UHGV virus genome: UHGV-1550212
Reading direction: 5' to 3' (one strand)
Length of the DNA stretch: 64,000 nucleotides
Origin: a virus
Part shown: positions 1 to 64,000 of the stretch, piece by piece
How positions within the stretch are numbered: the first letter of the stretch is position 1
Layout of the letters: every line of letters begins with the position of its first letter
Translations under genes and position numbers: made by a program
The notes under the pieces: generated by a model
The model's database searches: none
Seen by the model: only the letters and a program-made list of their open reading frames with translations
What the model was told of the DNA's origin: nothing

Positions 1-635
1 CGATACCAAGGGTCAATGAATGCTTTGACAACTTTGTTTTTACCAAGCCACATATGTCGTAATACATGACGTTTAATGAAGCTTAGATATGTTTCATTGC
101 ATTGCAGCCATGTCATTTTGTCATCTGTGCCATCAATGTTTGTGACAAGTCCAAGACCTGTATCTTCGCAAATCTTCTTTATGACATCAATGCTTGTCAT
201 GTCATCAAATGATTGAACCATTGTTTGCTTCAATGCATCATCGACAAACAAATGTGCAGAAATTCGAATGTTGCCATTGTCTTGTTCTGCATTATCAATC
301 AAAAAGTCGGCTTTGATGACCTTAAATTCTGTGTCAGCAGTGTTGCCAATGTAAAGCGTTGCGATGTCATGCACAAGCGGAAAGTCATTGAACATAAAGT
401 TCGCATTGTCATTAAATGACAACTCAAACTGCGGCAAAAAATCTTTGCCATATGACAGCTCAAAGTACTGAATTGACCCAAAGGGCACATTCGTGTTGCA
501 CACATACACAAGTGGCACAAGTTTACCTGCAGACTTCAGCACAGATTTTGTCGAGTCTTCATTGACAGGGTCATAGTTGACCATTATGTCTCGCACTTCA
601 TCAATCAAAGTGCCCTTCAAAACTTCTTTGAGCAT
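1..635 (-). CDS. hypothetical protein, 3' end runs off the window start
   Basis: Minus-strand ATG at 635-633; frame open with no stop down to position 1 (translated by hand: MLKEVLKGTLIDEVRDIMVNYDP...). Not in the supplied track because it is partial. Confidence 0.5.
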   Translation of the reverse strand, partial: MLKEVLKGTLIDEVRDIMVNYDPVNEDSTKSVLKSAGKLVPLVYVCNTNVPFGSIQYFELSYGKDFLPQFELSFNDNANFMFNDFPLVHDIATLYIGNTADTEFKVIKADFLIDNAEQDNGNIRISAHLFVDDALKQTMVQSFDDMTSIDVIKKICEDTGLGLVTNIDGTDDKMTWLQCNETYLSFIKRHVLRHMWLGKNKVVKAFIDPWY

Positions 636-636
636 G

Positions 637-1101
637 TCAGAAGATGATTTTGCCTGCTTGCTGATTGATAATTACATGTGATGTGCTTCGCCTGTTTGCG
701 ACAATTGATGCATTAGATGCTTGTGCTTCAACTTTGTCTGTTGTAGTTTTATTGACTGTCTGTGGAACTGTTTTTGCATCTGCATTCTGCTTGTATGTCA
801 GCACTGTTATGGCATCATATACAGAAGTCTCAGGCACAAGCAAGATGTCATTAGGCTCAAAATCAAATGGGGACTTGCGATTGTTGAATGTCATCAATTG
901 CTCAATGCCGCGTTTATGCGCGTATACGTACTCAGATAAGCCAATAGGATTTGCTGCATACACAGGATGCACAAGAGCAACACCGCCGACACCGACAGTG
1001 TCAAATTGTCTTGATTGCGTAGCTGTTATGGGTTCATCTGAGTGCAATGTAACATTGTCAAGCAATGGCATTGCAACATCATCATAATTATCTGTGACCA
1101 T
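637..1101 (-). CDS. hypothetical protein
   Basis: 154-aa ORF tightly packed in the minus-strand array; no recognisable motif. Confidence 0.5.
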   Translation of the reverse strand: MVTDNYDDVAMPLLDNVTLHSDEPITATQSRQFDTVGVGGVALVHPVYAANPIGLSEYVYAHKRGIEQLMTFNNRKSPFDFEPNDILLVPETSVYDAITVLTYKQNADAKTVPQTVNKTTTDKVEAQASNASIVANRRSTSHVIINQQAGKIIF

Positions 1102-1153
1102 GGTAGATGTGGTTTATGCTTATGAGATTGAGACATGAAATTGAACATCAATG

Positions 1154-1777
1154 TTATGCATTGGCAATTTCAGATGGCATTCTGAACTTGATGTCATTAT
1201 ACACAAATGTCAATGTGAATGTCATCACGTTCTGGTCTACACGAGTTTTGTCATATGTGAGTTCTGAAATTGCAGAAAACACGACATCAATGAAGTCGAT
1301 GCCAAACAATGGTTTCTTTGCACCGCCATATGTCGCTACAAATCTGCAGGGCTGAAAGTAGATAGTTTCGCGTTTATCGTTAGCGTATCTGAACAAACTC
1401 TCTAAGCAACAAAAATAGCTTAAACCACCATTCGTCAATCTGCATGTCACCTGGATTCGCTTATCAAGTGCTTGATGAATTGTCTTGCTGCCCTTATGAA
1501 ACTGTGTAATTGACTTCTTCATGCCACTGTCATCAAGAACTTTATTGACATTCTGAGTAACAATTGGCATCGATATGCCCATCAATGACACAGACTGAAT
1601 TGAATCATGCAACAAGTCATTGATGTCATAAATGATTTGTGTTGGTTGTTGCACAAACACTTTATTGTAAGTATCAGCAATATCTTGCGGAATCAAATCA
1701 ATTGGCAAGTCAAAGCGAAACTGGTCTGACCGTGTATCGAGAATGAGCATATTTTTGATAATTTGTTTATGTACCAT
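1154..1777 (-). CDS. hypothetical protein
   Basis: 207-aa ORF; stop abuts the start of the upstream gene; no motif recognised. Confidence 0.5.
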   Translation of the reverse strand: MVHKQIIKNMLILDTRSDQFRFDLPIDLIPQDIADTYNKVFVQQPTQIIYDINDLLHDSIQSVSLMGISMPIVTQNVNKVLDDSGMKKSITQFHKGSKTIHQALDKRIQVTCRLTNGGLSYFCCLESLFRYANDKRETIYFQPCRFVATYGGAKKPLFGIDFIDVVFSAISELTYDKTRVDQNVMTFTLTFVYNDIKFRMPSEIANA

Positions 1778-2976
1778 TAACTGTCATACGACCAGTGACC
1801 ACAGTCATACACTGGCACAAATCCAGTGTCAAGCATTTCTTGCTCAATAAAGCCATCATCAAGCAAATGTTCACCTGACTTCGTATTGACCCAATGCTTC
1901 TTAATTGTGCATTCATCAACCACAAAGGGATTAAGTGCATTGTCAGTGCAATCAATGAACACATTATTCAAATGCGCGTCAATGACATGCAGCACAATTT
2001 CTGGGTTGTGCCAATCAAATATCATAAGTGGCGTGTAGCCACATACAATTGCAAGTTGTTGCTTCCACCAATGATAGTTTGGCTGTTTTGCTTCTGCGGC
2101 ATTTCGTTTAAAGCCATACACGCTATTATGAGTATGCGTCGGGTTAACGTCAATTAGCAGATTGCCATAATACAGGTCATATGATGTTATGCCAACATCA
2201 TGTTCAAACTCAAAATGCACACCAAGATGTTCTTCAATGTATGATTGCCACCATCTGTTTGGCGCAGATATGATTTGCCCATTTGCTTGCATACATTTAT
2301 TTGTCATGCAAAACCATGGCACACCGTAACGTTCCATACAGGTTTTTGAAATTGCAGCAAGCCATTCATCTTTGTCTCTATGCGGCCATGCATAACCATA
2401 ACGCAGACGACATGTTTGTTGAGCTTTAGCAACGATTGGCGCTAAACGTTCACCGTATATTTCACGTTTAGTTGCGATGGCTTTGCGTGGATTAGTCCAT
2501 CCAGCATCACCCCATCGCTCAAGCTTCGTTTGCTGAGATTTTTCAACAATCAGTTCAAGATTCTCACCATATTTTTGACGACGAGTTTGCATTGCTGCAA
2601 CATAATCTGTAATGCATCTATGGCCATACAAACGTTCTTTTGTCGCACTATGTGCTTTATCGCCATATGAACTGCCGTAGCGTGCAACTTTAGTGGCAAT
2701 TGTTTGCTTGATGTTGCCTGCTTTAGAACCATAACGAGCTTCTTTAGTTGCTACGCATTTTTGTTTGACTTCTGCTCTGTTCCAATTATGCTCAACGCCA
2801 TGTTTACGAAGATGGCCAATTTTCATGTTGTACACGTTTTTGATATGACCATGAGATGTCTTACGTGGTGCATATCGTACAAATGGTGTTTCTGCAAGCA
2901 ACTTATCTCGTTCAGCTTCAAGCTCTTTAATTCGAGCTTCAAGAGCTTCACCAGTCAAATGCTCTACATGTTTCAT
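1777..2976 (-). CDS. tandem-repeat protein (about 8 x TK..RYG-type units) with C-terminal nuclease-like domain; possible homing-endonuclease-like gene
   Basis: N-terminal coiled-coil LTGEALEARIKELEAERDKLL, then ~17-20 aa repeats (ATKEARYGSKAG, ATKVARYGSSYG, KYGENLE, RYGYAWP, ERYGVPWF), C-terminal LLIDVNP...H block. Paralog of 55801..56967 with identical 5' nucleotide stretch. Confidence 0.55.
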   Translation of the reverse strand: MKHVEHLTGEALEARIKELEAERDKLLAETPFVRYAPRKTSHGHIKNVYNMKIGHLRKHGVEHNWNRAEVKQKCVATKEARYGSKAGNIKQTIATKVARYGSSYGDKAHSATKERLYGHRCITDYVAAMQTRRQKYGENLELIVEKSQQTKLERWGDAGWTNPRKAIATKREIYGERLAPIVAKAQQTCRLRYGYAWPHRDKDEWLAAISKTCMERYGVPWFCMTNKCMQANGQIISAPNRWWQSYIEEHLGVHFEFEHDVGITSYDLYYGNLLIDVNPTHTHNSVYGFKRNAAEAKQPNYHWWKQQLAIVCGYTPLMIFDWHNPEIVLHVIDAHLNNVFIDCTDNALNPFVVDECTIKKHWVNTKSGEHLLDDGFIEQEMLDTGFVPVYDCGHWSYDS

Positions 2977-3473
2977 TCGTGTTTGCCAGTTTGAAATAAC
3001 GAATCAATTGGGATGTGAATACCAGGTTTGGATTGAATGTTCCATCCGCGCGCCAAACCATTAAGTACGCAGCTCGTAAGGTAAGAAAACGCGTTTTGAG
3101 TTACTGTTGGGTCAAACATTTGCCACTTTGACGCCAAAATTAACATGGCTTCTGCTGCGACATCTGCTTGTAAGTCTTTGTCCCTGTAGTATAAACGTCT
3201 CTGCACATGTTTGATAAGCAACTCAAACATGTGTATAAGTTTATTTGACAGCTGTCCAGATACTTTGCATGCGCATATTTCTGCACAAAGTTCTTTGCTG
3301 TTGATGTAATAGTTTGATGGCTGACCTCGCTTCTTTGTGTTTGCAGCTTCTTCACGAAGTTGGTCTTCAAGTTGTGTCAACATGTCATCATCTGACACGT
3401 ATTGAATATGCTTGTCTTCTGGTAGTTTAGATTCTATTGGTTGTAAGTTTTGCAGTGGCATAGCAGTGAGCAT
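2973..3473 (-). CDS. hypothetical protein (start trimmed)
   Basis: Track ORF begins at 3518 but would span the promoter at 3490-3518 and approach the terminator at 3523-3550; first ATG downstream of the -10 box is 3473. ATGA overlap with the downstream gene at 2973-2976. Confidence 0.45.
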   Translation of the reverse strand: MLTAMPLQNLQPIESKLPEDKHIQYVSDDDMLTQLEDQLREEAANTKKRGQPSNYYINSKELCAEICACKVSGQLSNKLIHMFELLIKHVQRRLYYRDKDLQADVAAEAMLILASKWQMFDPTVTQNAFSYLTSCVLNGLARGWNIQSKPGIHIPIDSLFQTGKHE

Positions 3474-3489
3474 TAAAATTCCTATATAA

Positions 3490-3518
3490 ATTGTACAACG
3501 CTTTGTGCACATTTGCAA
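3490..3518 (-). promoter_or_regulatory. sigma70-like promoter (TTGCAA-N17-TACAAT on coding strand)
   Basis: Plus-strand ATTGTA at 3490-3495 and TTGCAA at 3513-3518, spacer 17; upstream of 2973..3473. Confidence 0.5.
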
Positions 3519-3522
3519 TCAT

Positions 3523-3550
3523 AAAAAAGCTCAGCCAATTACGGCTGAGC
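3523..3550 (-). terminator. intrinsic terminator
   Basis: Perfect 8-bp stem GCTCAGCC/GGCTGAGC with 6-nt loop, followed on the minus strand by UUUUUU; downstream of 3578..4867. Confidence 0.6.
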
Positions 3551-3577
3551 TTTCATTGAGATGCGTCTTGTCTGCCA

Positions 3578-4867
3578 CTATTCTTTTGGCAGAAGTTCAG
3601 CAATGCGTGACTGCAATTGCTCTTTCTGCTTCAAGTAGCTATCAAGAATTTGCTGATGAGCTGCATAGCCCTCTGATGTCGGGTCCATGCTCTGCATTGT
3701 TACTTGAACTGCAGCAATGTCTGATTCAACATTATTGAGCACTGTTTGATATGCATCAACTTGTGCAGATGCACGAATTGCAGCTTTCATTGCAGTATCA
3801 TAATGTTCACGCCACATTGACTTGATGCATTCGATTTCTGGTGTGCTTACAGAAATTGACTGCAATGCTGCAATGAGTGCAACAATGCCGCCATACACTG
3901 TAATGATGCCAGACTGAGTATCAAGCATATTGAAGTGATTGCCATCAACTGCATATACAATGATAGGCGCAGATTGCAGCTTAACTGAATTGTCGAGAAC
4001 TGCAAGCTTTGTGAACTGCTGTGCTACTGCAATGACTGCATTGCAAATTGCCTCTGCAGTCTCAAATTCGCCAGCAACTTGCATGCTAACTTGATTGAGT
4101 TGCATATAAGTCTTGACTTTCTCAGCGAATTCAAGTGCAGTCATAACTTGTGAATCAAGCTCAACTGCATCTTGGCCAACAATGCGAACATGGCCGACAA
4201 TTGTGTCAGCAAAGAATGCTTCAGTCTTTGGACAATACTGAACAAGTGATATTGCATTCATCAATGCGATAGATTCTGCTGATGGCTCAGATGTTGTAGC
4301 ATACAGCAAATTGCCATCAGACACAGTGAACCACTTGCCAACTACAGGCAGACCCATGATGTCACCTGCAATAATTGCAAGCACATGCTGGCAATCACCT
4401 GTAGCAATGATGTGTTCGGGATTTGCTGCGTAGTAGATGTCTTTTGCCTGCTTAATGAGCGACTTCACCTCAGGGTACATGTCATAATTGTCAAGCACGC
4501 CATCAACTGCAATTGCTCGAATGATTGGCTCATCAGTTGATGCAACATCTACTGCATCTTCGATTGCTGACGCAGCCCTTTGCATATTTGCAGAGCCATC
4601 ACTCATCAAATCCTCCATGACAAGTGATGCTTTGAAGCCAAAGCCATCTGCACCAATTGCTGTTTTCTGTGATTTTGCAAATGCGCGTACAGCAGCATCT
4701 TTGCTATTTGCGGCGCTTTCCAAAATCAATGCAGCTTTTCGAAGAGTCAGACCAGACTTTTTGATTTGTGCAAGTGACTCATTGACAAAGTTTGCACCGC
4801 CAAAAGTCAATGCTTTGATGCCTTTGATACCTTGAACAAATGCATCAACGTTTACAGTATGTTTCAT
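3578..4867 (-). CDS. hypothetical protein with C-terminal coiled-coil
   Basis: 429-aa ORF followed by an intrinsic terminator; C-terminal heptad-like region (QQILDSYLKQKEQLQSRIAELL). Confidence 0.55.
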   Translation of the reverse strand: MKHTVNVDAFVQGIKGIKALTFGGANFVNESLAQIKKSGLTLRKAALILESAANSKDAAVRAFAKSQKTAIGADGFGFKASLVMEDLMSDGSANMQRAASAIEDAVDVASTDEPIIRAIAVDGVLDNYDMYPEVKSLIKQAKDIYYAANPEHIIATGDCQHVLAIIAGDIMGLPVVGKWFTVSDGNLLYATTSEPSAESIALMNAISLVQYCPKTEAFFADTIVGHVRIVGQDAVELDSQVMTALEFAEKVKTYMQLNQVSMQVAGEFETAEAICNAVIAVAQQFTKLAVLDNSVKLQSAPIIVYAVDGNHFNMLDTQSGIITVYGGIVALIAALQSISVSTPEIECIKSMWREHYDTAMKAAIRASAQVDAYQTVLNNVESDIAAVQVTMQSMDPTSEGYAAHQQILDSYLKQKEQLQSRIAELLPKE

Positions 4868-4874
4868 AGTCTAC

Positions 4875-6365
4875 TTATGCCTTTTTAGATTTGCGCTTTG
4901 CGGCAACTACGACTTCTGCTACGATAGCTTCTACAGTAGCTTCAGTTACAACAGACTTGTCTGCAACTTTTACAAGAGCTGCATGCAACTTGTAGTTGCC
5001 GACTTTGCTGAAAGTGCACTTGAATTCTGTTGTTGCGTTGTATTCTGCAGGTACTGCAAAACCACTGTCAGGACCCCATACACCAGTGTCTTCAAATGTC
5101 CAAGACTGTCCTTGTGAATCTGTTGCAGCGAATGTCACATGACCATCTTCAGGTGCTTCTACAATTTCATATTGCAGCTGAACGCCATCAACACCTGCTT
5201 TACCAACGACTTCAGTTGCAAGTGTTGCATTGATTGCAACTTCTGTTGTAGGCTGAATACTTGCAGGGACATCTACAGAAATCTTGTATTCTGACACTTC
5301 AGGCTGAACTGGCTCAGCAACAACTACTGTAGACTCTGCTTCAACAACTACACTGTCATCAGCAACCTTGGCAAGAACTGCATGCAACTTGTATGCGCCT
5401 GCCTTGCTAAAGATTACAGTGAACTTTGTAGTTGCATTGTATTCTGCTGGAATGTCAAAGCCTACTGCAGGACCCCAAGTTCCATTATCGACGAATGTGT
5501 ATTCATTGCCAGTTGTGTCAGTAGCCTTGAATGTCACATGACCATCTTCAGGTGCTACGTCCACGCCATAACGGAACTGAACTTTGTCAACGCCGACGTC
5601 GCCAACAGTCTTCGTTTTGAATGTTGCATCAAGCTCAACTTCAGTGTTTTCGATTATTGTTTCAGGTGCAGACATTTCGAACTCGTACTCAGACACTGTT
5701 TGTGCAGCTTGTTCAAGTTTGATGTTCTTTGTCTTGTTTGAACTCATAGTCTCACGACCAGCATGGCTAATGTAGCCCTCTTTAGACACTTCCCATACAA
5801 TTTCTTCGCCTGACAAAACAGTCAACGAATTGCGAACTTCGCCATTCATCTTGATAACTGCATCTGCAGGTTCTACATTAATTGTCAGTGTAGCTTTGCT
5901 AAGCTTAACAAGCTCCACTACTTGAATGACATCATGATTTGTGAGCGTGATTGTGCCCTCCTGAGATTCATAGCCCTCTTTCGACACTTCCCACTTAATT
6001 GGAATGCCTGCGGGCACATTCTCAAGCATCTTTGTAGCCTCACCATTGATTTCTACATGAGCATCTTCAGGCACTGGCTGAATTGTGATGCTGAACTTGT
6101 CTTTACCAGGTTCAGGGTCTGGTCCGGGTCCTGGGTCATCACCAGTAATTGCAGGGATGATAGTGTTTTCGATGACTTTCTGAGCTTCTGCAGTTGTGCC
6201 ATAGAATTTGAGAGTTTTCTTGGCTTCTTCTACAGACATCTTCTCAAGATTATCTGCAAGATATGTCAGACCAGTGACTGCAGCAATTTTCTGCCGCATT
6301 TCTGGGCTAATGACTACACCAGTAGATTTGACTACTGGAGCAGCTTGTTTTTGTTTCTTTGCCAT
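4875..6365 (-). CDS. protein with tandem internal beta-sandwich-like (Ig-like?) repeats
   Basis: Two ~125-aa near-duplicate blocks (VAPEDGHVTFKATD...PAEYNATTKF / VEAPEDGHVTFAATD...PAEYNATTEF) plus shorter WEVSKEGY repeats; start moved to in-frame ATG (MAKKQKQ) at 6365. Confidence 0.55.
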   Translation of the reverse strand: MAKKQKQAAPVVKSTGVVISPEMRQKIAAVTGLTYLADNLEKMSVEEAKKTLKFYGTTAEAQKVIENTIIPAITGDDPGPGPDPEPGKDKFSITIQPVPEDAHVEINGEATKMLENVPAGIPIKWEVSKEGYESQEGTITLTNHDVIQVVELVKLSKATLTINVEPADAVIKMNGEVRNSLTVLSGEEIVWEVSKEGYISHAGRETMSSNKTKNIKLEQAAQTVSEYEFEMSAPETIIENTEVELDATFKTKTVGDVGVDKVQFRYGVDVAPEDGHVTFKATDTTGNEYTFVDNGTWGPAVGFDIPAEYNATTKFTVIFSKAGAYKLHAVLAKVADDSVVVEAESTVVVAEPVQPEVSEYKISVDVPASIQPTTEVAINATLATEVVGKAGVDGVQLQYEIVEAPEDGHVTFAATDSQGQSWTFEDTGVWGPDSGFAVPAEYNATTEFKCTFSKVGNYKLHAALVKVADKSVVTEATVEAIVAEVVVAAKRKSKKA

Positions 6366-6452
6366 AAGATATTGTGAATTTGGTTGTTTATTCTTAACAA
6401 AATATGTACATACAGATGCAACAGATGATATGTCAGATACACAAAGCTGCAT

Positions 6453-6494
6453 AAAATGACCAGACTTGCAAATAAATTTAAGCAAGTCTGGTCA
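6453..6494 (-). terminator. intrinsic terminator
   Basis: 13-bp stem TGACCAGACTTGC/GCAAGTCTGGTCA, 12-nt loop, U-tract on minus strand; just downstream of the polymerase C-terminal ORF. Confidence 0.6.
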
Positions 6495-6509
6495 TCAGTT
6501 TTGATTGCA

Positions 6510-7802
6510 CTACAACAATGACGGCACTCGTTGAGTTTCAAGTGGGTCGCTGACATTGATGCCTGTGTATGCAACAAGTCGTTGTATTGGGCCAAGTACG
6601 AGTTTTTCGAACATGAGTCGTTTGTTCATTGGCGGCACATCTGGCATATACTTCGGTGTCGGCATTTCGCCTGGTGCAAAGCCAAATGCATCGCAATATT
6701 GACGAGAGCCAATTGGTATATTTGACAAATCTGACTTTGCTCTGTCAACAAAGTAGTAGAACACTCGACCGCCTTCAATCAATGGGTATCGTGTTTCCAA
6801 TCCATGTGCTTTGACAAGACAGTTATGCCAACAACATGCTCTATATTGAGGCAGTACACCTTTTGCTAACTGCCATTCACCATCATAGCTTAGCACATAG
6901 TCATGATACTTGTTTGCATTGACATATGCACAAAGTTTCTCCAAGTCTTGCTCGGCTTCAAAGCGTTTCCATAATTTCTGTATGAGCTTTGGATATGTCG
7001 CAGAAGTTAATTCGCCTCTGAACATTTTCTTGAATGCATAATCAAGCATTTGTCTAACAAGCATTGACGAGCCTGTTTGAATAAGTTCGATGCCTTTGCC
7101 TTGAATGTGCTCAGTAGGGTCTTCGAATACTCGACCATCTACATATATTTGAGCCTTTAAGTACTTTTTCTTTTGGGCAAATAATGCAGTGTCAGAAATC
7201 GTTTCGAGGTCAAATAGCAAAATTGAATTGCCGTGGCGTTTTGCGAGGTCTGCTGCATATGCACCATTGAATAACTCTTCCATACGATATTTGAATATCG
7301 CAAGAATCAAGTCATACCAATTTTTGCCTATGTAGCCAATTGATTTGACAGTTGGCTCAAAGTGAATGTACAAAGAGTCTGTATCAATGTACAACACTTT
7401 GTCTTCATAAGGCTCTTGCTTTGGCGACACAGACAAATCAAAATTGCCCTTCAATTGTGGGTCATTACGCAGCTTTTCATGCAATTCATAATCACACCAC
7501 CACTTATTGTTGAGATAGTCATTTGCTACTCGTTCACCAAAGTGAATGAAGTTGCGGCCTTCAGCAGTAATTGATTCTGCAACTGCCATATTAAAGAAGT
7601 GATAGAAACGATTGCTTGTAGCGCCATATATTGAGTTTCGACAACATTTTGCTGAGACTTGCAGTCCTGCATGCTTTAGTGATTCTTGCATTGCAAAATC
7701 TCTCAATTCAAATAGACGTTCAGTAGACAACTGGCTTAAATCACCAGTCAAATCTACTCCATCTATTTCAATTTTTGACATATCTATCTGAGCTTCTGCC
7801 AT
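6510..7802 (-). CDS. family B DNA polymerase, C-terminal part (motifs B and C)
   Basis: Contains K-x3-NSxYG (KCCRNSIYGATSN), YIDTDS and KKKY motifs; has its own promoter (7824-7853) and terminator (6453-6494). Confidence 0.85.
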   Translation of the reverse strand: MAEAQIDMSKIEIDGVDLTGDLSQLSTERLFELRDFAMQESLKHAGLQVSAKCCRNSIYGATSNRFYHFFNMAVAESITAEGRNFIHFGERVANDYLNNKWWCDYELHEKLRNDPQLKGNFDLSVSPKQEPYEDKVLYIDTDSLYIHFEPTVKSIGYIGKNWYDLILAIFKYRMEELFNGAYAADLAKRHGNSILLFDLETISDTALFAQKKKYLKAQIYVDGRVFEDPTEHIQGKGIELIQTGSSMLVRQMLDYAFKKMFRGELTSATYPKLIQKLWKRFEAEQDLEKLCAYVNANKYHDYVLSYDGEWQLAKGVLPQYRACCWHNCLVKAHGLETRYPLIEGGRVFYYFVDRAKSDLSNIPIGSRQYCDAFGFAPGEMPTPKYMPDVPPMNKRLMFEKLVLGPIQRLVAYTGINVSDPLETQRVPSLL

Positions 7803-7823
7803 AAGTTGTTTATTTTTGATTAA

Positions 7824-7853
7824 ATTGTACTACACATGTTGCAATTTTTGCAA
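7824..7853 (-). promoter_or_regulatory. sigma70-like promoter (TTGCAA-N18-TACAAT)
   Basis: 22 nt upstream of the polymerase C-part ATG (7802). Confidence 0.5.
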
Positions 7854-7866
7854 TACACATGTTAAA

Positions 7867-7899
7867 CCAAAATGCAGCAGCAGATGTTCTGCTGCTGCA
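7867..7899 (-). terminator. intrinsic terminator
   Basis: 11-bp stem TGCAGCAGCAG/CTGCTGCTGCA with 5-nt loop, U-rich tail on minus strand; downstream of 7944..8771 and upstream of the polymerase C-part promoter. Confidence 0.6.
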
Positions 7900-7943
7900 T
7901 CGGCAGGTATCTTCACAATTGTTTGAGTTGATTGCAATGCGAT

Positions 7944-8771
7944 TTAGAATGGCAGGTCGCCATCATCACCTACAGCATCAAAATCAGCAGCAATGTCATA
8001 TACCAACGTCATTGCGATTCGCAAATCACGTTTCTTAGATTTCAGACGCATGATGTCATGACCTGAATTGTTTGTGATGACTGAGCATTCAAACTCTTCA
8101 TTGCCGTCGATGAATGACAGCATTGATTTGTGAATTGTGATTGGCGACAAATCTGACGGATATGACGAATCAATCACATATTCAAAGTTGTTGTTCTTGG
8201 CAATTAGGCCTCGTTCAGTTGTGCGAATCTCAATGCCGGGCAGTTCCTTGTCACCTGTATTCAATGAGCCATACGATGACATGATGCCAAAGTGATTTGA
8301 CGTCAAATCGAGCTTTCTCAGATTTGTTGTGCTATCAAACAGCATTGACATATCATTGTCAGACAGCTCAAAGTAGCCAAGTGATGGCATTGAACAAACC
8401 TGATTGATTTTGAGCTGATTGTTTGAGATTACAATGAGCTCTGCAATTGTATCTGTACCAATTTGTTTGACATAGATTTCAATCATTGCATATGAGCCAA
8501 ATGCAGCAAGTACTCGATTGTTGAATTGCGTGCCATTGTAAATAAGCGCCTTGACTGTGACATCTTTGAGTGTAGACTCATAATGTTCGCAAATGTCAAG
8601 CACATTAAGTGTCTGCGACTTTACAAAGCTACTATTGCCAGCATCAGTTCTGATTCGCTGGTCATTGAGTGAAAAGCTAAGCTTGCCATCGCATTTTAAT
8701 GATGATGCAAACAATGCTCGCAGCATATCAATGTTTGCATTGCGTAACGTAATTTTGTTCAGATTTTCCAT
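7944..8771 (-). CDS. putative replisome/ssDNA-binding protein with SSB-like acidic C-terminal tail
   Basis: Ends ...DFDAVGDDGDLPF, resembling the polymerase-interacting acidic tip of SSBs (DDDIPF). No OB-fold evidence seen by eye, so function is tentative. Confidence 0.4.
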   Translation of the reverse strand: MENLNKITLRNANIDMLRALFASSLKCDGKLSFSLNDQRIRTDAGNSSFVKSQTLNVLDICEHYESTLKDVTVKALIYNGTQFNNRVLAAFGSYAMIEIYVKQIGTDTIAELIVISNNQLKINQVCSMPSLGYFELSDNDMSMLFDSTTNLRKLDLTSNHFGIMSSYGSLNTGDKELPGIEIRTTERGLIAKNNNFEYVIDSSYPSDLSPITIHKSMLSFIDGNEEFECSVITNNSGHDIMRLKSKKRDLRIAMTLVYDIAADFDAVGDDGDLPF

Positions 8772-8805
8772 CTTGTATCTATGTTGTTGATTTTCAATTT
8801 AATAT

Positions 8806-8834
8806 ATTGAACAACATTTGTTGACATTTTGCAA
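8806..8834 (-). promoter_or_regulatory. sigma70-like promoter (TTGCAA-N17-TTCAAT)
   Basis: Upstream of 7944..8771. Confidence 0.45.
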
Positions 8835-8839
8835 CATTG

Positions 8840-9214
8840 TCATCGATTGTCGCCTGACCCATGCAATACACCTCGCAATTTTCGAGACTGCAGTTTCTGA
8901 ATGTTAAGCTGACAAATGTCAGTTAAGCTGTAGCCCAAATCATGTGCAAGAGTTGCAGCATACCACATGACATCGCTGAGCTCTTTTGCGATTTCCTTGC
9001 GAATGTCTTCATTATCAAAATCACCATTCTTGTCTCGAATGACTTTTTTGACTTTGTCTGCAACTTCGCCTGCTTCACCCGTTAAGCCAAGTGTTGGATA
9101 GATAATTGCAGCTGATTTAGGATATACTGCGCTATCAAGCGCAGCAGTCTGATATTCATCAATAGTTGAAATCCAAGTGTGGTCGATTACGCCGTGTTCA
9201 TCTCGTTTAAGCAT
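8840..9214 (-). CDS. mazG: MazG-like nucleoside triphosphate pyrophosphohydrolase
   Basis: LGLTGEAGEVADKVKK ... EIAKELSDVMWYAATLAHDLGYSLTD is the typical all-alpha NTP-PPase pattern. Confidence 0.75.
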   Translation of the reverse strand: MLKRDEHGVIDHTWISTIDEYQTAALDSAVYPKSAAIIYPTLGLTGEAGEVADKVKKVIRDKNGDFDNEDIRKEIAKELSDVMWYAATLAHDLGYSLTDICQLNIQKLQSRKLRGVLHGSGDNR

Positions 9215-9215
9215 A

Positions 9216-9707
9216 TCATTTACGTTTTTGTTTGACTCTTAATCGTTTTTGCATAAATGCTCTTGTAGCTTCACCAAAAGCCATCTCGTCTCGTTCGCCA
9301 CCACAAAGCTTTGCAAGCTTATTGAATGTGTCTTGGTCAATCATTGTGTACGTTGAGTTGTTGACCACATGCAATGCAAACTGAATCAGCGGTGCGCCTG
9401 GCTGCAAGCAGAATGGCTCTTTACCTGCATTGTACACTGCAAGATGAATCTCGCCATGATAGTCTGAATCTACAAACTCACTTGTTTTGATGATAAGATG
9501 ATTTCGTGAAATGCCCGACTTATTGTAGGCAATCAATGCATGACCGGCAGGCACAAGTGCTTTGATGCCAGATGGAATTGCAATGCCCTCACCAGGTTGC
9601 AGCATTGTTTGCACAAAATCATTGGGTATGCAAAAGTCCCATGCGCCAGATTCTGCTGTTGACTTAAAAGGACTTTCTACATTTCTGCATTTTGCAAAGA
9701 ATAACAT
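9216..9707 (-). CDS. dut: dUTP diphosphatase (dUTPase)
   Basis: dUTPase-like motifs SGAWDF, VDSDYHGEI, LIQFAL and C-terminal GGERDEMAFGEATRAF. Confidence 0.7.
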   Translation of the reverse strand: MLFFAKCRNVESPFKSTAESGAWDFCIPNDFVQTMLQPGEGIAIPSGIKALVPAGHALIAYNKSGISRNHLIIKTSEFVDSDYHGEIHLAVYNAGKEPFCLQPGAPLIQFALHVVNNSTYTMIDQDTFNKLAKLCGGERDEMAFGEATRAFMQKRLRVKQKRK

Positions 9708-9730
9708 ATTAAGTATGTGTTTGTATGTTG

Positions 9731-10081
9731 TTAGTACATTTCTCGTTTAACAAGAGCTTTGCGTTTTGAGCGTAGCCCTGCCCTATTACGTAATTCTACT
9801 GACCAATCACGAATCATTTGCCATGCAATCCCACCACGTTGAATACCACCGTGCTTGAACATTTCATTGCAAATACCTTGAATAAACACCGCATCAGACT
9901 TTGTCAATGCGTCAACAATTTGACCATGGTTGTCTTCTGTCTTGACATCATTGCAAAGCTTAAGCTCATCTACTGAAAGTTCGCCAAGCAGCTCATAGTA
10001 GTATATGAGAGCTTTGCGTGCGGCAATTGCTTTTCTTGAATTGCCAGAATAAGACAAAGTCACATGTTTGCTCATATTCAA
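9731..10081 (-). CDS. hypothetical protein
   Basis: 116-aa ORF lying inside the insert that splits the polymerase; no motif recognised. Confidence 0.45.
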   Translation of the reverse strand: MNMSKHVTLSYSGNSRKAIAARKALIYYYELLGELSVDELKLCNDVKTEDNHGQIVDALTKSDAVFIQGICNEMFKHGGIQRGGIAWQMIRDWSVELRNRAGLRSKRKALVKREMY

Positions 10082-10095
10082 TTATTGTTATGGTG

Positions 10096-11601
10096 TTACA
10101 ATTTGATTGCGCCTCTACGAGCAAGCTCTTCTTCAATCAATCGAACATGATTGTTAGCATACCAAAATTGCAATTTTTTGTGATAATTGCGAACGTTGCC
10201 AAGCTGTTCTTGAGTTTCTTTATACATTGAAGGCTCTCTGTTGTCATACAGACAATTGTTGACTGACACAAAGTAATTTGGGTCTGCTTTGTAATGCTCA
10301 ATTTCATCAGGATTTGTTAAACGTCTAATAAAGTTGTCTGGTGAAATATTCGCCGAGCGCATACTTGACGGATACAATGAGTTTGCGTCAACACAGACAA
10401 CCATACGAGCCCAATGGTTAAATGGTTGCTTAACAAAGCCGCCCTCAAATGAATGTACTACATTCTCTGGGCCACCTTGAGCACATACAACTTTGCCGCC
10501 ATATTTGTTGTATAAGTATGTCATCATGACGCCCTCAGATTGCTTAACTGGTCCTTGGCAGTGATTCATGTCAATATTTGTCATATTTGACAATGACATC
10601 ACATTTGATATCAAGTCAGTTTTTGCAGCAATCATTGCATTGACCATAGTATCGACAGCATTGTATGCAATGAATGTGCATGGATGATACAAATACAGCT
10701 CTTTAAGTGTGCAATCATAGGGCAACTTACCTACGCCGAACATACGATGTGCAATGTAGTCAAGTCGCAATGATTCCTTTTGCCACACTGAATAGTCGTA
10801 TGTGTCCATGAGCTGCATGTAGTCATCAATGTACTTGTGATATGGCATACCATTGCCCCAGACAGTTCTGCCAACTGGAGATGCCAATGCTAAATCAATA
10901 TTGTGCATTGCGCATCGATTTTTGACATAGATGTTATCGAAGTCATTGATGTTCCAGCCTGTCAATGCAGGAATGTTTTTGAAGAGCTTAGTCACCCAAA
11001 AATGCAACAATTCATGCTCATTTGCATGTTGAAAAATTTTGACAGTTGGATGTTCTTTCAAATACGCAGCAAAGCAATGTTGACCCATATACTCTTGAAT
11101 GATGCCATTGACAAACTCAAATGCATCATCCAATGTTGGGTTTTGTTTGCCGCAGCTTTTGCGCAAATCATCATCATTCAACAAGTCAACAGTAGTCTGA
11201 ATGACACAATTGCATTGTTCATCGCATGTACTTATTGCATTAATGGGCATTTCAGCTTTGTCAGGCTTTGGAAAGCCATTGCCAATTTCAGTCTCAATAT
11301 CGTAAAAGTACAACTTTGGTCTACGATAAGCAAACAATTCAGCTTTGTCAGCTTCAGGCAATTCAAATAAGAATTGCAGCAAGTCAAATTGATTGAATCG
11401 TTTTGCTGTGACTCGAGTCACTGGCAATTTACGCCAATCTTGAATATCTGCATATTGAGGCTCTACGTGGTCTGATATTTGCCACACTGGAAATTGATAT
11501 GGCTGTTCACAGACTGGGTATGTTTTGATGTCAATGCCACCTTGCTCATTAACATATGAGACTTCAATGCCATGTGACAAATATGCTACGTCAACAATCA
11601 T
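10096..11601 (-). CDS. family B DNA polymerase, N-terminal part (3'-5' exonuclease domain and motif A)
   Basis: Exo I FYDIETE, Exo II NINDFD, Exo III YNAVDT, polymerase motif A DANSLYPS; stops ~100 aa after motif A; own promoter at 11630-11658. Confidence 0.85.
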   Translation of the reverse strand: MIVDVAYLSHGIEVSYVNEQGGIDIKTYPVCEQPYQFPVWQISDHVEPQYADIQDWRKLPVTRVTAKRFNQFDLLQFLFELPEADKAELFAYRRPKLYFYDIETEIGNGFPKPDKAEMPINAISTCDEQCNCVIQTTVDLLNDDDLRKSCGKQNPTLDDAFEFVNGIIQEYMGQHCFAAYLKEHPTVKIFQHANEHELLHFWVTKLFKNIPALTGWNINDFDNIYVKNRCAMHNIDLALASPVGRTVWGNGMPYHKYIDDYMQLMDTYDYSVWQKESLRLDYIAHRMFGVGKLPYDCTLKELYLYHPCTFIAYNAVDTMVNAMIAAKTDLISNVMSLSNMTNIDMNHCQGPVKQSEGVMMTYLYNKYGGKVVCAQGGPENVVHSFEGGFVKQPFNHWARMVVCVDANSLYPSSMRSANISPDNFIRRLTNPDEIEHYKADPNYFVSVNNCLYDNREPSMYKETQEQLGNVRNYHKKLQFWYANNHVRLIEEELARRGAIKL

Positions 11602-11616
11602 ATATCATTATCTTTT

Positions 11617-12027
11617 TTAGAATAGAGATATTGTACAACAATTTGATTCAGGTTGCCATTCTACAATATGCGCATCAAAGTGTTTGTTAAGCCAATGTGC
11701 AAGTATGTGTCTATGACAAAATGCAGATAGTCTGCACCAACATAACAATACAATGTCTCGTTCGCCTGCAAGAATCTTTATGCGATGCAGCATCAAACTT
11801 ATCTGTGACAATGCAGCGTCAAGTTTTGCTGCATATTGCTCTGCATATTGTGCATTGTCAAGCAAGCCTGCTTTATGCAAACGAACAAGTGACATGTAAT
11901 CAGGCATGACGTCAGTCCATGTAAAATCTGCTATGAAGCCCTTAGGCTTTGTTGCAGACACTTGAACAAGAAATGCGTTATCAGGCAGATGCCTGCATGC
12001 ATAATATGAAGTTAAGATTCTTGTCAT
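11617..12027 (-). CDS. hypothetical protein
   Basis: 136-aa ORF with Cys/His-rich C-terminal segment (LLCWCRLSAFCHRHILAHW). Confidence 0.45.
   Translation of the reverse strand: MTRILTSYYACRHLPDNAFLVQVSATKPKGFIADFTWTDVMPDYMSLVRLHKAGLLDNAQYAEQYAAKLDAALSQISLMLHRIKILAGERDIVLLCWCRLSAFCHRHILAHWLNKHFDAHIVEWQPESNCCTISLF
11630..11658 (-). promoter_or_regulatory. sigma70-like promoter (TGGCAA-N17-TACAAT)
   Basis: 29 nt upstream of the polymerase N-part ATG (11601); lies inside the 3' end of the preceding gene. Confidence 0.5.
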
Positions 12028-12947
12028 TCTACAATAATTGTTGCAAGTTTGTTAATTGGCTGTATGAACACATCAAAACCCTTAACAGTGCCGAACGCGT
12101 TTCGTTTGACTGCATATAACATTGCAGTGTTCACATCATGCTTTGCATAACGAGTTTCAATGACTTGACTGATGTAGCCTTTTGAGTCTCGAATGTATTC
12201 TATGCTTGTAGCAATTTTGTTTGCTTTGATAGAATTTACTGTTATCAATGCATCATTCTGACCATACGCATATTGCATTGTTGCTGTAGATGGCTTTGCA
12301 GCATTTACACTTAACTGCTGAATGACTTGCATTTTGCGACCATGCGAATCATAGTAATATGTGAATGTGCATGGAAACTTGCCAACCAAACTGTTCAAAT
12401 GATGCAACTGCTCATAATGATAGCTGAACTGCACTACACTGCTATTAGATTCGCAAATGCTGCTTGGTCTATAGTAGCCATTGAAGTACCCATACTGAAT
12501 TGAGTATGTTTCAAAACGACCTCTACGATACAAACTCAACAAACTAAGCATATTCGTCGCTTCATCAATATGCAAGAACTTGATGTCTGCGCATGCATTG
12601 CTCTTGGCATAATCAGCTGCATTCCACTTATCAACGACTTTCCAAGAGTAGCATTTGATGCTTTGATTGCGCTCATTGACAAAGTGTATACCATTTGACT
12701 GCACCTTTACAATGTCATAGCAATTCAAATGCCCATTACTGTCAATGAATTTTTGCAGCCAATTTAAAGCCATGATGTTTGTTGCAAATGTCTGTGCAAA
12801 TGCAATTTGGCCATCTGCAAATGCTGCAGTGTATGTCTTGTTCTTATCGTAGATTGGCAATGTCGCATCTGCATATGATGCTGCTACAAATGCATAGCCA
12901 ATCACATTATTCTCAGAACTCAAATTAGAGTGTCTTAACTGTTCCAT
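12024..12947 (-). CDS. hypothetical protein
   Basis: 307-aa ORF; 4-nt overlap with downstream gene. Confidence 0.5.
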   Translation of the reverse strand: MEQLRHSNLSSENNVIGYAFVAASYADATLPIYDKNKTYTAAFADGQIAFAQTFATNIMALNWLQKFIDSNGHLNCYDIVKVQSNGIHFVNERNQSIKCYSWKVVDKWNAADYAKSNACADIKFLHIDEATNMLSLLSLYRRGRFETYSIQYGYFNGYYRPSSICESNSSVVQFSYHYEQLHHLNSLVGKFPCTFTYYYDSHGRKMQVIQQLSVNAAKPSTATMQYAYGQNDALITVNSIKANKIATSIEYIRDSKGYISQVIETRYAKHDVNTAMLYAVKRNAFGTVKGFDVFIQPINKLATIIVE

Positions 12948-13144
12948 GTGCCATTACGCTTACGACGTTCAATTTCTGCTTCAACGTCATCAATGTCGTG
13001 ATTTATTTGAGCAAGACGAATGTCATTGTCGTACTCTTTAAGCAATTGTTCAAACAAATCTTCTTTGAACTGCTTCAAACGTTCATTTGAAAATGCTCTT
13101 ACATTCATATCAAAGTCTACAGTCTTTTTCAAGTTTCTTGTCAT
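12935..13144 (-). CDS. hypothetical small protein
   Basis: 69-aa charged ORF in the gene array. Confidence 0.35.
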   Translation of the reverse strand: MTRNLKKTVDFDMNVRAFSNERLKQFKEDLFEQLLKEYDNDIRLAQINHDIDDVEAEIERRKRNGTWNS

Positions 13145-13679
13145 TTATGACTGCATTCAACAAATAATTGACATGCTTACATGAATGACGATACATAAAG
13201 CCTGGGCAATCACAATATGCTTGCATTGATTCAGGATATAACACAAGTACATGTGAATTGCCTCGTGAGCCAAAGACCTTGTACTTGACTGGCGCTGTTG
13301 GCATGCCAATCAAATTGTTAATGTCTTGTGAATGCCTGATATTATGCAGTTGTTTAAGTGAAACCCAGTGTTCTGCGGCTTCAGTAGCAGACATCAAATC
13401 AATGCCAAATGCTTGTTTGTATTGTTGTTTGCAAAACAATTGCCATTTGTGTGCATATACAGAGTTCTTTTGCAGCATCTCTTTATGCAACAAATACTCT
13501 TCAATGTATCTTGGCTGCCAACGAGTTGACCATGACACAAATTCAGGCACAAACTGAATGTCTTCAAGAGTTGTGCCTGCTGGTACAGAATGCCAAGCAT
13601 CACCTGTGCATGCATAAGTACCGGTCGTTGTTACAATTATTGCCGGATTACATTTGCCAATGATTTGAATCTTGTCCAT
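13110..13679 (-). CDS. SWIM zinc-finger protein
   Basis: C-terminal CDCPGFMYRHSCKH fits the C-x-C-xn-C-x-H SWIM pattern; promoter at 13723-13751. Confidence 0.5.
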   Translation of the reverse strand: MDKIQIIGKCNPAIIVTTTGTYACTGDAWHSVPAGTTLEDIQFVPEFVSWSTRWQPRYIEEYLLHKEMLQKNSVYAHKWQLFCKQQYKQAFGIDLMSATEAAEHWVSLKQLHNIRHSQDINNLIGMPTAPVKYKVFGSRGNSHVLVLYPESMQAYCDCPGFMYRHSCKHVNYLLNAVINDKKLEKDCRL

Positions 13680-13722
13680 CTTATTTATGATTTGATGTCT
13701 TGTTATATTATTATATGTTGAT

Positions 13723-13751
13723 ATTGTACAACGCTAAGTGTCATTTTGCAC
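13723..13751 (-). promoter_or_regulatory. sigma70-like promoter (GTGCAA-N17-TACAAT)
   Basis: Upstream of 13110..13679. Confidence 0.5.
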
Positions 13752-13891
13752 TATCGCCGCCAATTTTTATTGATGGCGTTGCAAACAATGCAAGCAAACA
13801 CCAGCCACTTTTAGTAACTGCACAAGCAACTGCTATTGCAGCAAAGAAGCTTGCATAAATGATTGCTGCAGCAAGCCAACTTGTTTTATCG

Positions 13892-14143
13892 CTACATTTG
13901 TTGTTCGATGAGTTCTCCATTGATAATGTCTTTTCTGATGTAAACGCCCTTTAATGTTGGATGCTGCTGTACAAATGTCATGTGACCAATAACATGCACT
14001 TTGTGATTTTTGGGCAGTACAATGCCATACTCGAATATGGCATGAGTATCTGTAAATCGTAACAGTTTTACTGGAGATGTAACACAATTGACGAAGTATA
14101 GCTTGCCAACTTGCGCATCTGCTGCTTTGATTTTGTCTTTCAT
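13892..14143 (-). CDS. hypothetical protein
   Basis: Start trimmed to ATG at 14143 (MKDKIKAAD), immediately after the upstream stop at 14146. Confidence 0.35.
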   Translation of the reverse strand: MKDKIKAADAQVGKLYFVNCVTSPVKLLRFTDTHAIFEYGIVLPKNHKVHVIGHMTFVQQHPTLKGVYIRKDIINGELIEQQM

Positions 14144-14145
14144 TG

Positions 14146-14424
14146 TTATGCAATTTGAGTGCTGGCGTATTTTACTAGCCAAGCGTACACGTCATAATGA
14201 AAAATCTTCACATAATGTGGCATGCTAAAGCATTCACCGCAGCTACAATGAGCGTCAATATTACCTGTAATGACATTGTACGTCAGCCGAACAATTTCAT
14301 ATGACTCAGAACCCATTTGACAATGCTGCTTAATGTCAATTGTTCTGCCAAATCGCTTACGAAACCATATTACAAGCTGAGCATACAACTCATCAACGTT
14401 TGATGTCATTGAGCAATCTTTCAT
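14146..14424 (-). CDS. hypothetical Cys-rich protein
   Basis: 92-aa ORF with CSCGEC motif. Confidence 0.4.
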   Translation of the reverse strand: MKDCSMTSNVDELYAQLVIWFRKRFGRTIDIKQHCQMGSESYEIVRLTYNVITGNIDAHCSCGECFSMPHYVKIFHYDVYAWLVKYASTQIA

Positions 14425-14896
14425 ATGCGCAAGGATATTCAGGATTTGTCAGTATATGTTTGATGAACTGTTTAAGCTGCATTTTGCTGTCGAATGCTTG
14501 AACTGCAGGCTTGCCAACAAATTTGAGATATTTAATTGCTTCTTTAGCAAATTTGCCTGCAGAATTGCTGTCAAGCATTATGTATGATGTCAGAGTATCA
14601 ATCATAAAAATGCTTCGCCAACTTGGTGCGCCGCAAATGACTTCTACTGCATTTCTGTTAGGAATGCGTCGTACACGCACATTAAGAATAGTCATCAAGT
14701 CATTCCAAGATGCATCTCTGCATGTACATGGCTGCAAGTTCCGCTGACGTGTCATATGACACCAATACAAAATTGTGTTTGCAGGCAATTCTGCTCGTTC
14801 AGCTTTGCTAAGCTTATGGCCATCTGCTGCATAGACTGCTTGTCTGCTAATTTGAACAGAGCTAAGCTTGCCTCGTTTGTGCGTAACTGCTACCAT
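14393..14896 (-). CDS. hypothetical protein
   Basis: 167-aa ORF. Confidence 0.45.
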   Translation of the reverse strand: MVAVTHKRGKLSSVQISRQAVYAADGHKLSKAERAELPANTILYWCHMTRQRNLQPCTCRDASWNDLMTILNVRVRRIPNRNAVEVICGAPSWRSIFMIDTLTSYIMLDSNSAGKFAKEAIKYLKFVGKPAVQAFDSKMQLKQFIKHILTNPEYPCAYERLLNDIKR

Positions 14897-15288
14897 GTCT
14901 TTGCGTAGTTAATGAGCTGCTTAATATCACAGAATACAGGATTGTCGTACGCAGACTTGTTGTAATCGAAGATGACACAAATGTTGTTGCCAAGCAATCT
15001 GCAGTTGCCATAGATTTTTGCAATCTTTGTGTTACGTTTATTGTCAACGCAAATATTGATTGCTCGTACTTTCATGACATCAAGCCACTGACCAGTACAT
15101 TCATTCTGAACTGCAGATGGTTCACAAGTTGGCAATGCAAGCACATATGTCTTACCACTGTCAAGTCGTTCAATGACTTCACCATGATATTGAGGTTCAA
15201 GAATGTTGATGCCATTGACATCAGGATTTGCTGTTCGTAATGCAACTTTCAATTCTTCTGTAGTTGCGTTGTAATTTATTCTGTACAT
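14890..15288 (-). CDS. hypothetical protein
   Basis: 132-aa ORF. Confidence 0.45.
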   Translation of the reverse strand: MYRINYNATTEELKVALRTANPDVNGINILEPQYHGEVIERLDSGKTYVLALPTCEPSAVQNECTGQWLDVMKVRAINICVDNKRNTKIAKIYGNCRLLGNNICVIFDYNKSAYDNPVFCDIKQLINYAKTW

Positions 15289-15303
15289 ATCTATTGATAT
15301 TTG

Positions 15304-15540
15304 TTATTCGAAATCCGTGTCATCTGCATTTTCATTAGGGTCATAGATAAGCCATACAAATGCTGCACAGCCAAGTATGAATAAGCCTCCGCCAATGATT
15401 GTCGTAAAAACCGAACCAATCCAATGCTTCATAATATCACCGAGCGGATTCAATGTTTCATAGCCAATCATAAATGCGACAAATACAACTATTATTGCTG
15501 CTATTGCTTTGTTTGTGGTATTTCGTTTTATTGTTGCCAT
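15304..15540 (-). CDS. small membrane protein (2 predicted TM helices)
   Basis: Track ORF trimmed to ATG at 15540 (MATIKRNT...); the longer form would run through the conserved leader element and promoter; hydrophobic segments AIAAIIVVFVAFMIGY and TTIIGGGLFILGCAAFVWLIY. Confidence 0.45.
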   Translation of the reverse strand: MATIKRNTTNKAIAAIIVVFVAFMIGYETLNPLGDIMKHWIGSVFTTIIGGGLFILGCAAFVWLIYDPNENADDTDFE

Positions 15541-15567
15541 TGTAGTAGAGGTTTGTTGTGTTCTGTA

Positions 15568-15600
15568 TATTATGTTCGAATATATGAGGACATATATTAT
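15568..15600 (-). promoter_or_regulatory. conserved structured leader element, copy 3 (core only)
   Basis: Core TTATGTTCGAATATATGAG(G/A)ACATATATTAT with inverted repeat TATGTTC/GAACATA; in the 5' leader of 15304..15540. Confidence 0.45.
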
Positions 15601-15608
15601 ATATAGAT

Positions 15609-15637
15609 ATATTACAACACGCAAATCATTTTTGCAC
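15609..15637 (-). promoter_or_regulatory. sigma70-like promoter (GTGCAA-N17-TAATAT)
   Basis: Upstream of 15304..15540; the conserved leader element lies between -10 and the ATG. Confidence 0.45.
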
Positions 15638-15663
15638 ACTTTTATAAACCAAATTTCACAAAA

Positions 15664-15969
15664 ATGCAAACACAAGAAGTTTTAGATGCAATTGACATGT
15701 CGCAGTCAGCTCGCAATTATGCGCTTGGCACTGTATGCGATGCAGAAGAGCATGAAGATGCTGTTGAAGCAGTTATCGAAGATTACATGCAAGGCGCAAG
15801 AGAAATGTACGTCAAGCTGACTACATTTGTCAATGTTAATGATGCAGTGCCTGCAAACAACTACCCAGTCATTGCAAAGCTTGCAAATGACTCATATGCA
15901 GTTGCAACGTTTGAAAATGACATGTGGTCTGTCGACAACGTAGTTGCATGGCGCAAGTTGCACATTTAA
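15664..15969 (+). CDS. hypothetical acidic protein
   Basis: One of only three plus-strand genes; followed by a bidirectional hairpin terminator. Confidence 0.5.
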   Translation: MQTQEVLDAIDMSQSARNYALGTVCDAEEHEDAVEAVIEDYMQGAREMYVKLTTFVNVNDAVPANNYPVIAKLANDSYAVATFENDMWSVDNVVAWRKLHI

Positions 15970-15981
15970 GCCCTACAGCAC

Positions 15982-16015
15982 AAAAAAAGTCCGAGCATTG
16001 CTCGGACTTTTTTTG
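15982..16015. terminator. bidirectional intrinsic terminator
   Basis: Stem GTCCGAGC/GCTCGGAC with 4-nt loop, flanked by A7 and T7; sits between convergent genes 15664..15969 (+) and 16032..19373 (-). Confidence 0.65.
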
Positions 16016-16031
16016 TTGTGCATTGATTGGC

Positions 16032-19000
16032 CTATCGAACAATCGATGTAATTGATGCTACTGGTATCGTACCAATGATTGATGTAGTTGAGCGGAAGTC
16101 TGCATAGACTTTAATGTCAAATGTGAACTCCTTGCCACCAATGTAGCATATGAAATTCATTGTTTTTGTGTATGACAGCTTATTTTGCTGAGCATTGCTA
16201 TCAATATCAGATGAACCAACTGCATCAGTCATACGAGCTTGGAACAGCAATGGTATCAACAATGCATTATTTTCGCCAGGCTTAACTACATAAGCTGCAG
16301 AATCAGTGCTATTCGAAACTTGCATTTGATTGACTGCAGTTGGATTCAACAACAAGAATGCACCACGACTATTTGCACCAACTGCATAGACATCATTGTC
16401 TGTGAATGCACATTTAGGTGCGTTTTCTGCAGTAAGTTCAAGTGGCAGAATCTGCTGATACTTTGATTTGATGACAGAATTGAACTTAGCAAGCTCTGCA
16501 AATGCTGCAGTCAATGTTGCTTTTGTTTGTTCATTCTTATTTGCTGAGTATGCAATCCATGCTGGATGCTGAACAGACATCAGATTGTATGCATCTGGTG
16601 ATACTGTCGACTTCAATGCGATTGCTTCATAATCATCGCCATTCTTATGAACGAACTTGCGATTTGCTGCTTGTGCAGAAGTATCAATGTTTTGTGTTTC
16701 TACAGTAGACGATGATGGTGTTTCTGCAGCAACGTACAGCTTTTCTGTGCCTGCTACGTTTTTCAAGCCAGCATACAATGTTTGACCCATGTATTGACGA
16801 GTGCCATACGGTGCTAAGATGTCATTGCTGTCATATGCATCGCTGTTAAGTACAACAGGTACGTCATAGACATCTGCGAAATCTTGCAGCTTGTCTGTAA
16901 TATGCTGTGACAAGTCGCCATGATATCGTGGGTACAATGAGATGTTTTCTGCACCAATGTTGTAGAACTTCAACCAATATTGTCGAGTAAGCACTTTGCC
17001 ATAGTTGTCTGCTGAAGTGATGTCAAACTTATCTGCATAAGTGCCTGCAAACAAAACATTGCTTGACCCATTCAGAATTTCTGTTTGATTGCCCTCATCA
17101 TCTACAATTGCGACTCGAAGCATTGAGCCTTGATTCAAAATGATGTCTTTGAGCTGCGCAACTTCATTGCTAAGCGACAGTAGTTTTTCATATGTAGTCA
17201 CTTTTGCAAGCTCTGATGTGAAGAAGCCTGATGCAATGTTTTGAGCATTGTGGGCGTAGTAGATGTTGTTTTCTGAGAATGCATCTGCAATATGCTTGAT
17301 AAGTCCTTTGTTCTCAAGCATATTTTCAAGAGCCACATTTTGCTTATCAATTGCAAGTTCATCTTTAAGCGTGACGAACATTGCAGAAGCTGCAAGACTT
17401 TCTGGGAACTGAATGCTGACAATGTTTGACCACTCAGACTCATTGAGCACGTTTGGATAGCCTGCTTCACCAATCGCCTTAACGCGGAACTGAACAATCT
17501 CATTAGCAGAAATTGGAATTTCAAGCTGATTGCATGAGATTGCGTCAATTGATTCTGAATTGATTGGCTCCCATTGAATGCTACCATCGACAATGATTTT
17601 GCGACGAAGTGGCGTAAATACTTCATTCCATGTGCTAAATGCTGCTGTCGTAATTGTGCCTGCTGCATTTTCGATGTCAAATGTGTCTGCCTTTGCTACT
17701 GTGCCATTCAATGATGCATATCTGTACTGCACCTTGAATTGCACAATGTTTTGTGCTGCAGTAAACCTACTGATTGCAGGGTCTTGTACCGGTAAGAAGC
17801 CTCGAACTCTGAACTTTGGATTGTACAATGCGTCATATGCAGCACCATTGATATTCAGCATCTCATCAATGATATTTGTGAGTGTTTGCAGTCGTTCTGC
17901 TCTTTGCTGAGTCAATGTAACATATTGTGTAGATGCTTTTTGACGTTCAACGTCATTCTTGAAATTATTTGTATTGAGCTTTGACATCACAGATGCGATA
18001 TCAGAGTCAAGTACCGACATTTCTTGCTGAACTGCTCGTTTTTGATTGTACAATGACAAAATTCGAGATTTGTCAGTGTTGTCAATCAAATGCGTGTTAA
18101 GTTGAATGACTTTGAATGCTTCTGCTGACAATTGTAGACGATTTGGCTTAATTGCATATTGCGATGGCGCAAGCATATCAGTAGTCAATGCTGCAATATA
18201 AGCGCCAATTGATGCGTCGCCATGTGACAACATATACGAGTTTGCATTGACAAGCTCATTTGTTGCAGTACGAATTGTAAGTGTTGCAGTGTCAATCAAA
18301 ACTGCTGGGCTGTACTGAGCTACTGTGTTGTATGCATCATGCACAGGCGACAAGAACAGCACGAATTTTTCAGAATGTCGAAGTGGCACTTCAACGACTT
18401 TTCTAACAACAGGCTCTACAAAGACGAGGTCAGTGACTTCTACATTCAATGCATTCAAGCCTGCAGTACGCTGCAGTATGCATGTTTGTGACAGTTTGTC
18501 AATTGAGACAATTTGCAGTAATACTGAACCAGTCGGGTCTGATAACGTGTCACCGACTTTCAATGTCAGTGAACCGGCAGCCTTTGCGTCAATTGCATCA
18601 TATACAATGCTGTCAAGTTTGACAGCGATTGTGCCATTGTTCGCATTTTGCTTCTTGAGAATTTTGAAGCTGCCACTTGATGCTGCTCGTCGTGGTCGCA
18701 AATTAACTGTGAAGTCTTCAAGAGTATAGTCATCATCAGTATGCCAGCCATGCGCATCAATTTCAGCAAGCAATGCAGCATGGCTCATTTCAATGCCTGT
18801 TTGTGCCACAATTTGCTGCAATGCAGCAAACATGGCGTCTGAGCATATGTACTTTGTAACTTGACATTGTTTAAGATACGATGATGCTTGACCAGTCACA
18901 TCAATTTGCACGTGCATACCAAGCGCTGTTGTGCGTTCAAGCATATCATTGCCAAGTGCGACAACATTGTTATCTTCTGCTATCGTGCCTTGCAAAGTTT

Positions 19001-19373
19001 TCAAAGTCTCAGGCTGATTCAACAAGCTCATATGCACCATTGTACGCATATTGTTGTTTGCATCTACAAGTTGTGCATACAACTGCTCGCCATTATTTAA
19101 GCCTGTCAAGACTTTCATGTTTTGCTCAATGACAGCCATGCGACGTTGAATTGACGCAAAGCTTGGTACAGTAATGCTTGTTGTGCTGCCATCGTCATTT
19201 GTCAATGTTATTGTGACTGTATCTTCTGATGATGACACTGCAGCTTGCAGCACATCAAGGTATTGCAGACTATTGTCATACAGTTGCTTAATGTCTGACA
19301 GCAATTGTTGCATTGCATTTGTTGAAACTTCTGACATATGCTTAAAATGTGGTGTTTGAATATGTACAAACAA
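16032..19373 (-). CDS. large hypothetical protein (1113 aa), possibly virion-associated
   Basis: Long uninterrupted ORF, Ser/Thr/Asn-rich with a central coiled-coil-like stretch; no P-loop or catalytic motif recognised. Confidence 0.6.
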   Translation of the reverse strand: MFVHIQTPHFKHMSEVSTNAMQQLLSDIKQLYDNSLQYLDVLQAAVSSSEDTVTITLTNDDGSTTSITVPSFASIQRRMAVIEQNMKVLTGLNNGEQLYAQLVDANNNMRTMVHMSLLNQPETLKTLQGTIAEDNNVVALGNDMLERTTALGMHVQIDVTGQASSYLKQCQVTKYICSDAMFAALQQIVAQTGIEMSHAALLAEIDAHGWHTDDDYTLEDFTVNLRPRRAASSGSFKILKKQNANNGTIAVKLDSIVYDAIDAKAAGSLTLKVGDTLSDPTGSVLLQIVSIDKLSQTCILQRTAGLNALNVEVTDLVFVEPVVRKVVEVPLRHSEKFVLFLSPVHDAYNTVAQYSPAVLIDTATLTIRTATNELVNANSYMLSHGDASIGAYIAALTTDMLAPSQYAIKPNRLQLSAEAFKVIQLNTHLIDNTDKSRILSLYNQKRAVQQEMSVLDSDIASVMSKLNTNNFKNDVERQKASTQYVTLTQQRAERLQTLTNIIDEMLNINGAAYDALYNPKFRVRGFLPVQDPAISRFTAAQNIVQFKVQYRYASLNGTVAKADTFDIENAAGTITTAAFSTWNEVFTPLRRKIIVDGSIQWEPINSESIDAISCNQLEIPISANEIVQFRVKAIGEAGYPNVLNESEWSNIVSIQFPESLAASAMFVTLKDELAIDKQNVALENMLENKGLIKHIADAFSENNIYYAHNAQNIASGFFTSELAKVTTYEKLLSLSNEVAQLKDIILNQGSMLRVAIVDDEGNQTEILNGSSNVLFAGTYADKFDITSADNYGKVLTRQYWLKFYNIGAENISLYPRYHGDLSQHITDKLQDFADVYDVPVVLNSDAYDSNDILAPYGTRQYMGQTLYAGLKNVAGTEKLYVAAETPSSSTVETQNIDTSAQAANRKFVHKNGDDYEAIALKSTVSPDAYNLMSVQHPAWIAYSANKNEQTKATLTAAFAELAKFNSVIKSKYQQILPLELTAENAPKCAFTDNDVYAVGANSRGAFLLLNPTAVNQMQVSNSTDSAAYVVKPGENNALLIPLLFQARMTDAVGSSDIDSNAQQNKLSYTKTMNFICYIGGKEFTFDIKVYADFRSTTSIIGTIPVASITSIVR

Positions 19374-19400
19374 AAAGACTGCTGCAAATTATTGCAGCAG
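19366..19400 (-). terminator. intrinsic terminator
   Basis: 11-bp stem GACTGCTGCAA/TTGCAGCAGTC with 4-nt loop, then UUUUUGUUU on the minus strand. Confidence 0.6.
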
Positions 19401-19423
19401 TCTTTGATAATTGCTTGTTTATG

Positions 19424-20317
19424 CTATGTCAATGCAATAAAGACATCACCAGATTGCTCAGCCTCAAGCTCTTTTTCAACTGTCTGTTGCATTGTTTGAC
19501 CTTTTGACGCAAGTCTATCAAAGTTAATGCGAACATTGCCGGGCAACTTGAAGTCATATGTGCCAATGATATCTGCAAGTTCTTGCATGCATTGACCAGT
19601 GCAGTATCTCAAGAAACGTCTGTCTTCATACAATGACTGCAGTGGCACTCTTACCCAACACATCAACACCAAATCAGACCCTTCATTGTCACCAAGAATG
19701 TTCAGCTTATGACTAAATCTGTTGAAGTTATACGTGATTGTTCGTTGCAAAATGCTTTCATACGTGCCAATTTCATACATTGTCACCCACAAGTCATCTG
19801 CAATTGATGCATTTTGAGAACCTGCAGGCCCAGCGTAGTTAAATGACACACCGTTTGCTTCACTGTAAAAGTTAATTGAGTTGCTAAGCAGTCGTTCAAG
19901 ATAAAAGTTTGCACGACGCATTGACAGCTTATGCTGTGATTCAAGCAACTGCACATCTGATACAGCCCAGATTTGTGGCGGCAATTTGACAATTTTGTTT
20001 GCACCATCAGTCATGTCAATATCGCGAACAACAAACCAGCGCTCTTCAAGAGCAGACTCAGAATGTTCAAAAAACCATTCTGCGCATGTTTCAATGATTT
20101 GCGGCATACGAGTCTTCGGAATTGCAAAGGGCAATGCACAGCCTCGTGTGACTTCTTGAACAAGTCGCTCAATGAATCGCAAGTCTACACTGTAGTCGTA
20201 TTTAGAATTGATATTTTCGACTTCAGGCTTATTGCACTCATTTGTTGTTGCGCCTTCGACTTTCCAAGAAGTTGCGCCGTCATTGATTGGTGGCGCTGGT
20301 TTACGTTGAACTTTCAT
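19424..20317 (-). CDS. hypothetical protein
   Basis: 297-aa ORF followed by a terminator at 19366-19400. Confidence 0.5.
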   Translation of the reverse strand: MKVQRKPAPPINDGATSWKVEGATTNECNKPEVENINSKYDYSVDLRFIERLVQEVTRGCALPFAIPKTRMPQIIETCAEWFFEHSESALEERWFVVRDIDMTDGANKIVKLPPQIWAVSDVQLLESQHKLSMRRANFYLERLLSNSINFYSEANGVSFNYAGPAGSQNASIADDLWVTMYEIGTYESILQRTITYNFNRFSHKLNILGDNEGSDLVLMCWVRVPLQSLYEDRRFLRYCTGQCMQELADIIGTYDFKLPGNVRINFDRLASKGQTMQQTVEKELEAEQSGDVFIALT

Positions 20318-20375
20318 GCTTGATAACGTTGAACTTTCATGTGTCTTGTCTATGGTCTACGGTGTGTGAAACACT

Positions 20376-20933
20376 CTACGGTATGATGTTGAAATTGACT
20401 GCAAGCAACAATGATGTGACATCTTCGCCCAATGGAAATGAACCTGTAGTAAAACCAACTGTTTTTGTTTGTGTATATTGGCTGCTCAAATCGAAGTAGT
20501 ATTGTGATGGCGACAATTCTGGTGTAGCATGCGGCTCAGTTTGACCATTTCGAACAACCATCAATCGTACTGGACCATTGAATGTTGCTTTATGATTCGG
20601 CAATGCAGAACCGTTGTAGTTAAGCGACATGTATTGCATCGTAATTCGAATCTGCTCAGCATATGATTTGCTAAGGTCAAGTTGCTGAGTGCCTTGAACA
20701 CGTAGAATACTTGATTGTCCAGATGACTGCCAATTTGCATACACAGATTGCTCGTTGGTCGTTATGATGGCATTGCCATCAATATCGAGTAGTTCAACAG
20801 TCATCTGACCTGTCAAGCTGATTCGATTGCCAAGATTGTTGCCTACTACTGCAATGCTAACTGAAACGGGCTTCAAAGACCCCCCCTGCGCCACATTTTG
20901 TGAACGATAGTGGTCTTGTGTAACTGTTGACAT
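20376..20933 (-). CDS. hypothetical protein with 5' poly-G tract (paralog 1)
   Basis: Track start is a TTG; first ATG at 20933 gives MSTVTQDHYRSQNVAQGGS; a G7 run (coding strand) at 20880-20886 encodes the Gly-Gly. Confidence 0.5.
   Translation of the reverse strand: MSTVTQDHYRSQNVAQGGSLKPVSVSIAVVGNNLGNRISLTGQMTVELLDIDGNAIITTNEQSVYANWQSSGQSSILRVQGTQQLDLSKSYAEQIRITMQYMSLNYNGSALPNHKATFNGPVRLMVVRNGQTEPHATPELSPSQYYFDLSSQYTQTKTVGFTTGSFPLGEDVTSLLLAVNFNIIP
20880..20886 (-). repeat. homopolymeric G7 tract (coding strand) in 5' coding region
   Basis: C7 on plus strand; codons for Gly-Gly at residues 16-17 of 20376..20933. Confidence 0.8.
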
Positions 20934-20980
20934 ATCATAAAGTGTTTTGCGATGATGCAATCCACTTTATGAATGCATCA

Positions 20981-21352
20981 TCAGTTAAATAATGTTTGAA
21001 TTTTTATTGTAACGTCATTGCAGCCTTTTAGCAAGTCGACTTGAATCATATCGACAAATGCTGAACGATAACTTAAACCATTGCTGTACTGAACGTAAAA
21101 GTACTTGATATGCTCCCAATCATTTACGCAAGCTTTCGTAAAGTTATCTGACAACTGAATGCTTGTTGCTGATAGAGTCGTACATGCAACGTACGAATCA
21201 ACAAATATATGCAAGTCATTTACATTGATGTAACCAACGACATCAAGTTGATTTGTAAACGTGCTCAGCGGCAATGTCAGTATGATGTGGCCTAACTTAA
21301 CAGAGCCCCCCGCGTTTTGTGAACGATAGTGGTCTTGAGTAACGTGTGACAT
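20981..21352 (-). CDS. hypothetical protein with 5' poly-G tract (paralog 2)
   Basis: ATG at 21352 gives MSHVTQDHYRSQNAGGS; G6 run at 21306-21311; 5' nucleotides near-identical to 20376..20933. Confidence 0.5.
   Translation of the reverse strand: MSHVTQDHYRSQNAGGSVKLGHIILTLPLSTFTNQLDVVGYINVNDLHIFVDSYVACTTLSATSIQLSDNFTKACVNDWEHIKYFYVQYSNGLSYRSAFVDMIQVDLLKGCNDVTIKIQTLFN
21306..21311 (-). repeat. homopolymeric G6 tract (coding strand) in 5' coding region
   Basis: C6 on plus strand; residues 15-16 of 20981..21352. Confidence 0.8.
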
Positions 21353-21383
21353 ACTGTAATGAAATTGTTTGTTTGAATATGTA

Positions 21384-21995
21384 TTATGGTGTAATAATCG
21401 GTCCACCGCCAGGCAAACTTGAACATGTTTGCATATATGTGTACAACAAGTTACCTGCATTTTGCATAATGTTTGCAAACATCAATGTGATGCCTCGCAA
21501 ATCTGCTTCGCCTTCAAATGTGTTGATGAACGCTTGCTGTGCACATGCAAACATTACTGGCACAGTCGATGCACTTGTCATTGCAATCACAGGACCGCCA
21601 GGCGACAAGGGCAACACTGGTGGCGATGCAGGCACAGTTAAGTTTGTTGGAATCCATGCTGCAACTGCTGCAGCATAAGGCTTAAAGCCATTGCCAAACT
21701 TTATTGCAATGTTCTTTGGGTCTGCTTCACCTTGAAACGTTTCTATAAGTGCTTGTCTGCCTGCTTCAAATAAAGATTGCTCAAGTGCAGCAGTTGGACC
21801 TGCAGTTATTGGACCGCCAACAGGCAATCCTGTGCAAGTTGCAATGTAGCTTGCTACGCCTGTTGCAAACAATTGACTGAACTTGTTGGCAAACTTTGTC
21901 GCAATTTGTGGTCTATCATGCTCACCTTGAAAAGTTGCAGTATATGCTTGATATGCAATAGGCTGCACAGCAGCTTGCAATGTGGCACCTGGCAT
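21384..21995 (-). CDS. protein with three tandem ~70-aa repeats
   Basis: Repeats TFQGEHDRPQIATKFANKF / TFQGEADPKNIAIKFGNGF / TFEGEADLRGITLMFANIM, each followed by a PxGGP segment; start set to the ATG abutting the upstream stop. Confidence 0.5.
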   Translation of the reverse strand: MPGATLQAAVQPIAYQAYTATFQGEHDRPQIATKFANKFSQLFATGVASYIATCTGLPVGGPITAGPTAALEQSLFEAGRQALIETFQGEADPKNIAIKFGNGFKPYAAAVAAWIPTNLTVPASPPVLPLSPGGPVIAMTSASTVPVMFACAQQAFINTFEGEADLRGITLMFANIMQNAGNLLYTYMQTCSSLPGGGPIITP

Positions 21996-21996
21996 A

Positions 21997-22281
21997 TCAA
22001 TCCAACAATTGAGCAGCAGCAATTGCGCCAAGTGCTGCAGATATAAATGATTGCACAATGTATGATAAACTCCAGCAACGTTCTATTGCATAGAGTTTTG
22101 ACAAGCCACATGCAATGATATCAAGTGCGACTGCACACAATGTAACTGCAAGCAAATGTGTTCGCAATGGCACTTCAATTGTGTCGTATGTCATTAGTGT
22201 TGTTGCAAATGCAATGAATGCGATTATTACGCAGTGCAGCAGTGCAAACATCAAGCGTTCAATGAAATGTTGACTGTTCAT
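21997..22281 (-). CDS. small membrane protein
   Basis: 94 aa, three hydrophobic helices. Confidence 0.4.
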   Translation of the reverse strand: MNSQHFIERLMFALLHCVIIAFIAFATTLMTYDTIEVPLRTHLLAVTLCAVALDIIACGLSKLYAIERCWSLSYIVQSFISAALGAIAAAQLLD

Positions 22282-22283
22282 AT

Positions 22284-23162
22284 TTAGTCTTGGCCTTTAT
22301 CAATTGTTGCGATTTTTGATAGTGTCTCAGGCAAAAAGTCTGAGTCTTTTTTGTGTGTGTTGTTTGATGGTTGCTGCACTTTTGCAGGATATGTGCCAAA
22401 TACAGGTGCAAGTGGGCTTGTGTATGGGTTGCTTTGCGCAGTTGTTTGCAATTGCTTCATGACTTTTGCAAGATTGTCAACAACTTCTTTCACGTAATCA
22501 AGAACATTTTGATGCGCAGTTTTGTTGTCATCTCCAACTACACAAGGCTGTTCTGATTTATCTGTGCTGCCAAAGCTTAAGTGACCATCAGCAGTCATAT
22601 GAATGACACCATTTTTGTCAGCGTCAGTAGTCATATGAATTGATTTATCCTTACGCAAATTGATGTCTGTGCCATTGTAGTAAATGTGCCAGCCTTGTTC
22701 AGGTGTCCACCATATGCCAAACTTACCCTCTGCACCATATCGTTCAGCGTCATCGTAGACAACAATCTTTGCTTTGGCGTTTTCATCACCAATGACATCT
22801 TTTACTATATCTGAGCGAGAATCAAGATGCATCCAAGTCATATTATAGACGCCTCGACTCAAATCAAGCATAACCCAGTCACCCACAATTGGCGCATCAT
22901 ACATGTTCATCATGCTGCTATCTGCATAGCACCATGGCAGCTTGTCTGCAGCAATTTCATTGTCAGCAAATCGAGTAAAGCCGTCAATTTGACAGCGGAT
23001 GCGACATTGCAACATGTCATCATCAACATCAACAACTTCACCAATAAGCTTAACTGGCATGCCCTCTGTCAAAGACCCAATTGATGATGCAGTTATTGAT
23101 GCATTGTATGCTGATATCTTTTCAAACAGCTCTTCTTGAGTAACAAGCAACATATCAGACAT
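22284..23162 (-). CDS. hypothetical protein
   Basis: 292-aa ORF with repeated IHMT.D segments; 1-nt overlap with upstream gene. Confidence 0.5.
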   Translation of the reverse strand: MSDMLLVTQEELFEKISAYNASITASSIGSLTEGMPVKLIGEVVDVDDDMLQCRIRCQIDGFTRFADNEIAADKLPWCYADSSMMNMYDAPIVGDWVMLDLSRGVYNMTWMHLDSRSDIVKDVIGDENAKAKIVVYDDAERYGAEGKFGIWWTPEQGWHIYYNGTDINLRKDKSIHMTTDADKNGVIHMTADGHLSFGSTDKSEQPCVVGDDNKTAHQNVLDYVKEVVDNLAKVMKQLQTTAQSNPYTSPLAPVFGTYPAKVQQPSNNTHKKDSDFLPETLSKIATIDKGQD

Positions 23163-24592
23163 TACATTGAATCTTCATACACATTGATACGACCAAGCTT
23201 TGGCGACTTTTCTTGGTCAGGCTCATACACAGGATTTGCAAGTGCTTTCTGTGATAAGCTGTCATCATATTTTGCTACTGCAGACCCTTTGAGCAATTGC
23301 TTTGCTCTTGAATATGCAAACTGTGGATTTGTCAATGCTGCAATTTCAACAGCATTCAAGCCATAGACATTGCCAACAGTCTTGCCAACAAGTATTCGAC
23401 TTGCTTGCATATTAATTTCAGCCAACGCATTTGCTGCAGTTGACAATGCAAACTCTTTTGCATACTCAAGCGCTTCTTTAGCGGCTTTGTTGACTGCGTC
23501 TTTGAGTAGCTGTTTGACTGACTGGCCTTTCATTGTCGACACAACTTGCTGTGTAATCTTGCCATACTTGCTATCTTTTGCAAGCTTGACAAATTGCTGG
23601 CCATATGTCTCTTTCTTTTTCTCAACTGTTTCTGATGTGTCAGTGTCACTAAGAATTTTTTGAGACTGCACTACAAGACCCTTATGACTGTCTTTCATTG
23701 CTGCAAATGCAGACGAAATTGACAATGTGCCATATGACACTTTGATGTTGTTTGTCGCCATTGTAGGCTCAGCAGTGTTATCTATGTCTTGCACAAAGTT
23801 TGCACCAGAATCGGGCATAAATGCGCATTGACCAAAATTGAAGAGCACATACTGACCAGCGTTAATTACGACTGCGATGTCATCTGGTCTTGCCATTTGA
23901 GTTGATGATGACACGCCTTCTATACGTGCTTGCTGAATTGCTTTGATGTCTTCACCGTAGTTTGCAACTTCTGTTCTCGTATCACCAAAACTGTGCTCTG
24001 ACATACCAAGCATTTGCTCAACTTCATTGTCAAGTTTTAATGACTTGTCATCTGCAAGCTCTTCTTGGAATATGCGAACTTCTGTTACATACACAAACAT
24101 GTTGAAGCGTTGCAAGTTCAGTGGTAGCACATAGACCATGCGGTCGTAGTCATATAACACTTGCTTGAGCAGCGTGTTAATTGTCGCAAATCGCCAGTCA
24201 ACGCTTTCTGTCACAGTAAGCCCAATGGTTTTGTCATTCAAAATGACTTCTTTCATTGTTCGCTTATACGCATCAGCAAGCCCTTGAATGCCTGTAAAGC
24301 AATGAAACGCAGAGTCCTGAATTGCTTGCAGCATCTTTATGACAATTTCAAGCTGTGCATATCGCGTGTCATCACCAATTCGCTTCAAATATGCCAATGC
24401 GCTGTTCTTAAACTTAGCATCTGCAAGTAAACCCATTTCAGAGTCAAAGTTAAAGAACACTCTAAATGTCAAATACGTTGGGTCTTGATATGCATTGCAC
24501 AACACACCATTTATGACCTCTGGGTCAAGTGACATGAATTGGTATACACCATTGAACATGTCTATGCGTGAAGTTGCGTGATTTGATGGCAT
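23162..24592 (-). CDS. hypothetical protein
   Basis: 476-aa ORF with Lys-rich coiled-coil-like C-terminal region. Confidence 0.5.
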   Translation of the reverse strand: MPSNHATSRIDMFNGVYQFMSLDPEVINGVLCNAYQDPTYLTFRVFFNFDSEMGLLADAKFKNSALAYLKRIGDDTRYAQLEIVIKMLQAIQDSAFHCFTGIQGLADAYKRTMKEVILNDKTIGLTVTESVDWRFATINTLLKQVLYDYDRMVYVLPLNLQRFNMFVYVTEVRIFQEELADDKSLKLDNEVEQMLGMSEHSFGDTRTEVANYGEDIKAIQQARIEGVSSSTQMARPDDIAVVINAGQYVLFNFGQCAFMPDSGANFVQDIDNTAEPTMATNNIKVSYGTLSISSAFAAMKDSHKGLVVQSQKILSDTDTSETVEKKKETYGQQFVKLAKDSKYGKITQQVVSTMKGQSVKQLLKDAVNKAAKEALEYAKEFALSTAANALAEINMQASRILVGKTVGNVYGLNAVEIAALTNPQFAYSRAKQLLKGSAVAKYDDSLSQKALANPVYEPDQEKSPKLGRINVYEDSM

Positions 24593-24648
24593 ATTGTGTG
24601 TAGTTTGCTTTCTTAATTTTTGGATATATACACATACTCAAACAGCAC

Positions 24649-24681
24649 AAAAAAACTTCGCATCAATAACTTGATGCGAAG
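24649..24681 (-). terminator. intrinsic terminator
   Basis: 11-bp stem CTTCGCATCAA/TTGATGCGAAG, loop TAAC, U7 on minus strand; downstream of the secreted-protein gene. Confidence 0.65.
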
Positions 24682-24699
24682 TGTACTCAATACAATATG

Positions 24700-26361
24700 C
24701 TAACGACCGTAGCTGTATGCATTCGCCTTATCAGCATTTGCTTTGCGTGCATTGTTTCGTTGAGTTTGACTACGAATTGCTTTCTTATTGCCAGACGCTT
24801 CAAGTGCAGTATTGTACTGCTTAACTGCTGCATTGAGCTCATTCACAAATTGCTGTGTATTGCATTGTTCAAGCAGCAGCATGTTAGATGTCAATTGAGC
24901 AGACTCAGTATTGTCATTGAGCTGCTCCAAATCACGACAATTGTAATATGTGGTGACGTCATCATCTGTAATGCTGACACAAGTTGATGCAAATGCCACT
25001 GTAGGCTTAGCAATGTTGCATTCATATTCATAGTATTTGACGTCTTGATAGTCATATCCACCACTCAAGCGCTTAACTTTGACATTATTGCGAACTTTTT
25101 CTACTTTCTGAATGTTTGCTATCTGTGCAAGCTGTGCATACTTAGACGCATCAATGGTTGCAACTCCAAGCGATTCAGATGCTTTAATGTCTTCAAGCAA
25201 TTCATAAATTGCTGCAGCAATGTTTGACTTGATGCCTACATAATTTGCTGTTAGCTGCTGAGGCGTACGAGCTTGTTCAACAATCTTTACATTTTGACGA
25301 AGCTTAGCAAAGTTGTCAGTGCTTGTTAGCAATGCATTGTAGAGCAAAGTGTCATTTGCAGGCTCACCACCGTATTTGGCGCATAATGCATCATTAGGCT
25401 TGCCAAAAATGTCTTCAATGCGCTTTGCATAGATACCAGTTGGAATTCGTGCAACACTTCTGTTTGTCACATAGATTTCATTACCAGCTTCATCACAAAT
25501 TGCTAAATACTGGTTGTCTTCTGTGTACACTCTGTAAGTTTTGCCTTTGATGTTTTTGAGCTTGTATTTGCGATTGCTATTGTCAAACCACACACTATCG
25601 CTTTTGATGACATTGCCATCGGTGTCATAGTTTGCAAACCACTGAAAAGTTTTAGAATTGAAACTCTTAGACTGCACTGCATCGTTAGGTTCCCAAGTTG
25701 CATTTGGCAGCTGACGAGCATGCGTAGTCAATTCATATCGTCCATCGTCAGCATTCCATGTTTTTGTAATGATATGCGCCTTTGTTTTGTCTGTCCATAC
25801 AGTGCAAGTGCCATCAGATGTTCGCTCAGAATACATTTCACCAATAGGACTGATTTCCCAAAAGATGTCACCAGTTTTGCCAGCAGTCTGTACAAACTTG
25901 CGATTGTCTTCACCAGTGATTCTATCGATGCGACCAACAAGTTCATATTTGCTTACAGTGTATTCATAGCCATTGTCGTCATATGCAATAGTGTGTTTGA
26001 GTCTGCACTGATATTTGCCATTGTCGGTATACAACTCCTGATAAACTTCACGGCCTTTGCTGTCATATGACCACTTGCCTAACAGTTGACCAAGTGAATT
26101 GTATTCAAGCCAAGTGCCTGACTGCTTGCCATCATTGTCCCAAGTTCGAATCATAGCAAGTTGAGCGTTATCGAACCACTGTTCGTCTTTAATGACAACG
26201 CCTGCAGCATTCGTAGTAGTTCTACTACGCAAGCATTTGTCTACAAGACTTCCGTCTTTAAGTGTTTGCCAATGCGTCGTCGTGACTTTTTGTGCGTCTG
26301 CGTTTACATGCATAAGCACACTTGCCGCTAATACAAGCAGCAACATTTTTAGTGTTTTCAT
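24700..26361 (-). CDS. secreted repeat protein (MORN/YD-like repeats) with N-terminal signal peptide
   Basis: Signal-peptide-like MKTLKMLLLVLAASVLMHVNADAQ; repeated W/Y-x-x-Y-D/N-x-x-G-K units; terminator at 24649-24681. Confidence 0.6.
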   Translation of the reverse strand: MKTLKMLLLVLAASVLMHVNADAQKVTTTHWQTLKDGSLVDKCLRSRTTTNAAGVVIKDEQWFDNAQLAMIRTWDNDGKQSGTWLEYNSLGQLLGKWSYDSKGREVYQELYTDNGKYQCRLKHTIAYDDNGYEYTVSKYELVGRIDRITGEDNRKFVQTAGKTGDIFWEISPIGEMYSERTSDGTCTVWTDKTKAHIITKTWNADDGRYELTTHARQLPNATWEPNDAVQSKSFNSKTFQWFANYDTDGNVIKSDSVWFDNSNRKYKLKNIKGKTYRVYTEDNQYLAICDEAGNEIYVTNRSVARIPTGIYAKRIEDIFGKPNDALCAKYGGEPANDTLLYNALLTSTDNFAKLRQNVKIVEQARTPQQLTANYVGIKSNIAAAIYELLEDIKASESLGVATIDASKYAQLAQIANIQKVEKVRNNVKVKRLSGGYDYQDVKYYEYECNIAKPTVAFASTCVSITDDDVTTYYNCRDLEQLNDNTESAQLTSNMLLLEQCNTQQFVNELNAAVKQYNTALEASGNKKAIRSQTQRNNARKANADKANAYSYGR

Positions 26362-26668
26362 TGTTTGTTGTTATTTGAGATGGTTTTGGACAATTAGCAA
26401 AGAATGGATTGCATTTGTAGTTGTTCAGTCGCAAATCATCATACTGTGACTTGTCAATGTATTGCACTGTGACTTTGTTAAACGCTAGTTTAACGCCAAA
26501 TCGAGCAGCACATTGACCATACAACATATAACGATAATTGACGTTCTTACGAGATATGCTGCTGTCCTTATTAAAGGCTATTTTTCGTGTGCTTATGTAT
26601 GCAAATGTAACATCGCCATCAAGACATGTAAACTTGCGTGCATACACATATACTCGAACAGTTTTCAT
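26258..26668 (-). CDS. hypothetical protein (uncertain)
   Basis: Fills an otherwise non-coding 310 bp; start trimmed to the ATG after the upstream stop; 3' end overlaps the 5' end of 24700..26361 by ~100 nt in another frame. Confidence 0.3.
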   Translation of the reverse strand: MKTVRVYVYARKFTCLDGDVTFAYISTRKIAFNKDSSISRKNVNYRYMLYGQCAARFGVKLAFNKVTVQYIDKSQYDDLRLNNYKCNPFFANCPKPSQITTNNENTKNVAACISGKCAYACKRRRTKSHDDALANT

Positions 26669-26672
26669 AGCA

Positions 26673-27938
26673 TTACCGATATTTGATGTGCCATGGCCGC
26701 ATAAATGCACATACATTGATGCGGTTTGCATACACATATCGAAGCATTGCAACTGCATTGCTGACATCACTTACTGCAGCAGGTTCATAATTTGCATGCC
26801 CGCCAATCTTGGCATTCAAAGCATCACGAGTAACTGGCGTAAGACTGCCATTTCTGAGTTCAGGCCATAATTGTGCTGCAAGTGATGCATTGTTTACAAT
26901 GGCTTGCTTATGAAAGATTGCGTTTTCTCGTGCGTTCTTTTTGCAATTTGACTGCCACATGCCATATACGAAGTATGGCTGATGCATAACCACACAATTG
27001 CCAGATAACTGCAAAATTGCATGTACAAAGTCGATTGCAGTATCTGCGTCAAGACCCTTTGTTTTGCAGTCATTGTAGTCAATATTGTACAGCTTCAGCC
27101 ACTCTGCATCGAACAACTCATACGGGTCATTGATGTAAATGTGCTTGAACCACAGCAGCTCTGCATCAGAAGACATCACTGCAATATCTACTTGTGCAAT
27201 ACGCTGCCAGTCATTGTCAAATATGCTGCTTGGGATGTTGTCATGCTTTGCGCCACTGTAGCATGTCATTGCTGCTGTACAATGCAGCATTGGCCAAACT
27301 TGAAGTCGCTTGCAACATTCAGCAAAGACATCTGCACATGCATTGACATCAGCAAGAGCATCATGAGCGGATTCAAAGTCATGACCAAACAAGCCTCGAT
27401 ATGCATCTACAAGTTTTGCAGACCCATTGCTCAAATGCTTTGCAAAGCCTTTGTACAGAAACTTCGTGTCAATGACGGGGTATTGAGTCATAAAGTTTGC
27501 AGTTTTGCAACGCTGACATTCATAATCAAGAATCGTCAAGTCATACGGCGCATTGTGTGCAATGAGATGTGTTACGCCAAAACGTTCCAAGTCAAGTCTG
27601 AACTGGTCAAGCACTTTTTGCATGGGCTCTCCATGTTCATACAACTGCTCCATAGTATGACCATGCACAGCAAGAGCTTCTGCTGGCATATCATCAAAAC
27701 TGCTGTTGAATCTGCCAAGTGGCATTACAAGCATGTTGTTTCGATGCAGTTCTATAATGTTGCCCGCATAGTCAAGTCTGAAGATTTTGTATGCAAGCTG
27801 AACTACAAATGACATCTCTCGCAAGTCAATGACATCTTGCTTGTGATAATAGTCAACTGCTAAGCCTGTTGACTCAGTATCTATGCATGCGCATATCAGC
27901 TCTGTGATATGCTCTTTACTTTTATTGATATGTTCCAT
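26673..27938 (-). CDS. DEDDh-type 3'-5' exonuclease domain protein (DnaQ-like) with extra C-terminal domain
   Basis: Exo I CIDTESTGL, Exo II HNAPYDL, Exo III HDALADV. Confidence 0.7.
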   Translation of the reverse strand: MEHINKSKEHITELICACIDTESTGLAVDYYHKQDVIDLREMSFVVQLAYKIFRLDYAGNIIELHRNNMLVMPLGRFNSSFDDMPAEALAVHGHTMEQLYEHGEPMQKVLDQFRLDLERFGVTHLIAHNAPYDLTILDYECQRCKTANFMTQYPVIDTKFLYKGFAKHLSNGSAKLVDAYRGLFGHDFESAHDALADVNACADVFAECCKRLQVWPMLHCTAAMTCYSGAKHDNIPSSIFDNDWQRIAQVDIAVMSSDAELLWFKHIYINDPYELFDAEWLKLYNIDYNDCKTKGLDADTAIDFVHAILQLSGNCVVMHQPYFVYGMWQSNCKKNARENAIFHKQAIVNNASLAAQLWPELRNGSLTPVTRDALNAKIGGHANYEPAAVSDVSNAVAMLRYVYANRINVCAFMRPWHIKYR

Positions 27939-27940
27939 GC

Positions 27941-28606
27941 TTATGAGATTTTTTCTGCAATCAAGCCAGATGTAAAATCAGGATGGAACTGCAGAGGCCC
28001 ATTATCAATGACATTGATTTCAATATGGTTGCCATCGATGTCTATGACAGATGCTTTGTCAAAGCCTACAGGGCTATTGTAGATGTATGCAGTGCCTGAT
28101 TTGTCAATGACAATGTCACCATGAACAAAGTACTCACGTTCAGTTACTGCAAAGCCTCCGCAAGTTGCAGCATTGTTTGAATCTTGTTCGACATCGTAGT
28201 CAGCTTTCAATGCTTGTGCAAGTATAATGACATTTTTGTTGTACTTTCTGCGGCCAATAGGTGTGTCAATCATATTGATGAGCGACACAATCTTATCTTG
28301 CGGCGACATGTTCATAGCAGCATATTGCAATGCAGACACATAATACAACAATGTTTCAGTGCCATCATTGTCAATGCGAATTTGACAAATATCGCCAATT
28401 GCGATGTCATCAATATTGATGCAGACAACATGTTTAACATTGAATGTTTCATTACGATGCATTGACTTGACTACAATTTTCGTAATTACATTGTCATAAT
28501 CTCTTTCGATATGTGCTACTGTACAAATGTACATATCGTCATGCTCTGTAAAGCGATATTGTTTACTCATATGTGTAAGTGTGAAGTTGTTCAAAAACGT
28601 CTTCAA
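27941..28606 (-). CDS. hypothetical protein
   Basis: 221-aa ORF. Confidence 0.5.
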   Translation of the reverse strand: MKTFLNNFTLTHMSKQYRFTEHDDMYICTVAHIERDYDNVITKIVVKSMHRNETFNVKHVVCINIDDIAIGDICQIRIDNDGTETLLYYVSALQYAAMNMSPQDKIVSLINMIDTPIGRRKYNKNVIILAQALKADYDVEQDSNNAATCGGFAVTEREYFVHGDIVIDKSGTAYIYNSPVGFDKASVIDIDGNHIEINVIDNGPLQFHPDFTSGLIAEKIS

Positions 28607-28784
28607 TCAAGTTTGTTTCAAATGCAAACTCATTTTTTGATATGCAAGTGACCATATAAATGCCATCAATGTTTACGATGCTGCAATCATGACCATCTGG
28701 ACTAAATTTTCTGTCTTTGTACAGAATTTCAGCCATGATGAGTCGTTGATTAAGCATAAGTGGATTGCTATAGAATCGTTTCAT
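28563..28784 (-). CDS. hypothetical small protein
   Basis: 73-aa ORF; overlaps the downstream gene by 44 nt, so the start is uncertain. Confidence 0.35.
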   Translation of the reverse strand: MKRFYSNPLMLNQRLIMAEILYKDRKFSPDGHDCSIVNIDGIYMVTCISKNEFAFETNLIEDVFEQLHTYTYE

Positions 28785-28788
28785 ATCA

Positions 28789-29010
28789 TTAAGCTTCTTT
28801 GAAATTCAAGCAATTATTGAACCAGAGTTCTTCTGAAATCGTAAGCTCCAATTCAAAGCAGTTATTCTTGATGAAGTCGGTCGGGTCATAATTGAAATAC
28901 ACATATTCACCTGAATAGTGAAAAGGCTGTTCCATAGCAATCAATGCGAACATTAAACGGTCAATGTCCTTTTTATTGCCGTATGCTACGTAAACTTTAA
29001 TCTGTTTCAT
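28789..29010 (-). CDS. hypothetical small protein
   Basis: 73-aa ORF with promoter at 29040-29068 and the shared AAAACCTCTACAACA-ATG initiation context. Confidence 0.4.
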   Translation of the reverse strand: MKQIKVYVAYGNKKDIDRLMFALIAMEQPFHYSGEYVYFNYDPTDFIKNNCFELELTISEELWFNNCLNFKEA

Positions 29011-29039
29011 TGTTGTAGAGGTTTTATATTATATATTAA

Positions 29040-29068
29040 TATATTACAACATTTGTTGTCAATTTGCA
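29040..29068 (-). promoter_or_regulatory. sigma70-like promoter (GTGCAA-N17-TAATAT)
   Basis: Upstream of 28789..29010. Confidence 0.45.
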
Positions 29069-29100
29069 CAATTGTTGTTAACAAAATGCATTACATTGAC

Positions 29101-29135
29101 AAAAAAATAAAGGCTCAGTTTGTATAACTGAGCCT
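29101..29135 (-). terminator. intrinsic terminator
   Basis: 8-bp stem AGGCTCAG/CTGAGCCT with 9-nt loop, U-rich tail; downstream of thyA. Confidence 0.55.
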
Positions 29136-29155
29136 CTTGAAATGACACGAACTTA

Positions 29156-30214
29156 TTACTGCTTCAAGCCTGTGAACAGTTCATACTTGAATGCAGGCCC
29201 TGCTGTGTAAGCCTCAAAGTAGAAGTCACCAATATTGATGCTTGCAATAGCGTCATCGACAGCTTTCTTGTAGCCTACACGTTCAATTGTCTGCTTATCG
29301 CATTTACGCCAATATGTGCTGTGCATCATAAGCGTGGGTGATGCAGCATAGTCTACTGCAAGCTGTTGTTTTGCAGTGTCAATGTGATGTTCATAGATGT
29401 GCACATCATTGCCAGTCCAAATGAACTCTCTTGCCACACAGTTAGTCAATGTTGCAACAATATGTGTAAGCAATGCATATGATGCGATATTGATGGGCAC
29501 ACCAAGACACATGTCACAGCTACGCTGAGTAAGCGCACAGTCAAGCCACATGCTTGGTACTTGAGCAGAATCAAGGCATTCTGCAGAACCATCATGCACA
29601 AGCATGCTATCATTAGCAATCTGAATTCGTTCTTCAAGAGTCATTGGCTGACAATTGAACTGAAACAGCATATGACATGGCGGCAATGCCATCTGAGACA
29701 TTTGCGCAGGATTCCATGCAGACACGACTTTGTAGCGGCCAGTTGGATTGATGACAATGTCTTTAATGCAAGTTGCAAGTTGGTCAAATCCACTGTCATT
29801 GAAGTTGCGCCACTGATACCCATAGATAGGTCCGCAATCACCATACTCAGGTTTGCTGAATTTTGTGTTGTGCAGTTCTGTGCACCAAGTGTCAAAGTCG
29901 ACATCTTCACCTGGATGCAGCTTTTGCCAATGACGATATGCATCCTGATGCCAGAACTTTGTAATGCCAAGCGTGTCAAGCGTTTTGACATTAGTGTCAC
30001 CTGACATAAACCACAGAAGTTCTCCAATGACGCCTTTGACAAACATTCTCTTGGATGTCAACAGTGGAAAGCCTTTACGCAAATCAAATCGCATTGATTC
30101 TACAAACAATGACTTTGTGCGAGGCATGTTTTCACGAGCAGGTTCCTTAAATCTGCCATGCTCAATAACATTATTAAGTACTCTCAAGTACTCAGTGTCG
30201 TGTTTGATATTCAT
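29156..30214 (-). CDS. thyA: thymidylate synthase (ThyA family, dUMP-specific type)
   Basis: ThyA blocks GELLWFMSGDTN, GPIYGYQWR, SAWNPAQMSQMALPPCH, QRSCDMCLGVPINIASYALL (Asn retained), WTGNDVHIY; ~60-aa C-terminal extension. Confidence 0.85.
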   Translation of the reverse strand: MNIKHDTEYLRVLNNVIEHGRFKEPARENMPRTKSLFVESMRFDLRKGFPLLTSKRMFVKGVIGELLWFMSGDTNVKTLDTLGITKFWHQDAYRHWQKLHPGEDVDFDTWCTELHNTKFSKPEYGDCGPIYGYQWRNFNDSGFDQLATCIKDIVINPTGRYKVVSAWNPAQMSQMALPPCHMLFQFNCQPMTLEERIQIANDSMLVHDGSAECLDSAQVPSMWLDCALTQRSCDMCLGVPINIASYALLTHIVATLTNCVAREFIWTGNDVHIYEHHIDTAKQQLAVDYAASPTLMMHSTYWRKCDKQTIERVGYKKAVDDAIASINIGDFYFEAYTAGPAFKYELFTGLKQ

Positions 30215-30875
30215 GAATGGGATGTTTATGAGTGTCTAATGATATGTCTGAGAATTCATATGCATACTTTGATATTGCAACACCATTTGCGTCTTCAAAT
30301 GCTTCTGTAAAGTTGCTGTCAATCCATCGTTTGACAGACTTAACTCCGCCTAAATGACATGCTGCAAGCAATGATGCTTCGGTTATTATAAATGCGCTAT
30401 CATTGTATGTCGCTTTACGCCCAATTGCGTCATAGCAATTGTAGTGCTGCAGCAATTCTTGTTGACGTTCAAGTAGCATATGCTGTGCCGCAATCTGCTT
30501 TGTAGAATCTTTGGCAATTTCTTGCAGTGACCAAGTCAATCCTTTGTATCGTACCAAGTCATCATGAGCAATCTTTGTTAGCTGCCATCGCCCTGTTGCG
30601 CCAAATCGATTTGTGATATGCCAACGATTACGAGATTCAAGATAGCCCAGCTTGTCTAAGTATTCTGCAAAGCTGCAAGTTTCTGGTTCAGTGACGTCTA
30701 ACAAGACGTGTACATTTGACAAATTTGCGACTGGCGCATATGTGACATGTTTTGTTGCAGTGCAATCACATAATGTCGGCCATGCAATGATAAAAGCAAC
30801 ACCAATTTTGATGAGCGATTCACATAATCTTATCATTTGTTTGAAATTAGTGAAGAGCACTTGCAGGCAGCTCAA
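30192..30875 (-). CDS. membrane-anchored lytic transglycosylase-like (SLT domain) protein
   Basis: YLESRNRWHITNRFGATGRWQL resembles the SLT motif ES..N..A.S..GA.GLMQ; N-terminal hydrophobic anchor. Confidence 0.5.
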   Translation of the reverse strand: MSCLQVLFTNFKQMIRLCESLIKIGVAFIIAWPTLCDCTATKHVTYAPVANLSNVHVLLDVTEPETCSFAEYLDKLGYLESRNRWHITNRFGATGRWQLTKIAHDDLVRYKGLTWSLQEIAKDSTKQIAAQHMLLERQQELLQHYNCYDAIGRKATYNDSAFIITEASLLAACHLGGVKSVKRWIDSNFTEAFEDANGVAISKYAYEFSDISLDTHKHPIHEYQTRH

Positions 30876-30901
30876 TCTCCTGACAGTACACTGTCATGCA
30901 A

Positions 30902-32779
30902 TCAAAAGCCTGCAAAGAAATCAGCATCAGCAGCATCTTGCTGAGGTGTCGACTCTTGTTCAATCACAAATCGACTGTGCAACTTTTGATTATGTTTTAT
31001 GTATGGCATAATGCGCCGGATTGATTCGTCAATGACAAATGTTTCACACCAGTCATTTGCATGTCGAATGCCTCGACCAACTGACTGTACGAAGCTTTGA
31101 TAGCACTTGTTGCGATACCAGCTTTCGTGATTTGCAGCCTTTGTTTTTACTACGATATCACCAAGTGACTGCCAAGGTAATTTTGCAACAATTTGACATC
31201 TACAACGATTGTCTGGTAAGTCAACGCCTTCAGTAATGCTAAAGCCTACAAGTACGTAGTTAGTGCCATCAGCAAGCATTGCAAGTTTATTTTGTTTGTC
31301 TTCAGCATTGACATATGTCAGCATTCTGCGTTTGTGCTTGCTGTTGTTGATGATATAGTTTGCAATGTCTCGTGTTGATGTGTGTATGATACAGTTGCAG
31401 TCATGTGTATCAAGAATGCTGTCAATCTTCTCAACAAGTCGAGGCATATTTGCTGCTTTATTCTTGTAGCTCAATGACAACGCAGGTTTGCACAGTACAA
31501 TGGGCGATTTGCTAAAATCCCAATCAGGCTCCATGTAGAATGCTACATAGTTTTTGATGCCATTGAGCGTAGCAAATGTATCAATGTCACCAATTGTCGC
31601 TGACATCCACAATTGTGCATGCGTAGCATCACTATGATGCACCAGTGTATTTGCAAGAAGCTCATCATTGACACATTTGAATTGCAAGCTGTTTGTTGCA
31701 GCATCAAGTACTACAAGCATGTCACCAGGTGATTGTTCAGTTGCATCAAGCATTGTAATGATTGAATATGACAACGTATCACAGCTGGCAACAAAGCGAA
31801 TGAACGCTTTCTCAAATTGACCAAGCATTTTGCCTGAATCCTGAAGTTCACGTAGCTTTTCATATGCAGTATGCAAAAAGTCTACAAGTTCTGACAACTG
31901 CTGTGCAAGCACTCTTGCTTCTGCTCGCATTGTTGCAATGTCATATTGTGTTGTTGCAAGCTTAATGACTGCTTTGACTTGTGCAAACACATTGTTGCGA
32001 AGTTCTACATATTTGTTCTGATTTTCAAGAGTCATGATACCTGCAATCAGTGACTCGGCCTTTGTGCAATTCTGAATGAATCGAGGACCAATTGACGTGT
32101 CAAGAAAGCCTGACAAAATGTCATCAATCTTATGGCACTCATCGAATATCGTCAATTCACGAGGCCCAAACAAGTTTTTGACGCAATTAACTTGTATCAA
32201 CCAGTACGCATAGTTAAGCACTGTGCAATTTGCTGCGGCAGCCTTTTGACGAGTCTGCAAATATGCGCATTTAGGTCCACATGGCAATGCAAGAGCTTTC
32301 TTTGATGACAACCCGTCTTGTTGGCATTTGCCCATACTGAATGGCAGACCATTGACATGACAAATGTAATTGTCTCGACCTTTGAGCATTACACAACTTC
32401 TGAATGCTGAAGTAGTTGTGTCTGCTTTAGCATTGTTGTCGTACAAATATTGTTGAATGAACTTGTCATACTGGTCTTGCAGCAGTTTATCAGAAGTCAG
32501 CACATACGACTTGAAGAATGTTGCGCAAAACATCGCAACCACAGATTTTCCCGTTCCAGTCGCTCCCTGCAATATGACATGTTGCCCATTTGCAATTGCT
32601 CGAATAATGTCGATGATTAGATGACGCTGAGTTGCATCAAAACGCGCTTGGTCCCACTTGCATGTCTTTGATTGCGCAAGATATGCTGAGAATTTATCAA
32701 TATGTGCTACAATAAGCTCATCAAGTTCTTGCTGAGATTGCTCTTCTGTCTTATGTTCTGCTGGTGTTAGTCTACCCAT
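30902..32779 (-). CDS. Rad3/XPD/DinG-like SF2 DNA helicase (Fe-S type)
   Basis: Walker A GATGTGKS, DECH box, four-Cys cluster between motifs (CHVNG...C...C...C), motif VI QSVGRGIRH; preceded by promoter and conserved leader element. Confidence 0.75.
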   Translation of the reverse strand: MGRLTPAEHKTEEQSQQELDELIVAHIDKFSAYLAQSKTCKWDQARFDATQRHLIIDIIRAIANGQHVILQGATGTGKSVVAMFCATFFKSYVLTSDKLLQDQYDKFIQQYLYDNNAKADTTTSAFRSCVMLKGRDNYICHVNGLPFSMGKCQQDGLSSKKALALPCGPKCAYLQTRQKAAAANCTVLNYAYWLIQVNCVKNLFGPRELTIFDECHKIDDILSGFLDTSIGPRFIQNCTKAESLIAGIMTLENQNKYVELRNNVFAQVKAVIKLATTQYDIATMRAEARVLAQQLSELVDFLHTAYEKLRELQDSGKMLGQFEKAFIRFVASCDTLSYSIITMLDATEQSPGDMLVVLDAATNSLQFKCVNDELLANTLVHHSDATHAQLWMSATIGDIDTFATLNGIKNYVAFYMEPDWDFSKSPIVLCKPALSLSYKNKAANMPRLVEKIDSILDTHDCNCIIHTSTRDIANYIINNSKHKRRMLTYVNAEDKQNKLAMLADGTNYVLVGFSITEGVDLPDNRCRCQIVAKLPWQSLGDIVVKTKAANHESWYRNKCYQSFVQSVGRGIRHANDWCETFVIDESIRRIMPYIKHNQKLHSRFVIEQESTPQQDAADADFFAGF

Positions 32780-32827
32780 TCTAAATGAGATTTAGATTAT
32801 GTTCGAATATATGAGAACATATATTAT
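32779..32827 (-). promoter_or_regulatory. conserved structured leader element, copy 1
   Basis: ~48-bp element with two inverted repeats (ATGTTC-N10-GAACAT and CTAAAT-CTC-ATTTAG) ending at the ATG of the Rad3/DinG-like helicase. Confidence 0.5.
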
Positions 32828-32837
32828 TTGTAAAAAT

Positions 32838-32866
32838 ATAATACTACAATCAGCATACATTTGCAC
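32838..32866 (-). promoter_or_regulatory. sigma70-like promoter (GTGCAA-N17-TATTAT)
   Basis: Upstream of the Rad3/DinG-like helicase; leader contains the conserved element. Confidence 0.45.
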
Positions 32867-33018
32867 TTTGACATAACTGATTGATACTCAATCAGTTATG
32901 AGTTTATAAAAGTTTTCAAAAGTAGGGTGTTGTTGTTTGAGTAGAGTGTTGCTGATTCTGTCAGCTGTCTTGTTTGCGTTATCGATTGCTTGCAAACTGT
33001 CAGCTGTCATAGAACATC

Positions 33019-33056
33019 ACAAAAGCAAGCAGACTACAATTGCAGTCTGCTTGCTT
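33019..33056 (-). terminator. intrinsic terminator
   Basis: 13-bp stem AAGCAAGCAGACT/AGTCTGCTTGCTT, then UUUUG; near-identical palindrome recurs at 49383-49410. Confidence 0.55.
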
Positions 33057-33077
33057 TGACATAGTTGTAATGTGAGT

Positions 33078-33434
33078 CTACTTGCGCATAAACAATGCAG
33101 CAAGCCAATTCACTGGCTTGTCAATAAGCTGCTTCCACATAGTCCAATTGTACATGCCATGCGCAAACATTGTAAGAGCAAACAACAGCATGCACATTGA
33201 TACAAGCCAATCAGCAAATGGCATATTGCCCCATCGAATGTACTCGAAAATGCCAACTTTAACAAGCTGAGCAAACAAAATGAGCATTACAGCCATTGCA
33301 AGTCGCATCCAGACTACATATTGCTGAGTCTTATCTACAAACTTTGCAATCAATGCTGGCACAAAGTACATAATGTACGCAAACAGCAACAAGCAAAAGC
33401 CTGCATACAGCAGATTAGAAATAAAAGCTCCCAT
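33078..33434 (-). CDS. multi-pass membrane protein (holin-like?)
   Basis: 118 aa, 3-4 hydrophobic helices; terminator at 33019-33056. Confidence 0.5.
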   Translation of the reverse strand: MGAFISNLLYAGFCLLLFAYIMYFVPALIAKFVDKTQQYVVWMRLAMAVMLILFAQLVKVGIFEYIRWGNMPFADWLVSMCMLLFALTMFAHGMYNWTMWKQLIDKPVNWLAALFMRK

Positions 33435-33437
33435 ATT

Positions 33438-34319
33438 TTATCGTTTGAATTTGATGAAGTGTTCAGCATCAAGGCCCTCAAATATGTACGGGTCAAGAGT
33501 TTCCCAGAAGTTTGAGTATGTCGTTGTCTTTGCAATACTTGTCTGCTTTGACAAGTTCATGTTTGGATAGCCAAGCATTGCATAGTGTCGCTCATATATG
33601 TGCATTGACGTTGCATTATGCATATAAGCGCCAAGCTTAAGACCAAGTTCATTTGCGACAAGTTCTTGCAACAAAGTGAATGCAAACTGGTCGTTACAGA
33701 AGCCCCAAATGACATCATTGCTTCGCATATATGTTGTCAAGTACAGCTTATCACCACGAACATTGAAAACAAGATTCAATGTGCACGGCATATCTTTGCC
33801 AGTGTAGTTTGCATATTGCGGCTCATAAATGCTAATAACTGCTCGTCTTGTGCATTCATGATTTCGCAAACGTTCAATGACATCTGCAATCTGCTTGTGC
33901 CAAATTGCGCCATACTGTGAATTGACATTGACGCCATCATCACTGAACTGCTTCCAACGAGGCAAATAACGTTCAATGCATTCAACTGCAGGATTGGCTG
34001 TCATATACCATGCAAATTCTGCAGCAGCATTGAGCTTTTTCCATGGTCGTACATCAATCTTGATTTGTCGCTGTGAAGGGTCCTGAATAACTACAGACAC
34101 ATTCAGCAATTCTTTTGTTCGAGTCACTGTTTGTGCATTGTTGCCCTTTGATTCTACAAACTCACCTCTACAATGAAGTTCATACAAAATTGAGCGAAAT
34201 GCTTCTGTTGCAGTGTTTTCAACGATTGTCGTCTGTTGATAGCATAAATTTGACGACAATGCTTCAGCATCATTGTACTTTATGCTGTCATTGTCATAAG
34301 GTGAATTTTTTGTGTGCAT
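33438..34319 (-). CDS. ThyA-family pyrimidine hydroxymethylase/methylase, cytosine-specific type (dCMP hydroxymethylase-like)
   Basis: ThyA-like blocks EFAWYMTANP, YGAIWHKQ, TRRAVISIYEP, DMPCT (catalytic Cys), YMRSNDVIWGFCNDQFAF where the ThyA Asn aligns with Asp; start trimmed to 34319 to avoid a 116-nt overlap. Confidence 0.55.
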   Translation of the reverse strand: MHTKNSPYDNDSIKYNDAEALSSNLCYQQTTIVENTATEAFRSILYELHCRGEFVESKGNNAQTVTRTKELLNVSVVIQDPSQRQIKIDVRPWKKLNAAAEFAWYMTANPAVECIERYLPRWKQFSDDGVNVNSQYGAIWHKQIADVIERLRNHECTRRAVISIYEPQYANYTGKDMPCTLNLVFNVRGDKLYLTTYMRSNDVIWGFCNDQFAFTLLQELVANELGLKLGAYMHNATSMHIYERHYAMLGYPNMNLSKQTSIAKTTTYSNFWETLDPYIFEGLDAEHFIKFKR

Positions 34320-34344
34320 ATTTTGGGATGTTTGTTTTTTATTA

Positions 34345-35439
34345 TCATACAACGATAGTATCTCGTTTGCAATCTGTTTTGTCAAATATTGAACAACAAT
34401 ACGATGCAGATTGTTCTTTGATTTCAAGAGCTTCATCATTATCAAGTGATGAAATGCCATCTATGTATGCTTTTGCATTGCCAGCAATGTCATCATTTGT
34501 TAACAACGCTGCACGACGTTCAGTGCCAAAGAAGCCAAAGCACAATTGATGTTGCAGTGCTTCACGAGAAGTCTTGTCATCAAACTCTGATTTCATGTGT
34601 TGCATAAATTCGACAATATCATCAATGTCGCATTGAGTAAAGTCAATGCACAATTTATGCATGTACTTGAATCGTTTGTAGTCTGTTGCAAGAATTTCTG
34701 GGTGCACAATGAACAACGTCTTTTTGCTGTCTATTGGATTTGCAATGACTGATGCTTGAACATAATCGACAAGCATACCAGATTCACGAAGTTGCTCAAT
34801 TGTTTTGCCAAACACATGCCCAAGCGTGTCATCAAACCACTTCAAGTATGCTTCACTGTCTTCATCTTTTGACGCGCCAACAATGTAAATCTCATTGACT
34901 CCAAGTGCTTTGAGACGAGTATCAGACAACATAGTATTCAATTGATGCTGCACGTACAGCATTGGGCTGCTATGCAAAACCGTTTTAACAATCTCACAAG
35001 CAATGTCCATATATGCATAGTCAAGCTTTGCAGATTTTGACACATACACTGCACGTTGCTGCAATGGCTCAATTGCCGAGCATGTAGTTACAAAGTTGCC
35101 AACACATTCTGCTACTGCAATGTCATGCAAGTCATCTGCAATGTACACAATACTTGACAAGTCATCAAATGTTTGAACAAGTTGCTGAAGCTTTGTTTTG
35201 TAATTGCAGAGCATCAATGACTTGATGTTGCAATTACTTAGCATTGTCTTGATGAGTCGTTGACCTGCTTCAGTGCTGTCACCAGAAATGACATGCACAT
35301 CGCAGTCAAACCAGTTCAGCATGTCAATTGCATGCCGAACACCATATTGCATTTGTTTTGCAAACTTACCAGATTCATTGAACAGCATTTCACCTGACAT
35401 AATGCCGTCAAAGTCACATACGATTTGAAGTCTGTCCAT
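34345..35439 (-). CDS. HAD-superfamily (KdsC-like) sugar-phosphate phosphatase domain protein with unknown C-terminal domain
   Basis: IVCDFDGIMSGEMLFNESGKF (DxDG motif I), VHVISGDS, YIADDLHDIAV (motif IV), resembling KdsC/YrbI-type phosphatases. Confidence 0.5.
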   Translation of the reverse strand: MDRLQIVCDFDGIMSGEMLFNESGKFAKQMQYGVRHAIDMLNWFDCDVHVISGDSTEAGQRLIKTMLSNCNIKSLMLCNYKTKLQQLVQTFDDLSSIVYIADDLHDIAVAECVGNFVTTCSAIEPLQQRAVYVSKSAKLDYAYMDIACEIVKTVLHSSPMLYVQHQLNTMLSDTRLKALGVNEIYIVGASKDEDSEAYLKWFDDTLGHVFGKTIEQLRESGMLVDYVQASVIANPIDSKKTLFIVHPEILATDYKRFKYMHKLCIDFTQCDIDDIVEFMQHMKSEFDDKTSREALQHQLCFGFFGTERRAALLTNDDIAGNAKAYIDGISSLDNDEALEIKEQSASYCCSIFDKTDCKRDTIVV

Positions 35440-35443
35440 GCTG

Positions 35444-35749
35444 CTACAATTTTGAAGTTAAGTCAATTCGAATTTTGTCTGCATTGCTTTGGTCTACAAA
35501 TCTGTCATCAAAGAAACATTCAACTACGACAAGCTTCTTTGAATTCACAAATTCAATTAGCGATTTTTGCATTGCATCAAGCTGTTTCATGCATTTGCAA
35601 AAACTGCTGTATGACATGATTTGCTTTGGTGACATATCAAATGCATCCGCAATTCGCTGATGAGCAATCTTTTTTGATGTTGCAATAATGACATCTGCTT
35701 TGTTATCATTTGCATGATTGCCAAATATCGCAATATGATAAACTTTCAT
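35444..35749 (-). CDS. hypothetical protein
   Basis: Start set to ATG at 35749 (MKVYHIAIFG...); alternative start at 35776. Confidence 0.4.
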   Translation of the reverse strand: MKVYHIAIFGNHANDNKADVIIATSKKIAHQRIADAFDMSPKQIMSYSSFCKCMKQLDAMQKSLIEFVNSKKLVVVECFFDDRFVDQSNADKIRIDLTSKL

Positions 35750-35803
35750 TGTATGAGTGATTTTACTGTTATACATTTATGTTATATATGCACATTGTGC
35801 CAG

Positions 35804-38800
35804 TTAACAAATTGATGATGTGCCATCAGTGTTTGCTACAACTGTCAATGCGCTATCAAACTCATCTTGCTGTAACACATGGTCAACTATGAGTGTTTTG
35901 CGAATTGCAGAAAGCTTAGTAAGCAACTGCATCAACACTTGCTGATAATTGATGGTGTTGACGTCATGCTCAGCGCCAACAATCTGCCCGTTGCTAAGCT
36001 TGCCGCTAATTTCATCAATGAGCAAGATGTTGCCAACTTTGTTTAAGCGTTGAGTCAAAATGAGATGCACGATTGCAAGACCTGCGAAAGTCCCTTCCAT
36101 ACCAGACATTTGACTTACACTTCGAATTGACTTCGAGCCCATCAAGTCAATCATCTTTAGCACATTGTTGTCATTGATGTCAAAGAACACTCGGTAGTTC
36201 AATGAATCAAGCAAATCATTGAGCTGTGCATTCAGTGATGTTGCAATTGCTGCAAAGACATATGAAACTAAGCCTCGTTTGCTTGTGCACTGCTTATATG
36301 CATTGTACACCAAGTTTGCAATGTTCCACTTTTTCGAAGCTTGCAAATCTTTCTTGAGAGCTTCAATTCGCACATTGTTTGCTGACAAGTCTGCTTGCAT
36401 TGTTGCAATTTCTGCATTGATGCTTAGCAGTTTTGAGTTTGCTTCAGTTTCATGCTGCTTAGCATCATCAATGTCGACTTGCAATGCAGCGTTTGCCACA
36501 ATATGCTGCTGAGTTTGCTGTGCATGTTCAAGTGCAAATGCTGCAGCAGTCTTGTCAATCTCAAGTTGTTTAAGAGTAGACTCATATGATGCTTTCTTAT
36601 CATATTCTGCTTGAGCAATTTCAAGTTCAGCATTTATTGCAGCCAGTTCTGATTCTACTGCAGATTTTGATTGCAATACATCTTGCTTTGCTTGTTCAGC
36701 TTTACGTTTGATGTCTGCAAGTTGATTTGTGATATCTGCAATTTGCGTTTTGACTGCTTCAACTTCAAGCAATGTTGCTGCAGTAGCCATTGGCTGTGCA
36801 ATGAATGCATCCAAGTCTCTTTGCGCATTGACTACAGTTCTTTGCAAGTCATTAAGCTTTTCTGCATGCATATCATATGCAGCTTTATGTGCTGTATTCA
36901 GTGCAGCAATTATTGCATTTGAATCTGTGACATCAATGATTGCTGCTTGCAATTGCTCAATCTCATACTTCAAATTGCCAATTTTGACAACATTCTCATT
37001 GAATTGCTCTGTCTTTTGCGCGTATTCTTGACGCAACTTAGCAAGCTCAGTTGACAACCACAGCTTGTATGCTTGCCCTGTGCCAGATGTCAAATCATTT
37101 GTGCACACAGGACATTTATCATTTTCAAGTTGCTTTTGCTTGTCTATAACATTGTCGATGTTTGTTTTTGCAGCAGATACTTCTGTTCTAAGTGCATTTT
37201 GAACAGTGTTGATGTCTTCAATTTGCTTTTGCAAAGCATCTATTTTTGCCCGAGTGTCTGCATTATATGACTTGCCAAGATTTACCAGCACAGAATCAAT
37301 GCGCTGCTTTGCTGCATCATATGCAAGCTTTGATTCATCAAGCTTTGTTCTGTACAATGATTCTGCATGCGCAACTTCTTTCTGCACTTTTGCAGATAGC
37401 TCATTCTGTTTTGTAAGCAGCTCAGCATATGTATTGTGCAGCTGTGAGCCAGATGCTATGACATTTGTGTATGCTGCATTAGCTTCATTGTCAATATTAG
37501 TGAGTTGTTGCTCAATCTGCGCTTTTACTGTTTGCAATTTAGACATGTCTTGCAATGCAAGTGCAGCAATGTCAAGCTCAACTTTGCGAATCTTTGCAAC
37601 GATGCTATCGACATTTGCTGTTGCATCTTCTACAGTTAAAATATCTGCAGGAATTTGATGCAGTCTTTTTGAGAGCTCTTCTACTTTTGCACGTGCTTTT
37701 GTAAGTTTTGCAGACCATTCCCTTTGATTATCTTGTCGTAACTGCAAAGAGTCATTGAGTTCATTGCAAGTTGTATTGAGAGACTCAAGTTCTGCTTTTA
37801 TTGCGACATCAGTCAATGCGGGCTTACTAAGGCCATCAAACAATGCGGCCTTTGCAGCATCATTAGAATTGCCCAGTTGCACGAATGTGTTGATGCCAAG
37901 AGTATCAAGCAACCAGTCATTCAATGAATTTGAATCCATTGCAATGATTTGGTCAAGTAATGTCTGATTGATGCAGACATATCGCGACAATTCCCAGATA
38001 GAACCAAAGATTGCGTATAGCGTGTCTTTGATTTCATGCTGTGGCACTACGTAGTCATCTGACAATCTTACAAGCTGCACAGTCTCATTGACTGCTGACA
38101 CGTTATCTCGCCATGAGCCATCTGCATTTATTCGAGAGCCCCGTTTGAATCTACGTTCAAGTGTTCGAGTTAATTTGTAGTGAACATTTTGACCAGCTAC
38201 TACATGTACAAATACACAAGATGCTTCAAGCTTATCATATGACTCATTGTCAATCAATTTGTCATTGAAGTATGTCAAAGCGTTCTGCTTTGTTGCTGCA
38301 GAAGACTGTCCAGCGTCAATAAAGCCAGTCAGCAGCCATTTAATGAGTCTGAAGATTGTTGTTTTGCCATTGCCGTTGTTGCCTCTAACTTGTGTAAGCT
38401 GTGCAAGATTGTCAAAGCTGACATCGACATCTTTCAATGCCATGAACTGATTTGCTTTGACATTTTGAATGACGTATTTTGCAACTTCAGTGTCAAAAGA
38501 CAATTTATCAATTTGCTCATCAATCAATGACTTGAACATGTCAACAAACTGCTGAGCGTCTTCAGTAGCAACTATAGCATTGCGTTCAATGTACGCATTG
38601 ACCCAGTCAAGTGCAGCATCTTTAAGCCATTCAGCAGTTTGAACTTTTTGCAGCAAATTGTCGCCATTTGCATCTACAGCATTGATTGAATCAATGACAG
38701 CAGAATCATACAGAATGTCAATTGCGGCAACAACGTATGAACTTACAAGATTCTGTGCAATGCGCTCAACAATGCCAGACAGTTCGGGCTTTGTGACCTT

Positions 38801-39730
38801 TGACTTGATTTTGATTTTGTTGATGCGACCAGGATTGATGAGTGCAATCTTATCTGTTTTGATGTCATTGTCAATTGTGATTGTATGATAATGCACAAGC
38901 TGCTCAAGCGAATGCCACTCTACTACAATTCGCTTGTTGTCAATATCGATGTCAAGCAAGTTGTAGCCATGTTCTGCAGTGCCCTGTTGCGTTGCAGTGT
39001 CATTCAACAAATAGTCGCCTTCACCAAAATCTCTGACAATTGGCGAGCCGCAGTATGTCAATGTCTTGGTGCCAGAAGTCCATATTGCATGTTTGTGAAT
39101 ATCACCCATTGCAACAAAGTTGCTGTGAAACTGTGTTGCATCTATACGACTGTCATTGTCACCACGAACAATGCAGTCATCAAAGTTGACGCAATTCTTT
39201 ACAGGGTCATGGAACAGCTCAATAACACACATTGATGACAATGCAGCAATCTGCGATTCGTCAAGTGATGCCCAAGGCGAATATGTGCCACCAGACCACT
39301 TCTCATTTTGAGCCCATACTGCAGCAGCAAAACCAGGTGCAAGCAGTTCAACTCTTGAACTGTTGATATACTTGATTCGCTTGTCATCAATTGCAGTTAC
39401 AAGCTTGTCAATGCTATCTGTCCACTGCATTTGTGAACCATCACCAGCATCAAATGTGTTATCACGTTGCTTCAAATCATGATTGCCAGCAGTAATGACA
39501 ATTTGAAGCTTGTCATTGACTTCAAGCATGCCTTTGAGCAGCTTAACAAACAGCGACTCTTCAAGTGAATTGCTGTTCCACTGCTCAAACACATCGCCAA
39601 CAATAAACACAAACTCAACCGACTTTGCTTTGTCAATTAGTTGTTTGTTGATGTGCTCATATTCTACGAAACGTCGTAAATGCCCTTGTCGAACATTATA
39701 TTGAATGTCTGCTATGTGAAGTGCTTTCAT
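35804..39730 (-). CDS. fused SbcD-SbcC (Mre11-Rad50-like) nuclease/ATPase
   Basis: N-terminal calcineurin-like phosphoesterase motifs (HIADIQ, IVGDVFE, TAGNHD, GDIHKH); Walker A GNNGNGKTT; long coiled coil with CPVC zinc hook; C-terminal LLIDE Walker B. Confidence 0.8.
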   Translation of the reverse strand: MKALHIADIQYNVRQGHLRRFVEYEHINKQLIDKAKSVEFVFIVGDVFEQWNSNSLEESLFVKLLKGMLEVNDKLQIVITAGNHDLKQRDNTFDAGDGSQMQWTDSIDKLVTAIDDKRIKYINSSRVELLAPGFAAAVWAQNEKWSGGTYSPWASLDESQIAALSSMCVIELFHDPVKNCVNFDDCIVRGDNDSRIDATQFHSNFVAMGDIHKHAIWTSGTKTLTYCGSPIVRDFGEGDYLLNDTATQQGTAEHGYNLLDIDIDNKRIVVEWHSLEQLVHYHTITIDNDIKTDKIALINPGRINKIKIKSKVTKPELSGIVERIAQNLVSSYVVAAIDILYDSAVIDSINAVDANGDNLLQKVQTAEWLKDAALDWVNAYIERNAIVATEDAQQFVDMFKSLIDEQIDKLSFDTEVAKYVIQNVKANQFMALKDVDVSFDNLAQLTQVRGNNGNGKTTIFRLIKWLLTGFIDAGQSSAATKQNALTYFNDKLIDNESYDKLEASCVFVHVVAGQNVHYKLTRTLERRFKRGSRINADGSWRDNVSAVNETVQLVRLSDDYVVPQHEIKDTLYAIFGSIWELSRYVCINQTLLDQIIAMDSNSLNDWLLDTLGINTFVQLGNSNDAAKAALFDGLSKPALTDVAIKAELESLNTTCNELNDSLQLRQDNQREWSAKLTKARAKVEELSKRLHQIPADILTVEDATANVDSIVAKIRKVELDIAALALQDMSKLQTVKAQIEQQLTNIDNEANAAYTNVIASGSQLHNTYAELLTKQNELSAKVQKEVAHAESLYRTKLDESKLAYDAAKQRIDSVLVNLGKSYNADTRAKIDALQKQIEDINTVQNALRTEVSAAKTNIDNVIDKQKQLENDKCPVCTNDLTSGTGQAYKLWLSTELAKLRQEYAQKTEQFNENVVKIGNLKYEIEQLQAAIIDVTDSNAIIAALNTAHKAAYDMHAEKLNDLQRTVVNAQRDLDAFIAQPMATAATLLEVEAVKTQIADITNQLADIKRKAEQAKQDVLQSKSAVESELAAINAELEIAQAEYDKKASYESTLKQLEIDKTAAAFALEHAQQTQQHIVANAALQVDIDDAKQHETEANSKLLSINAEIATMQADLSANNVRIEALKKDLQASKKWNIANLVYNAYKQCTSKRGLVSYVFAAIATSLNAQLNDLLDSLNYRVFFDINDNNVLKMIDLMGSKSIRSVSQMSGMEGTFAGLAIVHLILTQRLNKVGNILLIDEISGKLSNGQIVGAEHDVNTINYQQVLMQLLTKLSAIRKTLIVDHVLQQDEFDSALTVVANTDGTSSIC

Positions 39731-39731
39731 A

Positions 39732-39781
39732 TTCTAAATGAGATTTAGATTATGTTCGAAATATATGAGAACATATATTAT
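39732..39781 (-). promoter_or_regulatory. conserved structured leader element, copy 2
   Basis: Near-identical to the 32779-32827 copy (one A insertion); immediately upstream of the SbcD-SbcC ATG. Confidence 0.5.
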
Positions 39782-39789
39782 ATGTTGAT

Positions 39790-39818
39790 ATTGTACAACA
39801 TATGTTATCATTTTGCAA
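39790..39818 (-). promoter_or_regulatory. sigma70-like promoter (TTGCAA-N17-TACAAT)
   Basis: Upstream of the SbcD-SbcC gene; leader contains the conserved element. Confidence 0.55.
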
Positions 39819-40155
39819 GCATTTTGATGATTGCATCTATCACAGTTTCACTGAGCAAGTAGTAGACAACGCTTATCAGCAATGATATCAGTACTGCAGC
39901 TGTGATAAATTGCAACGCATTCACAATTGCACGCACAAATGTTATCTGCGTGTTGTATGCAAGCACTATGCAGCATAGCACAATAATGACACACCAGACT
40001 ACAATTGCATATGCAGGCATCAATGAATTTGTCCATATGCAGTACAATACAGTAATTAGCATCAAAAATGCTATTGCTCTGATAACTGACACAATGATGT
40101 CTATGTAAGGCTTCATTGCACGCAAATGAACTCTTGGTTTATGTTGCTTCATCAT
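39808..40155 (-). CDS. multi-pass membrane protein
   Basis: 115 aa, highly hydrophobic. Confidence 0.5.
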   Translation of the reverse strand: MMKQHKPRVHLRAMKPYIDIIVSVIRAIAFLMLITVLYCIWTNSLMPAYAIVVWCVIIVLCCIVLAYNTQITFVRAIVNALQFITAAVLISLLISVVYYLLSETVIDAIIKMLAK

Positions 40156-41390
40156 GACTTTATGTACAATTCTGCAAGTTGTCTGGTGTACAGTCGTGGA
40201 TTATGATATGCTTTCCAATACGCAGTAGACTTTATTGCAGCAAGAATTTCATCATAATGTTTGACTGCTTCTGCTACAACTTCATCAAGCACGCTCAAAT
40301 CTTCTACACTGACAAGCAACCATTTTTCTACAATATCAATGAACTCCTGATTGCAATTGAAGCCATACTTGTAGTTGCAAGTATCAAGTACAAGTGGAAT
40401 GCAATCATTTGTCAATGCTTCAAAAAATCTACGAAGACTGAAACAATTCTCATCATATGATGGAATGCTCAATGTAAACTTGGCAGTCTTGATGAGTTGC
40501 AAATACTCTTCGTATGGAATCAGAGGACCATTGTGCTTCCATTGATTATTGTGTCGTCTTGTCGTGTACTTGAACAAAAACTTTGAATTGTCAAGTTCAC
40601 AAAGATGGTCCATGCGTAAAATGTAGTTATAGCGGTCTCTTCTGTCAGGCCAACTGTCAGTCATCGCAAACACAAAGTCTCTTTGCTTGTCACATTTTGC
40701 TGACATACCTCTATGCTGACACATGCAATACCAATATTGCTGCGATGGGCTGAACTCAAACTTTGAATGATGCTCACTTCCATCTTTGCATTGCTGAACA
40801 TAAATGTTGTCAGGCACAAAGTGAAAATAAAAGTGTCGAATTTGCAAGTCATTGATGTAGTCAAGCTTATGCTGCAATGGGTCTTCACAGAAATTGTAAC
40901 ACTGAATATGCTTTGCTGCTGCGTACTCAGCAACTATGAACGTGCACATCCATTGCAATGCAATATCTTCACTCTTCAAAAAGTTTACAAGCGGCTCATT
41001 TGGATGCGCTTTGCATTCATTGAACATTTTGTACCACTTGCATTGCTCCATATCGTACTTTGATACTGTATTGCCATTAAAGAACGACACAGTGTCAATT
41101 TTGAATGCATCAAGTTGTTTATGCACAATGTCAAGTGCTTGTGCGTATGTGATTGTCTCATCAGACATTATCTGCGCAAACTTGATTGGATGCGCATGCA
41201 AATTTGCGATAGTGTCTGCCGACATTTTACGCTGTGTGTGATAATCGACATACAAAAACTGACACTTGTCTGTAAGCAATTCAAGCATTGCTACAGATTT
41301 CCATCGAATTGCTTGAAAGAAATTGAAGTGTGCAGTTTGAAAGATGAGATGCGTAGGTTTATCAGAATGAGTCAAAGTTTGCATGGACAA
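40152..41390 (-). CDS. putative glycosyltransferase-like protein (cassette copy A1)
   Basis: Paralog of 44432..45988 (shared EDPLQHKL, PSQQYWY, FTLSIPSYDENCFSLRRFFEAL...CIPLV); the last block resembles a GT-B C-terminal motif. Confidence 0.4.
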   Translation of the reverse strand: MSMQTLTHSDKPTHLIFQTAHFNFFQAIRWKSVAMLELLTDKCQFLYVDYHTQRKMSADTIANLHAHPIKFAQIMSDETITYAQALDIVHKQLDAFKIDTVSFFNGNTVSKYDMEQCKWYKMFNECKAHPNEPLVNFLKSEDIALQWMCTFIVAEYAAAKHIQCYNFCEDPLQHKLDYINDLQIRHFYFHFVPDNIYVQQCKDGSEHHSKFEFSPSQQYWYCMCQHRGMSAKCDKQRDFVFAMTDSWPDRRDRYNYILRMDHLCELDNSKFLFKYTTRRHNNQWKHNGPLIPYEEYLQLIKTAKFTLSIPSYDENCFSLRRFFEALTNDCIPLVLDTCNYKYGFNCNQEFIDIVEKWLLVSVEDLSVLDEVVAEAVKHYDEILAAIKSTAYWKAYHNPRLYTRQLAELYIKS

Positions 41391-42547
41391 ATGTCGCAGT
41401 TATGTTGATGTTTGTGTTTATTTATGAAGTCATATGTCACTGCAAAAAAGTGCTTTGCAATGTCATATCGAGTTTTCAAATATGCTGCTTGGCGTTCACA
41501 AAACGCTGCATAAATGTCTGGGTGTCGTTTGAATGCAGCAATGCGTTGCTGTACTTGTTCTGCAGAATGTACATATGACACTTTGCTCAAATATGCATCA
41601 TCTGCAAATAATCGTCTGTCTTTGTCAACTGCGCAATCAACAAAAGTTGCAATTCGTGCAACAATGGCTTCACCAACACGATTTGGCATCAACCCATATT
41701 GCTCATATTGTTGGTCACCGATAGCAATGTGCGCTGCTGCATATGACATTGCATATGGCACACTATAAAATGGCACACTAAAATCAAATGAGCAATTTGA
41801 CTGTAGTAGTTGCGTTTGTGCATCAGACAATCTACTTGTCAAGTTGCCTGTATGTTTGTGCTCACCAAGAAAACTTGAGCGACAACCTGAATCTACATAG
41901 TATCGAATGACTTTGTTTATGCGACTGTCAGATAGCATATGCCAATCTCTTGTAGCATATATCAAGTCTACTGTTTTTGCACCAATATGACGAGGCTCTA
42001 TCGCAACATTGCTGTATGTTGGCAGCATGAACAATGGCAGCCATTTGACATTGTTGAACACTGAATGTTCATTTGACAAATTCATGCACTGGCTAAGTTC
42101 AAGTACTGGCTCATCATACACGCCATGCAGTTCAACTCTGCCTGCATGCACAAAGTTGACACGCTTAAATGGAAATCGCATATCAGTGCAAACCGTCATT
42201 CTTGCTGCAGTAGACATTCGCCACATAGCATGCAGCTTAACAACTGCTTCGGCTTGAGGTCGAGGCAGCATATTTAGCAAATCAATCCAGCCACCCCACA
42301 AAATCCAAACATCATTTGAACAGATGTTGAATTGCAAACTCAATATGTCTTCTACTGTTGCAGCAATGATGTCATGCCCATTGATGCTTGCAAGGTGCTT
42401 TCGTTGATTTGCAATAAGAATGACTTGACTGAACGGAGACTCTGGAAATGACACAAGCGCCTTTGCAAACAACACGGGTTCTTGTGATACCAAGTTGTTT
42501 GAGTATGGGTCGATTATGCAATCAAGCTTGTGTATGAAAAGTCTCAT
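41372..42547 (-). CDS. hypothetical enzyme-like protein (cassette copy B1)
   Basis: Paralog of 45985..47151 (shared N-terminus LFI.K.D, TDxRF.F, L.PNR). Confidence 0.45.
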   Translation of the reverse strand: MRLFIHKLDCIIDPYSNNLVSQEPVLFAKALVSFPESPFSQVILIANQRKHLASINGHDIIAATVEDILSLQFNICSNDVWILWGGWIDLLNMLPRPQAEAVVKLHAMWRMSTAARMTVCTDMRFPFKRVNFVHAGRVELHGVYDEPVLELSQCMNLSNEHSVFNNVKWLPLFMLPTYSNVAIEPRHIGAKTVDLIYATRDWHMLSDSRINKVIRYYVDSGCRSSFLGEHKHTGNLTSRLSDAQTQLLQSNCSFDFSVPFYSVPYAMSYAAAHIAIGDQQYEQYGLMPNRVGEAIVARIATFVDCAVDKDRRLFADDAYLSKVSYVHSAEQVQQRIAAFKRHPDIYAAFCERQAAYLKTRYDIAKHFFAVTYDFINKHKHQHNCDICPCKL

Positions 42548-43278
42548 TTTGCAGACGATTCAAAAAATTTGTAGACATCACAGTTAGCAATGTGGTCATT
42601 CCAAGCATCTTCAGAGTCTGCAACAAAGCCACAATGACAGCGTTTTGGCTGCCAAACTGGTTCAACTACTGCAGGCATTGCTTCTTCAATAGTGTTTGCA
42701 GGTTCATTATCTGCTGGCAATACTTCAACGTCTTCAACTTGTGCTGCATCTTGTTGTGCACGCTGCTCAATGACATTGCCCTCAAAGTCAAACTGAATGC
42801 CAGCTTGTTCTGCTTTTGTACGATTGTTACGAGCTACGAACAAATACGCAAAGATGAATTCGACAAGCGCTATGGCAAGTGACTTCAGTGCATTGACAAG
42901 AAGCATGATGCCCGTTGACAAGTGGCCGTCAAAGCTCAAAAATACGAACACGCATGTAAAGCATGACATAAACACTGCAATCAGTGGAATGTTCTTGTAT
43001 TTTGGCAACAAATCAGAGTTGACTGATGTAAGCAACACAACGAATTGATAACCTATTGCAAGCCAATAGTCGCCAAACACTGCATAGATATGCGTAGTGA
43101 TGCCAATAAGAAATGTGATAGTCACAATCATAATGAGCAACACACTTGTCAGAAAGTCTGCAATAGAATTGCTGAGCTTGTCATACCAGTGTTTGTTGAC
43201 AATTGATGTGTTGGCTACGCGCACTTTACTAAGTGCATCTATGCCGCTTTTGATATTTGATTGTGCTTTCATACACAT
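42544..43278 (-). CDS. membrane protein with cytoplasmic acidic C-terminal domain
   Basis: 244 aa, about four TM helices, then Cys/His-containing tail (CHCGF...HIANCD). Confidence 0.5.
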   Translation of the reverse strand: MCMKAQSNIKSGIDALSKVRVANTSIVNKHWYDKLSNSIADFLTSVLLIMIVTITFLIGITTHIYAVFGDYWLAIGYQFVVLLTSVNSDLLPKYKNIPLIAVFMSCFTCVFVFLSFDGHLSTGIMLLVNALKSLAIALVEFIFAYLFVARNNRTKAEQAGIQFDFEGNVIEQRAQQDAAQVEDVEVLPADNEPANTIEEAMPAVVEPVWQPKRCHCGFVADSEDAWNDHIANCDVYKFFESSAK

Positions 43279-43284
43279 ATAATG

Positions 43285-43422
43285 TTATATCATATCTACA
43301 CACAAAGCAAATGCTACTGCAAGTGCAGCCATAATTGCATATACGACTATCGATGCAATATAATCTGATTCAGGATTCCACTTATCAGGTGTGTTAAGCT
43401 TGTGATACTTGTCTCGTCTCAT
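43285..43422 (-). CDS. possible small membrane protein (45 aa)
   Basis: Hand-translated MRRDKYHKLNTPDKWNPESDYIASIVVYAIMAALAVAFALCVDMI; sits just downstream of a terminator-like hairpin; below the track length cutoff. Confidence 0.25.
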   Translation of the reverse strand: MRRDKYHKLNTPDKWNPESDYIASIVVYAIMAALAVAFALCVDMI

Positions 43423-43430
43423 CTTGAGTC

Positions 43431-43481
43431 AAAAAATGATGGCTGCTGCTACATTTTGTGAAATCATGTGCAGCAGCCATC
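43431..43481 (-). terminator. terminator-like hairpin (possible attenuator or sRNA 3' end)
   Basis: 12-bp perfect stem GATGGCTGCTGC/GCAGCAGCCATC with 20-nt loop, followed by UUUUUU on the minus strand; lies ~55 nt downstream of a promoter. Confidence 0.5.
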
Positions 43482-43530
43482 TGGCAGGTTTCTTGCTTTG
43501 TAAAGCTTGGATAGAGGATGGATTTTATAT
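43431..43530 (-). ncRNA. candidate ~100-nt small RNA or transcription attenuator (speculative)
   Basis: Defined only by promoter (-10 at 43537-43542) upstream and a strong hairpin/U6 terminator at its 3' end; no sequence family recognised. Confidence 0.2.
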
Positions 43531-43536
43531 GTTGAT

Positions 43537-43565
43537 ATTGTACAACATGCAAAATGCATTTGCAT
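43537..43565 (-). promoter_or_regulatory. sigma70-like promoter (ATGCAA-N17-TACAAT) with adjacent 17-bp tandem repeats
   Basis: Followed ~55 nt downstream by the terminator-like hairpin 43438-43481. Confidence 0.4.
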
Positions 43566-43594
43566 TTTGATACAACATGCATTTTGATACAACA
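43561..43594. repeat. perfect 17-bp tandem direct repeat x2 (TGCATTTTGATACAACA)
   Basis: Read directly; overlaps the -35 region of promoter 43537-43565, next to an AAAATGCA-TT-TGCATTTT palindrome. Confidence 0.7.
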
Positions 43595-43601
43595 TATATT
43601 G

Positions 43602-43817
43602 TCATTTTGCACAGTCTGAGGCAATCAAATCTTTGTCAAAGCATTCATCTATAATGTCTTCAATAAGATACGCTTCGACATTGTTAAGCTTCAAGATATC
43701 TACGAGTTTTGCTTTGATATCGCAAGCTAATGCAGATTCAACTGTATGCAATATGACTGATGATGCGACATGCTTGTCTGTCATCATTTGTAATTGCTGT
43801 GGTGTTACTCTACTCAT
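43602..43817 (-). CDS. hypothetical small protein
   Basis: 71-aa ORF with 4-nt overlap to the upstream kinase gene. Confidence 0.35.
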   Translation of the reverse strand: MSRVTPQQLQMMTDKHVASSVILHTVESALACDIKAKLVDILKLNNVEAYLIEDIIDECFDKDLIASDCAK

Positions 43818-44386
43818 GCGCCAAGTTCAGCTAAGCATTTTAGCACATTGTCTTGCAGACTTACATTGTTGTCGATTTCGACAATATGCAATGGTGAGTT
43901 CTTTCGCCACTCATCATATGCAGCAATCATTTTATTGCGTTTGTTGACATCAATGTTGACATCGCCACAAAAGTTATCAACAAAATCTGGTGCAACATCA
44001 CGCTTGCATAAGAACACTATATGCGGCAATGTTGCAAGCTTCTTTTCATATGCTTCAAAGAATGCTTGATGCTTATCAGTGTGCAACTCTTTGTAAAGCG
44101 TTGTGTTAAAGATTTGATGTGTGATGAACGAACGGTCACACAAAAATGTTGCTTTGCCAAAGCCTTTAGAGTCATTTCCAATGAACTCTAAGAAGAAGCG
44201 CCAATCATAAAAGAACGCTTCATTGAGGTCCCAAGGTTCGGGCATTGGGTCATCACCTGACTCATGCTGTTGCCACCAAGAACGAGATGTTCGTTTGCAA
44301 TTGATAAACCATGGGCGCCACTTCATCAATTCATTGATGAGTGTTGTTTTGCCTGAAGCTTCTACACCTTCAAATATCGCTATCAT
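43814..44386 (-). CDS. P-loop deoxynucleoside monophosphate kinase-like protein
   Basis: Walker A IFEGVEASGKTT and a CDRSF (DRY/DRS-like) motif as in thymidylate/dNMP kinases. Confidence 0.6.
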   Translation of the reverse strand: MIAIFEGVEASGKTTLINELMKWRPWFINCKRTSRSWWQQHESGDDPMPEPWDLNEAFFYDWRFFLEFIGNDSKGFGKATFLCDRSFITHQIFNTTLYKELHTDKHQAFFEAYEKKLATLPHIVFLCKRDVAPDFVDNFCGDVNIDVNKRNKMIAAYDEWRKNSPLHIVEIDNNVSLQDNVLKCLAELGA

Positions 44387-44411
44387 TGTGTATTATGTTT
44401 GATTTTTGATT

Positions 44412-44440
44412 ACAGTACAACGTAGTTATGCTCATTGCAC
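44412..44440 (-). promoter_or_regulatory. weak sigma70-like promoter (GTGCAA-N17-TACTGT)
   Basis: Upstream of the dNMP kinase gene; -10 is a poor match. Confidence 0.3.
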
Positions 44441-45988
44441 TTCTACGAATGGCTCTTTCAACACAAAGCTGTCACCATTGCAACATGCGGCTGAGCCATC
44501 GTCTGCATCAAGTGCACATGACATATCAGACTTGCAGAACTTGCAATATAAACATGACCATGCATGACTCATGAAGTTGTTTGCTTCACAAATTGCGCAA
44601 CGCTCATGCATAAGTGCATTGTCGCAATTATCACAAGACTTCTTGATTGGCACAGTTTTGTTGATGTATGCAAGATGCAATGCAATATCATACACAAAGT
44701 CACCCGTATATTGCTGAATGAAATCAGTATGCCACAACTCTTTTAACAATTGTGCATGTCTATATGGCTGAACAATGTCTTCAAGATGCTGCAAGTCATC
44801 ATCGCTAACCATGAGCTTCTTAATGACAAATTGTTTGAACTGTGGCCATCTGTCAAACATATAGAGTTTGCATGAGTTGTGCACAAGTGGAACACAGCCA
44901 AGCACAATGCTTTCACAGAATCTACGCAAACTAAAACAGTTTGCATCATATGACGGCACAATCAATGTGAATCTGCTATGCTTGATGAGTTCAAGGTATG
45001 TGTCATATGGCAGTAGCTTATCTGACAATTGCTGTTGTTGTTTGTCTCTGCTGAAAAATCTGAACACAATACCCTTGTCAATTGCATCTTGATTGTGCAG
45101 ATGCATGAGTTTGTTGATGAGTTCTGTGCGTTCAGTTTTGTCTCGCCAAGTATTCGTCAATGCAAATGCAAAATTCAGTCGCTTGTCATCAAACGTCGCT
45201 TCAATATCATTCCAAGTTTTGTCATGCAAATACCAGTATTGCTGTGATGGGCACCATCCATAATATGCAATAGCATCTTGTTCTGCTGTAACGTCATACA
45301 CATATGCAGAATTGTATTCAAGGCCAAGCCTTTTGACGTTGTTGCAGTCATGAAAGTACCAATGCTGCACTTTGAATATCTTTGATGCACTGAATGCGCT
45401 TTCATATGGCCCTGAATAGCGATAGTCAATGTAATTGAGCTTGTGCTGCAATGGGTCTTCGACAAAGTTGTTTATGACTGTGCCTTGTTGTTTGCCCTTA
45501 GTCTTGCGAGCATTCAATGCAACATTGTATTGCATGATGACTGACAGCATCTCATACACTACATACATGAGTGCTTTGTAGACTGAGCCTGCTGCGTCAA
45601 TTAGTGGCAAATCACGTTTGACTGATGTAGCGCCAAATGTCTTGCAATATGCAGAAAATGTGTCAAGTTCTGCTTGCTGAAATGAATTGCATGCACCATT
45701 GAATATGTTGAATGTTGCAATGTAGCTCATATTGCAAGATGTCATTGACATATCAAGACGCTTCATAATGTCGACAATGCGACATTGAGCAAAATCTGAC
45801 ACATCAACATATTTGACATGATGGCCTGATGTAGTCAAGCCATCTGCGACATCTTTCATCTGTGGCACAAAGCCTACAACAATGAATAAGTCATCTTTGT
45901 TTGCTCGTTCAAACATTGCTGCACTTTTCCAAGTCAATGAATTGAAAAAGTCTATGTAGCCAGTTTGAGTGATTATATGCGTTCTCAT
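44432..45988 (-). CDS. putative glycosyltransferase-like protein (cassette copy A2) with Cys-rich C-terminal extension
   Basis: Paralog of 40152..41390 (EDPLQHKLNY, PSQQYWY, FTLIVPSYDANCFSLRRFCESIVLGCVPLV); extra CDNCDN...C cluster. Confidence 0.4.
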   Translation of the reverse strand: MRTHIITQTGYIDFFNSLTWKSAAMFERANKDDLFIVVGFVPQMKDVADGLTTSGHHVKYVDVSDFAQCRIVDIMKRLDMSMTSCNMSYIATFNIFNGACNSFQQAELDTFSAYCKTFGATSVKRDLPLIDAAGSVYKALMYVVYEMLSVIMQYNVALNARKTKGKQQGTVINNFVEDPLQHKLNYIDYRYSGPYESAFSASKIFKVQHWYFHDCNNVKRLGLEYNSAYVYDVTAEQDAIAYYGWCPSQQYWYLHDKTWNDIEATFDDKRLNFAFALTNTWRDKTERTELINKLMHLHNQDAIDKGIVFRFFSRDKQQQQLSDKLLPYDTYLELIKHSRFTLIVPSYDANCFSLRRFCESIVLGCVPLVHNSCKLYMFDRWPQFKQFVIKKLMVSDDDLQHLEDIVQPYRHAQLLKELWHTDFIQQYTGDFVYDIALHLAYINKTVPIKKSCDNCDNALMHERCAICEANNFMSHAWSCLYCKFCKSDMSCALDADDGSAACCNGDSFVLKEPFVEVQ

Positions 45989-47151
45989 GATTTGAATGTT
46001 TGTTCAAGAATTGTATAGCACTGTGCAATCATTGTTGCAAGAGCTTTTTGCTGAAGCTGTTTGCAATTTGAAGATATTGTGTATTGCTGACGCTCAGTTG
46101 TAGTACTGCTTAATGTCGCAAATTGCAGGTACTCATCTTCTGACATGATATCAGCAAACAATGCAGACAATTCATAATCTACAATGACATTTGAGCAGTT
46201 TGCAAGTACGCCTTCAACCCATCGATTTGGCAACAAACATGCTTGCACATACAATGAATCGCCGACTACAAGATTGCACATTGACTGCGACATTACATAC
46301 GTCATCATGTCATATGGCACTTTGTACTTAAGTGTGAAGTTTTGTGCTGCTGACTTAATTGCTTGCAGAATTGTGTCATCAAGATATGATGTTATAAGGC
46401 AAGTATTGTATGCCTGCATAATGTAACGCTCAATCACGCTTCTACGATACTCGTCAAGATATGTGAAACCTGCACAACTTGCACAACATGCATATTGCTG
46501 CTTTATGTCAGCAAAGCTACACACATGCGCTTCAATTGCATTTTGCATTGTTGCTTGTCGTTTGAGCAATCTTGGCTCTTTAATGCATTGAAGCTTCAAT
46601 GCATTGACTGCTGCAATGATTTGCAATGGCACAAACACGCATTGAGACTCATCAAGCCAAGCATACTTGAGATTTTTATGTTGACACAGATGCGTAATGT
46701 TGTCTTTTTGTGATTCTAAGTACTCTTTGTAATTATGCAATCGCTTTGTCAATGTGCACTCTTTGTCAAAATCAAATCGCAAATCAGTTGTTAGTGTAAA
46801 TTTGCGAACATTTGACAAGCACCATGCTTTGAATGCATTCCACAGAACATCTTGCTGAAATTCTGAACAATGTTCAAGAGCAGCCTTTGAGCCCTGCCAG
46901 AATATTGCGCAATCATCTGATTTTGCACACTTCAGCATATCTTGCCATGCATGTATGCTATTGATGATATGCACTTTATTATGCACAAGCTCATTAAGTG
47001 TTGCATGCTTGTTCTCAGGGTCGCCAAACACGTATACTGTATCAAACATTGTTTGAACAAACCCTGCAAATGCAATGGGTTCTGTATGTTTAAGATGCTG
47101 TATGTCTGAACGCACACATGTGTCAAATTTCAAAATGAAGAGTTTGCTCAT
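45985..47151 (-). CDS. hypothetical enzyme-like protein (cassette copy B2)
   Basis: Paralog of 41372..42547; promoter at 47181-47210. Confidence 0.45.
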   Translation of the reverse strand: MSKLFILKFDTCVRSDIQHLKHTEPIAFAGFVQTMFDTVYVFGDPENKHATLNELVHNKVHIINSIHAWQDMLKCAKSDDCAIFWQGSKAALEHCSEFQQDVLWNAFKAWCLSNVRKFTLTTDLRFDFDKECTLTKRLHNYKEYLESQKDNITHLCQHKNLKYAWLDESQCVFVPLQIIAAVNALKLQCIKEPRLLKRQATMQNAIEAHVCSFADIKQQYACCASCAGFTYLDEYRRSVIERYIMQAYNTCLITSYLDDTILQAIKSAAQNFTLKYKVPYDMMTYVMSQSMCNLVVGDSLYVQACLLPNRWVEGVLANCSNVIVDYELSALFADIMSEDEYLQFATLSSTTTERQQYTISSNCKQLQQKALATMIAQCYTILEQTFKS

Positions 47152-47848
47152 ATGCTTTGCAATTATCTATTACATGTTGATATTGTACTTCATCTATGAT
47201 GTGATTTGCAATGACACCATATGACGTGTCATACATTGGCATCTTCTCATATGACAATGCTGCGTCAAGATTGCATATCACATAATTGCAATGCACAATG
47301 TCATCTACATTGTCACTAACTGCTACGATATTGACGCAATTTGCAAGAAATGCATCATCAAAGTCTACTTGATTGCATGCAACCTCATAATCTGCAGCAC
47401 TTCTTGGGTACCAATATAACTCAATGCCGGCACTACTAAGTAGTCGCAAGCCATCTATGTGATGATACAAGTCAACAAAATGCACTTGCTTAACGCCTGC
47501 TTGCAAAATAAGCTTTGCGCAATCAATGCATGGACTATATGTTACATATAGCACTGCGTCATTTGCAGTCGCATTGCCATATTTGCACAGCTTCATCAAT
47601 GCATTTGATTCTGCATGCAAAACTTCTTTGTTGGTTTTGATGCCTGCTGATGTTGCATGTTCACAACAATTTGACATGCCAGTTGGCATGCCATTGTAGC
47701 CATCTGAAATTATGCAGCCATCTTTTACAAGCAATGCGCCGACTTTTGCTCGCTGAGCATGTGAATTTAATGACCAGAGCTCAGCCATTTTAAGATATAT
47801 GAGATTTCGTTGAAACCACTTTGTTTCAGACCAAGTTAGCCATTTCAT
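47123..47848 (-). CDS. dCMP deaminase (zinc-dependent cytidine/deoxycytidylate deaminase family)
   Basis: HAESNAL and YSPCIDCAKLI zinc-binding motifs; ~90-aa C-terminal extension. Confidence 0.8.
   Translation of the reverse strand: MKWLTWSETKWFQRNLIYLKMAELWSLNSHAQRAKVGALLVKDGCIISDGYNGMPTGMSNCCEHATSAGIKTNKEVLHAESNALMKLCKYGNATANDAVLYVTYSPCIDCAKLILQAGVKQVHFVDLYHHIDGLRLLSSAGIELYWYPRSAADYEVACNQVDFDDAFLANCVNIVAVSDNVDDIVHCNYVICNLDAALSYEKMPMYDTSYGVIANHIIDEVQYQHVIDNCKAYEQTLHFEI
47181..47210 (-). promoter_or_regulatory. sigma70-like promoter (TTGCAA-N18-TACAAT)
   Basis: Upstream of 45985..47151, inside the 3' end of the dCMP deaminase gene. Confidence 0.45.
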
Positions 47849-47852
47849 ATGC

Positions 47853-49235
47853 TTATAGTGAATTTATGATTTTGCTGAAGTCTGTTACAATGTTTGAATG
47901 CAACTCAATGAGATAGTTGTCTTGCAATGTCATAAGCTCATCAAGTTCATCTACACTTAATGACTTGAAGACTTCTGCACAATGCTTGGCATTTTTGATG
48001 TGTGCGACTTTATGATACTTGATAAAGTCAGGACACACACAATTATTCACGTACATACAAGGCAAGCCTGCAAGCATTGATTCAGTTGCTCTGAATGTAA
48101 TTGCGTTGCATTGTTTCATATTCTCTTCACACACAATGTATGCAAAATCGAACTGTGACAAGTATGTTAACATGTCAAAATACTTGATTGTGCCATCATA
48201 GACATGTGGCATATCAATGTCAATATTGCCGACAACATGAGTTTCGATGTCTGCGCAGCCAAGCAAATCAATGACTTCTTGTTTGCGTTCAGCACACATG
48301 TCATTCCAAGCCACCATCGGCATTGCAGTAGTCAACTTGCCTGATTGCAATTTTGCTAAACGTTTTTCATTATGTGATGCATACAATGGAATGCCTTCAA
48401 GTCTTGCATGCTGAATTGCGTTGACATTGATTTCTGTCAACATTGACAACGCATTATGTATGTTCTGCGCTTGTGTGACAACTGTCATCTTTTTGCAGTG
48501 CAATCTAAAGTTTGCAATGTGTGGCACGAGTCGTAAATCATACCATAGCCATACAATGTCGCCCTTCCATGATTCAATGAGCTGCTTGTGCTGTTTGTAG
48601 ATGACTGACTGACTCATCGAGTCATTCATTGCTGAGCATACAATGTACAACACACCATATTTGTCAATTGAGTGCTGCACATAGTCAGCTGAGCAGCATA
48701 GCACATCTTTGTCGAAAAGTTTTGGGTCATGCACTTCTGCATCATCTACAATAAGATGCGCCTTGTATTGATGCCGCTTTGTTACATCAATGATGCGAGC
48801 AATTGCGAAACATTCTCTGCTTTGAATGTCTGTCTTGTCTTGTCGCAGCTGGTCTTGTGTTCGTACTGGATACGCAGGTTTCAGTATTACAGGCACAAAA
48901 TGTGTTTTTGCAGAATATGGTGCATCTACTGCAGCAAACTCCGCGTTGCATCGTTGTGAATGCAGATGTCGTGCATATGATTGCAACAATTCATGAATCA
49001 TTGCAATATACTCTTCCAATTCAAACAGCTCGTGTTCAGTTGCGTTTGTTATGTCAACTACGACAGTTTGTCGCACAATTGGATACACACAAATAACGTA
49101 ATCATTATATGGCAGTGGAATGCCTATAAATGTTGAGCATCTGTTTCGAAGCCATGCAATGCAATCAACATCAAACACAATTTCATATTGCTGCTGCAAA
49201 GCATTTAATTGCGCTATAATCAAATCATTGTGCAT
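47853..49235 (-). CDS. putative GT-B fold glycosyltransferase
   Basis: C-terminal ...YIVCEENMKQCNAITFRATESMLAGLPCMYVN resembles the E-x7-E / G.P donor-binding motif of GT1/GT4 enzymes; two tandem promoters upstream. Confidence 0.45.
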   Translation of the reverse strand: MHNDLIIAQLNALQQQYEIVFDVDCIAWLRNRCSTFIGIPLPYNDYVICVYPIVRQTVVVDITNATEHELFELEEYIAMIHELLQSYARHLHSQRCNAEFAAVDAPYSAKTHFVPVILKPAYPVRTQDQLRQDKTDIQSRECFAIARIIDVTKRHQYKAHLIVDDAEVHDPKLFDKDVLCCSADYVQHSIDKYGVLYIVCSAMNDSMSQSVIYKQHKQLIESWKGDIVWLWYDLRLVPHIANFRLHCKKMTVVTQAQNIHNALSMLTEINVNAIQHARLEGIPLYASHNEKRLAKLQSGKLTTAMPMVAWNDMCAERKQEVIDLLGCADIETHVVGNIDIDMPHVYDGTIKYFDMLTYLSQFDFAYIVCEENMKQCNAITFRATESMLAGLPCMYVNNCVCPDFIKYHKVAHIKNAKHCAEVFKSLSVDELDELMTLQDNYLIELHSNIVTDFSKIINSL

Positions 49236-49264
49236 GTTCGTATTGTTTTATCATATATGAATAT

Positions 49265-49293
49265 ATTGTACAACATGTATTGAGCTTTTGCAC
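49265..49293 (-). promoter_or_regulatory. sigma70-like promoter, proximal of a tandem pair (GTGCAA-N17-TACAAT)
   Basis: 29 nt upstream of the GT-B gene ATG (49235). Confidence 0.5.
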
Positions 49294-49317
49294 AACACTT
49301 GTTGTTAAAATATCGTC

Positions 49318-49346
49318 ATTGTACAACATAAAGTGCATACTTGCAC
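49318..49346 (-). promoter_or_regulatory. sigma70-like promoter, distal of a tandem pair (GTGCAA-N17-TACAAT)
   Basis: ~53 bp upstream of the first copy; a third, degenerate unit overlaps the terminator palindrome. Confidence 0.45.
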
Positions 49347-49374
49347 TTTGTGTTGCTAAAAATATCGTTATTGT

Positions 49375-49410
49375 ACATAAAACAAGCAGACTGCAATTGC
49401 AGTCTGCTTG
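49375..49410 (-). terminator. intrinsic terminator
   Basis: 28-bp perfect palindrome CAAGCAGACTGCAATTGCAGTCTGCTTG followed by UUUUAUG on the minus strand; downstream of 49456..50001. Confidence 0.55.
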
Positions 49411-49455
49411 CACTTTACTAACCCTTAAAATCAATGACACTATGTCAATGTCATT

Positions 49456-50001
49456 TTAATTTGCGTCTGCTTCCTGCAATTCAGCTTCAGCAGTCTTTTC
49501 AGCAAGTTCGGCTTGCTTACGCTTGTCGATTTCCTGCAAACATGCGTCAAGTGCAGTGGCGTTTTCACGATACTGCTCATCGAACTTCTGTACTTCTGCT
49601 GCAGGTGCCTCAAGCAGATTGTTGAGTGAATCAAGTGCTGCAGCAACCTGAGCACCCTTGAACTTCGTCGTCGATACAGCACGAACAATGTACTTGAACT
49701 CGAAGATGCCCATGGTGCTTCGTCCTTTTGCAGCGCCCGTAGCCCATGCAGCAAATGCGACAACATCACGCATAAGTTGCATATCAAACTCAAGCTGCGG
49801 CAAAACAAGTTCGCACACATTACGTGCAACAGACTTGAGCAATTCGCCATCAGTCGTGACAATCATCTGCATTGACTGCGATTTGTCTTCGAGTTCTTTT
49901 CGAGCTTCACTGAGCGACTTTTTGAGTGCTTCCAGTTGCTCCATTGTCATGTCTTTGAGTTCAGTTGCAGGCTTTGCTGCAACAGCATTTTTCTTTGCCA
50001 T
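49456..50001 (-). CDS. hypothetical Lys/Ala/Glu-rich protein
   Basis: Start set to ATG at 50001 (MAKKNAVAAKP...); coiled-coil-like; locally GC-richer coding sequence. Confidence 0.45.
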   Translation of the reverse strand: MAKKNAVAAKPATELKDMTMEQLEALKKSLSEARKELEDKSQSMQMIVTTDGELLKSVARNVCELVLPQLEFDMQLMRDVVAFAAWATGAAKGRSTMGIFEFKYIVRAVSTTKFKGAQVAAALDSLNNLLEAPAAEVQKFDEQYRENATALDACLQEIDKRKQAELAEKTAEAELQEADAN

Positions 50002-50015
50002 ATGAATAAATTGTG

Positions 50016-50576
50016 TTATGAGATGATTTTGATGATTGCTAATGCTAATGCTGCTAAGCACAATGCACTTAACAGAATCTTCCATATTGCAGCGGAACAT
50101 CTTAACAATCGTAAGGGCTGTTCTTCTGCATATGCAAGATATTCAAGTTCAGCAACATTTGACATCACAGTTCTAATGATGCCATTACCAGTGTAGTTAT
50201 GTCGAAGCGTTACGACATCAAGCAGATTGTTTTGCACAAGTTGATTGAAGACAGGTTCCATGCGTTCATGCATGATGTGCTCAACAATTGCAACTGAGTC
50301 AAGTGCTTCAAATTCTGTACCTTGTATTGTTGCAATGACTTCAGCAGGGAGCTGCGTATGCACAATGAGACATCGTTGTTCATTGAACAATGCAAATCCA
50401 CTGTTCTTCAAAAATGTCAAAAAGTACTCATGCTCAGGGTCATTAAGATAGTCAAGCAGATATTGATGCCACTTGTTAGCTTCTGCATCAAGCTTGTTTA
50501 GACGTCGAATGACACCAAATGGCCATAAAGCCAATTTGACGTTGTGGAGGATGGTTTTATATTTCATATGCATCAA
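50016..50576 (-). CDS. hypothetical protein with C-terminal membrane anchor
   Basis: 186 aa ending in hydrophobic LSALCLAALALAIIKIIS. Confidence 0.45.
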   Translation of the reverse strand: MMHMKYKTILHNVKLALWPFGVIRRLNKLDAEANKWHQYLLDYLNDPEHEYFLTFLKNSGFALFNEQRCLIVHTQLPAEVIATIQGTEFEALDSVAIVEHIMHERMEPVFNQLVQNNLLDVVTLRHNYTGNGIIRTVMSNVAELEYLAYAEEQPLRLLRCSAAIWKILLSALCLAALALAIIKIIS

Positions 50577-51571
50577 TGTTCAAGATGACATGCGCCATTC
50601 TGACAGCCTGTATTGCCATCTGACACGCTTGCAAGATTTGCATTGTTGCTGCCGCCAGCAGCTTGACCAGCATTGCCAGATGAGCCTACAATGCTTATGA
50701 GTCTGCTATCAGACATTGCAGAGCCTACATTAGCTGAACCTGATTTGCTTGGCAATGATATTCTGGCTTCATCATAGTTGCCACCAAATGTGATGTTCAA
50801 ATCAAGTGTAGAATCATCACCATCAATGTCAATGTCGTGCTCGTAGTCTGTAATGATGTCATCGCCAGCCCATATATTATCGCCAGAATTAATTGCAGGA
50901 TATTGCAAGTGTAATGTCAATGGAAGCTTGATGACTGCATCAATGTCTTCTTTGCCATGCGCAATTGTATGCTGAGCATCCATAGAAGACACATCAAATT
51001 CATATGATGCGCCATGCATGGTGCCTGCCCAGACAAAGCCATACATGTTCAACTGATACAGCTTGCTAAGCAAATACTCGTAAGTCTCAAGCGCAGTTAG
51101 CCAATCTGTTGAAAACACTTGAGCATTGATTGCAAAGTCTACTGGTATTCGTCTCATTGTGCTATACAATGCAACAGGCACGCCGTCAATTGTAGCAATC
51201 AAACGAATCTGTGTATCTTGCATGCCAAGTGCTTGTTTGTTGATTCGATGCGACTCTACTTCAACAACACATCGTGGCACAGTTTGAACAAAGTTCTTCG
51301 CGTCAACTAATGCATTTTCAAGTGAATTTGTTGGTGTATTGCCAACTGGGCTTGAGCCTTTACCAACAAGTTCACCTGACCAATATCGTTGGTCGCCAGT
51401 GCTCAGCATGTATGTTGGCATATTCAGACGAGCATACAAATCAGACAGCAGACCAATAAATGCATTACGAAAGAAGTGCTGAAATGTCACGTCTTTTGCA
51501 TTGACTTGCTGTTTGATTGCAGCTTGAGCTGATTTCAGCTCAGCTGAGCCTCTGTTCAGTGAATCTTTCAT
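50573..51571 (-). CDS. hypothetical protein with Gly/Ser/Asn-rich C-terminus
   Basis: 332-aa ORF; 4-nt overlap with upstream gene. Confidence 0.5.
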   Translation of the reverse strand: MKDSLNRGSAELKSAQAAIKQQVNAKDVTFQHFFRNAFIGLLSDLYARLNMPTYMLSTGDQRYWSGELVGKGSSPVGNTPTNSLENALVDAKNFVQTVPRCVVEVESHRINKQALGMQDTQIRLIATIDGVPVALYSTMRRIPVDFAINAQVFSTDWLTALETYEYLLSKLYQLNMYGFVWAGTMHGASYEFDVSSMDAQHTIAHGKEDIDAVIKLPLTLHLQYPAINSGDNIWAGDDIITDYEHDIDIDGDDSTLDLNITFGGNYDEARISLPSKSGSANVGSAMSDSRLISIVGSSGNAGQAAGGSNNANLASVSDGNTGCQNGACHLEH

Positions 51572-52002
51572 TGGTCAAGCATGTCATTAGCTGCTTTTTG
51601 CTGCATAACAAGTTTTAGCAAAGCGTCATTACCCTGTGATTCAAGCATGTCTTTAGCTATGATGAGCTTGTTTGTGTATGACAACTGGTCCCAACAAAGC
51701 TTTGTGTCAAGCTCATAGTATGTGTTGATTGCATCAAACACATCAATAAGCTGCAAAGCATTTCTTGTTAACGCAGCGCATTTTGCGATGCACTCATTGT
51801 ATTTTGTAGGCTCAATGAACTTGTATTTGCGAAGTCTTATTCTAATGTACCTGTGATACGAAGACTTTTGCAAAAACTGTTCTATTGTAGATGTTGCTGA
51901 TGCTACTACAGTGTCGTCATTGATTGAAAGCTTGTCGTATTTGATTTCAAACCGCTCAAGTTCCGTAGATAGCCATTCATTGTCAAATATCGACTTGCCC
52001 AT
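51568..52002 (-). CDS. hypothetical protein
   Basis: 144-aa ORF. Confidence 0.45.
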   Translation of the reverse strand: MGKSIFDNEWLSTELERFEIKYDKLSINDDTVVASATSTIEQFLQKSSYHRYIRIRLRKYKFIEPTKYNECIAKCAALTRNALQLIDVFDAINTYYELDTKLCWDQLSYTNKLIIAKDMLESQGNDALLKLVMQQKAANDMLDQ

Positions 52003-52026
52003 AGCGTATGAACTGCTTATAGTGTG

Positions 52027-52344
52027 TTATTGCATATTGTCGACAATCAGCTGTTCAAGTGCAATAGCTGACAATGCACCAGTAGCACGACCAACTTCAA
52101 TGCAATCACGAAAGACAATTGTCGTTGGCACTGAACGAACATTGTGAGTGCTATCAAGTTCATCGCACTCTTCAACATTCACTTCAGCAAATGTCACCTT
52201 GCCATTGAATTTCTTTTCAGTTGACTCGAAAATTGGCGCATAGCCTTGACAAGGCACGCACCATGGCGCACTGAACTTCACTACAACGAGCGGATTGTTT
52301 GCAAGCGCTCGAGCCATTTCGGCTTTATGTTTGAGTTGCAACAT
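52027..52344 (-). CDS. thioredoxin
   Basis: Active-site WCVPC within a thioredoxin-like context (VVVKFSAPWCVPCQGYAPIFE). Confidence 0.8.
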   Translation of the reverse strand: MLQLKHKAEMARALANNPLVVVKFSAPWCVPCQGYAPIFESTEKKFNGKVTFAEVNVEECDELDSTHNVRSVPTTIVFRDCIEVGRATGALSAIALEQLIVDNMQ

Positions 52345-52384
52345 ATCTTTGTATTTTTGTTATTGCAGTTATATTTATACGCAA

Positions 52385-52825
52385 TCATGCATTGTCTTCT
52401 ACAGCAAGAACAACTTCAAGCAATCTTGCGGTGCTTTTGCTAATGTTCTTATCTTTGACGTTGGTGAGCTTTTTAAGGTCATACTGCATGATACGCTCAA
52501 GCTTCTTTGCAGACTTGACTATGTCAACATCTTCAGCACGCATTGCTTTTGCAATTTGTGCTGCAAAGATGCGCTTATAGATATCAAGTTCTACGAAATC
52601 TACTGCTTTGATGCCCTGTTCTTTGTACAGCTCAGTCAATGCTAAGCCAAACTGATTTGACGCTCTGTCAAAATCAACTTTTGTTGCGGGCTGTTGTGTT
52701 GCATTTGCTGCAGCTTGAATTCGCTTTGTGACAAGCAAATAAGTGTCAAACACACCTTTGAGGTCTCGCTGCTCAACTATAGGCCGCAGCATTTCTTTGA
52801 TTTCAGTAGAAGTGTATGGTTGCAT
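52385..52825 (-). CDS. hypothetical protein
   Basis: 146-aa ORF with promoter at 52845-52873. Confidence 0.45.
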   Translation of the reverse strand: MQPYTSTEIKEMLRPIVEQRDLKGVFDTYLLVTKRIQAAANATQQPATKVDFDRASNQFGLALTELYKEQGIKAVDFVELDIYKRIFAAQIAKAMRAEDVDIVKSAKKLERIMQYDLKKLTNVKDKNISKSTARLLEVVLAVEDNA

Positions 52826-52844
52826 ATTGTTTTGTTATATGATT

Positions 52845-52873
52845 AATGTACTACGTAGCATCAACTTTTGCAC
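52845..52873 (-). promoter_or_regulatory. sigma70-like promoter (GTGCAA-N17-TACATT)
   Basis: Upstream of 52385..52825. Confidence 0.45.
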
Positions 52874-52878
52874 AAATG

Positions 52879-54474
52879 TCAAAGCTTGAATTTTTGCACT
52901 TTTGCATCTACTGGCATCTTTTCAGCGTCATAGATTCGTTTTCGAGCAGCAAAGTGTTGCATGTCATAATTGCAGTAGCAATAGCCTTTGCGAAGCTTGA
53001 CAAGCATATCACTGTGAATTGTAAGCTTATGTGCAATATCAATAATGATTGCTTTCTGCTTAAGTGGATGCTTACGCAACAGTCGCCCAATTGACTGCAA
53101 TGTTACGTTGTCAGATTTGCCAATCATCAAGAATGCAGCATAAAACCAAGCATGCACAGATACGCCTGTAGATAATGTACCAGTTGTTGCAATCATGATG
53201 TGTCTGTCAGGCTCTGCTTCCATCATTGCAAGCATGTCTTTGCGTTCATGCAAGGGTACATCACCTCTAATGATGTGAACAACCTTGTCAACACCAGACT
53301 GCTGTATGAATGTTTGACAAGCATCATAGATGTTCTGCACATGGTCTCGTCGTTTGCAAAGTACAAGAGCATTTTTGTCAAGCGAACAAATGATTTTTGC
53401 AATGAGCTTGTTAGCATCGACATAGTTCATGCAATGATGTTGTTCTGCTGGAAGCAGTCTTGCAGTGTTATCAAACACTTCAGGATGCTCTTCAAGATAC
53501 TGCACAAATGGCGCATCATATTCTGCTGAATGCTCAATGACTACTCGTTTGATTTCAAAGTCAGACACAATGTTCTTTTCAAGTGCTTGAGCTACGCCAA
53601 ATGTGCCCAATATTGGCCCAATGTATGATTCAATTGTCAAACGAGCTGCAGTATGCTCAAGTGGCAATGAACCAGACACTCCAAGACGATAATGAGCTTT
53701 TGTGCAATGACTGAAGATTTCACGAATTGATGCTGCAGGTGCACCATGAGCTTCATCAGTTACAATGAAGTCAAACTGTTCGAAAAAGTCTGCTGGCATA
53801 TTGACAAGACTTTGATATGTGCCGACAACCATATCTGCATCTTGCATCTTGTACTCATTGCGAACACCTGAATGGATTTTGTAGAGTTTGTAATTCTTGT
53901 TTGCTAAATCTGACTCATTTTGTTGATAGCTGACAACAATATCGTCAAACGCTTGTGACACGAGATGCACCGAGGGCACAATCATAAGTGTTTTGCCATT
54001 GATTCTCTTGCTGTCTTTTAAGAAGCGACTAATTACATAAACAAGAGCTGTTTTGCCATAAGAAGTCGCAAGGCGCAAACAACATTTCTTGAATTTGCAA
54101 GCAGTCAAAATGAATTTGAGCTGGTCATCACGCATGTCAAATGGCATATCAAGACATTCTGACCATTGCTCAAGCTCTTCAAGTGACACAATGCGGTCAA
54201 AGTTGTCAATGAGGCCCTCAATCTTGACTTCATATGGAATTGGCTTACGCAATTGTAGGTCCCAGATACGCTTCCATAAGCCAAATGGCAGGTATACGCC
54301 ATTGAACACATAGCAAATTTGCCCATTCCAATCTGTTTTGCGTCCTTTGCGCTTATTGACTGCTGCTGCAACAAAGTTTGGCACTTCTGCAGTAGCTTCA
54401 GCATACAATTGCTTGACTTCCAAATCATTTGCTTCGACAATCTGAAGCAAATCGCCTATGACTTTAAGTCTCAT
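52879..54474 (-). CDS. SF2 DEAH-box helicase (UvsW-like)
   Basis: Motif I LATSYGKTA, motif II IVTDEAHGA, motif VI QSIGRLLR; start trimmed to the ATG at 54474 downstream of the terminator hairpin at 54491-54528. Confidence 0.75.
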   Translation of the reverse strand: MRLKVIGDLLQIVEANDLEVKQLYAEATAEVPNFVAAAVNKRKGRKTDWNGQICYVFNGVYLPFGLWKRIWDLQLRKPIPYEVKIEGLIDNFDRIVSLEELEQWSECLDMPFDMRDDQLKFILTACKFKKCCLRLATSYGKTALVYVISRFLKDSKRINGKTLMIVPSVHLVSQAFDDIVVSYQQNESDLANKNYKLYKIHSGVRNEYKMQDADMVVGTYQSLVNMPADFFEQFDFIVTDEAHGAPAASIREIFSHCTKAHYRLGVSGSLPLEHTAARLTIESYIGPILGTFGVAQALEKNIVSDFEIKRVVIEHSAEYDAPFVQYLEEHPEVFDNTARLLPAEQHHCMNYVDANKLIAKIICSLDKNALVLCKRRDHVQNIYDACQTFIQQSGVDKVVHIIRGDVPLHERKDMLAMMEAEPDRHIMIATTGTLSTGVSVHAWFYAAFLMIGKSDNVTLQSIGRLLRKHPLKQKAIIIDIAHKLTIHSDMLVKLRKGYCYCNYDMQHFAARKRIYDAEKMPVDAKVQKFKL

Positions 54475-54490
54475 GACATGACTTGTTATG

Positions 54491-54528
54491 AAAAAGAGGC
54501 TCAGACAGACATTGTTTGTCTGAGCCTC
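54491..54528 (-). terminator. intrinsic terminator
   Basis: 11-bp stem GAGGCTCAGAC/GTCTGAGCCTC, U5 on the minus strand; downstream of 54554..55684. Confidence 0.6.
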
Positions 54529-54553
54529 GAGCATCTTTGATGCGTTTGTGCTA

Positions 54554-55684
54554 CTACTTGAGCCCGTTGATGAATGCTTCAGTTTCAGCATCCATCGTTG
54601 CTGCTGCAGGTGCTGCTGCCGGAGCTGCTGCAGGTGCAGGTTCTGGTGCAGGCGCTAAAGCTGCTGCAAACGGGTCAATGGCTGTCTGAGCTGCTGGTGC
54701 AGTAGCAGGCGCAGCTGCCTGAGCTGTTGCAGGTGCAGGCTGAGTAGTCTGTGCCTGCTGAGCTGCTGACGAATTGATGACAATGTCAGGCCAGATATCC
54801 GACACATCCTTGTAGTTAGCAAGGCGCATCTTAACCTGACGCTTGATGTCATCAGAAGCTTCGTGGTAGCCCCACTCCTTTTCGACATTCGGGTACTCCT
54901 TGAGCATGTCGACAATCTGCTGCATAATTTGCTGCTTGTATGCAGGGTCAGTGTCATACTTCGCCTGGTCAACAAGCGTGCCATCTGCAAGCAGCATCGA
55001 CGATACGTTGGGCGAAATCGTCGAAGTCTCGTAGTCACGCATTTCAACGCCATTGACGTCTTTCAGCGTAATCTTCAAGAGAATGTCGTGGCCCTTAACG
55101 GGATGGAACATGTCCATAGGCTGAGCACCCATCTGGATGTCTTCGTCGGTAGGCTTCATTGCAGACATGCAACGCTTGTAGATGGCTGCAGGGAGTCGAT
55201 ATGGGAGTACTTTCCCAACGTTCTCAGGGTGCACTGAATCAGCCTTGATTTGCACGAGGCAAGTGTACTGACTCTGCATGCTGAACTCTCGCTTTGCAAG
55301 CGCTTCCTGCTGAGCATCCTTGGTATTGATGAGTTCCCAGTAGAATGCCGAAATGGGACACCATCCATAGGGCTTCATCAAATTTTCAGGATTTTCAGGA
55401 TGCGGATTCGGCGAGCTCGGCGAATTGTAGCGGAAGCCCTGATTAGCGCCAGTGCCAAACCAGTAGTAACGGACGATTGAAATCGGCACCGCGGGGTCAT
55501 TCAAGTTCGGCAGAATTCGAATGACTGCTCGATAGATTCGGTCCTTACTTTCGGAAGGCTTAGGATTAAAAAACTCAGGTCCTGCAGAACGTTCCGGCTT
55601 AGCAAAGCTTGCTACATTGTCCGGCTGGACATCAAAGATTGACAGCGGCTGATTACCGGTCTGCCCATTTTCAATTTGTGACAT
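54554..55684 (-). CDS. hypothetical protein with Ala/Pro-rich low-complexity C-terminal region
   Basis: 376 aa; visibly GC-richer codon usage than neighbours; C-terminal (AP/AAP)n linker then a short conserved-looking tip; possible abundant DNA-binding protein. Confidence 0.5.
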   Translation of the reverse strand: MSQIENGQTGNQPLSIFDVQPDNVASFAKPERSAGPEFFNPKPSESKDRIYRAVIRILPNLNDPAVPISIVRYYWFGTGANQGFRYNSPSSPNPHPENPENLMKPYGWCPISAFYWELINTKDAQQEALAKREFSMQSQYTCLVQIKADSVHPENVGKVLPYRLPAAIYKRCMSAMKPTDEDIQMGAQPMDMFHPVKGHDILLKITLKDVNGVEMRDYETSTISPNVSSMLLADGTLVDQAKYDTDPAYKQQIMQQIVDMLKEYPNVEKEWGYHEASDDIKRQVKMRLANYKDVSDIWPDIVINSSAAQQAQTTQPAPATAQAAAPATAPAAQTAIDPFAAALAPAPEPAPAAAPAAAPAAATMDAETEAFINGLK

Positions 55685-55771
55685 CGCAATAAAATTTTAG
55701 AAAGTTTAACAAAAAGTTTGAAATGAACTCTTCAGAAAAGCTTCAGAAGTTTATTTGTTATTTGTATATGT

Positions 55772-55800
55772 ATTGTATAACATGCAAAGTACTTTTGCAC
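55772..55800 (-). promoter_or_regulatory. sigma70-like promoter (GTGCAA-N17-TACAAT)
   Basis: Upstream of 54554..55684 with ~87-nt leader. Confidence 0.5.
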
Positions 55801-56967
55801 TTATCTTGCATGACCACAGTCATCTGCAAGCAGTTTAGCATGACCGCAGTCATATACTGCAACATAACCGACGTCAATCATCTCTTGTTCATCTTGACCG
55901 ATATCTTCAATATGTTCTTTTGTCTTCAAATGACACCAGTGCTTATGAATGGTTGACTTGTCATCTGACAACTGCGGGTTGAGCGCGAAGTCAGCTGAGT
56001 CTACTTGTTCACCTGCAAGATGCTTTCTAATGGCGTCAATGACTTCGTTGTCATCCATCCATTCGAATATTGTAATGCAAGTGTAGCCATGCTTAAGAGC
56101 AAGTTGAGTTTTGTCGAAGTGGTAGAATTTGCCAACTGGCTTATTGTGTTTTGTGCGCCCAGTTAAATATGCAAAGCCATATGTTGCATTGTGTGACCAA
56201 AGAGGATTAACTTCAATCAAAAGTTTGCAGTATTCATTACAATAGTCAAGGTCATATGACCATCGCCCAAGATTGACATTATCAAGCCCGCAATCAATAC
56301 CAAGTTCTTGCAGCAATTTGTCGTGCCACCAATGGTTTGCTCGTGATTTTACATGACCTTGAGCATCACGGCATTTAGTAGTCATACAAAACCATGGCAC
56401 ACCATGTCGTTCCATATTGACTTCTTGAACGCGTTCAAGATTGCCGCTCTTATTGCCATAACGTTGCTGTTTTGTTTGCAATGCAGCATCAATATTGCCC
56501 CATGCATTGCCATATCGTTTTACAACAGTTTGTTTGCGTTTTTCAACATCACAGCACTTATTGCCATATTTACGCAATTTAGTGTCAAATGCTTTTTGTG
56601 TATTGCCTATGCCACGTTTGCCCCATTTGCGCTCTTTGCCTTGTTGACATCGTTCTTGGTCACCCCATGTGCTGCCATATCGTTCTAAATTTGTTTGTCT
56701 ACGTTTTTCAACATTGCCTGCTTTGCATCCATGTCGTGCTAAATTTGTTTGTTGTTGTTTAGCTACGCAATCTTTGTTACGTGCAGGAAATTCAACGCCT
56801 AATGAACGTAGACAGCCAATTCTACGATTATAATTACGTTTAATATTGCCGTGTGATGTTTTACAAGGCCCATATCTTACAAACTCAGTTGTTCTCAACA
56901 ACTCATCTCGCTCTTGCTCAAGCTCTGCAATGCGCTTCTCAAGAGCTTCACCAGTTAGTGGCGTCAT
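55801..56967 (-). CDS. tandem-repeat protein (RYG/KYG units) with C-terminal nuclease-like domain; paralog of 1777..2976
   Basis: Same architecture: LTGEALEKRIAELEQERDELL coiled coil, repeats (ARHGCKAG, ERYGSTWG, KYGNKCC, RYGNAWG, RYGNKSG), C-terminal LLIEVNP...H. Confidence 0.55.
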   Translation of the reverse strand: MTPLTGEALEKRIAELEQERDELLRTTEFVRYGPCKTSHGNIKRNYNRRIGCLRSLGVEFPARNKDCVAKQQQTNLARHGCKAGNVEKRRQTNLERYGSTWGDQERCQQGKERKWGKRGIGNTQKAFDTKLRKYGNKCCDVEKRKQTVVKRYGNAWGNIDAALQTKQQRYGNKSGNLERVQEVNMERHGVPWFCMTTKCRDAQGHVKSRANHWWHDKLLQELGIDCGLDNVNLGRWSYDLDYCNEYCKLLIEVNPLWSHNATYGFAYLTGRTKHNKPVGKFYHFDKTQLALKHGYTCITIFEWMDDNEVIDAIRKHLAGEQVDSADFALNPQLSDDKSTIHKHWCHLKTKEHIEDIGQDEQEMIDVGYVAVYDCGHAKLLADDCGHAR

Positions 56968-57719
56968 TTCACTTCAGGTTTTGCTTGCTTGGCCAACTCA
57001 GCTTCAGCATTGAACTCTTTGCCCTCAGCTTTCATTGTTTCAGCATAAGTCTTTTCATCAGTGTAACGTTCTACGCCATCACCAAGCAGTTTTGCAACTT
57101 CATCATCTGCTTCAAACAATGGCTGTGGATTGTCATCATTGTCATCTTTGAGTTGCTCAAATGTGCTGTTATGCTTTTCTGCAATTTTGATGAGGTCAAC
57201 GATTGAACGAGTTACGAGTTCACCATTGATGCCTGACTGTTGTTCAGATTGACCAGTGCCTTGTTGCAATTCTGCTTGAGTTGCTCGAACATTATTATTG
57301 AGTGATGCAAGTACATTGGGAAGAGTTCGACAATATGATATATATTGCTGAACCAACGACATTGCATCATTCTGCAGTTTGATGAGAAACGCAAACTCAC
57401 CCATGCCTCCGCCTTGTGCATCAATGCGCTCGAATACTGAATCAAGTGCATGCATTGCATAGAACACTTGTTTGCAAAGTAAATTGATGTTTGTCTTCTC
57501 CATCTCAATTGATGCATCGATAAATGGCGACTTAACATCTGCTGCTATGCACAATTTGCGAACTTCATCAACGTATTTTGAACACTTGTCAAGTGTCTTG
57601 TCAAGTTTGCTTCGGTCAAACTGCTTGTAAACTTCTAACGCATCGCTTACTTCTGCAGCATCCAATATTGCATTTGCTGCAGCCAATTCTGATTCTCTGC
57701 TCATCTCAAAATGGTCCAA
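56964..57719 (-). CDS. hypothetical acidic protein
   Basis: 251-aa ORF with ATGA overlap to the upstream gene. Confidence 0.45.
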   Translation of the reverse strand: MDHFEMSRESELAAANAILDAAEVSDALEVYKQFDRSKLDKTLDKCSKYVDEVRKLCIAADVKSPFIDASIEMEKTNINLLCKQVFYAMHALDSVFERIDAQGGGMGEFAFLIKLQNDAMSLVQQYISYCRTLPNVLASLNNNVRATQAELQQGTGQSEQQSGINGELVTRSIVDLIKIAEKHNSTFEQLKDDNDDNPQPLFEADDEVAKLLGDGVERYTDEKTYAETMKAEGKEFNAEAELAKQAKPEVK

Positions 57720-58315
57720 GCTTCAATAATTGCTGAAAAATCTTCAAATGACATCGTAGTATAGCCTGCGTCGCCCCAAGATACACCCCAGCTATTCTTG
57801 ATGATGAATGCGTCTTTTGTGTAGCCCACAATTGACACTGCATGACCACCAAAATTACCATCGCCTTTCCAGAAATGCTCAGCTTCAATGTCTTTTACGA
57901 GCATGCCAACAAATACAGGCCCATTTGCCACAACAGCAGATTTGACTTCATCAATTGTGTAACAACGTCTATATGCAGTTATTGGCAATTGCTCTGAGCC
58001 CTTTGACATCTTGATTGGCTGCGCTTTGAGCAACTTAAAGACGTCACGTGGAATCATGCCCTCTTGAGGCGCATTTGAACGACGCTCATACAATGCTTTG
58101 ATGTCAAGCTTGCCTTGCATAGACAGCACAGAAGACCACCAGTCAATCATTGTTGCTGCTGTGTAAGCTGCACACATTGATGTACTGCCTTGGTCTTCTA
58201 CTTGAAGTTGAGCCAACTTGTACACAAGTGGCAAATCAGTTTTTGCATCAAAACGCAAGTCTCTGTCATCTTTAGGTGACTGGATGTAGCCCAGTCCATA
58301 TGTTGTATGTTTCAT
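57701..58315 (-). CDS. papain-like (C1 family) cysteine peptidase
   Basis: Catalytic-triad contexts QGSTSMCAAY (Cys), GGHAVSIVGY (His), IKNSWGVSWGDAGY (Asn-Ser-Trp). Confidence 0.65.
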   Translation of the reverse strand: MKHTTYGLGYIQSPKDDRDLRFDAKTDLPLVYKLAQLQVEDQGSTSMCAAYTAATMIDWWSSVLSMQGKLDIKALYERRSNAPQEGMIPRDVFKLLKAQPIKMSKGSEQLPITAYRRCYTIDEVKSAVVANGPVFVGMLVKDIEAEHFWKGDGNFGGHAVSIVGYTKDAFIIKNSWGVSWGDAGYTTMSFEDFSAIIEAWTILR

Positions 58316-58330
58316 ATCAGATAATGTATC

Positions 58331-58603
58331 TCATTGCTCATGCCAGTGCCTTGTCAAGTCAAACATTGCTTCACGTTGCGCCTTTGTGCATTTCGTAGTA
58401 CCTTCCACAGCTGTAATATCGAATGTAGCATAATTGCTCAAGTTCTGCAACTGGGTCATATGCAAGACTAATTGGCATATTGTATGCGTCAACAACTCTG
58501 GTTTGAGCTTTTGCAACAATATGTCAGCAGTTTTGCTATGTTCAGCAAAGTCACAGTAGGTGACTTGGCCTGATGGGCTTAACCAGCAAGATTGCATTGT
58601 CAT
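58331..58603 (-). CDS. hypothetical small protein
   Basis: 90-aa ORF. Confidence 0.35.
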   Translation of the reverse strand: MTMQSCWLSPSGQVTYCDFAEHSKTADILLQKLKPELLTHTICQLVLHMTQLQNLSNYATFDITAVEGTTKCTKAQREAMFDLTRHWHEQ

Positions 58604-58974
58604 TCATTTGGTTGAGGCTCAATTCGCATAACTACACGCACAGAATCTCTGTAAGGATACACTGATGCGACAATCAAATACCAACGTTTGTTGTCAACTT
58701 TGCCATTTGACTTAATGTATGGCGCTGAAGTAGTAATGTATCGAGCATGTTTGAATGTCGTATCTACTCTTGCAACAAGACAGGTAGAATCAGTCACTTG
58801 AGCATGCCACACATCAATTTCTGGTAAATACGTGTTATGAGCATTGCATACACTATCAACAAATTCTCGTGGTTGCAAAGTGACAGTTGACACATATGTT
58901 GGCTTAACTGCAGCGCATGCAATGCATACAATTGCAATGAACAACAATGTAAATCGTTTCATATTCTTAGACAT
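58600..58974 (-). CDS. putative lipoprotein
   Basis: N-terminal MKRFTLLFIAIVCIACAA signal with lipobox-like Cys. Confidence 0.45.
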   Translation of the reverse strand: MSKNMKRFTLLFIAIVCIACAAVKPTYVSTVTLQPREFVDSVCNAHNTYLPEIDVWHAQVTDSTCLVARVDTTFKHARYITTSAPYIKSNGKVDNKRWYLIVASVYPYRDSVRVVMRIEPQPNE

Positions 58975-59236
58975 TTTGTAGTTCTACAATATCATATCGC
59001 TTATGCAATTCAGACCAGTCATGAACGTAGCCTGTCATAAAGACGTGCAACATGTGTGGCTTGTTGTCAGCATACTTGACTGCACCTGCAGCATCTTTGA
59101 TTTGCTTGGCTGTTAGCCAAACTTCTGCATTGTTGTTTGCATACACGCAACGATACACCGGTTCTGATAATTCAGTCACTGTGATTTTCTTGCCATTGCG
59201 AAGTATGCATCGTACTTGTTTGTCCATTGCTTGCAA
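58967..59236 (-). CDS. hypothetical small protein
   Basis: 89 aa; shares a C-terminal GYV..W.EL...Y pattern with 59551..59745. Confidence 0.4.
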   Translation of the reverse strand: MQAMDKQVRCILRNGKKITVTELSEPVYRCVYANNNAEVWLTAKQIKDAAGAVKYADNKPHMLHVFMTGYVHDWSELHKRYDIVELQNV

Positions 59237-59257
59237 TTTATGATATTGTTAAGATAT

Positions 59258-59554
59258 CTACAAAAAGCAATACACCATAAAACCCAAGAACATAATTATT
59301 GCAGGCTGCATGATGCAATACATAAAGAAGTGTGCAGCAATCGGCAATTCACTGAACTTGTTAAATGCGTCATGATTCTTGAACAATGTCAGTACAAATG
59401 ATATCCCAATTGCATGCTTAAGCGATAACGCAGTCAATGCGGGCCACACAGGCATCACAAACCACTCCCAGAAGTTCATAATAATGCAGCCATTCAGAAT
59501 GTAGCCTAACAGCATGAACATAATGCATGCAACAGTTGTCAGAAAGTTTTTCAT
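59258..59554 (-). CDS. membrane protein
   Basis: 98 aa, three hydrophobic helices. Confidence 0.4.
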   Translation of the reverse strand: MKNFLTTVACIMFMLLGYILNGCIIMNFWEWFVMPVWPALTALSLKHAIGISFVLTLFKNHDAFNKFSELPIAAHFFMYCIMQPAIIMFLGFMVYCFL

Positions 59555-59745
59555 ATACGCTCAAGTTTTATGATGTCAGTTCTTAATGATTTGTATACAG
59601 CAAATAATTCAGTCCAGCCTCGTACATAACCAACGCCGATTACATGCAATGCGTGTGCATCTGGTTTTGTATGGCAATGTCTTGCATGAGGCTGCTGTTC
59701 AAGTTCTGCTTGTGTAAGATAAACCTTTGATGTGTCATCATACAC
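59551..59745 (-). CDS. hypothetical small protein
   Basis: 64-aa ORF; track start is GTG, true start uncertain; weak paralog of 58967..59236. Confidence 0.3.
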   Translation of the reverse strand: MYDDTSKVYLTQAELEQQPHARHCHTKPDAHALHVIGVGYVRGWTELFAVYKSLRTDIIKLERI

Positions 59746-59972
59746 AAAGCATGGAAATACTGGCTATGCAAGTTCTGTTATGTCAATGTCTTGGCCATTA
59801 GATAGCCTTGCAAGATATAATGTGTTAGTTTGCATATTACATTGAGATATTAAGAATTCGCTTGACTACAGAATCGATATCATTGTTTACAGAATTGCGC
59901 AGTTACATGTGAACATTAGAATCAATGAACAAGTTATGAAACGTTGACGCAGCTTGAACAACTTGTTCGATT

Positions 59973-60263
59973 TTATGCTCGTACGAGTTTGATGACACAG
60001 TGCCGACAAGCTGCAAAAGTACTCAATATTGTTTCTACTTTGACACTGTACTGCACGTCAATGACACGATATGTGCCACACAATGCAGACATTTCTTGAC
60101 GACGTTCTGCAGGTACATTGACACTGTCTGTCAAATTGATGATTGCGCCAATCTGCATAGATGACATGACTGCAAATTGTTCGGGACCTACTTCTGCTTT
60201 GCGATATGCGACTTGTTTGTTGTTTTCGCAAATGCTGAATGCTACTATATAATCTGGTGTCAT
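59973..60263 (-). CDS. hypothetical small protein
   Basis: 96-aa ORF. Confidence 0.35.
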   Translation of the reverse strand: MTPDYIVAFSICENNKQVAYRKAEVGPEQFAVMSSMQIGAIINLTDSVNVPAERRQEMSALCGTYRVIDVQYSVKVETILSTFAACRHCVIKLVRA

Positions 60264-60275
60264 GATAGTCGCGTT

Positions 60276-60755
60276 TTATTCATTATCGTCATCATATCCT
60301 ATGCAATCTTCAAGACTTGCAAAGTCATCATCAAAGTCATCGAATTCAGGCTCTTTATTGCACCATTTGTAAGGTGGATTGTTGAGCAATTCAAGCTCTA
60401 TTGCATTTGACTGTGCAGAAATCGGAACATATTCGAATGCTTTGACTGACATGTTAAATTTGATACAATGCAGCCACGGAAACATATCAGTGTCCTCATG
60501 CACAATTGGCTGACGAACGTAGTCTTTCATTGCAATGAACTTGCTGCTGTCGTCCCAGTCTTCAATAGGTATTTCAAACTGCGATATGACAGTATGACAG
60601 CTTTCAAAGAAATTGCAGGATACACCTACAATAACATGAGAGTCTGTACGTTGGCGTTCTATTGCAAGAAAGTCATATTTCTTAGAAAGACGAACTTCTC
60701 CATGCTTCTCTAAGAAGATTTTAAGAAGCTCTTTGTTAATGTCGTTGATGTTCAT
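60276..60755 (-). CDS. hypothetical protein with strongly acidic C-terminus
   Basis: 159 aa ending EFDDFDDDFASLEDCIGYDDDNE. Confidence 0.45.
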   Translation of the reverse strand: MNINDINKELLKIFLEKHGEVRLSKKYDFLAIERQRTDSHVIVGVSCNFFESCHTVISQFEIPIEDWDDSSKFIAMKDYVRQPIVHEDTDMFPWLHCIKFNMSVKAFEYVPISAQSNAIELELLNNPPYKWCNKEPEFDDFDDDFASLEDCIGYDDDNE

Positions 60756-60777
60756 TGTTGTAGAGATTTTAAGTTGT

Positions 60778-61089
60778 TTAATGCCGAGTTTTTGCAGATA
60801 TAGCTACTTTAATTGTTGCTTTAATTTGTTCGATTGCATCTTGTGAGAACAATTCTGACACTGCTAAATAGTGATACCATGATGTTGGCGCTGCCTGCAT
60901 ATCAGTTCGTTTAATTGCGAACCGAAGTTCTTTTGGTGAACCAAGGCAACCCATATATTGGCAGCTTATTAGCTTAACTTGCACATTGTTAATGCTGCTA
61001 TGAATAGCAAGATGAGACAGATTTATTCTGTCATAGAATTTTAGATGCTTGAGTTGTTTTTCAATTGCTTTGAATGTGTTTGTGTTCAT
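60778..61089 (-). CDS. hypothetical protein
   Basis: 103-aa ORF with promoter at 61128-61156 and the shared initiation context. Confidence 0.4.
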   Translation of the reverse strand: MNTNTFKAIEKQLKHLKFYDRINLSHLAIHSSINNVQVKLISCQYMGCLGSPKELRFAIKRTDMQAAPTSWYHYLAVSELFSQDAIEQIKATIKVAISAKTRH

Positions 61090-61127
61090 TGTTGTAGAGG
61101 TTTTATATCATATATTGATATATGATA

Positions 61128-61156
61128 ATTATACTACAACAATCATAAATTTGCAC
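61128..61156 (-). promoter_or_regulatory. sigma70-like promoter (GTGCAA-N17-TATAAT)
   Basis: Consensus -10; upstream of 60778..61089, in the divergent region shared with the plus-strand genes. Confidence 0.5.
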
Positions 61157-61255
61157 TAATTTAATATATATAATATGTCAATAAATTTCACATACAAAAG
61201 TCTTTTCGCTTATGAAAACTACTCAACTCTGGTTTGAACGCCAGCAGTCAATCGC

Positions 61256-61262
61256 GGGGGGG
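61256..61262 (+). repeat. homopolymeric G7 tract separating upstream ATG from the main ORF
   Basis: ATG at 61212 and ORF 61280..61912 are in different frames across this tract. Confidence 0.8.
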
Positions 61263-61279
61263 CTCTTCGTGACACAGGC

Positions 61280-61912
61280 GTGCACATATATGTGCGTGAC
61301 AATGCTGATAACATTGTTAATGGGTTAGCTTGCTATTTACACTGTATTGAAACAGGGCGAACACTTCAAAGAGGCTTGTATACAAGCAATAATGGTGATG
61401 GCGTCACATTTTACATAACTGGTGATGACTATAAGCAATTAGTCGGTTCAACAAAAGATGCACAGTTTTATCTTATTGACACACCTGATGCTGCAAATAT
61501 GTCTTGGTTATCTGTAGCATTTACACTTAGATATGGCGCAGATATTGCTAACAACACACTAAATGTCAATATTGAAGCGTTCAAATCATGCGAAGTAACA
61601 ATAACTAACAGTGGCAATACATGCAGTTGCACCGCAATGCTTGAATGCAAGTTGCCAGCGGCAATTAAACTGTCAACAATTTGCAATACATCAGTAGCAT
61701 CTAATGTCAATGTGTCAGTTAATATAACAGCAAATAGCTTGGCTGCTAATTTTAGAGTTGGCAATAGCTTATCTGCAAAATTGACACATGTCGGCATATG
61801 GTCTATTGCTAATGCTTCTTATGTTTCACCAATATATGAGGGCGCTATAATTGTAAGAACACTGTCTGACATATTTCATGTGTTCATAACAGATAATACA
61901 ACACTTGCCTAA
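61280..61912 (+). CDS. hypothetical protein; likely phase-variable (5' ATG at 61212 is out of frame across a G7 tract)
   Basis: Track ORF starts at a GTG; an upstream ATG (61212) reads MKTTQLWFERQQSIAGG through the G7 run at 61256-61262 and stops at 61328; one extra G would fuse it to this ORF. Confidence 0.4.
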   Translation: MHIYVRDNADNIVNGLACYLHCIETGRTLQRGLYTSNNGDGVTFYITGDDYKQLVGSTKDAQFYLIDTPDAANMSWLSVAFTLRYGADIANNTLNVNIEAFKSCEVTITNSGNTCSCTAMLECKLPAAIKLSTICNTSVASNVNVSVNITANSLAANFRVGNSLSAKLTHVGIWSIANASYVSPIYEGAIIVRTLSDIFHVFITDNTTLA

Positions 61913-61937
61913 GTTTTTAACATAAACTCCTCAAATC

Positions 61938-62435
61938 ATGAACATTACAATGAACTGGGGGGGCTCTAAATTAGTCTACCTGCAGCTTGTTATTGGTGAT
62001 GCTTCATTGTACAACTTTGGCACTACTGAAACAATGGCGATACAAGGTACAATATCGCTTGACAATGTGGCAGTTAACATACCAACGTCAGGCTTTCCTA
62101 TCAAAATGATGGAATGCCGCGGTGGTGAAACTTACGCCATTGGTGCGTTAATGATGCCAAAAGCTTATGACTACTCAAACTTTGCTGCAAAAATTGGCTT
62201 TGGCTGTTATGCAGCAGATGGCCGTGGCACCGGCAATATTTACAACATCAATGCGTATGCCAACATCAACAGCACAAGCCCTGGTGGCAATCCTATACTG
62301 TTAACTTCTATGGCATGGCAGTATCCATTGGGTGTTGGTGATAAGTTTACATTGCCAATGTCAAACCCATCTGTCAAAGTTAACAATGGAGATATCGTGT
62401 CAATCATACTTAAGAATGCAAAGAAAGTCAGCTAA
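61938..62435 (+). CDS. hypothetical protein with 5' poly-G tract (in frame)
   Basis: MNITMNWGGS...; G7 run at 61957-61963 in codons 7-9; followed by a plus-strand terminator. Confidence 0.5.
   Translation: MNITMNWGGSKLVYLQLVIGDASLYNFGTTETMAIQGTISLDNVAVNIPTSGFPIKMMECRGGETYAIGALMMPKAYDYSNFAAKIGFGCYAADGRGTGNIYNINAYANINSTSPGGNPILLTSMAWQYPLGVGDKFTLPMSNPSVKVNNGDIVSIILKNAKKVS
61957..61963 (+). repeat. homopolymeric G7 tract in 5' coding region
   Basis: Codons 7-9 (W-G-G) of 61938..62435. Confidence 0.8.
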
Positions 62436-62461
62436 CTGACAAACGCATCACATATAAGCAA

Positions 62462-62495
62462 TGCACCACTGAGATTTCTCAGTGGTGCATTTTTA
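62462..62495 (+). terminator. intrinsic terminator
   Basis: 13-bp stem TGCACCACTGAGA/TCTCAGTGGTGCA with 2-nt loop, followed by TTTTT; downstream of 61938..62435. Confidence 0.65.
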
Positions 62496-62500
62496 TGTTA

Positions 62501-62552
62501 TTTGCAAGTGGAGTTGTCACCCACCTCAGCACAATTTGGCGACCTCATTGAT
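62501..62552. repeat. 52-bp direct repeat, copy 1
   Basis: TTTGCAAGTGGAGTTGTCACCCACCTCAGCACAATTTGGCGACCTCATTGAT; identical except one base to 62586-62637. Confidence 0.75.
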
Positions 62553-62585
62553 GTTAATAAACATCATTCAGTGGTTGATGACTTG

Positions 62586-62637
62586 TTTGCATGTGGAGTT
62601 GTCACCCACCTCAGCACAATTTGGCGACCTCATTGAT
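62586..62637. repeat. 52-bp direct repeat, copy 2
   Basis: TTTGCATGTGGAGTTGTCACCCACCTCAGCACAATTTGGCGACCTCATTGAT; period 85 bp; in the convergent intergenic region 62496-62737. Confidence 0.75.
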
Positions 62638-62737
62638 AGTGCGTTGATGGCGAATTTTACACGACATCTATATACTTTAATGTACCAACCTAAGCATACG
62701 ATGATCTATATGCAAAAGTAAGAATTTTAAGTATTTA

Positions 62738-62771
62738 TACAATAAAAGCGACCCAAATCATTAGGTCGCTT
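62738..62771 (-). terminator. intrinsic terminator
   Basis: 8-bp stem AAGCGACC/GGTCGCTT with 10-nt loop and U-rich tail on the minus strand; downstream of the BNR lipoprotein gene. Confidence 0.5.
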
Positions 62772-62797
62772 CTTATATATTCCACCATTAAAACTGG

Positions 62798-63799
62798 CTA
62801 TTTTGCTGGCACAGCAATTATTCCACTTGGAACAGTTGTTATAATGCCTCCATTTTCATCTTTAACTATTTCTGTGGGTGTCCATGTTTCACCATCTATT
62901 GATGTTGTTATCATATTAACATATTTGGAATAACTATTATTCCAAGAACGGCCGACAGCAATAAACATTTCACCATTATATATGACATCCATCCAATTAC
63001 CATTAACATCTGTGGTGAATTTTGTCCAAGTTTGTCCATCATTGGATGTAAAAATATGCCCGTTAGAACTACTACATACGAATTTACCATTGCCAAACGC
63101 CATTCCATATCCTATAAGCATACTCGACGGTACTGCATATTTTGACCAAGTTGTACCATCAGTAGACACTCCAATATATGTACTACCATTGCCCATTGTA
63201 ACAAACCTGCCATTGCCATACGCAATTGACAACAAACCGTGACTTGAATCAAACCATTTCGGCGTTGTCCAACTTGTCCCATTGGCGGAGGTTGATATAC
63301 GGCCACTACTACCAACCACTACGAATTTACTATTACCGTATGCAATATCAGCCCAATTATATGTAGCAGAGGAATCTACTTTATAAGTTGTCCAATTTGT
63401 ACCATCAGTGGATACTGCGATATAACTATATTGGCCACAGACAACAAATTTTCCATTCGCATATATAATTCCATTCCATGTATAAGAAGAACCTGCTATT
63501 TGTTTCGGCGTTGTCCAATTCACGCCATCGGTTGACGTTGTTACATATCCATTCGCACCAACAGCTACGTATTTTCCATTACCATATGCAATGGCATTCC
63601 AACCATTTGTACCAACTACTGCCATAATGTTTTCTTCGATTTTAATTGTTCTTAAATCTTCGGTCAACGGCGGAGTAGTCGGTTCTTCCGGCTTTTCAAT
63701 AGGTGGTTCTACCGGCTCATCAAATCCCCCCCCGTCATTTTTCTCGCAGGATGCACACATCCAAGCACATACCGCAATGCAAATCATCTTTTTAATCAT
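62798..63799 (-). CDS. BNR/Asp-box repeat (beta-propeller-like) lipoprotein with 5' poly-G tract
   Basis: Lipoprotein-type signal MIKKMICIAVCAWMCASC; six repeats each with S-x-D-G-x-x-W-T (STDGVNWT, STDGTNWT, VSTDGTTWS...); G8 run at 63726-63733 encodes NDGGGF. Confidence 0.6.
   Translation of the reverse strand: MIKKMICIAVCAWMCASCEKNDGGGFDEPVEPPIEKPEEPTTPPLTEDLRTIKIEENIMAVVGTNGWNAIAYGNGKYVAVGANGYVTTSTDGVNWTTPKQIAGSSYTWNGIIYANGKFVVCGQYSYIAVSTDGTNWTTYKVDSSATYNWADIAYGNSKFVVVGSSGRISTSANGTSWTTPKWFDSSHGLLSIAYGNGRFVTMGNGSTYIGVSTDGTTWSKYAVPSSMLIGYGMAFGNGKFVCSSSNGHIFTSNDGQTWTKFTTDVNGNWMDVIYNGEMFIAVGRSWNNSYSKYVNMITTSIDGETWTPTEIVKDENGGIITTVPSGIIAVPAK
63726..63733 (-). repeat. homopolymeric G8 tract (coding strand) in 5' coding region
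   Basis: C8 on plus strand; encodes GGG just after the lipoprotein signal peptide of 62798..63799. Confidence 0.8.
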
Positions 63800-64000
63800 A
63801 ACTGCGTTTTTTAAGGTTTGTATAAATCGACATTAAAAGTAGTCATTTCAGATGATATTGCAAAATCGGAATTTCAGCAATCATTTCGGTTGTACGGTCG
63901 TTTTTACAATCGTGCCCTTTGTTCCGACAATAATTACATCCACAGTTTTTTTCGTCTTGGCTGCATTCTGTGCCCAATACCAAAGTGTCGTTACATTCAT

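Follow-up and report, generated by a model that had tools for sequence, protein, structure and literature searches.

Two distant genes of the window, the 64,000-nt stretch of viral DNA analysed in this study, encode related proteins with tandem repeats and a nuclease-like C-terminal domain. The question raised by these genes is whether they are mobile genes of the homing-endonuclease type, as an earlier note on this DNA had proposed, or whether they serve the phage in another way. The window is a fragment of a T4-like phage with a GC content of 40% and with nearly all long ORFs on the minus strand. The nearest cultured relatives, judged by the family-B DNA polymerase (PolB), are Chryseobacterium and Tenacibaculum phages (29-36% identity), and the contigs related to the window come from gut metagenomes. 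The source is an uncultured T4-like phage, probably with a host among the Bacteroidota of the gut. With a probability of roughly 80%, we regard both genes as freestanding homing-endonuclease genes that belong to the Hef-like branch of the Vsr-like ('EDxHD') family.

Two paralogous genes and their neighbours

Copy A (1777..2976, minus strand) encodes a putative Hef-like homing endonuclease of 399 aa and copy B (55801..56967, minus strand) a paralog of 388 aa. Both ORFs are present as the earlier note had described them, and the proteins are 42% identical from end to end (BLASTP, E 4e-93). No further copy of the family was detected when the whole window was searched by tblastn and with a six-frame HMM search, and an ORF at 45985..47151, which also encodes 388 aa, was ruled out as a third paralog by the same searches.

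Each copy sits exactly between two conserved genes, and its ATG overlaps with the stop codon of the gene before it (ATGA). Copy A is directly preceded by a gp55-like late sigma factor gene (2973..3473, minus strand; phrog_234, E 2.5e-7; homologs of 162 or 166 aa), the end of which overlaps the start of copy A in the sequence GAATGA. Downstream follows a 198-aa gene of no assigned function (1154..1750, minus strand), which begins with the ATG at 1750, in agreement with its homologs, and not at position 1777. Copy B overlaps the stop codon of a 251-aa gene of no assigned function (56964..57719, minus strand), a homolog of which directly precedes gp32 in the related contig L010, and is followed by a gp32-like ssDNA-binding protein gene (54554..55684, minus strand) and, farther downstream, by a gene for a UvsW-like helicase. 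The description of one copy as lying beside structural-looking genes is thus only loosely right, since copy A lies between the sigma factor and the 198-aa gene and copy B between the 251-aa gene and gp32. Scans for promoters and terminators gave no convincing dedicated signal for either copy. A strong terminator-like hairpin is present at 3525..3554 in the spacer upstream of the sigma gene. Between the 198-aa gene and a 154-aa gene (window 1102..1153), the relatives L007 (3237..3485) and L014 carry extra sequence that is absent from the window; in L007 it encodes an 82-aa ORF and represents a second small presence/absence polymorphism near copy A.

Helix, repeat array and nuclease core

The N-terminal end of both proteins is formed by a helix of the pattern LTGEALE(A/K)RI(K/A)ELE.ERD.LL, which in copy A (LTGEALEARIKELEAERDKLLAETP; residues 1-33, 2878..2976, minus strand) is a putative dimerisation helix. 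Residues 9-29 of copy A are predicted to be helical with a pLDDT of about 94 (AF2), and in the alignment the helix is nearly invariant among homologs that are 35-90% identical overall. By alignment it appears to be a clade-specific, nearly invariant module and is worth recording as a less ordinary feature. The whole N-terminal module, i.e., the helix with the first degenerate repeat, is tandemly duplicated in P0010 and P0011 (alignment A1, columns 34-100). The first ~40 nt of the two genes had been called near-identical. This holds for one exact 17-nt run (ACTGGTGAAGCTCTTGA), followed by ~70-75% identity over ~80 nt, and fails for the first codons, which differ. Among codons of residues that are identical between A and B, synonymous codon identity at the 5' end is only slightly raised (0.66 versus 0.52-0.63 elsewhere); therefore the nucleotide similarity is mainly protein-driven, and a nucleotide-level element at the 5' end, such as an RNA structure or a recombination site, was rejected.

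The helix is followed by an array of single-helix repeats. Where about eight tandem RYG/KYG repeats had been noted, nine units were found in copy A (residues 34-217, 2326..2877, minus strand) and eight in copy B (residues 31-190, 56398..56877, minus strand), spaced by 18-24 aa. The nine units of copy A end at HG59, YG82, YG100, YG117, YG136, WG155, YG174, YG193 and YG217, and the last of them doubles as the first helix of the nuclease domain. A period of 23 aa was the most frequent one among 1,174 units taken from the family, while the clade of the window uses 18-19 aa. DUF7487 is a Pfam family of unknown function, and a literature search found no mention of it. It matches the array of copy A with E 5.9e-10 and 39.9 bits, above the gathering cut-off of 27. 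The match to copy B (E 2.7e-4, 21.3 bits) remains below this cut-off, yet eight units are recognisable and the protein is 42% identical to copy A, so that both proteins carry the repeat array of Hef-like endonucleases, copy A by its Pfam score and copy B by identity and units. The repeat consensus is K-x3-T-x3-[RK]-[YW]-G, with K at -9, T at -5, R/K at -1, Y at 0 and G at +1. Since K, T and R/K are spaced i, i+4 and i+8, they fall on one face of the helix, with variable positions in between. The repeats carry a net charge of +14 (A) and +18 (B), to which the first degenerate unit adds +6 (about +20 and +24 for the arrays as delimited above), and every other segment of the proteins is acidic. 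Composition and spacing suggest that the array is probably an extended DNA-binding domain. The repeat region is modelled poorly (pLDDT 45-65, AF2).

It is tempting to speculate that the DUF7487 array reads DNA in a modular fashion. Each helix of 18-23 aa would present a fixed K/T/[RK] stripe for backbone contacts and variable positions for reading bases, and the enzyme could be retargeted to new loci when paralogs gain, lose or exchange repeats but keep using the same nuclease and C-terminal modules. This proposal is rather unlikely as it stands. If it were true, a very large family (~9,350 clusters at 50% identity) would represent a natural and possibly re-programmable nuclease scaffold, equipped with a dimerisation helix specific to its clade and with a Vsr-type active site that carries the N/H substitutions.

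The C-terminal part of the proteins contains the nuclease core (copy A residues 205-345, 1942..2364, minus strand, with N240, D267, D276, N278, P279, H283, H302 and K305; copy B residues 176-335, 55963..56442, minus strand, with SYDL, LLIEVNP..SHN and YH). In both proteins it is followed by a small C-terminal beta module (copy A residues 346-399, 1780..1941, minus strand) that ends in the family-wide motif VYDCGH. At the end of copy B (55801..55833, minus strand) a 10-aa tandem duplication (DCGHAKLLAD-DCGHAR) was observed, which is absent from the 95%-identical IMG/VR relative L006. The conserved C-terminal block recognised earlier is indeed kept across homologs (YGVPWFCMT, SYDL, LLI[D/E]VNP..H), and the core motifs common to both copies are YGVPWFCMT, SYDL, LLI(D/E)VNP..(T/S)HN and YH. 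A profile search of 1.84 billion cluster representatives yielded 9,350 relatives at E <= 1e-3, of which 313 reach E <= 1e-30; the majority of the relatives are 400-700 aa long and have repeats, core and terminal hairpin in common.

The relationship of the core surfaced only by fold and profile-profile comparison, as searches of PDB sequences with copy A and with the core profile gave nothing meaningful. In tblastn against phages, copy A was without a match at 1e-3 and copy B had weak matches only, and megablast of both loci against GenBank phages gave no match. The full-length AF2 model is mediocre (pLDDT 65), whereas the core (residues 205-345, 60 homologs) was modelled with a pLDDT of 91.2 and shows an alpha-beta-beta-beta-alpha-beta topology. 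In a Foldseek comparison with the PDB the top match of the core model was 3R3P, the catalytic domain of I-Bth0305I (probability 1.0, TM 0.71), and the matches in BFVD were phage proteins named 'endonuclease-like' and 'homing endonuclease'. By hhalign the core aligns to I-Bth0305I with E 5.8e-6, with D196, E206, N208 and H213 opposite D267, E/D276, N/D278 and H283. The core is also homologous to annotated Hef-like proteins, as copy B matches the 'homing endonuclease' family phrog_3339 (PHROGs, E 2.7e-9) and hhalign relates the core to F-LimVIII of Dickeya phage LIMEstone1 (probability 96.3%, E 1.9e-9), which likewise carries DUF7487. F-LimVIII was described as a freestanding homing endonuclease of the 'Hef-like' type (PMC3296691), and the Vsr-like 'EDxHD' family was described to include the phage Hef-type endonucleases (Taylor et al., 2011; PMC3239194). 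The Hef assignment of the two proteins relies on these published annotations and on this statement. DUF7487 thereby appears to be linked to Hef-like Vsr-type nucleases, which is worth recording. The nuclease-like domain postulated earlier is accordingly a Vsr-like nuclease fold with a solved homing endonuclease as its closest structure. The Vsr-like ('EDxHD') fold is an offshoot of the PD-(D/E)xK fold, but the domain is not a canonical PD-(D/E)xK nuclease: the triad D...(D/E)-x-K is absent, and N or D stands where K is expected ([E/D]-x-[N/D]-P).

The active site was mapped with the residue numbers of PMC3239194 in the hhalign register, i.e., by profile alignment and not by structural superposition, on 60 sequences. 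The Mg-binding D196 of I-Bth0305I corresponds to D267 (59 of 60 sequences), the extra acidic residue E206 to E/D276 (60/60), N208 to N/D278 (58/60), the general base H213 to H283 (60/60) and K225 to K/R305 (59/60). The strict signature E170-D196-x-H213-D222 is not reproduced, as two of its five naming residues differ, E170 being replaced by N240 and D222 by H302 (59/60 each). F-LimVIII keeps E at the first motif position and has Y-H at the last. N240 and H302 are nearly invariant themselves and therefore reflect constraint and not decay. The residue pattern points to an active site that is variant rather than dead and reads N..D..[E/D]x[N/D]P..H..H instead of E-D-x-H-D.

This pattern bears on a different reading of the helical repeats, according to which the proteins are non-catalytic or RNA-directed in the manner of RAP/FASTK proteins, so that the repeats would bind RNA and the Vsr-like domain would be inactive or would process transcripts near gp55 and gp32. 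Conservation of the Asp that binds the metal, of the second acidic residue and of the His acting as general base in 59-60 of the 60 sequences argues against it, as do the near-invariance of the substituted N240 and H302 and a profile similarity that leads to homing endonucleases and not to RAP proteins. RAP/FASTK proteins are eukaryotic organellar RNA-binding proteins, and no sequence-level relation between them and the window proteins was detected. As the genes also behave in the genome like a mobile DNA element (see below), an RNA-directed function is very unlikely.

Presence and absence at both loci

Empty-site alleles exist at both loci among relatives (at A in L013-L023, at B in L010). 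In ten contigs (L014-L023), with a sigma factor of 94% identity to that of the window, the sigma gene and the 198-aa gene downstream of it are 50 nt apart, and the same order with a similar short spacer is found in L013 (sigma factor 71% identical). Locus B is empty in L010, where the order is peptidase, orf254 (73% identical), 163 nt, gp32 (79% identical) and helicase; the leader upstream of gp32 (55685..55800 in the window) is kept and recognisably conserved in this allele. The sequence ATATCAAAT, common to the two empty sites, occurs at chance frequency and was dismissed. A gp32-based scan of JGI metagenomes for relatives found none.

At locus A a third state was observed in L007, where the endonuclease gene is replaced by a 55%-identical allele with sharp boundaries, while the flanking proteins are 95-99.5% identical and the flanking DNA ~96%. 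The DNA identity between L007 and the window drops from ~96% to ~50% between 2863 and 2114, and over its first ~100 and last ~290 nt the L007 gene is still ~95% identical to copy A. Adjacent to copy A, the 3' end of the sigma gene forms a divergent tract (2976..3093, minus strand) with 34 mismatches in 118 nt compared to the empty-site allele, whereas the preceding 327 nt of the sigma gene (upstream of 3135) have only 11. A core patch (3048..3093) holds 21 of the 34 mismatches, and L007 has the empty-type sequence there. The tract is a candidate for a co-conversion tract or for a target-site variant or target-immunity patch that is specific to the allele of the window.

Further family copies are found at other loci of related contigs: beside the large terminase gene (L002, L009), between gp2 and the portal gene (L007, L015, L018), before the clamp loader gene (L008) and just upstream of the PolB C-terminal fragment (L014), a locus without a copy in the window. 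The copy of L002 and the 3' half of copy B have 581 nt in common at 88% identity, in surroundings of unrelated DNA. Paralogs share their N- and C-terminal modules and differ in their repeat arrays, i.e., they are mosaic. A gene for a TnsA-like N-terminal endonuclease domain (PF08722, ~148 aa) is conserved near the gp2 and portal genes in L007 (5564..6013) and L013-L020, just past the left end of the window.

Taken with the Vsr-like fold, the empty sites at both loci, the other allele at A and the copies elsewhere identify freestanding intergenic genes with a presence/absence polymorphism and support the proposal that these duplicated, repeat-bearing genes are of the homing-endonuclease type. 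Neither conservation at the same loci in all relatives nor a non-nuclease fold, the two observations named beforehand as speaking against it, was found. Presence in some close relatives and absence from others mark the genes as ordinary selfish mobile genes of a family that is known but has been studied little.

The closest relative, a 175-kb sequence from IMG/VR with 94-95% DNA identity to the window, carries copies A and B where the window does, together with at least one additional copy. In this relative (L005/L026, IMGVR_UViG_3300045988_149023), the A-type gene contains an in-frame TAG at codon 317 (CAG to TAG), which is either a pseudogene mutation or a sequencing error, and its product has one extra 19-aa repeat compared to copy A. 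This stop codon, the repeat that copy A lacks in comparison with P0001/L005 and the terminal 10-aa duplication of copy B could be taken to indicate relics that no longer move and drift towards loss. Both ORFs of the window are intact with all conserved core residues present, and the pN/pS ratios of 0.28 (copy A) and 0.22 (copy B) are well under 1, which makes decay extremely improbable.

The same ratios, based on small counts, are near the 0.19 of gp32 and could also point to domesticated or competitive nucleases of homing-endonuclease descent, which would be kept mainly for cutting the genomes of competitors (marker exclusion) or for a phage DNA transaction. The strong clade-wide conservation of the N-terminal module and the ATGA overlaps, which couple both genes tightly to essential neighbours, would suit such a role, and SegG of T4 and other freestanding endonucleases mediate marker exclusion (PMC2988022). 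Presence/absence among near-identical relatives, allele replacement, multiple loci and one pseudogene, in contrast, fit selfish turnover, and we consider domestication improbable. Marker exclusion is a consequence of the same cleavage-and-repair mechanism; therefore this explanation differs in emphasis from that of selfish homing endonucleases. The endonuclease genes show less synonymous divergence (0.05 for A, 0.10 for B) than gp32 (0.18), again from small counts, which hints at a more recent shared ancestry. Overall, the sequence comparisons fit homing-endonuclease genes with present or recent activity in this clade of phages.

Proposed mechanism and known systems

How these homing endonucleases might work can be outlined from their anatomy and from the precedents of I-Bth0305I and T4. 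Each gene would rely on read-through transcription and on translational coupling for its expression. With its basic array of 8-9 single-helix repeats, the protein would lie along a long DNA target near the insertion point in the endonuclease-free allele of a co-infecting relative. Two subunits, potentially paired through the N-terminal helix, would cut both strands with their Vsr-like cores, in which D267 and E/D276 might hold the metal and H283 might act as the general base. Recombinational repair off the endonuclease-carrying genome would then copy the gene and part of its flanks into the genome that was cut. The enzyme might be retargeted to new loci as its repeat array diverges and is shuffled.

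Among known systems, the Hef and 'Hef-like' proteins (Hef of U5; F-LimIII, F-LimVII, F-LimVIII and F-LimX of LIMEstone1) are also freestanding between conserved genes of T4-like phages, and in F-LimVIII, as in the window proteins, a DUF7487 array precedes a Vsr-like core, which has the motifs E-x-N-G..H and Y-H. The window proteins differ from the LIMEstone1 proteins, to which pairwise identity is ~25%, in being shorter, in repeats of 18-19 instead of 23 aa, in the additional clade-specific N-terminal helix and in the first motif position, which is N and not E. I-Bth0305I (PDB 3R3P), prototype of the EDxHD homing endonucleases, has the same Vsr-like catalytic fold. In contrast to the window genes, it is encoded in a group I intron and has NUMOD/HTH modules, whereas the window genes are freestanding ORFs, outside any intron or intein, with a DUF7487 array and with N and H in place of E170 and D222; no Pfam match to NUMOD or HTH modules was found in the window proteins at E <= 1. 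The Vsr mismatch endonuclease and DUF559 proteins differ in role, and the window proteins have neither the Zn site nor the mismatch-recognition elements nor a Pfam match to DUF559. The T4 seg and mob genes, e.g., segG beside gene 32, resemble the window genes in their intergenic insertion next to essential replication and late genes including gp32 and in the co-conversion of flanks (PMC2988022), but their catalytic folds (GIY-YIG, HNH) are unrelated.

With these genes, the Hef-like/Vsr-like lineage, of which one or two members have been studied biochemically, gains a well-documented natural example that comprises empty sites, an allele replacement, a co-conversion-like tract and a pseudogene. 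DUF7487, annotated as 'unknown function', can be addressed as a repeat array attached to a Vsr-like nuclease in thousands of phage proteins, and the link supplies constructs and candidate substrates for studying DNA recognition. For the annotation of gut T4-like phages, the family explains local breaks of synteny beside gp55, gp32, terminase, portal, clamp loader and PolB genes.

Several further features of the window were recorded. The family-B DNA polymerase is split (6510..11601, minus strand) into a 501-aa N-terminal exonuclease part (10096..11601) and a 430-aa C-terminal polymerase part (6510..7802). The ~2.3 kb between them contain a dUTPase-like gene (9216..9707), a MazG-like gene (8840..9214) and a 275-aa ORF of no assigned function (7944..8771). 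Between the C-terminal PolB fragment and the sigma-factor operon lies a gene for a 536-aa protein (4875..6485, minus strand) that contains PEGA and head-fiber dimeric domains and is internally duplicated over ~130 aa. An intergenic sequence of ~45 nt recurs with 88-90% identity in the window (43536..43583), in L005 (5959..6008) and in L014 (511..553). In the window it lies at ~43.55 kb, whereas one relative has it in front of the sigma gene and another in front of the PolB C-terminal fragment. It possibly represents a regulatory cassette that these sequences have in common.

Follow-up and report, generated by a model that had tools for sequence, protein, structure and literature searches.

The window, the whole stretch of 64,000 nucleotides of the virus genome UHGV-1550212 that was analysed here, belongs to a phage of the T4 superfamily whose genome is ~176 kb long and which comes from gut metagenomes of humans and pigs. 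The T4-like proteins present are a gp23-type capsid protein, gp13, gp2, the T4 portal, gp32, a gp44 lid domain and a gp55-like protein. According to comparative genomics, phages of this group (jumbo-phage group 2) encode sigma factors and have no RNA polymerase of their own (PMC7824862). The evidence points to a host among the Bacteroidota.

About 20 copies of a putative bipartite promoter with the consensus (G/T)TGCAAA-N10-TGT(T/A)G-TAcAAT-N6-A and rigid spacing were found in the window, all on the minus strand. They are co-oriented with the genes and lie near start codons, several directly behind strong intrinsic terminators. The copy TTGCAA-N17-TACAAT at 3490..3518 stands 6 nt after a terminator with a 13-bp stem (3554-3525) and is the predicted promoter of the gp55-like late sigma factor gene (2973..3473, ATG 3473; phrog_234, E 2.5e-7, with a weak Pfam Sigma70_r2 match). 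A copy with an 18-nt spacer (7824..7853) comes after a terminator with a stem of 14 bp (7901-7871) and would drive the C-terminal subunit of a family-B DNA polymerase (6510-7802). The exonuclease/N-terminal subunit (10096-11601), followed by dUTPase and MazG genes, would be driven by TGGCAA-N17-TACAAT at 11630..11658. TTGCAA-N17-TTCAAT (8806..8834) and GTGCAA-N17-TACAAT (13723..13751) lie upstream of a 275-aa ORF (7944-8771) and a 189-aa ORF (ATG 13679), respectively. GTGCAA-N17-TAATAT occurs both at 15609..15637, downstream of a 1113-aa virion-type gene, and at 29041..29069, where, behind a 12-bp-stem terminator (29137-29109), it would drive small ORFs with an exonuclease-like gene after them.

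Further along, three copies would serve enzyme genes: GTGCAA-N17-TATTAT (32838..32866) a DEAD_2/Helicase_C_2 helicase (30902-32779) with thymidylate synthase behind it, TTGCAA-N17-TATGAT (34344..34372) a second thymidylate-synthase-like gene (ATG 34319), and TTGCAA-N17-TACAAT (39790..39818), via a conserved structured leader, a 1308-aa SbcCD-like nuclease/ATPase (35804-39730). ATGCAA-N17-TACAAT at 43537..43565 is followed by ~105 nt without an ORF, ending in a strong terminator, and this unit is a candidate small RNA. GTGCAA-N17-TACTGT (44412..44440) precedes a 190-aa ORF (ATG 44386), and TTGCAA-N18-TACAAT (47182..47211), which has no GTTG element, precedes a 388-aa ORF (ATG 47151). A tandem pair, both GTGCAA-N17-TACAAT, consists of a proximal copy (49265..49293) upstream of a 460-aa ORF (ATG 49235) and a distal copy (49318..49346) 36 nt after a 13-bp-stem terminator (49411-49382). 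GTGCAA-N17-TACATT at 52845..52873 lies upstream of a 146-aa ORF (ATG 52825) and then a thioredoxin gene, and GTGCAA-N17-TACAAT at 55772..55800 upstream of a 376-aa ORF and then a ResIII/DEAD helicase. The copy GTGCAA-N17-TATAAT at 61128..61156 opens the minus-strand block, opposite a divergent plus-strand block, and would drive a series of small ORFans. Two candidates are doubtful, namely the weak TAACAA-N17-TAGAAT (12026..12054) at the end of an ORF (12024-12947) and the weakest, GTGCAT-N17-AACAGT (35765..35793).

The original prediction had placed the element 20-60 nt upstream of start codons. This is roughly right, as the -10 hexamer lies 16-68 nt from the first plausible ATG in 15 of the 20 copies, with a total range of about 15-120 nt (15-118 nt as measured). 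A correction of the ORF start by means of the motif is plausible in four cases, where the longest ORF overruns the promoter and a downstream ATG is likelier (3518 to 3473, 15675 to 15540, 34460 to 34319 and 35776 to 35749). Six terminators with long stems (at least 12 pairs) are present in positions 1-60000, all on the minus strand, and four of the six have a copy within ~60 nt downstream. Overall, the genes behind the copies are those for DNA polymerase subunits, two helicases, the SbcCD-like nuclease, thymidylate synthases, dUTPase/MazG, the gp55-like sigma and small ORFans. The weight matrix found no copy between 15614 and 29046, a block that contains the 1113-aa gene as well as baseplate and neck genes, gp13-like in the relatives, nor did any occur in the 10 kb beyond the start of the window, where the gp2 and portal genes lie.

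Pattern scans of the window gave nine minus-strand and no plus-strand matches for the literal form [GT]TGCAA-N16-19-TACAAT, and eight and none, respectively, for GTTGTACAAT. The looser core TGCAA-N13-GT[TA]GTA was matched 14 times on the minus strand and never on the plus strand, and 200 dinucleotide-preserving shuffles yielded a mean of 0.17 and a maximum of 2. When the spacing was scanned from N5 to N24, N13 gave 14 matches, N14 gave two and each other spacing gave 0-1. An all-against-all dyad search of the window ranked TGCAA-N13-GTTGT as the top dyad de novo (13 observed vs 0.73 expected, Poisson p ~1e-12). A weight matrix converged on 20 minus-strand sites, two of them weak (12031 and 35770), and on no plus-strand site at the same cut-off. 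The predicted number of at least 17 copies was confirmed, and the first (3490-3518) and last (61128-61156) copies coincide exactly with the limits that had been given for the family.

Over all 20 weight-matrix sites, including the two weak ones, the -35 element was conserved at T-34 (16/20), G-33 (17/20), C-32 (18/20), A-31 (20/20), A-30 (19/20) and A-29 (16/20). Upstream of the -10 hexamer the conserved bases were T-17 (15/20), G-16 and T-15 (19/20 each) and G-13 (18/20), and within the hexamer T-12 and A-11 (19/20 each) and T-7 (20/20). All 20 copies had an A seven bases after T-7, at the expected +1 place, and transcription would start at this invariant A. The spacer was 17 nt, or 18 nt in two copies, in agreement with the sigma70-type pair with 17-18 nt spacing that had been proposed. 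Taken together, the -35-like hexamer, the 17-bp spacer, TAnnnT and the A present in every copy at +1 make up a geometry of the sigma-70 family. As also stated in the original prediction, the -35 element is not TTGACA (the motif as a whole is not TTGACA/TATAAT), and the pattern does not match the Bacteroidetes TTTG/TAnnTTTG type. Scanning the window with generic sigma-70 consensus patterns gave only chance levels (64, 53 and 51 matches vs 54.5, 55.5 and 54.1 expected). The original prediction was borne out in all the parts that could be checked.

In a sister strain (94.5% identical), 56.6 kb outside the window were scanned with a matrix trained on the window alone, which identified 16 sense sites and no antisense site, for a total over window and sister strain of at least 35 sense copies and no antisense copy. 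In the sister strain, a copy was also found upstream of topoisomerase II. The exact motif was present in 12 copies, on one strand, on the sister-strain contig and at most once on any other IMG/VR contig. Relatives with a 57-63% identical DNA polymerase keep aaaaGTGCAAa-N10-TTGTAG-TACAAT-ATtCATATA between unalignable flanks, and the syntenic slot after the 1113-aa gene, where the window has the copy 15609..15637, carries the motif in the relatives L060, L062 and L064. Between the two strains, 3.8% of positions differed in the TGTwG-TAcAAT block compared to 9-10.5% in the spacer and flanks. The -35 element was conserved no better than the flanks, in part owing to the pairing of one site with a paralogue. 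The strains also differed by an insertion carrying a duplicated gene end and promoter and by a repeat indel adjoining a copy.

We consider it very probable that the motif marks the promoters used before the late stage (early, middle or both) by this ~176-kb T4-superfamily phage infecting gut Bacteroidota. Single boxes are frequent in this A/T-rich genome (162 copies of TTGCAA in the window, and 58-64 of TACAAT per strand), as they would be if the motif were due to chance or composition. However, the combined pattern was ~80-fold above the shuffle expectation, with total strand bias and one spacing, and it recurred in independent sequence and in diverged relatives. A chance origin has therefore practically no probability; the shuffles, the de novo dyad ranking and the independent copies in the sister strain refute it, and the repeated motif is real. 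The motif might instead chiefly bind a DNA-binding protein of the phage, such as a repressor, an activator or a nucleoid protein, or be a cassette for recombination; the strain insertion and the repeat indel described above count in favour of this reading. TGT (-17 to -15) is the reverse complement of ACA (-11 to -9), and both TTGTACAA and TTGTAgTACAA read as palindromes, which suggests that a dimeric DNA-binding protein may also use the site; in three copies, a longer inverted repeat (ATGTTG...CAACAT) surrounds the -10 element. Against this, the symmetry centres differ between the two palindromic variants while the conservation of G-16, T-15, G-13, T-12, A-11 and T-7 is the same, and a T to A change at -14 usually comes without a change at its symmetric partner, -9. 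The strictly one-stranded occurrence, the second, non-symmetric element at a fixed 17-bp spacing, the invariant A at +1 and the location between terminators and start codons also speak for a promoter, and a role chiefly in protein binding or recombination is improbable. A late promoter class recognised by the gp55-like sigma is still less credible. The phage does encode such a protein, and the octamer TAcAATAT matches the T4 late promoter TATAAATA at 5/8 positions, but the motif is missing from the virion-gene blocks and stands before replication, nucleotide-metabolism and gp55-like genes. Moreover, its rigidly spaced -35 element is conserved, whereas gp55-type sigmas, as known from T4, have no -35-binding domain.

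In Bacteroidota, 70-81% of primary start sites have TAnnTTTG or TAnnTTTCA at -7 in their sigma-A promoters, and classical -35/-10 boxes are reportedly absent (PMC7366714; bioRxiv 10.1101/2024.04.05.588293; PMC9723704). The assignment of the phage to a host of this phylum is itself inferred. Since the motif differs from this consensus, its recognition probably needs a phage-specified factor, either an RpoD-like phage sigma or a protein remodelling the host sigma, a reading to which we give close to an even chance. RpoD-like phage sigmas are present in relatives (MA9V-1 ORF23 and PAU gp1). A somewhat unlikely alternative is that the unmodified host primary sigma reads the same promoters directly, as it does T4 early promoters. 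In that case, the odd consensus would be that of a strong host-type promoter with a flavour specific to the phage, or the sigma-A of the true host would have a different taste. Within ~132 kb of the ~176-kb genome, the gp55-like protein was the sole sigma found, and no AsiA or MotA relative turned up. Several observations fit direct reading: no second sigma gene was found in the 75% searched; the motif also precedes a small-ORFan cluster typical of immediate-early regions; no host-type promoter family able to express a phage factor first was found on the coding strand; and T-12, A-11 and T-7, the most conserved bases, are common to all sigma-70-family -10 elements including TAnnTTTG. In the distant relative MA9V-1, a Chryseobacterium phage, the corresponding slots are filled by a host-like family, TTTTCA-N18-TAAATTTA, and this fits direct reading just as well as a switch in specificity. 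On the other side, the motif has A, A and T at -8, -6 and -5 instead of T, T and G, and no TTTG near -33. Canonical boxes adjoin the phage motif on the other strand (61146 and 61182) and also occur in presumed host DNA, and thus the host type is present and is different from the motif.

The layout has parallels in known systems. As with the early and middle promoters of T4, the phage has no RNA polymerase of its own and reuses the host core enzyme; dozens of near-identical bipartite promoters precede small early genes and genes for replication and nucleotide metabolism; their consensus differs from the host average and is tighter; and a gp55-type late sigma gene is under a pre-late promoter while virion genes use another signal. 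T4 early promoters are GTTTAC/TATAAT and T4 middle promoters have the MotA box TGCTTtA at -30. In contrast, the family in the window has (G/T)TGCAAA at -35 and TGTwG-TAcAAT, no MotA or AsiA relative was found in the ~132 kb, and the motif is not a sharpened host consensus, the host phylum using TTTG/TAnnTTTG and not TTGACA/TATAAT. With Bacteroidota sigma-A promoters (-33 TTTG, -7 TAnnTTTG) it shares two boxes, T-12, A-11 and T-7, and an A-rich, Shine-Dalgarno-free downstream leader, but it has AATA/T instead of TTTG at -8 to -5, no TTTG at -33, and strongly conserved TGCAAA (-34 to -29) and TGTwG (-17 to -13). The MA9V-1 family, TTTTCAyATGTCG-N-ATGCT-TAAATTTA, is found at equivalent sites of a genome that is syntenic (after a large virion gene and before replication genes) and is likewise bipartite, with an 18-bp gap and highly similar copies, but it is of the Bacteroidota host type and the family in the window is not. 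A phage-wide, host-unlike -35/-10 pair with fixed spacing that marks a temporal class is also seen at the promoters read by phage-encoded sigma factors, such as gp28 of Bacillus phage SPO1; for the phage studied here such a sigma is suggested only by the relatives named above. In the PeSL cassettes of T4-type phages, a terminator hairpin followed by a conserved early promoter is repeated through the genome (PMC2839356, PMC4122927). The terminator-then-promoter order at 3554/3518, 7901/7853, 29137/29069 and 49411/49346 is similar, as is the strain difference that duplicates a gene end together with a promoter, but long-stem terminators adjoin a minority of the window copies, and the phage lineage and the promoter sequence differ.

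Judged from sequence, each promoter would combine a -35 element (G/T)TGCAAA, preceded by a stretch rich in A, with a -10 element TAcAAT; the 17-bp spacer between them is A/T-rich and ends with TGT(T/A)G (-17 to -13), and an A stands at +1. The host core RNA polymerase with a sigma-70-family specificity subunit would bind such a promoter and transcribe leftward through units of one to several genes, stopping at intrinsic terminators, and many copies directly behind the terminator of the preceding unit would form the promoter-early stem-loop (PeSL) arrangement. The predicted timing is pre-late. Virion genes, which have no motif, would presumably be served by the gp55-like late sigma, whose gene would itself be under a motif promoter. 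The promoter family is an ordinary one for a phage, except that it is unlike the type normally read by the presumed host.

In the window, the motif (G/T)TGCAAA-N10-TGT(T/A)G-TAcAAT-N6-A was confined to the minus strand, which is the coding strand. The literal pattern [GT]TGCAA-N16-19-TACAAT occurred nine times on the minus strand and never on the plus strand, and GTTGTACAAT was found eight times and zero times, respectively. A short degenerate core, TGCAA-N13-GT[TA]GTA, was chosen against circularity, and this gave 14 minus-strand and no plus-strand matches, compared to a mean of 0.17 and a maximum of 2 expected by chance in 200 dinucleotide-preserving shuffles. When gaps of 5-24 nt were scanned, nearly every match had N13 (14 matches) or N14 (2 matches). 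Motif discovery, which the original prediction had proposed as a check, was carried out by enumerating every 5-mer/gap/5-mer dyad in the window, and TGCAA-N13-GTTGT ranked first, with 13 observed and 0.73 expected occurrences. An iterated weight matrix converged on 20 sites, every one on the minus strand, of which those at 12031 and 35770 were weak. The predicted minimum of 17 copies was thus reached, and the predicted span, 3490-61156, ran exactly from the outer edge of the first copy to that of the last.

The 20 sites were aligned with the TAcAAT hexamer at -12 to -7. An A-rich stretch at -41 to -36 preceded the -35 element (G/T)TGCAAA at -35 to -29, in which C-32 was present in 18, A-31 in all 20 and A-30 in 19 of the sites. 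The A/T-rich spacer between the hexamers was 17 bp long, or 18 bp in two copies, and ended in TGT(T/A)G at -17 to -13 (G-16 and T-15 in 19/20, G-13 in 18/20). In the -10 element TAcAAT, T-12 and A-11 were found in 19/20 and T-7 in 20/20, and all 20 sites had an A at the canonical +1, seven nt past T-7 (for example at 39783, 13716 and 49258). This geometry is that of a sigma-70-family promoter: a TAnnnT hexamer at -10 with A-11 and T-7 conserved, a second conserved element 17 +/- 1 bp upstream of that hexamer, and copies that lie upstream of genes in the same orientation. Typical copies (TTGCAA/TACAAT) matched the E. coli-type TTGACA/TATAAT at 9 of 12 positions. A generic TTGACA/TATAAT scan of the window was at chance level, with 64, 53 and 51 matches against 54.5, 55.5 and 54.1 expected, and the promoter family is therefore defined by its own consensus and not by that of E. 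coli, as anticipated when its -35 element was described as other than TTGACA.

The genes lie almost without exception on the minus strand. All copies were on the coding strand, with the first plausible ATG 15-118 nt downstream. Between 1 and 60000 there were six terminators with stems of at least 12 pairs, all on the minus strand, and a copy followed within about 60 nt after four of them (3554-3525, 7901-7871, 29137-29109 and 49411-49382); most of the remaining copies had no long-stem terminator. A looser, self-made terminator finder matched 57% of random positions and was set aside for the standard terminator scan. A stem-loop terminator directly upstream of a conserved promoter is the arrangement of the promoter-early stem-loop (PeSL) cassettes of T4-type phages (PMC2839356, PMC4122927). 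The genes downstream of the copies encoded both polymerase subunits, both helicases, the SbcCD-like protein, both thymidylate-synthase-like proteins, the dUTPase/MazG unit, the gp55-like sigma and several ORFans, including a run of small genes at 58-61 kb. Zero copies were found in 15614-29046, which holds the baseplate, neck and 1113-aa protein genes, or in the 10 kb past the window start that carries gp2 and the portal gene, and there was no copy in the 528 bp upstream of the capsid gene. The distribution over gene classes therefore suggests that the motif marks a pre-late class.

Other readings of the motif were weighed against these results. TGT at -17 to -15 and ACA at -11 to -9 are reverse complements, and two common variants, TTGTACAA and TTGTAgTACAA, are palindromic. 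The symmetry was treated as secondary because the two variants share their position-specific conservation but have different symmetry centres. An operator or recombination site that is not a promoter would be a poor fit to the strand bias, the spacing, the A at +1 and the gene class, and the same four features make chance a lesser alternative as well. A late promoter was also considered. T4 late promoters have TATAAATA at -10, lack a -35 element and lie upstream of virion genes. Here, in contrast, the octamer reads TAcAATAT and is accompanied by a -35 element, and the blocks of virion genes are without the motif, so this alternative also fits poorly. By analogy with T4, transcription of the late genes presumably requires the gp55-like sigma. 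No convincing late motif was found upstream of the virion genes; TCATAA was weakly enriched (11 observed, 2.3 expected), in the form TCATAA(A/G) upstream of several genes without the main motif. The T4 late consensus TATAAATA had two copies only, both on the minus strand, at 52372-52379, 27 nt before the ATG of the thioredoxin gene, and at 62732-62739, just past a terminator at the inner end of an IS element. We consider that the motif probably represents early and/or middle promoters, read by the host core RNA polymerase with a sigma-70-family subunit and starting at the invariant A, and that the copies are often arranged in PeSL-like cassettes with the terminator ahead of the promoter.

Several RNA features were observed close to promoter copies. 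After the copy at 43537-43565, about 105 nt without an ORF (~43430-43536, minus strand) form a candidate phage small RNA with a fold z-score of -5.4 and, at its end, a strong intrinsic terminator made up of GATGGCTGCTGC...GCAGCAGCCATC and six T. No Rfam family matched anywhere in the window, including this candidate. Three copies were followed by a conserved leader, TATATGTTCTCATATATT(T)CGAACATAAT, at 39731-39784, 32780-32830 and 15560-15600 on the minus strand. In two of the three, upstream of the SbcCD-like and helicase genes, a perfect hairpin, TCTAAAT-CTC-ATTTAGA, came next and ended 0-2 nt before the start codon; the leader block and hairpin may be an element of translational or RNA-processing control. 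Three promoter-proximal small ORFs shared AAACCTCTAC(A/T)ACA directly before the ATG (61089-61105, 29010-29026 and 15540-15556, minus strand), with a fourth such site, AAATCTCTACAACA, at 60755. This shared leader may reflect a conserved context for translation initiation or duplication of a cassette.

The motif was also found outside the window. On the ~94.5%-identical IMG/VR contig of a sister strain, TGCAA-N12-TGTTGTACAAT occurred 12 times, all on a single strand, and no other IMG/VR contig had more than one occurrence. When the matrix trained on the window was applied to the 56.6 kb of the sister contig outside the window, 16 sense and 0 antisense sites were found. Adding the 19 sites in the window that pass this cut-off brings the total to about 35 copies in about 130 kb, with no antisense match over 64 kb plus 57 kb. 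Three metagenomic relatives, with a polymerase subunit only 57-63% identical, retained aaaaGTGCAAa-N10-TTGTAG-TACAAT-ATtCATATA on the gene strand with flanks that could not be aligned, and one of the relatives' sites occupied the syntenic slot directly after the 1113-aa gene. Between the two close strains, 3.8% of positions were changed in the TGTwG-TAcAAT block, compared to 9-10.5% in the spacer and flanks. The -35 element showed no excess conservation between them, an outcome to which the pairing of one site with a paralogue contributed.

The strains also differed by larger changes. In the sister strain, an insertion of about 1.2 kb near 10092 held 281 nt that resemble 55834-56114, a gene end that adjoins the promoter at 55777 on its upstream side. 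About 1 kb was replaced at 20318-21383, about 770 bp were inserted near 59950, and a 17-nt repeat indel lay at 43566-43590, just upstream of the promoter at 43542. With regard to PeSL cassettes as borders of rearrangements, the insertion near 10092 involved a promoter-adjacent gene end and the other indels were away from cassettes.

The phage itself belongs to the T4 superfamily. The window encodes a split family-B DNA polymerase, two helicases, an SbcCD-like fusion protein, two thymidylate-synthase-like proteins, dUTPase, MazG, dCMP deaminase, thioredoxin, a gp32-like protein, glycosyltransferases, a head-fibre protein, a baseplate protein and a gp55-like late sigma. The DNA of this phage that adjoins the window encodes a gp23-type capsid protein, a T4-type portal, gp2, sheath, topoisomerase II, ribonucleotide reductase and a gp44-like clamp loader, and a gp13-like neck protein was seen in the relatives' loci. 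The window was 99.98% identical to a 176,073-bp contig (k119_106340) of ENA metagenome assembly ERZ27261301, on which the window takes up roughly 110,438-174,437 and which extends 1.6 kb beyond the window end, and about 94.5% identical to the IMG/VR contig (175,564 bp). The same phage was present in further assemblies with record names that point to the Zeevi 2015 human-gut cohort (samples such as SAMEA3664939), and in pig-gut samples. Its strains are represented by contigs of 176, 175.5, 153.7, 128.6 and 79.6 kb. A megablast search with 12 kb found no close relatives in the phage collection, where relatives were only distant and detected at the protein level. For the 1113-aa protein, identity to the nearest isolates was only 23-31%; these were Chryseobacterium phages MA9V-1 and MA9V-2, Sphingomonas phage PAU, Tenacibaculum phages, a Flavobacterium phage and Prevotella Lak phages. 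Tenacibaculum phage PTm1 and the Lak phages belong to the T4-related 'group 2' of large phages, which have no RNA polymerase of their own and encode sigma factors (PMC7824862). Towards the remainder of the genome, a metagenome scan gave only a 41% relative on a 2-kb contig, and homologues of the 102-aa edge protein pointed to a rearranged relative that bears tail-fibre-like genes. Genes for dCMP deaminase, dUTPase/MazG, the two thymidylate-synthase-like proteins and several glycosyltransferase-like proteins (GT47-like, beta-glucosyltransferase-like) lie at 29156-30214, 33438-34319 and 40152-47151. This set of nucleotide-metabolism and glycosyltransferase genes suggests hypermodification, and possibly glycosylation, of the bases in the phage DNA; hypermodified bases have reportedly been found in the relative PAU.

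Three lines of evidence point to a host among the Bacteroidota. The isolated relatives infect Bacteroidota, with the exception of Sphingomonas phage PAU. A Shine-Dalgarno core was present in only 1 of 62 genes and the sequence upstream of start codons was depleted in G and enriched in A, which is the Bacteroidota pattern (PMC6847099). Finally, an IS1595-family element of 2,574 bp at the right end of the window had a 100% identical copy in a non-phage contig. The flank of that contig led to 98.9%-identical DNA encoding a TonB-receptor Plug domain, DUF4249 and an outer-membrane beta-barrel, with TAnnTTTC boxes about 30 nt before start codons, and the nearest transposases in reference genomes were from Alistipes, Dysgonomonas, Myroides and Prevotella. 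The element, a lead to the host, occupies 62663-64000 and about 1.2 kb past the window end, with terminal inverted repeats GACATCTATATACTTyAATGTACCAA. It carries the gene of a 306-aa transposase just beyond the window, together with a 39-aa ORF and, at 62798-63799 on the minus strand, a lipoprotein-like passenger of 333 aa that contains BNR-type repeats.

In Bacteroidota, a TAnnTTTG (or TAnnTTTCA) box lies at -7 of 70-81% of primary start sites, and promoters of the primary sigma are reported to lack classical -35/-10 boxes (PMC7366714; bioRxiv 10.1101/2024.04.05.588293; PMC9723704). The proposal that the phage motif is not of this TTTG/TAnnTTTG type held for both boxes. At the -7 box, A-8 was found in 17, A-6 in 15 and T-5 in 12 of the 20 sites, so that only T-12, A-11 and T-7 of the sigma-A box are retained, and -35 to -29 read (G/T)TGCAAA, with TGCAAA in place of the TTTG at -33. 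TAnnTTTG was not enriched on the coding strand of the window (23 occurrences, compared to 36 on the other strand), and TTTG-N18-21-TAnnTTTG was found only once per strand. We also asked whether the -35 element could be a host -7 box read on the opposite strand, since the reverse complement of GTGCAAAnnTA is TAnnTTTGCAC, and rejected this, as the required TA was present in only 3 of 20 copies. In contrast to the window motif, the family TTTTCAyATGTCGnAAAAAATGCT-TAAATTTA-TAC, repeated at least eight times in 43 kb of MA9V-1 (record positions 85-118 kb), is of the Bacteroidota host -33/-7 type and occupies the same kinds of slot. The MA9V-1 genome paper does not mention promoters (PMC10537231).

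If the motif does comprise early and/or middle promoters, their specificity could be supplied by the phage or by the host. Specificity conferred by a phage-specified factor is a reading that falls just short of being probable; it is favoured by a motif unlike the host type and by RpoD/RpoS-like sigmas in relatives, namely MA9V-1 ORF23 (PMC10537231) and PAU gp1. Direct reading by the host sigma-A, which we regard as rather unlikely, has in its favour that no phage RpoD/RpoS-like gene was seen in about 132 kb of the ~176-kb genome and that there was no host-type promoter family able to express a phage factor first. In the window and about 68 kb of the sister strain, the search for a second sigma or an AsiA/MotA-like protein returned only the gp55-like sigma; Pfam covered almost every predicted ORF and PHROGs a selection of about 50, and divergent homologues could escape such a search. 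The MA9V-1 sigma had no tblastn match in the DNA analysed, and PAU gp1 itself scored only 48 bits against it. T4 middle promoters carry the MotA box (a/t)(a/t)(a/t)TGCTT(t/c)A centred at -30, in contrast to the TGCAAA at -34 to -29 found here.

The plus-strand block from 61.2 kb was considered as a host-read early source of the specificity factor. Despite two canonical -7 boxes, this idea was dropped because what the block encodes resembles beta-rich structural or fibre proteins, with counterparts in a relative that adjoin large genes, one of which had a faint BACON-domain match. The divergent intergenic region facing these beta-rich, fibre-like genes lies at 61140-61330 on the plus strand, opposite to the motif, and its -7 boxes are TAAATTTG at 61146 and TAAATTTCA at 61182. 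A run of seven G (~61254-61262) separates an ATG at 61212 from the ORF 61280-61912 in a different frame, and a change of two bases in its length (or one fewer) would fuse them. The run could reflect phase variation or an assembly error.

A more speculative reading, somewhat less likely than not, is that a lineage of T4-like phages of gut Bacteroidota abandoned TTTG/TAnnTTTG for the classical-looking TGCAAA-N17-TAcAAT, preceded by TGTwG, which the host sigma-A would be unable to read. The switch would span almost the whole pre-late programme. Because the host sigma-A could not read the motif, the phage would need a specificity factor of its own, which might be an RpoD-like sigma, a sigma-remodelling protein or a factor delivered with the virion. 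Such a factor would retarget the Bacteroidota RNA polymerase and make phage transcription orthogonal to that of the host. The phage's pair of thymidylate-synthase-like genes and its several glycosyltransferases also raise the possibility that recognition is altered in part by hypermodification of its DNA.

Phage-wide conserved families of pre-late promoters and terminator-promoter cassettes are already known in T4-like phages; new here are this consensus and this phage lineage. The surprise is that a phage whose host, judged from sequence, is probably a member of the Bacteroidota would use a -35/-10 promoter of classical appearance, in a phylum whose primary sigma is reported to work without such boxes. 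The motif provides a predicted transcription map of an uncultured gut phage of about 176 kb, which shows the units and where they probably start, corrects ORF starts and includes one candidate small RNA, and it divides the genome into pre-late and late parts. To our knowledge, there are few expression tools for Bacteroides and Prevotella, in which E. coli signals are not functional. If the host sigma-A reads the motif, the recognition range of the unusual Bacteroidota primary sigma would be widened. If it cannot, the phage must encode a factor that redirects the Bacteroidota RNA polymerase to a new type of promoter. If true, a host-takeover step of this kind would be indicated for the first time among Bacteroidota T4-like phages, and a strong host-orthogonal promoter with its cognate factor would be useful for engineering Bacteroides and Prevotella.

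Follow-up and report, generated by a model that had tools for sequence, protein, structure and literature searches.

Reports of phage family B DNA polymerases divided at the finger tip go back to 2006, so that a split of this kind is ordinary for specialists. Natural finger-tip splits of T4-type gp43 have halves lying 2 bp to 3 kb apart (PMC3061061), and the divided form, 43A/43B, occurs in Acinetobacter phage 133 and in Aeromonas phages 44RR, 25, 31 and 65 (Petrov et al. 2006, 2010, via PMC3061061). In phage 133 the halves are 2.9 kb apart with eight genes between them, and in the split Aeromonas phage Asfd_1 the gap is 58 bp. When the archaeal Pfu enzyme was artificially split at the finger tip, the separate fragments reconstituted a fully active polymerase (Hansen et al. 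2010, PMC3061061); there the cut lies in helix O beside a very short tip. The PolB of Methanothermobacter thermautotrophicus is naturally encoded by two genes 85 kb apart (Kelman et al. 1999, cited in PMC3061061), its cut falling within the palm, some 83 residues farther towards the C-terminus than the finger cut of Pfu (PMC3061061). Further split polymerases are deposited for Sphingomonas phage PAU (gp105/gp110), Tenacibaculum phage pT24 (gp165/gp168), phage PTm1 (gp236/gp239/gp241) and the Chryseobacterium phages MA9V-1 (ORF135/138) and MA9V-2. The genome papers of MA9V-1 and pT24 give the ORFs as polymerases and leave both the split and the clamp undiscussed.

The phage represented by the 64,000-nucleotide stretch of UHGV-1550212 analysed here (the window) is a further case of this known arrangement, and its split is not new in kind. 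We consider it highly probable, from sequence evidence, that its replicative family B (T4 gp43-type) DNA polymerase consists of two polypeptides, PolN and PolC, that assemble as a heterodimer without a covalent link. The earlier note had placed the exonuclease domain and motif A in one reading frame and motifs B and C in another, and here ORFs, motifs and Pfam all agree. Both frames are complete cistrons, each with its own start and stop (Table 1).

Table 1. Features of the polymerase locus, with positions in the window
Feature	Position	Strand	Basis or sequence
Promoter-like element before PolN	11630..11658	minus	exact TGTTGTACAAT -10, TGGCAA -35-like hexamer
PolN, putative N-terminal polymerase subunit, 501 aa	10096..11601	minus	ORF, Pfam, PHROGs, clade alignment
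Candidate empty homing-endonuclease site 1, 3-5 nt after PolN stop	10091..10093		sibling comparison
Hypothetical gene, 116 aa from TTG / 114 aa from ATG at 10075	9731..10081	minus	ORF, conservation
dUTPase, 163 aa	9216..9707	minus	Pfam, PHROGs
MazG-type nucleotide pyrophosphohydrolase, 124 aa	8840..9214	minus	Pfam, PHROGs
Promoter-family site before clamp gene	8806..8833	minus	TGCAAAATGTCAACAAATGTTGTTCAAT
Predicted sliding clamp, two-domain PCNA/gp45-type, 275 aa, acidic C-terminal tail	7944..8771	minus	structure
Intrinsic-terminator-like hairpin, clamp-PolC interval	7871..7901	minus	14-bp stem, loop ACA, then TTTTGGTTT
Candidate empty homing-endonuclease site 2, just past terminator T-tract	7856..7868		sibling comparison
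Promoter-family site before PolC, 22 nt ahead of ATG	7824..7852	minus	TGCAAAAATTGCAACATGTGTAGTACAAT
PolC, putative C-terminal polymerase subunit, 430 aa	6510..7802	minus	ORF, Pfam, PHROGs, clade alignment

PolN has an N-terminal domain, a 3'-5' exonuclease domain, motif A of the palm and the first of the two finger helices, in which R471 lies. Its exonuclease residues, D101/E103 of Exo I (DxE), N217/D222 of Exo II (Nx3FD, N217..F221-D222) and Y313/D317 of Exo III (Yx3D), are invariant across the clade alignment, while motif A reads DANSLYPS at residues 405-412, with the stop 89 aa further on. PolC holds the second finger helix with motif B (KCCRNSIYG; K52..N56 S57 x Y59 G60), palm motif C (YIDTDS; Y138xD140TDS), the thumb and a C-terminal tail. 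Pfam finds DNA_pol_B_exo1 (PF03104, E = 1.4e-12) and the start of DNA_pol_B on PolN, and the remainder of DNA_pol_B on PolC; PHROGs likewise keeps two families, phrog_2062 for N halves (502 positions) and phrog_1918 for C halves (382 positions). The best PDB matches of the two halves are RB69 and T4 gp43.

Alignment to RB69 gp43, which had been proposed as a means of mapping the break, places it at the finger tip, at about residues 505-525, inside the fingers domain (469-572) and between its two long helices. With HMMER, PolN R471 pairs with RB69 R482, leaving some 30 PolN residues beyond, and RB69 526-529 pairs with PolC residue 20-21. A MAFFT alignment of the concatenated halves with contiguous polymerases conflicts with this, laying the last 12 PolN residues on helix N; we prefer the HMMER result, given that all of the clade keeps R471 and the PolN tail varies. 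The window's polymerase resembles the T4-related 43A/43B in its finger-tip cut, its two cistrons and the sizes of its halves, about 500 aa on the N-terminal side and about 390-430 aa on the C-terminal side. Since the cut falls in the finger-tip loop, each half should retain whole secondary-structure elements, with the dNTP-binding site lying across the interface. In the proposed assembly PolN would contribute everything from the N-terminal domain through the exonuclease and palm motif A to the first finger helix, and PolC the remainder, with motif B in the second finger helix, motif C in the palm, and the thumb.

At the nucleotide level the locus matched none of the deposited phages, and the relatives were found through protein searches. 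In MA9V-1, PAU, pT24 and PTm1 the N halves end and the C halves begin at a homologous site. These four phages and MA9V-2 resemble the window in having a homologous break and a clamp-family gene between the halves, at 24-36% protein identity to the window's halves. The gap contents differ: PAU has a dUTPase and two unknown genes, MA9V-2 a TnpB element, and PTm1 an endonuclease gene, in addition to a further, split-intein cut at motif C. A neighbour-joining tree of C halves, built from distances, rooted at the midpoint and lacking support values, unites all the split loci that have an associated clamp in a single clade; the Aeromonas split phage and 65 contiguous gp43-type genes fall outside it. 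The same tree gives no sign of descent from a T4-related (Straboviridae) split lineage, the window lying in the separate, all-split clade. Asfd_1 groups with the contiguous T4-type genes, for which reason the T4-type and window splits are probably independent. From these sequence comparisons the split appears to be one old trait shared by a large and little-described clade extending into the huge phages; it would be ancestral to PAU, PTm1, pT24, MA9V-1/2 and the uncultured and huge phages rather than the outcome of a recent insertion.

Between PolN and PolC lie 2,293 bp with four intact genes, all on the minus strand, which bears out the gap size and gene count of the earlier note. Its picture of one inserted block does not hold, since most members of the clade have the clamp gene adjoining the C half. 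The gap DNA is a sliding-clamp gene plus variable nucleotide-pool genes (dUTPase and MazG); both of the latter had been named before and are assigned by Pfam. PAU (gp106) and one related locus (L004) likewise have a dUTPase between the polymerase halves. The hypothetical gene next to PolN has no family match in Pfam or PHROGs; it is kept in siblings, with zero non-synonymous changes relative to one of them (L006).

The gene immediately upstream of PolC had been called SSB-like, a reading that rested on the acidic tail ending in DLPF. Structure comparison instead reveals two topologically repeated clamp domains per monomer and no OB-fold or gp32-type domain; judged by its fold, the 275-aa product is a PCNA/gp45-type sliding clamp. 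The gp32-type SSB of the window is a separate gene at 54554..55684 (PF08804, E = 6.6e-17). At the sequence level the clamp matches no Pfam, PHROG or PDB family. Profile comparison with pT24 gp167 gives E = 4e-35 when a 59-sequence profile is used, the same comparison with a three-sequence profile not being significant. The protein is longer than T4 gp45 (275 against 228 aa) and differs from it in the acidic tail. In 17 related loci its gene immediately precedes PolC; PTm1, where the endonuclease gene stands between the two, is an exception, and the two huge phages (LR756504 and LR756501) have no clamp match within about 4-5 kb of PolC. In T4-type phages, by contrast, the clamp gene is upstream of the whole polymerase (45-44-62-regA-43A). 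The PolC tail (..PLETQRVPSLL) may bind the clamp. Pfam or PHROGs scans covering approximately 35 of the window's proteins detected no clamp loader, a protein that relatives reportedly encode.

A single phage promoter family is found upstream of PolN, clamp and PolC alike. Its motif was derived from the phage's own intergenic regions, having first been noticed by eye in those same regions; independent checks are provided by its strand bias (13 to 0, and 16/17) and its near absence from coding sequence, and the phage-specific family stands far above chance. A generic sigma-70 scan, giving 23 sites against 18 +/- 4.6 expected, does not exceed chance. The PolN element lies 28 nt ahead of the ATG, within the 3' end of the upstream DUF488 gene; the strict pattern passed over it, its -35 being TGGCAA, and it was found by reading the sequence. 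Its TGTTGTACAAT is one of five exact copies, all on the minus strand. The site before PolC (7852..7824), previously marked as a promoter at 7824-7853, belongs to the same family, so that the claim of a separate promoter for each half is supported at the level of motifs. A terminator formerly drawn at 7867-7899 corresponds to a genuine hairpin at 7901..7871 (-26.3 kcal/mol, z = -5.8, followed by a T-tract), the stem of which is conserved in siblings. We infer promoter and terminator activity from these features; PolN, clamp and PolC would then each stand behind one member of the promoter family, with the terminator parting clamp from PolC.

Both borders of the gap are, on comparison with sibling sequences, landing sites for freestanding putative homing endonuclease genes. 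The window carries empty alleles at both, and siblings show presence/absence polymorphism with precise borders. At site 1 only sibling L006 has an insertion, of 1,231 bp, carrying a 399-aa gene that matches DUF7487 in Pfam (36 bits, cutoff 27) and phrog_3339, annotated 'homing endonuclease'. The flank of this sole occupied allele differs at 70-75 positions in 300 nt from the empty ones, as against 0-19 mismatches among the five empty alleles, a pattern such as co-conversion of the flank along with the endonuclease gene would leave. Site 2 is occupied in L090 by a 382-aa gene (about 1.2 kb) and in L094, L095 and L100 by a 320-aa paralogue. A mosaic patch at PolC motif B was considered as a footprint of the site-2 endonuclease gene and rejected, being unlinked to site-2 occupancy. 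Phage 25 reportedly also has a freestanding homing endonuclease gene located at its polymerase split.

Several other readings of the divided gene were weighed against a two-chain polymerase. The halves are unlinked in many relatives, so that co-regulation by linkage is unnecessary, which could indicate that PolN and PolC act separately, PolN for instance as a stand-alone proofreading exonuclease. We regard this as very unlikely. The family B polymerase mechanism is established and needs the aspartates of both motif A and motif C; these are divided between PolN and PolC respectively, as are the two finger helices, and by this mechanism neither half would polymerise alone. Both halves are, moreover, present in all ten loci that span the two and in records LR756504 and LR756501.

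Marginally less likely still is a disrupted, decaying gene in a phage replicated by another polymerase. Group 2.2 jumbo phages are reported to carry a second, minimal split polymerase resembling PolIII-alpha (Iyer et al. 2021), on account of which the family B enzyme is possibly not the sole replicase. Decay is nevertheless hard to reconcile with exonuclease and polymerase motifs that are intact and invariant in a clade sharing only 24-36% identity, or with a break site identical in every clade member. Measured against a 94%-identical sibling, dN/dS is 0.127 for PolN, 0.068 for PolC and 0.036 for the clamp, values by which both polymerase halves are under purifying selection.

Joining of the halves into one full-length polymerase, through a cis- or trans-spliced intron or a split intein, has precedents close at hand: PTm1, a clade member, has a split intein inside its C half (gp239/gp241, with Intein_splicing matches), and in the T4-group phage 25 a group I intron interrupts 43B. 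For the window's polymerase we hold it to be more improbable again than decay. An Rfam scan of 6300..11800 yielded no match at E ≤ 1, and neither PolN nor PolC contains an intein or Hint domain, in a scan that does detect PTm1 gp239 and gp241 (PF14890). The ends of the halves align to RB69 finger residues without spare length; PolN and PolC together have 931 aa against 903 aa in RB69 gp43, which leaves no space for an intein. Between the halves stand four genes that are conserved and under selection, together with promoters and a terminator, and in relatives the halves lie on opposite strands at great distances, 281 kb apart in LR756504 and 618 kb apart in LR756501. The possibility that the gene is contiguous and the PolN stop a mistake of sequencing or assembly, named earlier as grounds for abandoning the split, has nothing in its favour and is refuted, since this stop (10096-10098), its flank and the C-terminus are identical in six independent assemblies (IMG/VR, ENA, Logan) and 2.3 kb of other genes follow it.

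The two-subunit polymerase, preferred from the outset over an intron or intein, is therefore well supported by the lack of either element, the stop shared by six assemblies, the same break throughout the clade, purifying selection (dN/dS 0.07-0.13) and the far-apart halves of huge phages. Whether a two-chain, open finger tip is an adaptation kept clade-wide, including in phages of 630-735 kb, beyond being a tolerated scar, is a more speculative matter, and we think it improbable. One possibility is that an open finger tip may admit bulky dNTPs that were modified beforehand: splitting made the engineered Pfu tolerant of bulky gamma-phosphate adducts (PMC3061061), PAU DNA is reported to be heavily modified, and the window carries, besides dUTPase and MazG, a long thymidylate-synthase homologue and several glycosyltransferase-like genes. 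Were the split indeed adaptive, the position of the clamp gene next to PolC would mark clamp and thumb as a module that co-evolves apart from the exonuclease half.

A previously unannotated family, comprising some 65 clusters at 50% identity, can be named as a sliding clamp, and this supplies a component so far missing from the annotated replisome of PAU-type phages. Close wild siblings with occupied and empty alleles at both borders offer a natural system for studying how homing endonuclease genes become established at the margins of an essential gene. The clade as a whole provides many natural sequence pairs for study of how the active site of a two-chain polymerase is assembled.

The family B polymerase of this phage is encoded in two genes, here termed PolN (exonuclease domain and motif A) and PolC (motifs B and C, and thumb), separated by a gap of 2,293 bp and, like almost all genes of the window, placed on the minus strand. 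Transcription would proceed from PolN through a hypothetical gene, dUTPase, MazG and a 275-aa gene to PolC. The polymerase motifs described in the earlier note are present, and Pfam agrees with its placing of dUTPase and MazG between the halves. In PHROGs, N halves form a family of their own (phrog_2062, 502 positions), as do C halves (phrog_1918, 382 positions); PolN matches the first and PolC the second from end to end. The window corresponds to IMG/VR contig 3300045988_152288 (174.6 kb), or at least shows no difference from it over the 21.3 kb compared. The head-fibre-like gene directly downstream of PolC contains two internal repeats of ~72% identity at the DNA level; head fibres are a known trait of PTm1-type phages.

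Coordinates of the polymerase locus, predicted signals and other features (window unless another phage is named)
Feature	Position	Strand	Remarks
DUF488-N3a family gene	11617-12027	-	directly upstream of PolN
Promoter-family site before PolN	11658..11630	-	exact -10, TGGCAA -35; inside 3' end of DUF488 gene
PolN	10096..11601	-	501 aa; Pfam: family B exonuclease domain, first part of polymerase domain
Hypothetical gene	9731..10081	-	116 aa
dUTPase	9216..9707	-	Pfam
MazG	8840..9214	-	Pfam
Promoter-family site before clamp	8833..8806	-	
Predicted sliding clamp gene	7944..8771	-	275 aa
Putative terminator hairpin	7901..7871	-	
Promoter-family site before PolC	7852..7824	-	flagged in the earlier note
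PolC	6510..7802	-	430 aa; Pfam: remainder of polymerase domain
Head-fibre-like gene	4875-6365	-	Head_fiber_dimeric and PEGA domains
Full promoter motif, examples	13723-13750, 39790-39817, 49265-49292, 49318-49345, 61128-61155	-	among 13 sites
DUF7487 gene	1777-2976	-	399 aa
phrog_3339 homing endonuclease homologue	55801-56967	-	388 aa
gp32-type SSB gene	54554-55684	-	PF08804, E = 6.6e-17
Calcineurin-like phosphoesterase and AAA_23 ORF	35804-39730	-	1,308 aa; Mre11/gp47-like and Rad50/gp46-like
Long thymidylate synthase homologue (352 aa) and three glycosyltransferase-like genes	29156-30214, 40152-41384, 41372-42547, 44432-45988	-	
PTm1 polymerase locus	3175-9502		PolN gp236, clamp gp237, DUF7487 endonuclease gp238, PolC part 1 + N-intein gp239, Vsr-like endonuclease gp240, C-intein + PolC part 2 gp241
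MA9V-2 TnpB (IS605 OrfB) gene	5007-6173		between clamp and PolC

Among solved structures, PolN and PolC both match RB69 and T4 gp43 best. In clade-profile alignments to RB69, PolN extends to residue 492, its clade-invariant R471 matching R482 with ~30 PolN residues beyond, and PolC position 20 corresponds to residue 526 and motif B to K560/N564. These alignments thus place the cut at about RB69 505-525; in published RB69 structures this is the loop of the fingers domain (residues 469-572) that connects its two long helices. At 931 aa in total, compared with 903 aa for RB69 gp43, the halves together are complete, with no space for an intein.

The explanation that the split is a sequencing error at the PolN stop is refuted, since the stop codon and the ...EEELARRGAIKL end are identical in six independent assemblies of the phage species (IMG/VR, ENA, Logan). 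Selection also speaks against artefact: relative to the roughly 94% identical sibling strain L006, dN/dS is 0.127 for PolN, 0.068 for PolC, 0.036 for the 275-aa gene and 0.09 or less for the remaining three genes. Against an intron, an Rfam scan of 6300..11800 gave no match at E<=1; against an intein, a Pfam scan of PolN and PolC yielded no intein domain, the same scan detecting the PTm1 gp239/gp241 split intein. With the split also present across the clade, the two-subunit polymerase proposed in the earlier note is well supported. Since Pfu polymerase performs as the wild type does when assembled from two fragments divided at the finger tip (Hansen et al. 2010, PMC3061061), the two-chain mechanism is established for the family, and we infer that it would apply to this phage as well.

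Splits of this kind are not new, being published for T4-related phages and deposited for the window's clade. Finger-tip splits of gp43 occur naturally in phages 133, 44RR, 31, 25 and 65 (Petrov et al. 2006 and 2010, summarised by Hansen et al. 2010, PMC3061061), the T4-group split genes lying 2 bp to 3 kb apart (PMC3061061). We checked phage 133, where 43A and 43B are 2.9 kb apart with eight genes between, and Aeromonas phage Asfd_1, with a 58-bp gap. No deposited phage matched the window phage at the nucleotide level; protein searches showed that Chryseobacterium phages MA9V-1 and MA9V-2, Sphingomonas phage PAU (gp105/gp110) and Tenacibaculum phages pT24 and PTm1 all share the two-gene arrangement. 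The MA9V-1 and pT24 genome papers do not discuss the split. In clade alignments the end of every N half and the start of every C half fall at the homologous position. The halves lie 281 kb apart in the uncultured huge phage LR756504 and 618 kb apart in LR756501, on opposite strands in both. Of 80 IMG/VR loci collected with a C-half profile, eight more lack an N half both in the 10 kb preceding the C half and in the available 1-10 kb of downstream sequence. When the C-half region was placed in a neighbour-joining tree (distance-based, midpoint-rooted, without support values), every such split locus fell into a single clade that excludes both Asfd_1 and 65 contiguous gp43-type genes, and the split therefore looks like one old event, independent of those in the T4 group. 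The PTm1 polymerase differs in being in three pieces rather than two, because PolC is cut at motif C by a split intein that is accompanied by a Vsr-like endonuclease.

The 275-aa gene had been termed SSB-like, probably on account of its acidic tail ending in DLPF. Its product has no sequence match in Pfam, PHROG or PDB; an exhaustive profile search gave about 65 representative clusters, nearly all of 246-296 aa and most of the length matched. An AlphaFold2 model from the family alignment (pLDDT 93, pTM 0.87) produced 518 Foldseek matches in the PDB at E<=0.001, of which the best 50 are all sliding clamps. By its predicted fold the protein is a sliding clamp; the SSB identity is rejected, the gp32-type SSB being a separate gene. 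The clamp is not named in the MA9V-1 or pT24 genome papers, nor in four GenBank records for the clade. According to the family HMM it is the gene immediately before PolC in the window and in 17 further loci, including eight with no N half nearby, often with the stop and start codons overlapping. Exceptions are PTm1, where the clamp directly follows PolN and an endonuclease gene precedes PolC, and MA9V-2, where a TnpB element absent from its sibling MA9V-1 intervenes; in LR756504 and LR756501 the HMM found no clamp within about 4-5 kb of PolC. The gap dUTPase recurs in PAU and the related locus L004, and the other gap genes differ. The four genes between the halves are thus not a single inserted block: the clamp gene forms a widely conserved pair with PolC, and the rest is variable cargo. 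PolC ends in a conserved PL-x-Q followed by hydrophobic residues, a tail which, by analogy with that of RB69 gp43, would bind the clamp.

Matches in a generic sigma-70 scan were not above chance. A motif derived from the intergenic regions of the phage itself, TGCAAA-N11-12-TGTTGTACAAT, is present in 13 copies in the window (all on the coding strand, 12 intergenic) compared with 0.33 in shuffled sequence; its -10 part, with one mismatch allowed, has 17 matches, of which 16 are on the coding strand (expected 5.0 +/- 2.3). Members of this family precede PolN, the clamp gene and PolC, in keeping with the suggestion that each half has its own, predicted, promoter. The terminator proposed between clamp and PolC likewise corresponds to a strong predicted hairpin (-26.3 kcal/mol, z = -5.8), whose stem is kept in siblings while its loop varies. 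Start codons in the window lack an obvious Shine-Dalgarno sequence, and several leaders carry ATATATAATATA...CCTCTAC(A/T)ACA directly before ATG, which may represent a second promoter or leader class.

Both borders of the gap bear precise insertions that vary among sibling strains. At site 1, 3-5 nt past the PolN stop, L006 carries 1,231 bp with a gene for a homing endonuclease homologue of 399 aa (DUF7487/phrog_3339), the site being empty in five other alleles. A 300-nt patch that starts at motif A and reaches the first finger helix shows 70-75 mismatches in L006 only, compared with 0-19 among empty alleles, a pattern that fits endonuclease-linked gene conversion. Site 2 directly follows the T-tract of the putative terminator; here L090 has a paralogue of 382 aa and L094, L095 and L100 a different one of 320 aa (35-37% identical to that of L090), whereas the window, L006 and L091 carry no insertion. 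PolC has mosaic patches at 7590-7700 and 7190-7290, with 25-36% nucleotide divergence between siblings against a 3-8% background. The patch over motif B (35/110 nt differing) has two alleles, SAKCCRNSIYG and TFKTLRNSIYG, unlinked to endonuclease occupancy; an origin as a site-2 endonuclease footprint is rejected, since the patch does not track occupancy of that site. The PTm1 gap also holds a DUF7487 gene. Elsewhere in the window, a DUF7487 gene is 38-41% identical to the siblings' gap endonuclease genes, so that the family is present while both polymerase sites are empty, and a phrog_3339 homologue directly upstream of the gp32-type SSB gene shows that a further gene of the replication machinery has a member of this endonuclease family beside it.

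The 1,308-aa ORF looks like a fused recombination nuclease-ATPase. Taken with the thymidylate synthase homologue, dUTPase and MazG, the glycosyltransferase-like genes (GT47-like; beta-glucosyltransferase PHROG) may point to base modification of the DNA, which has been reported for phage PAU. To the known polymerase split, the present analysis adds the predicted identity of the clamp, a clade-wide view and the polymorphism of endonuclease genes at both borders of the gap.
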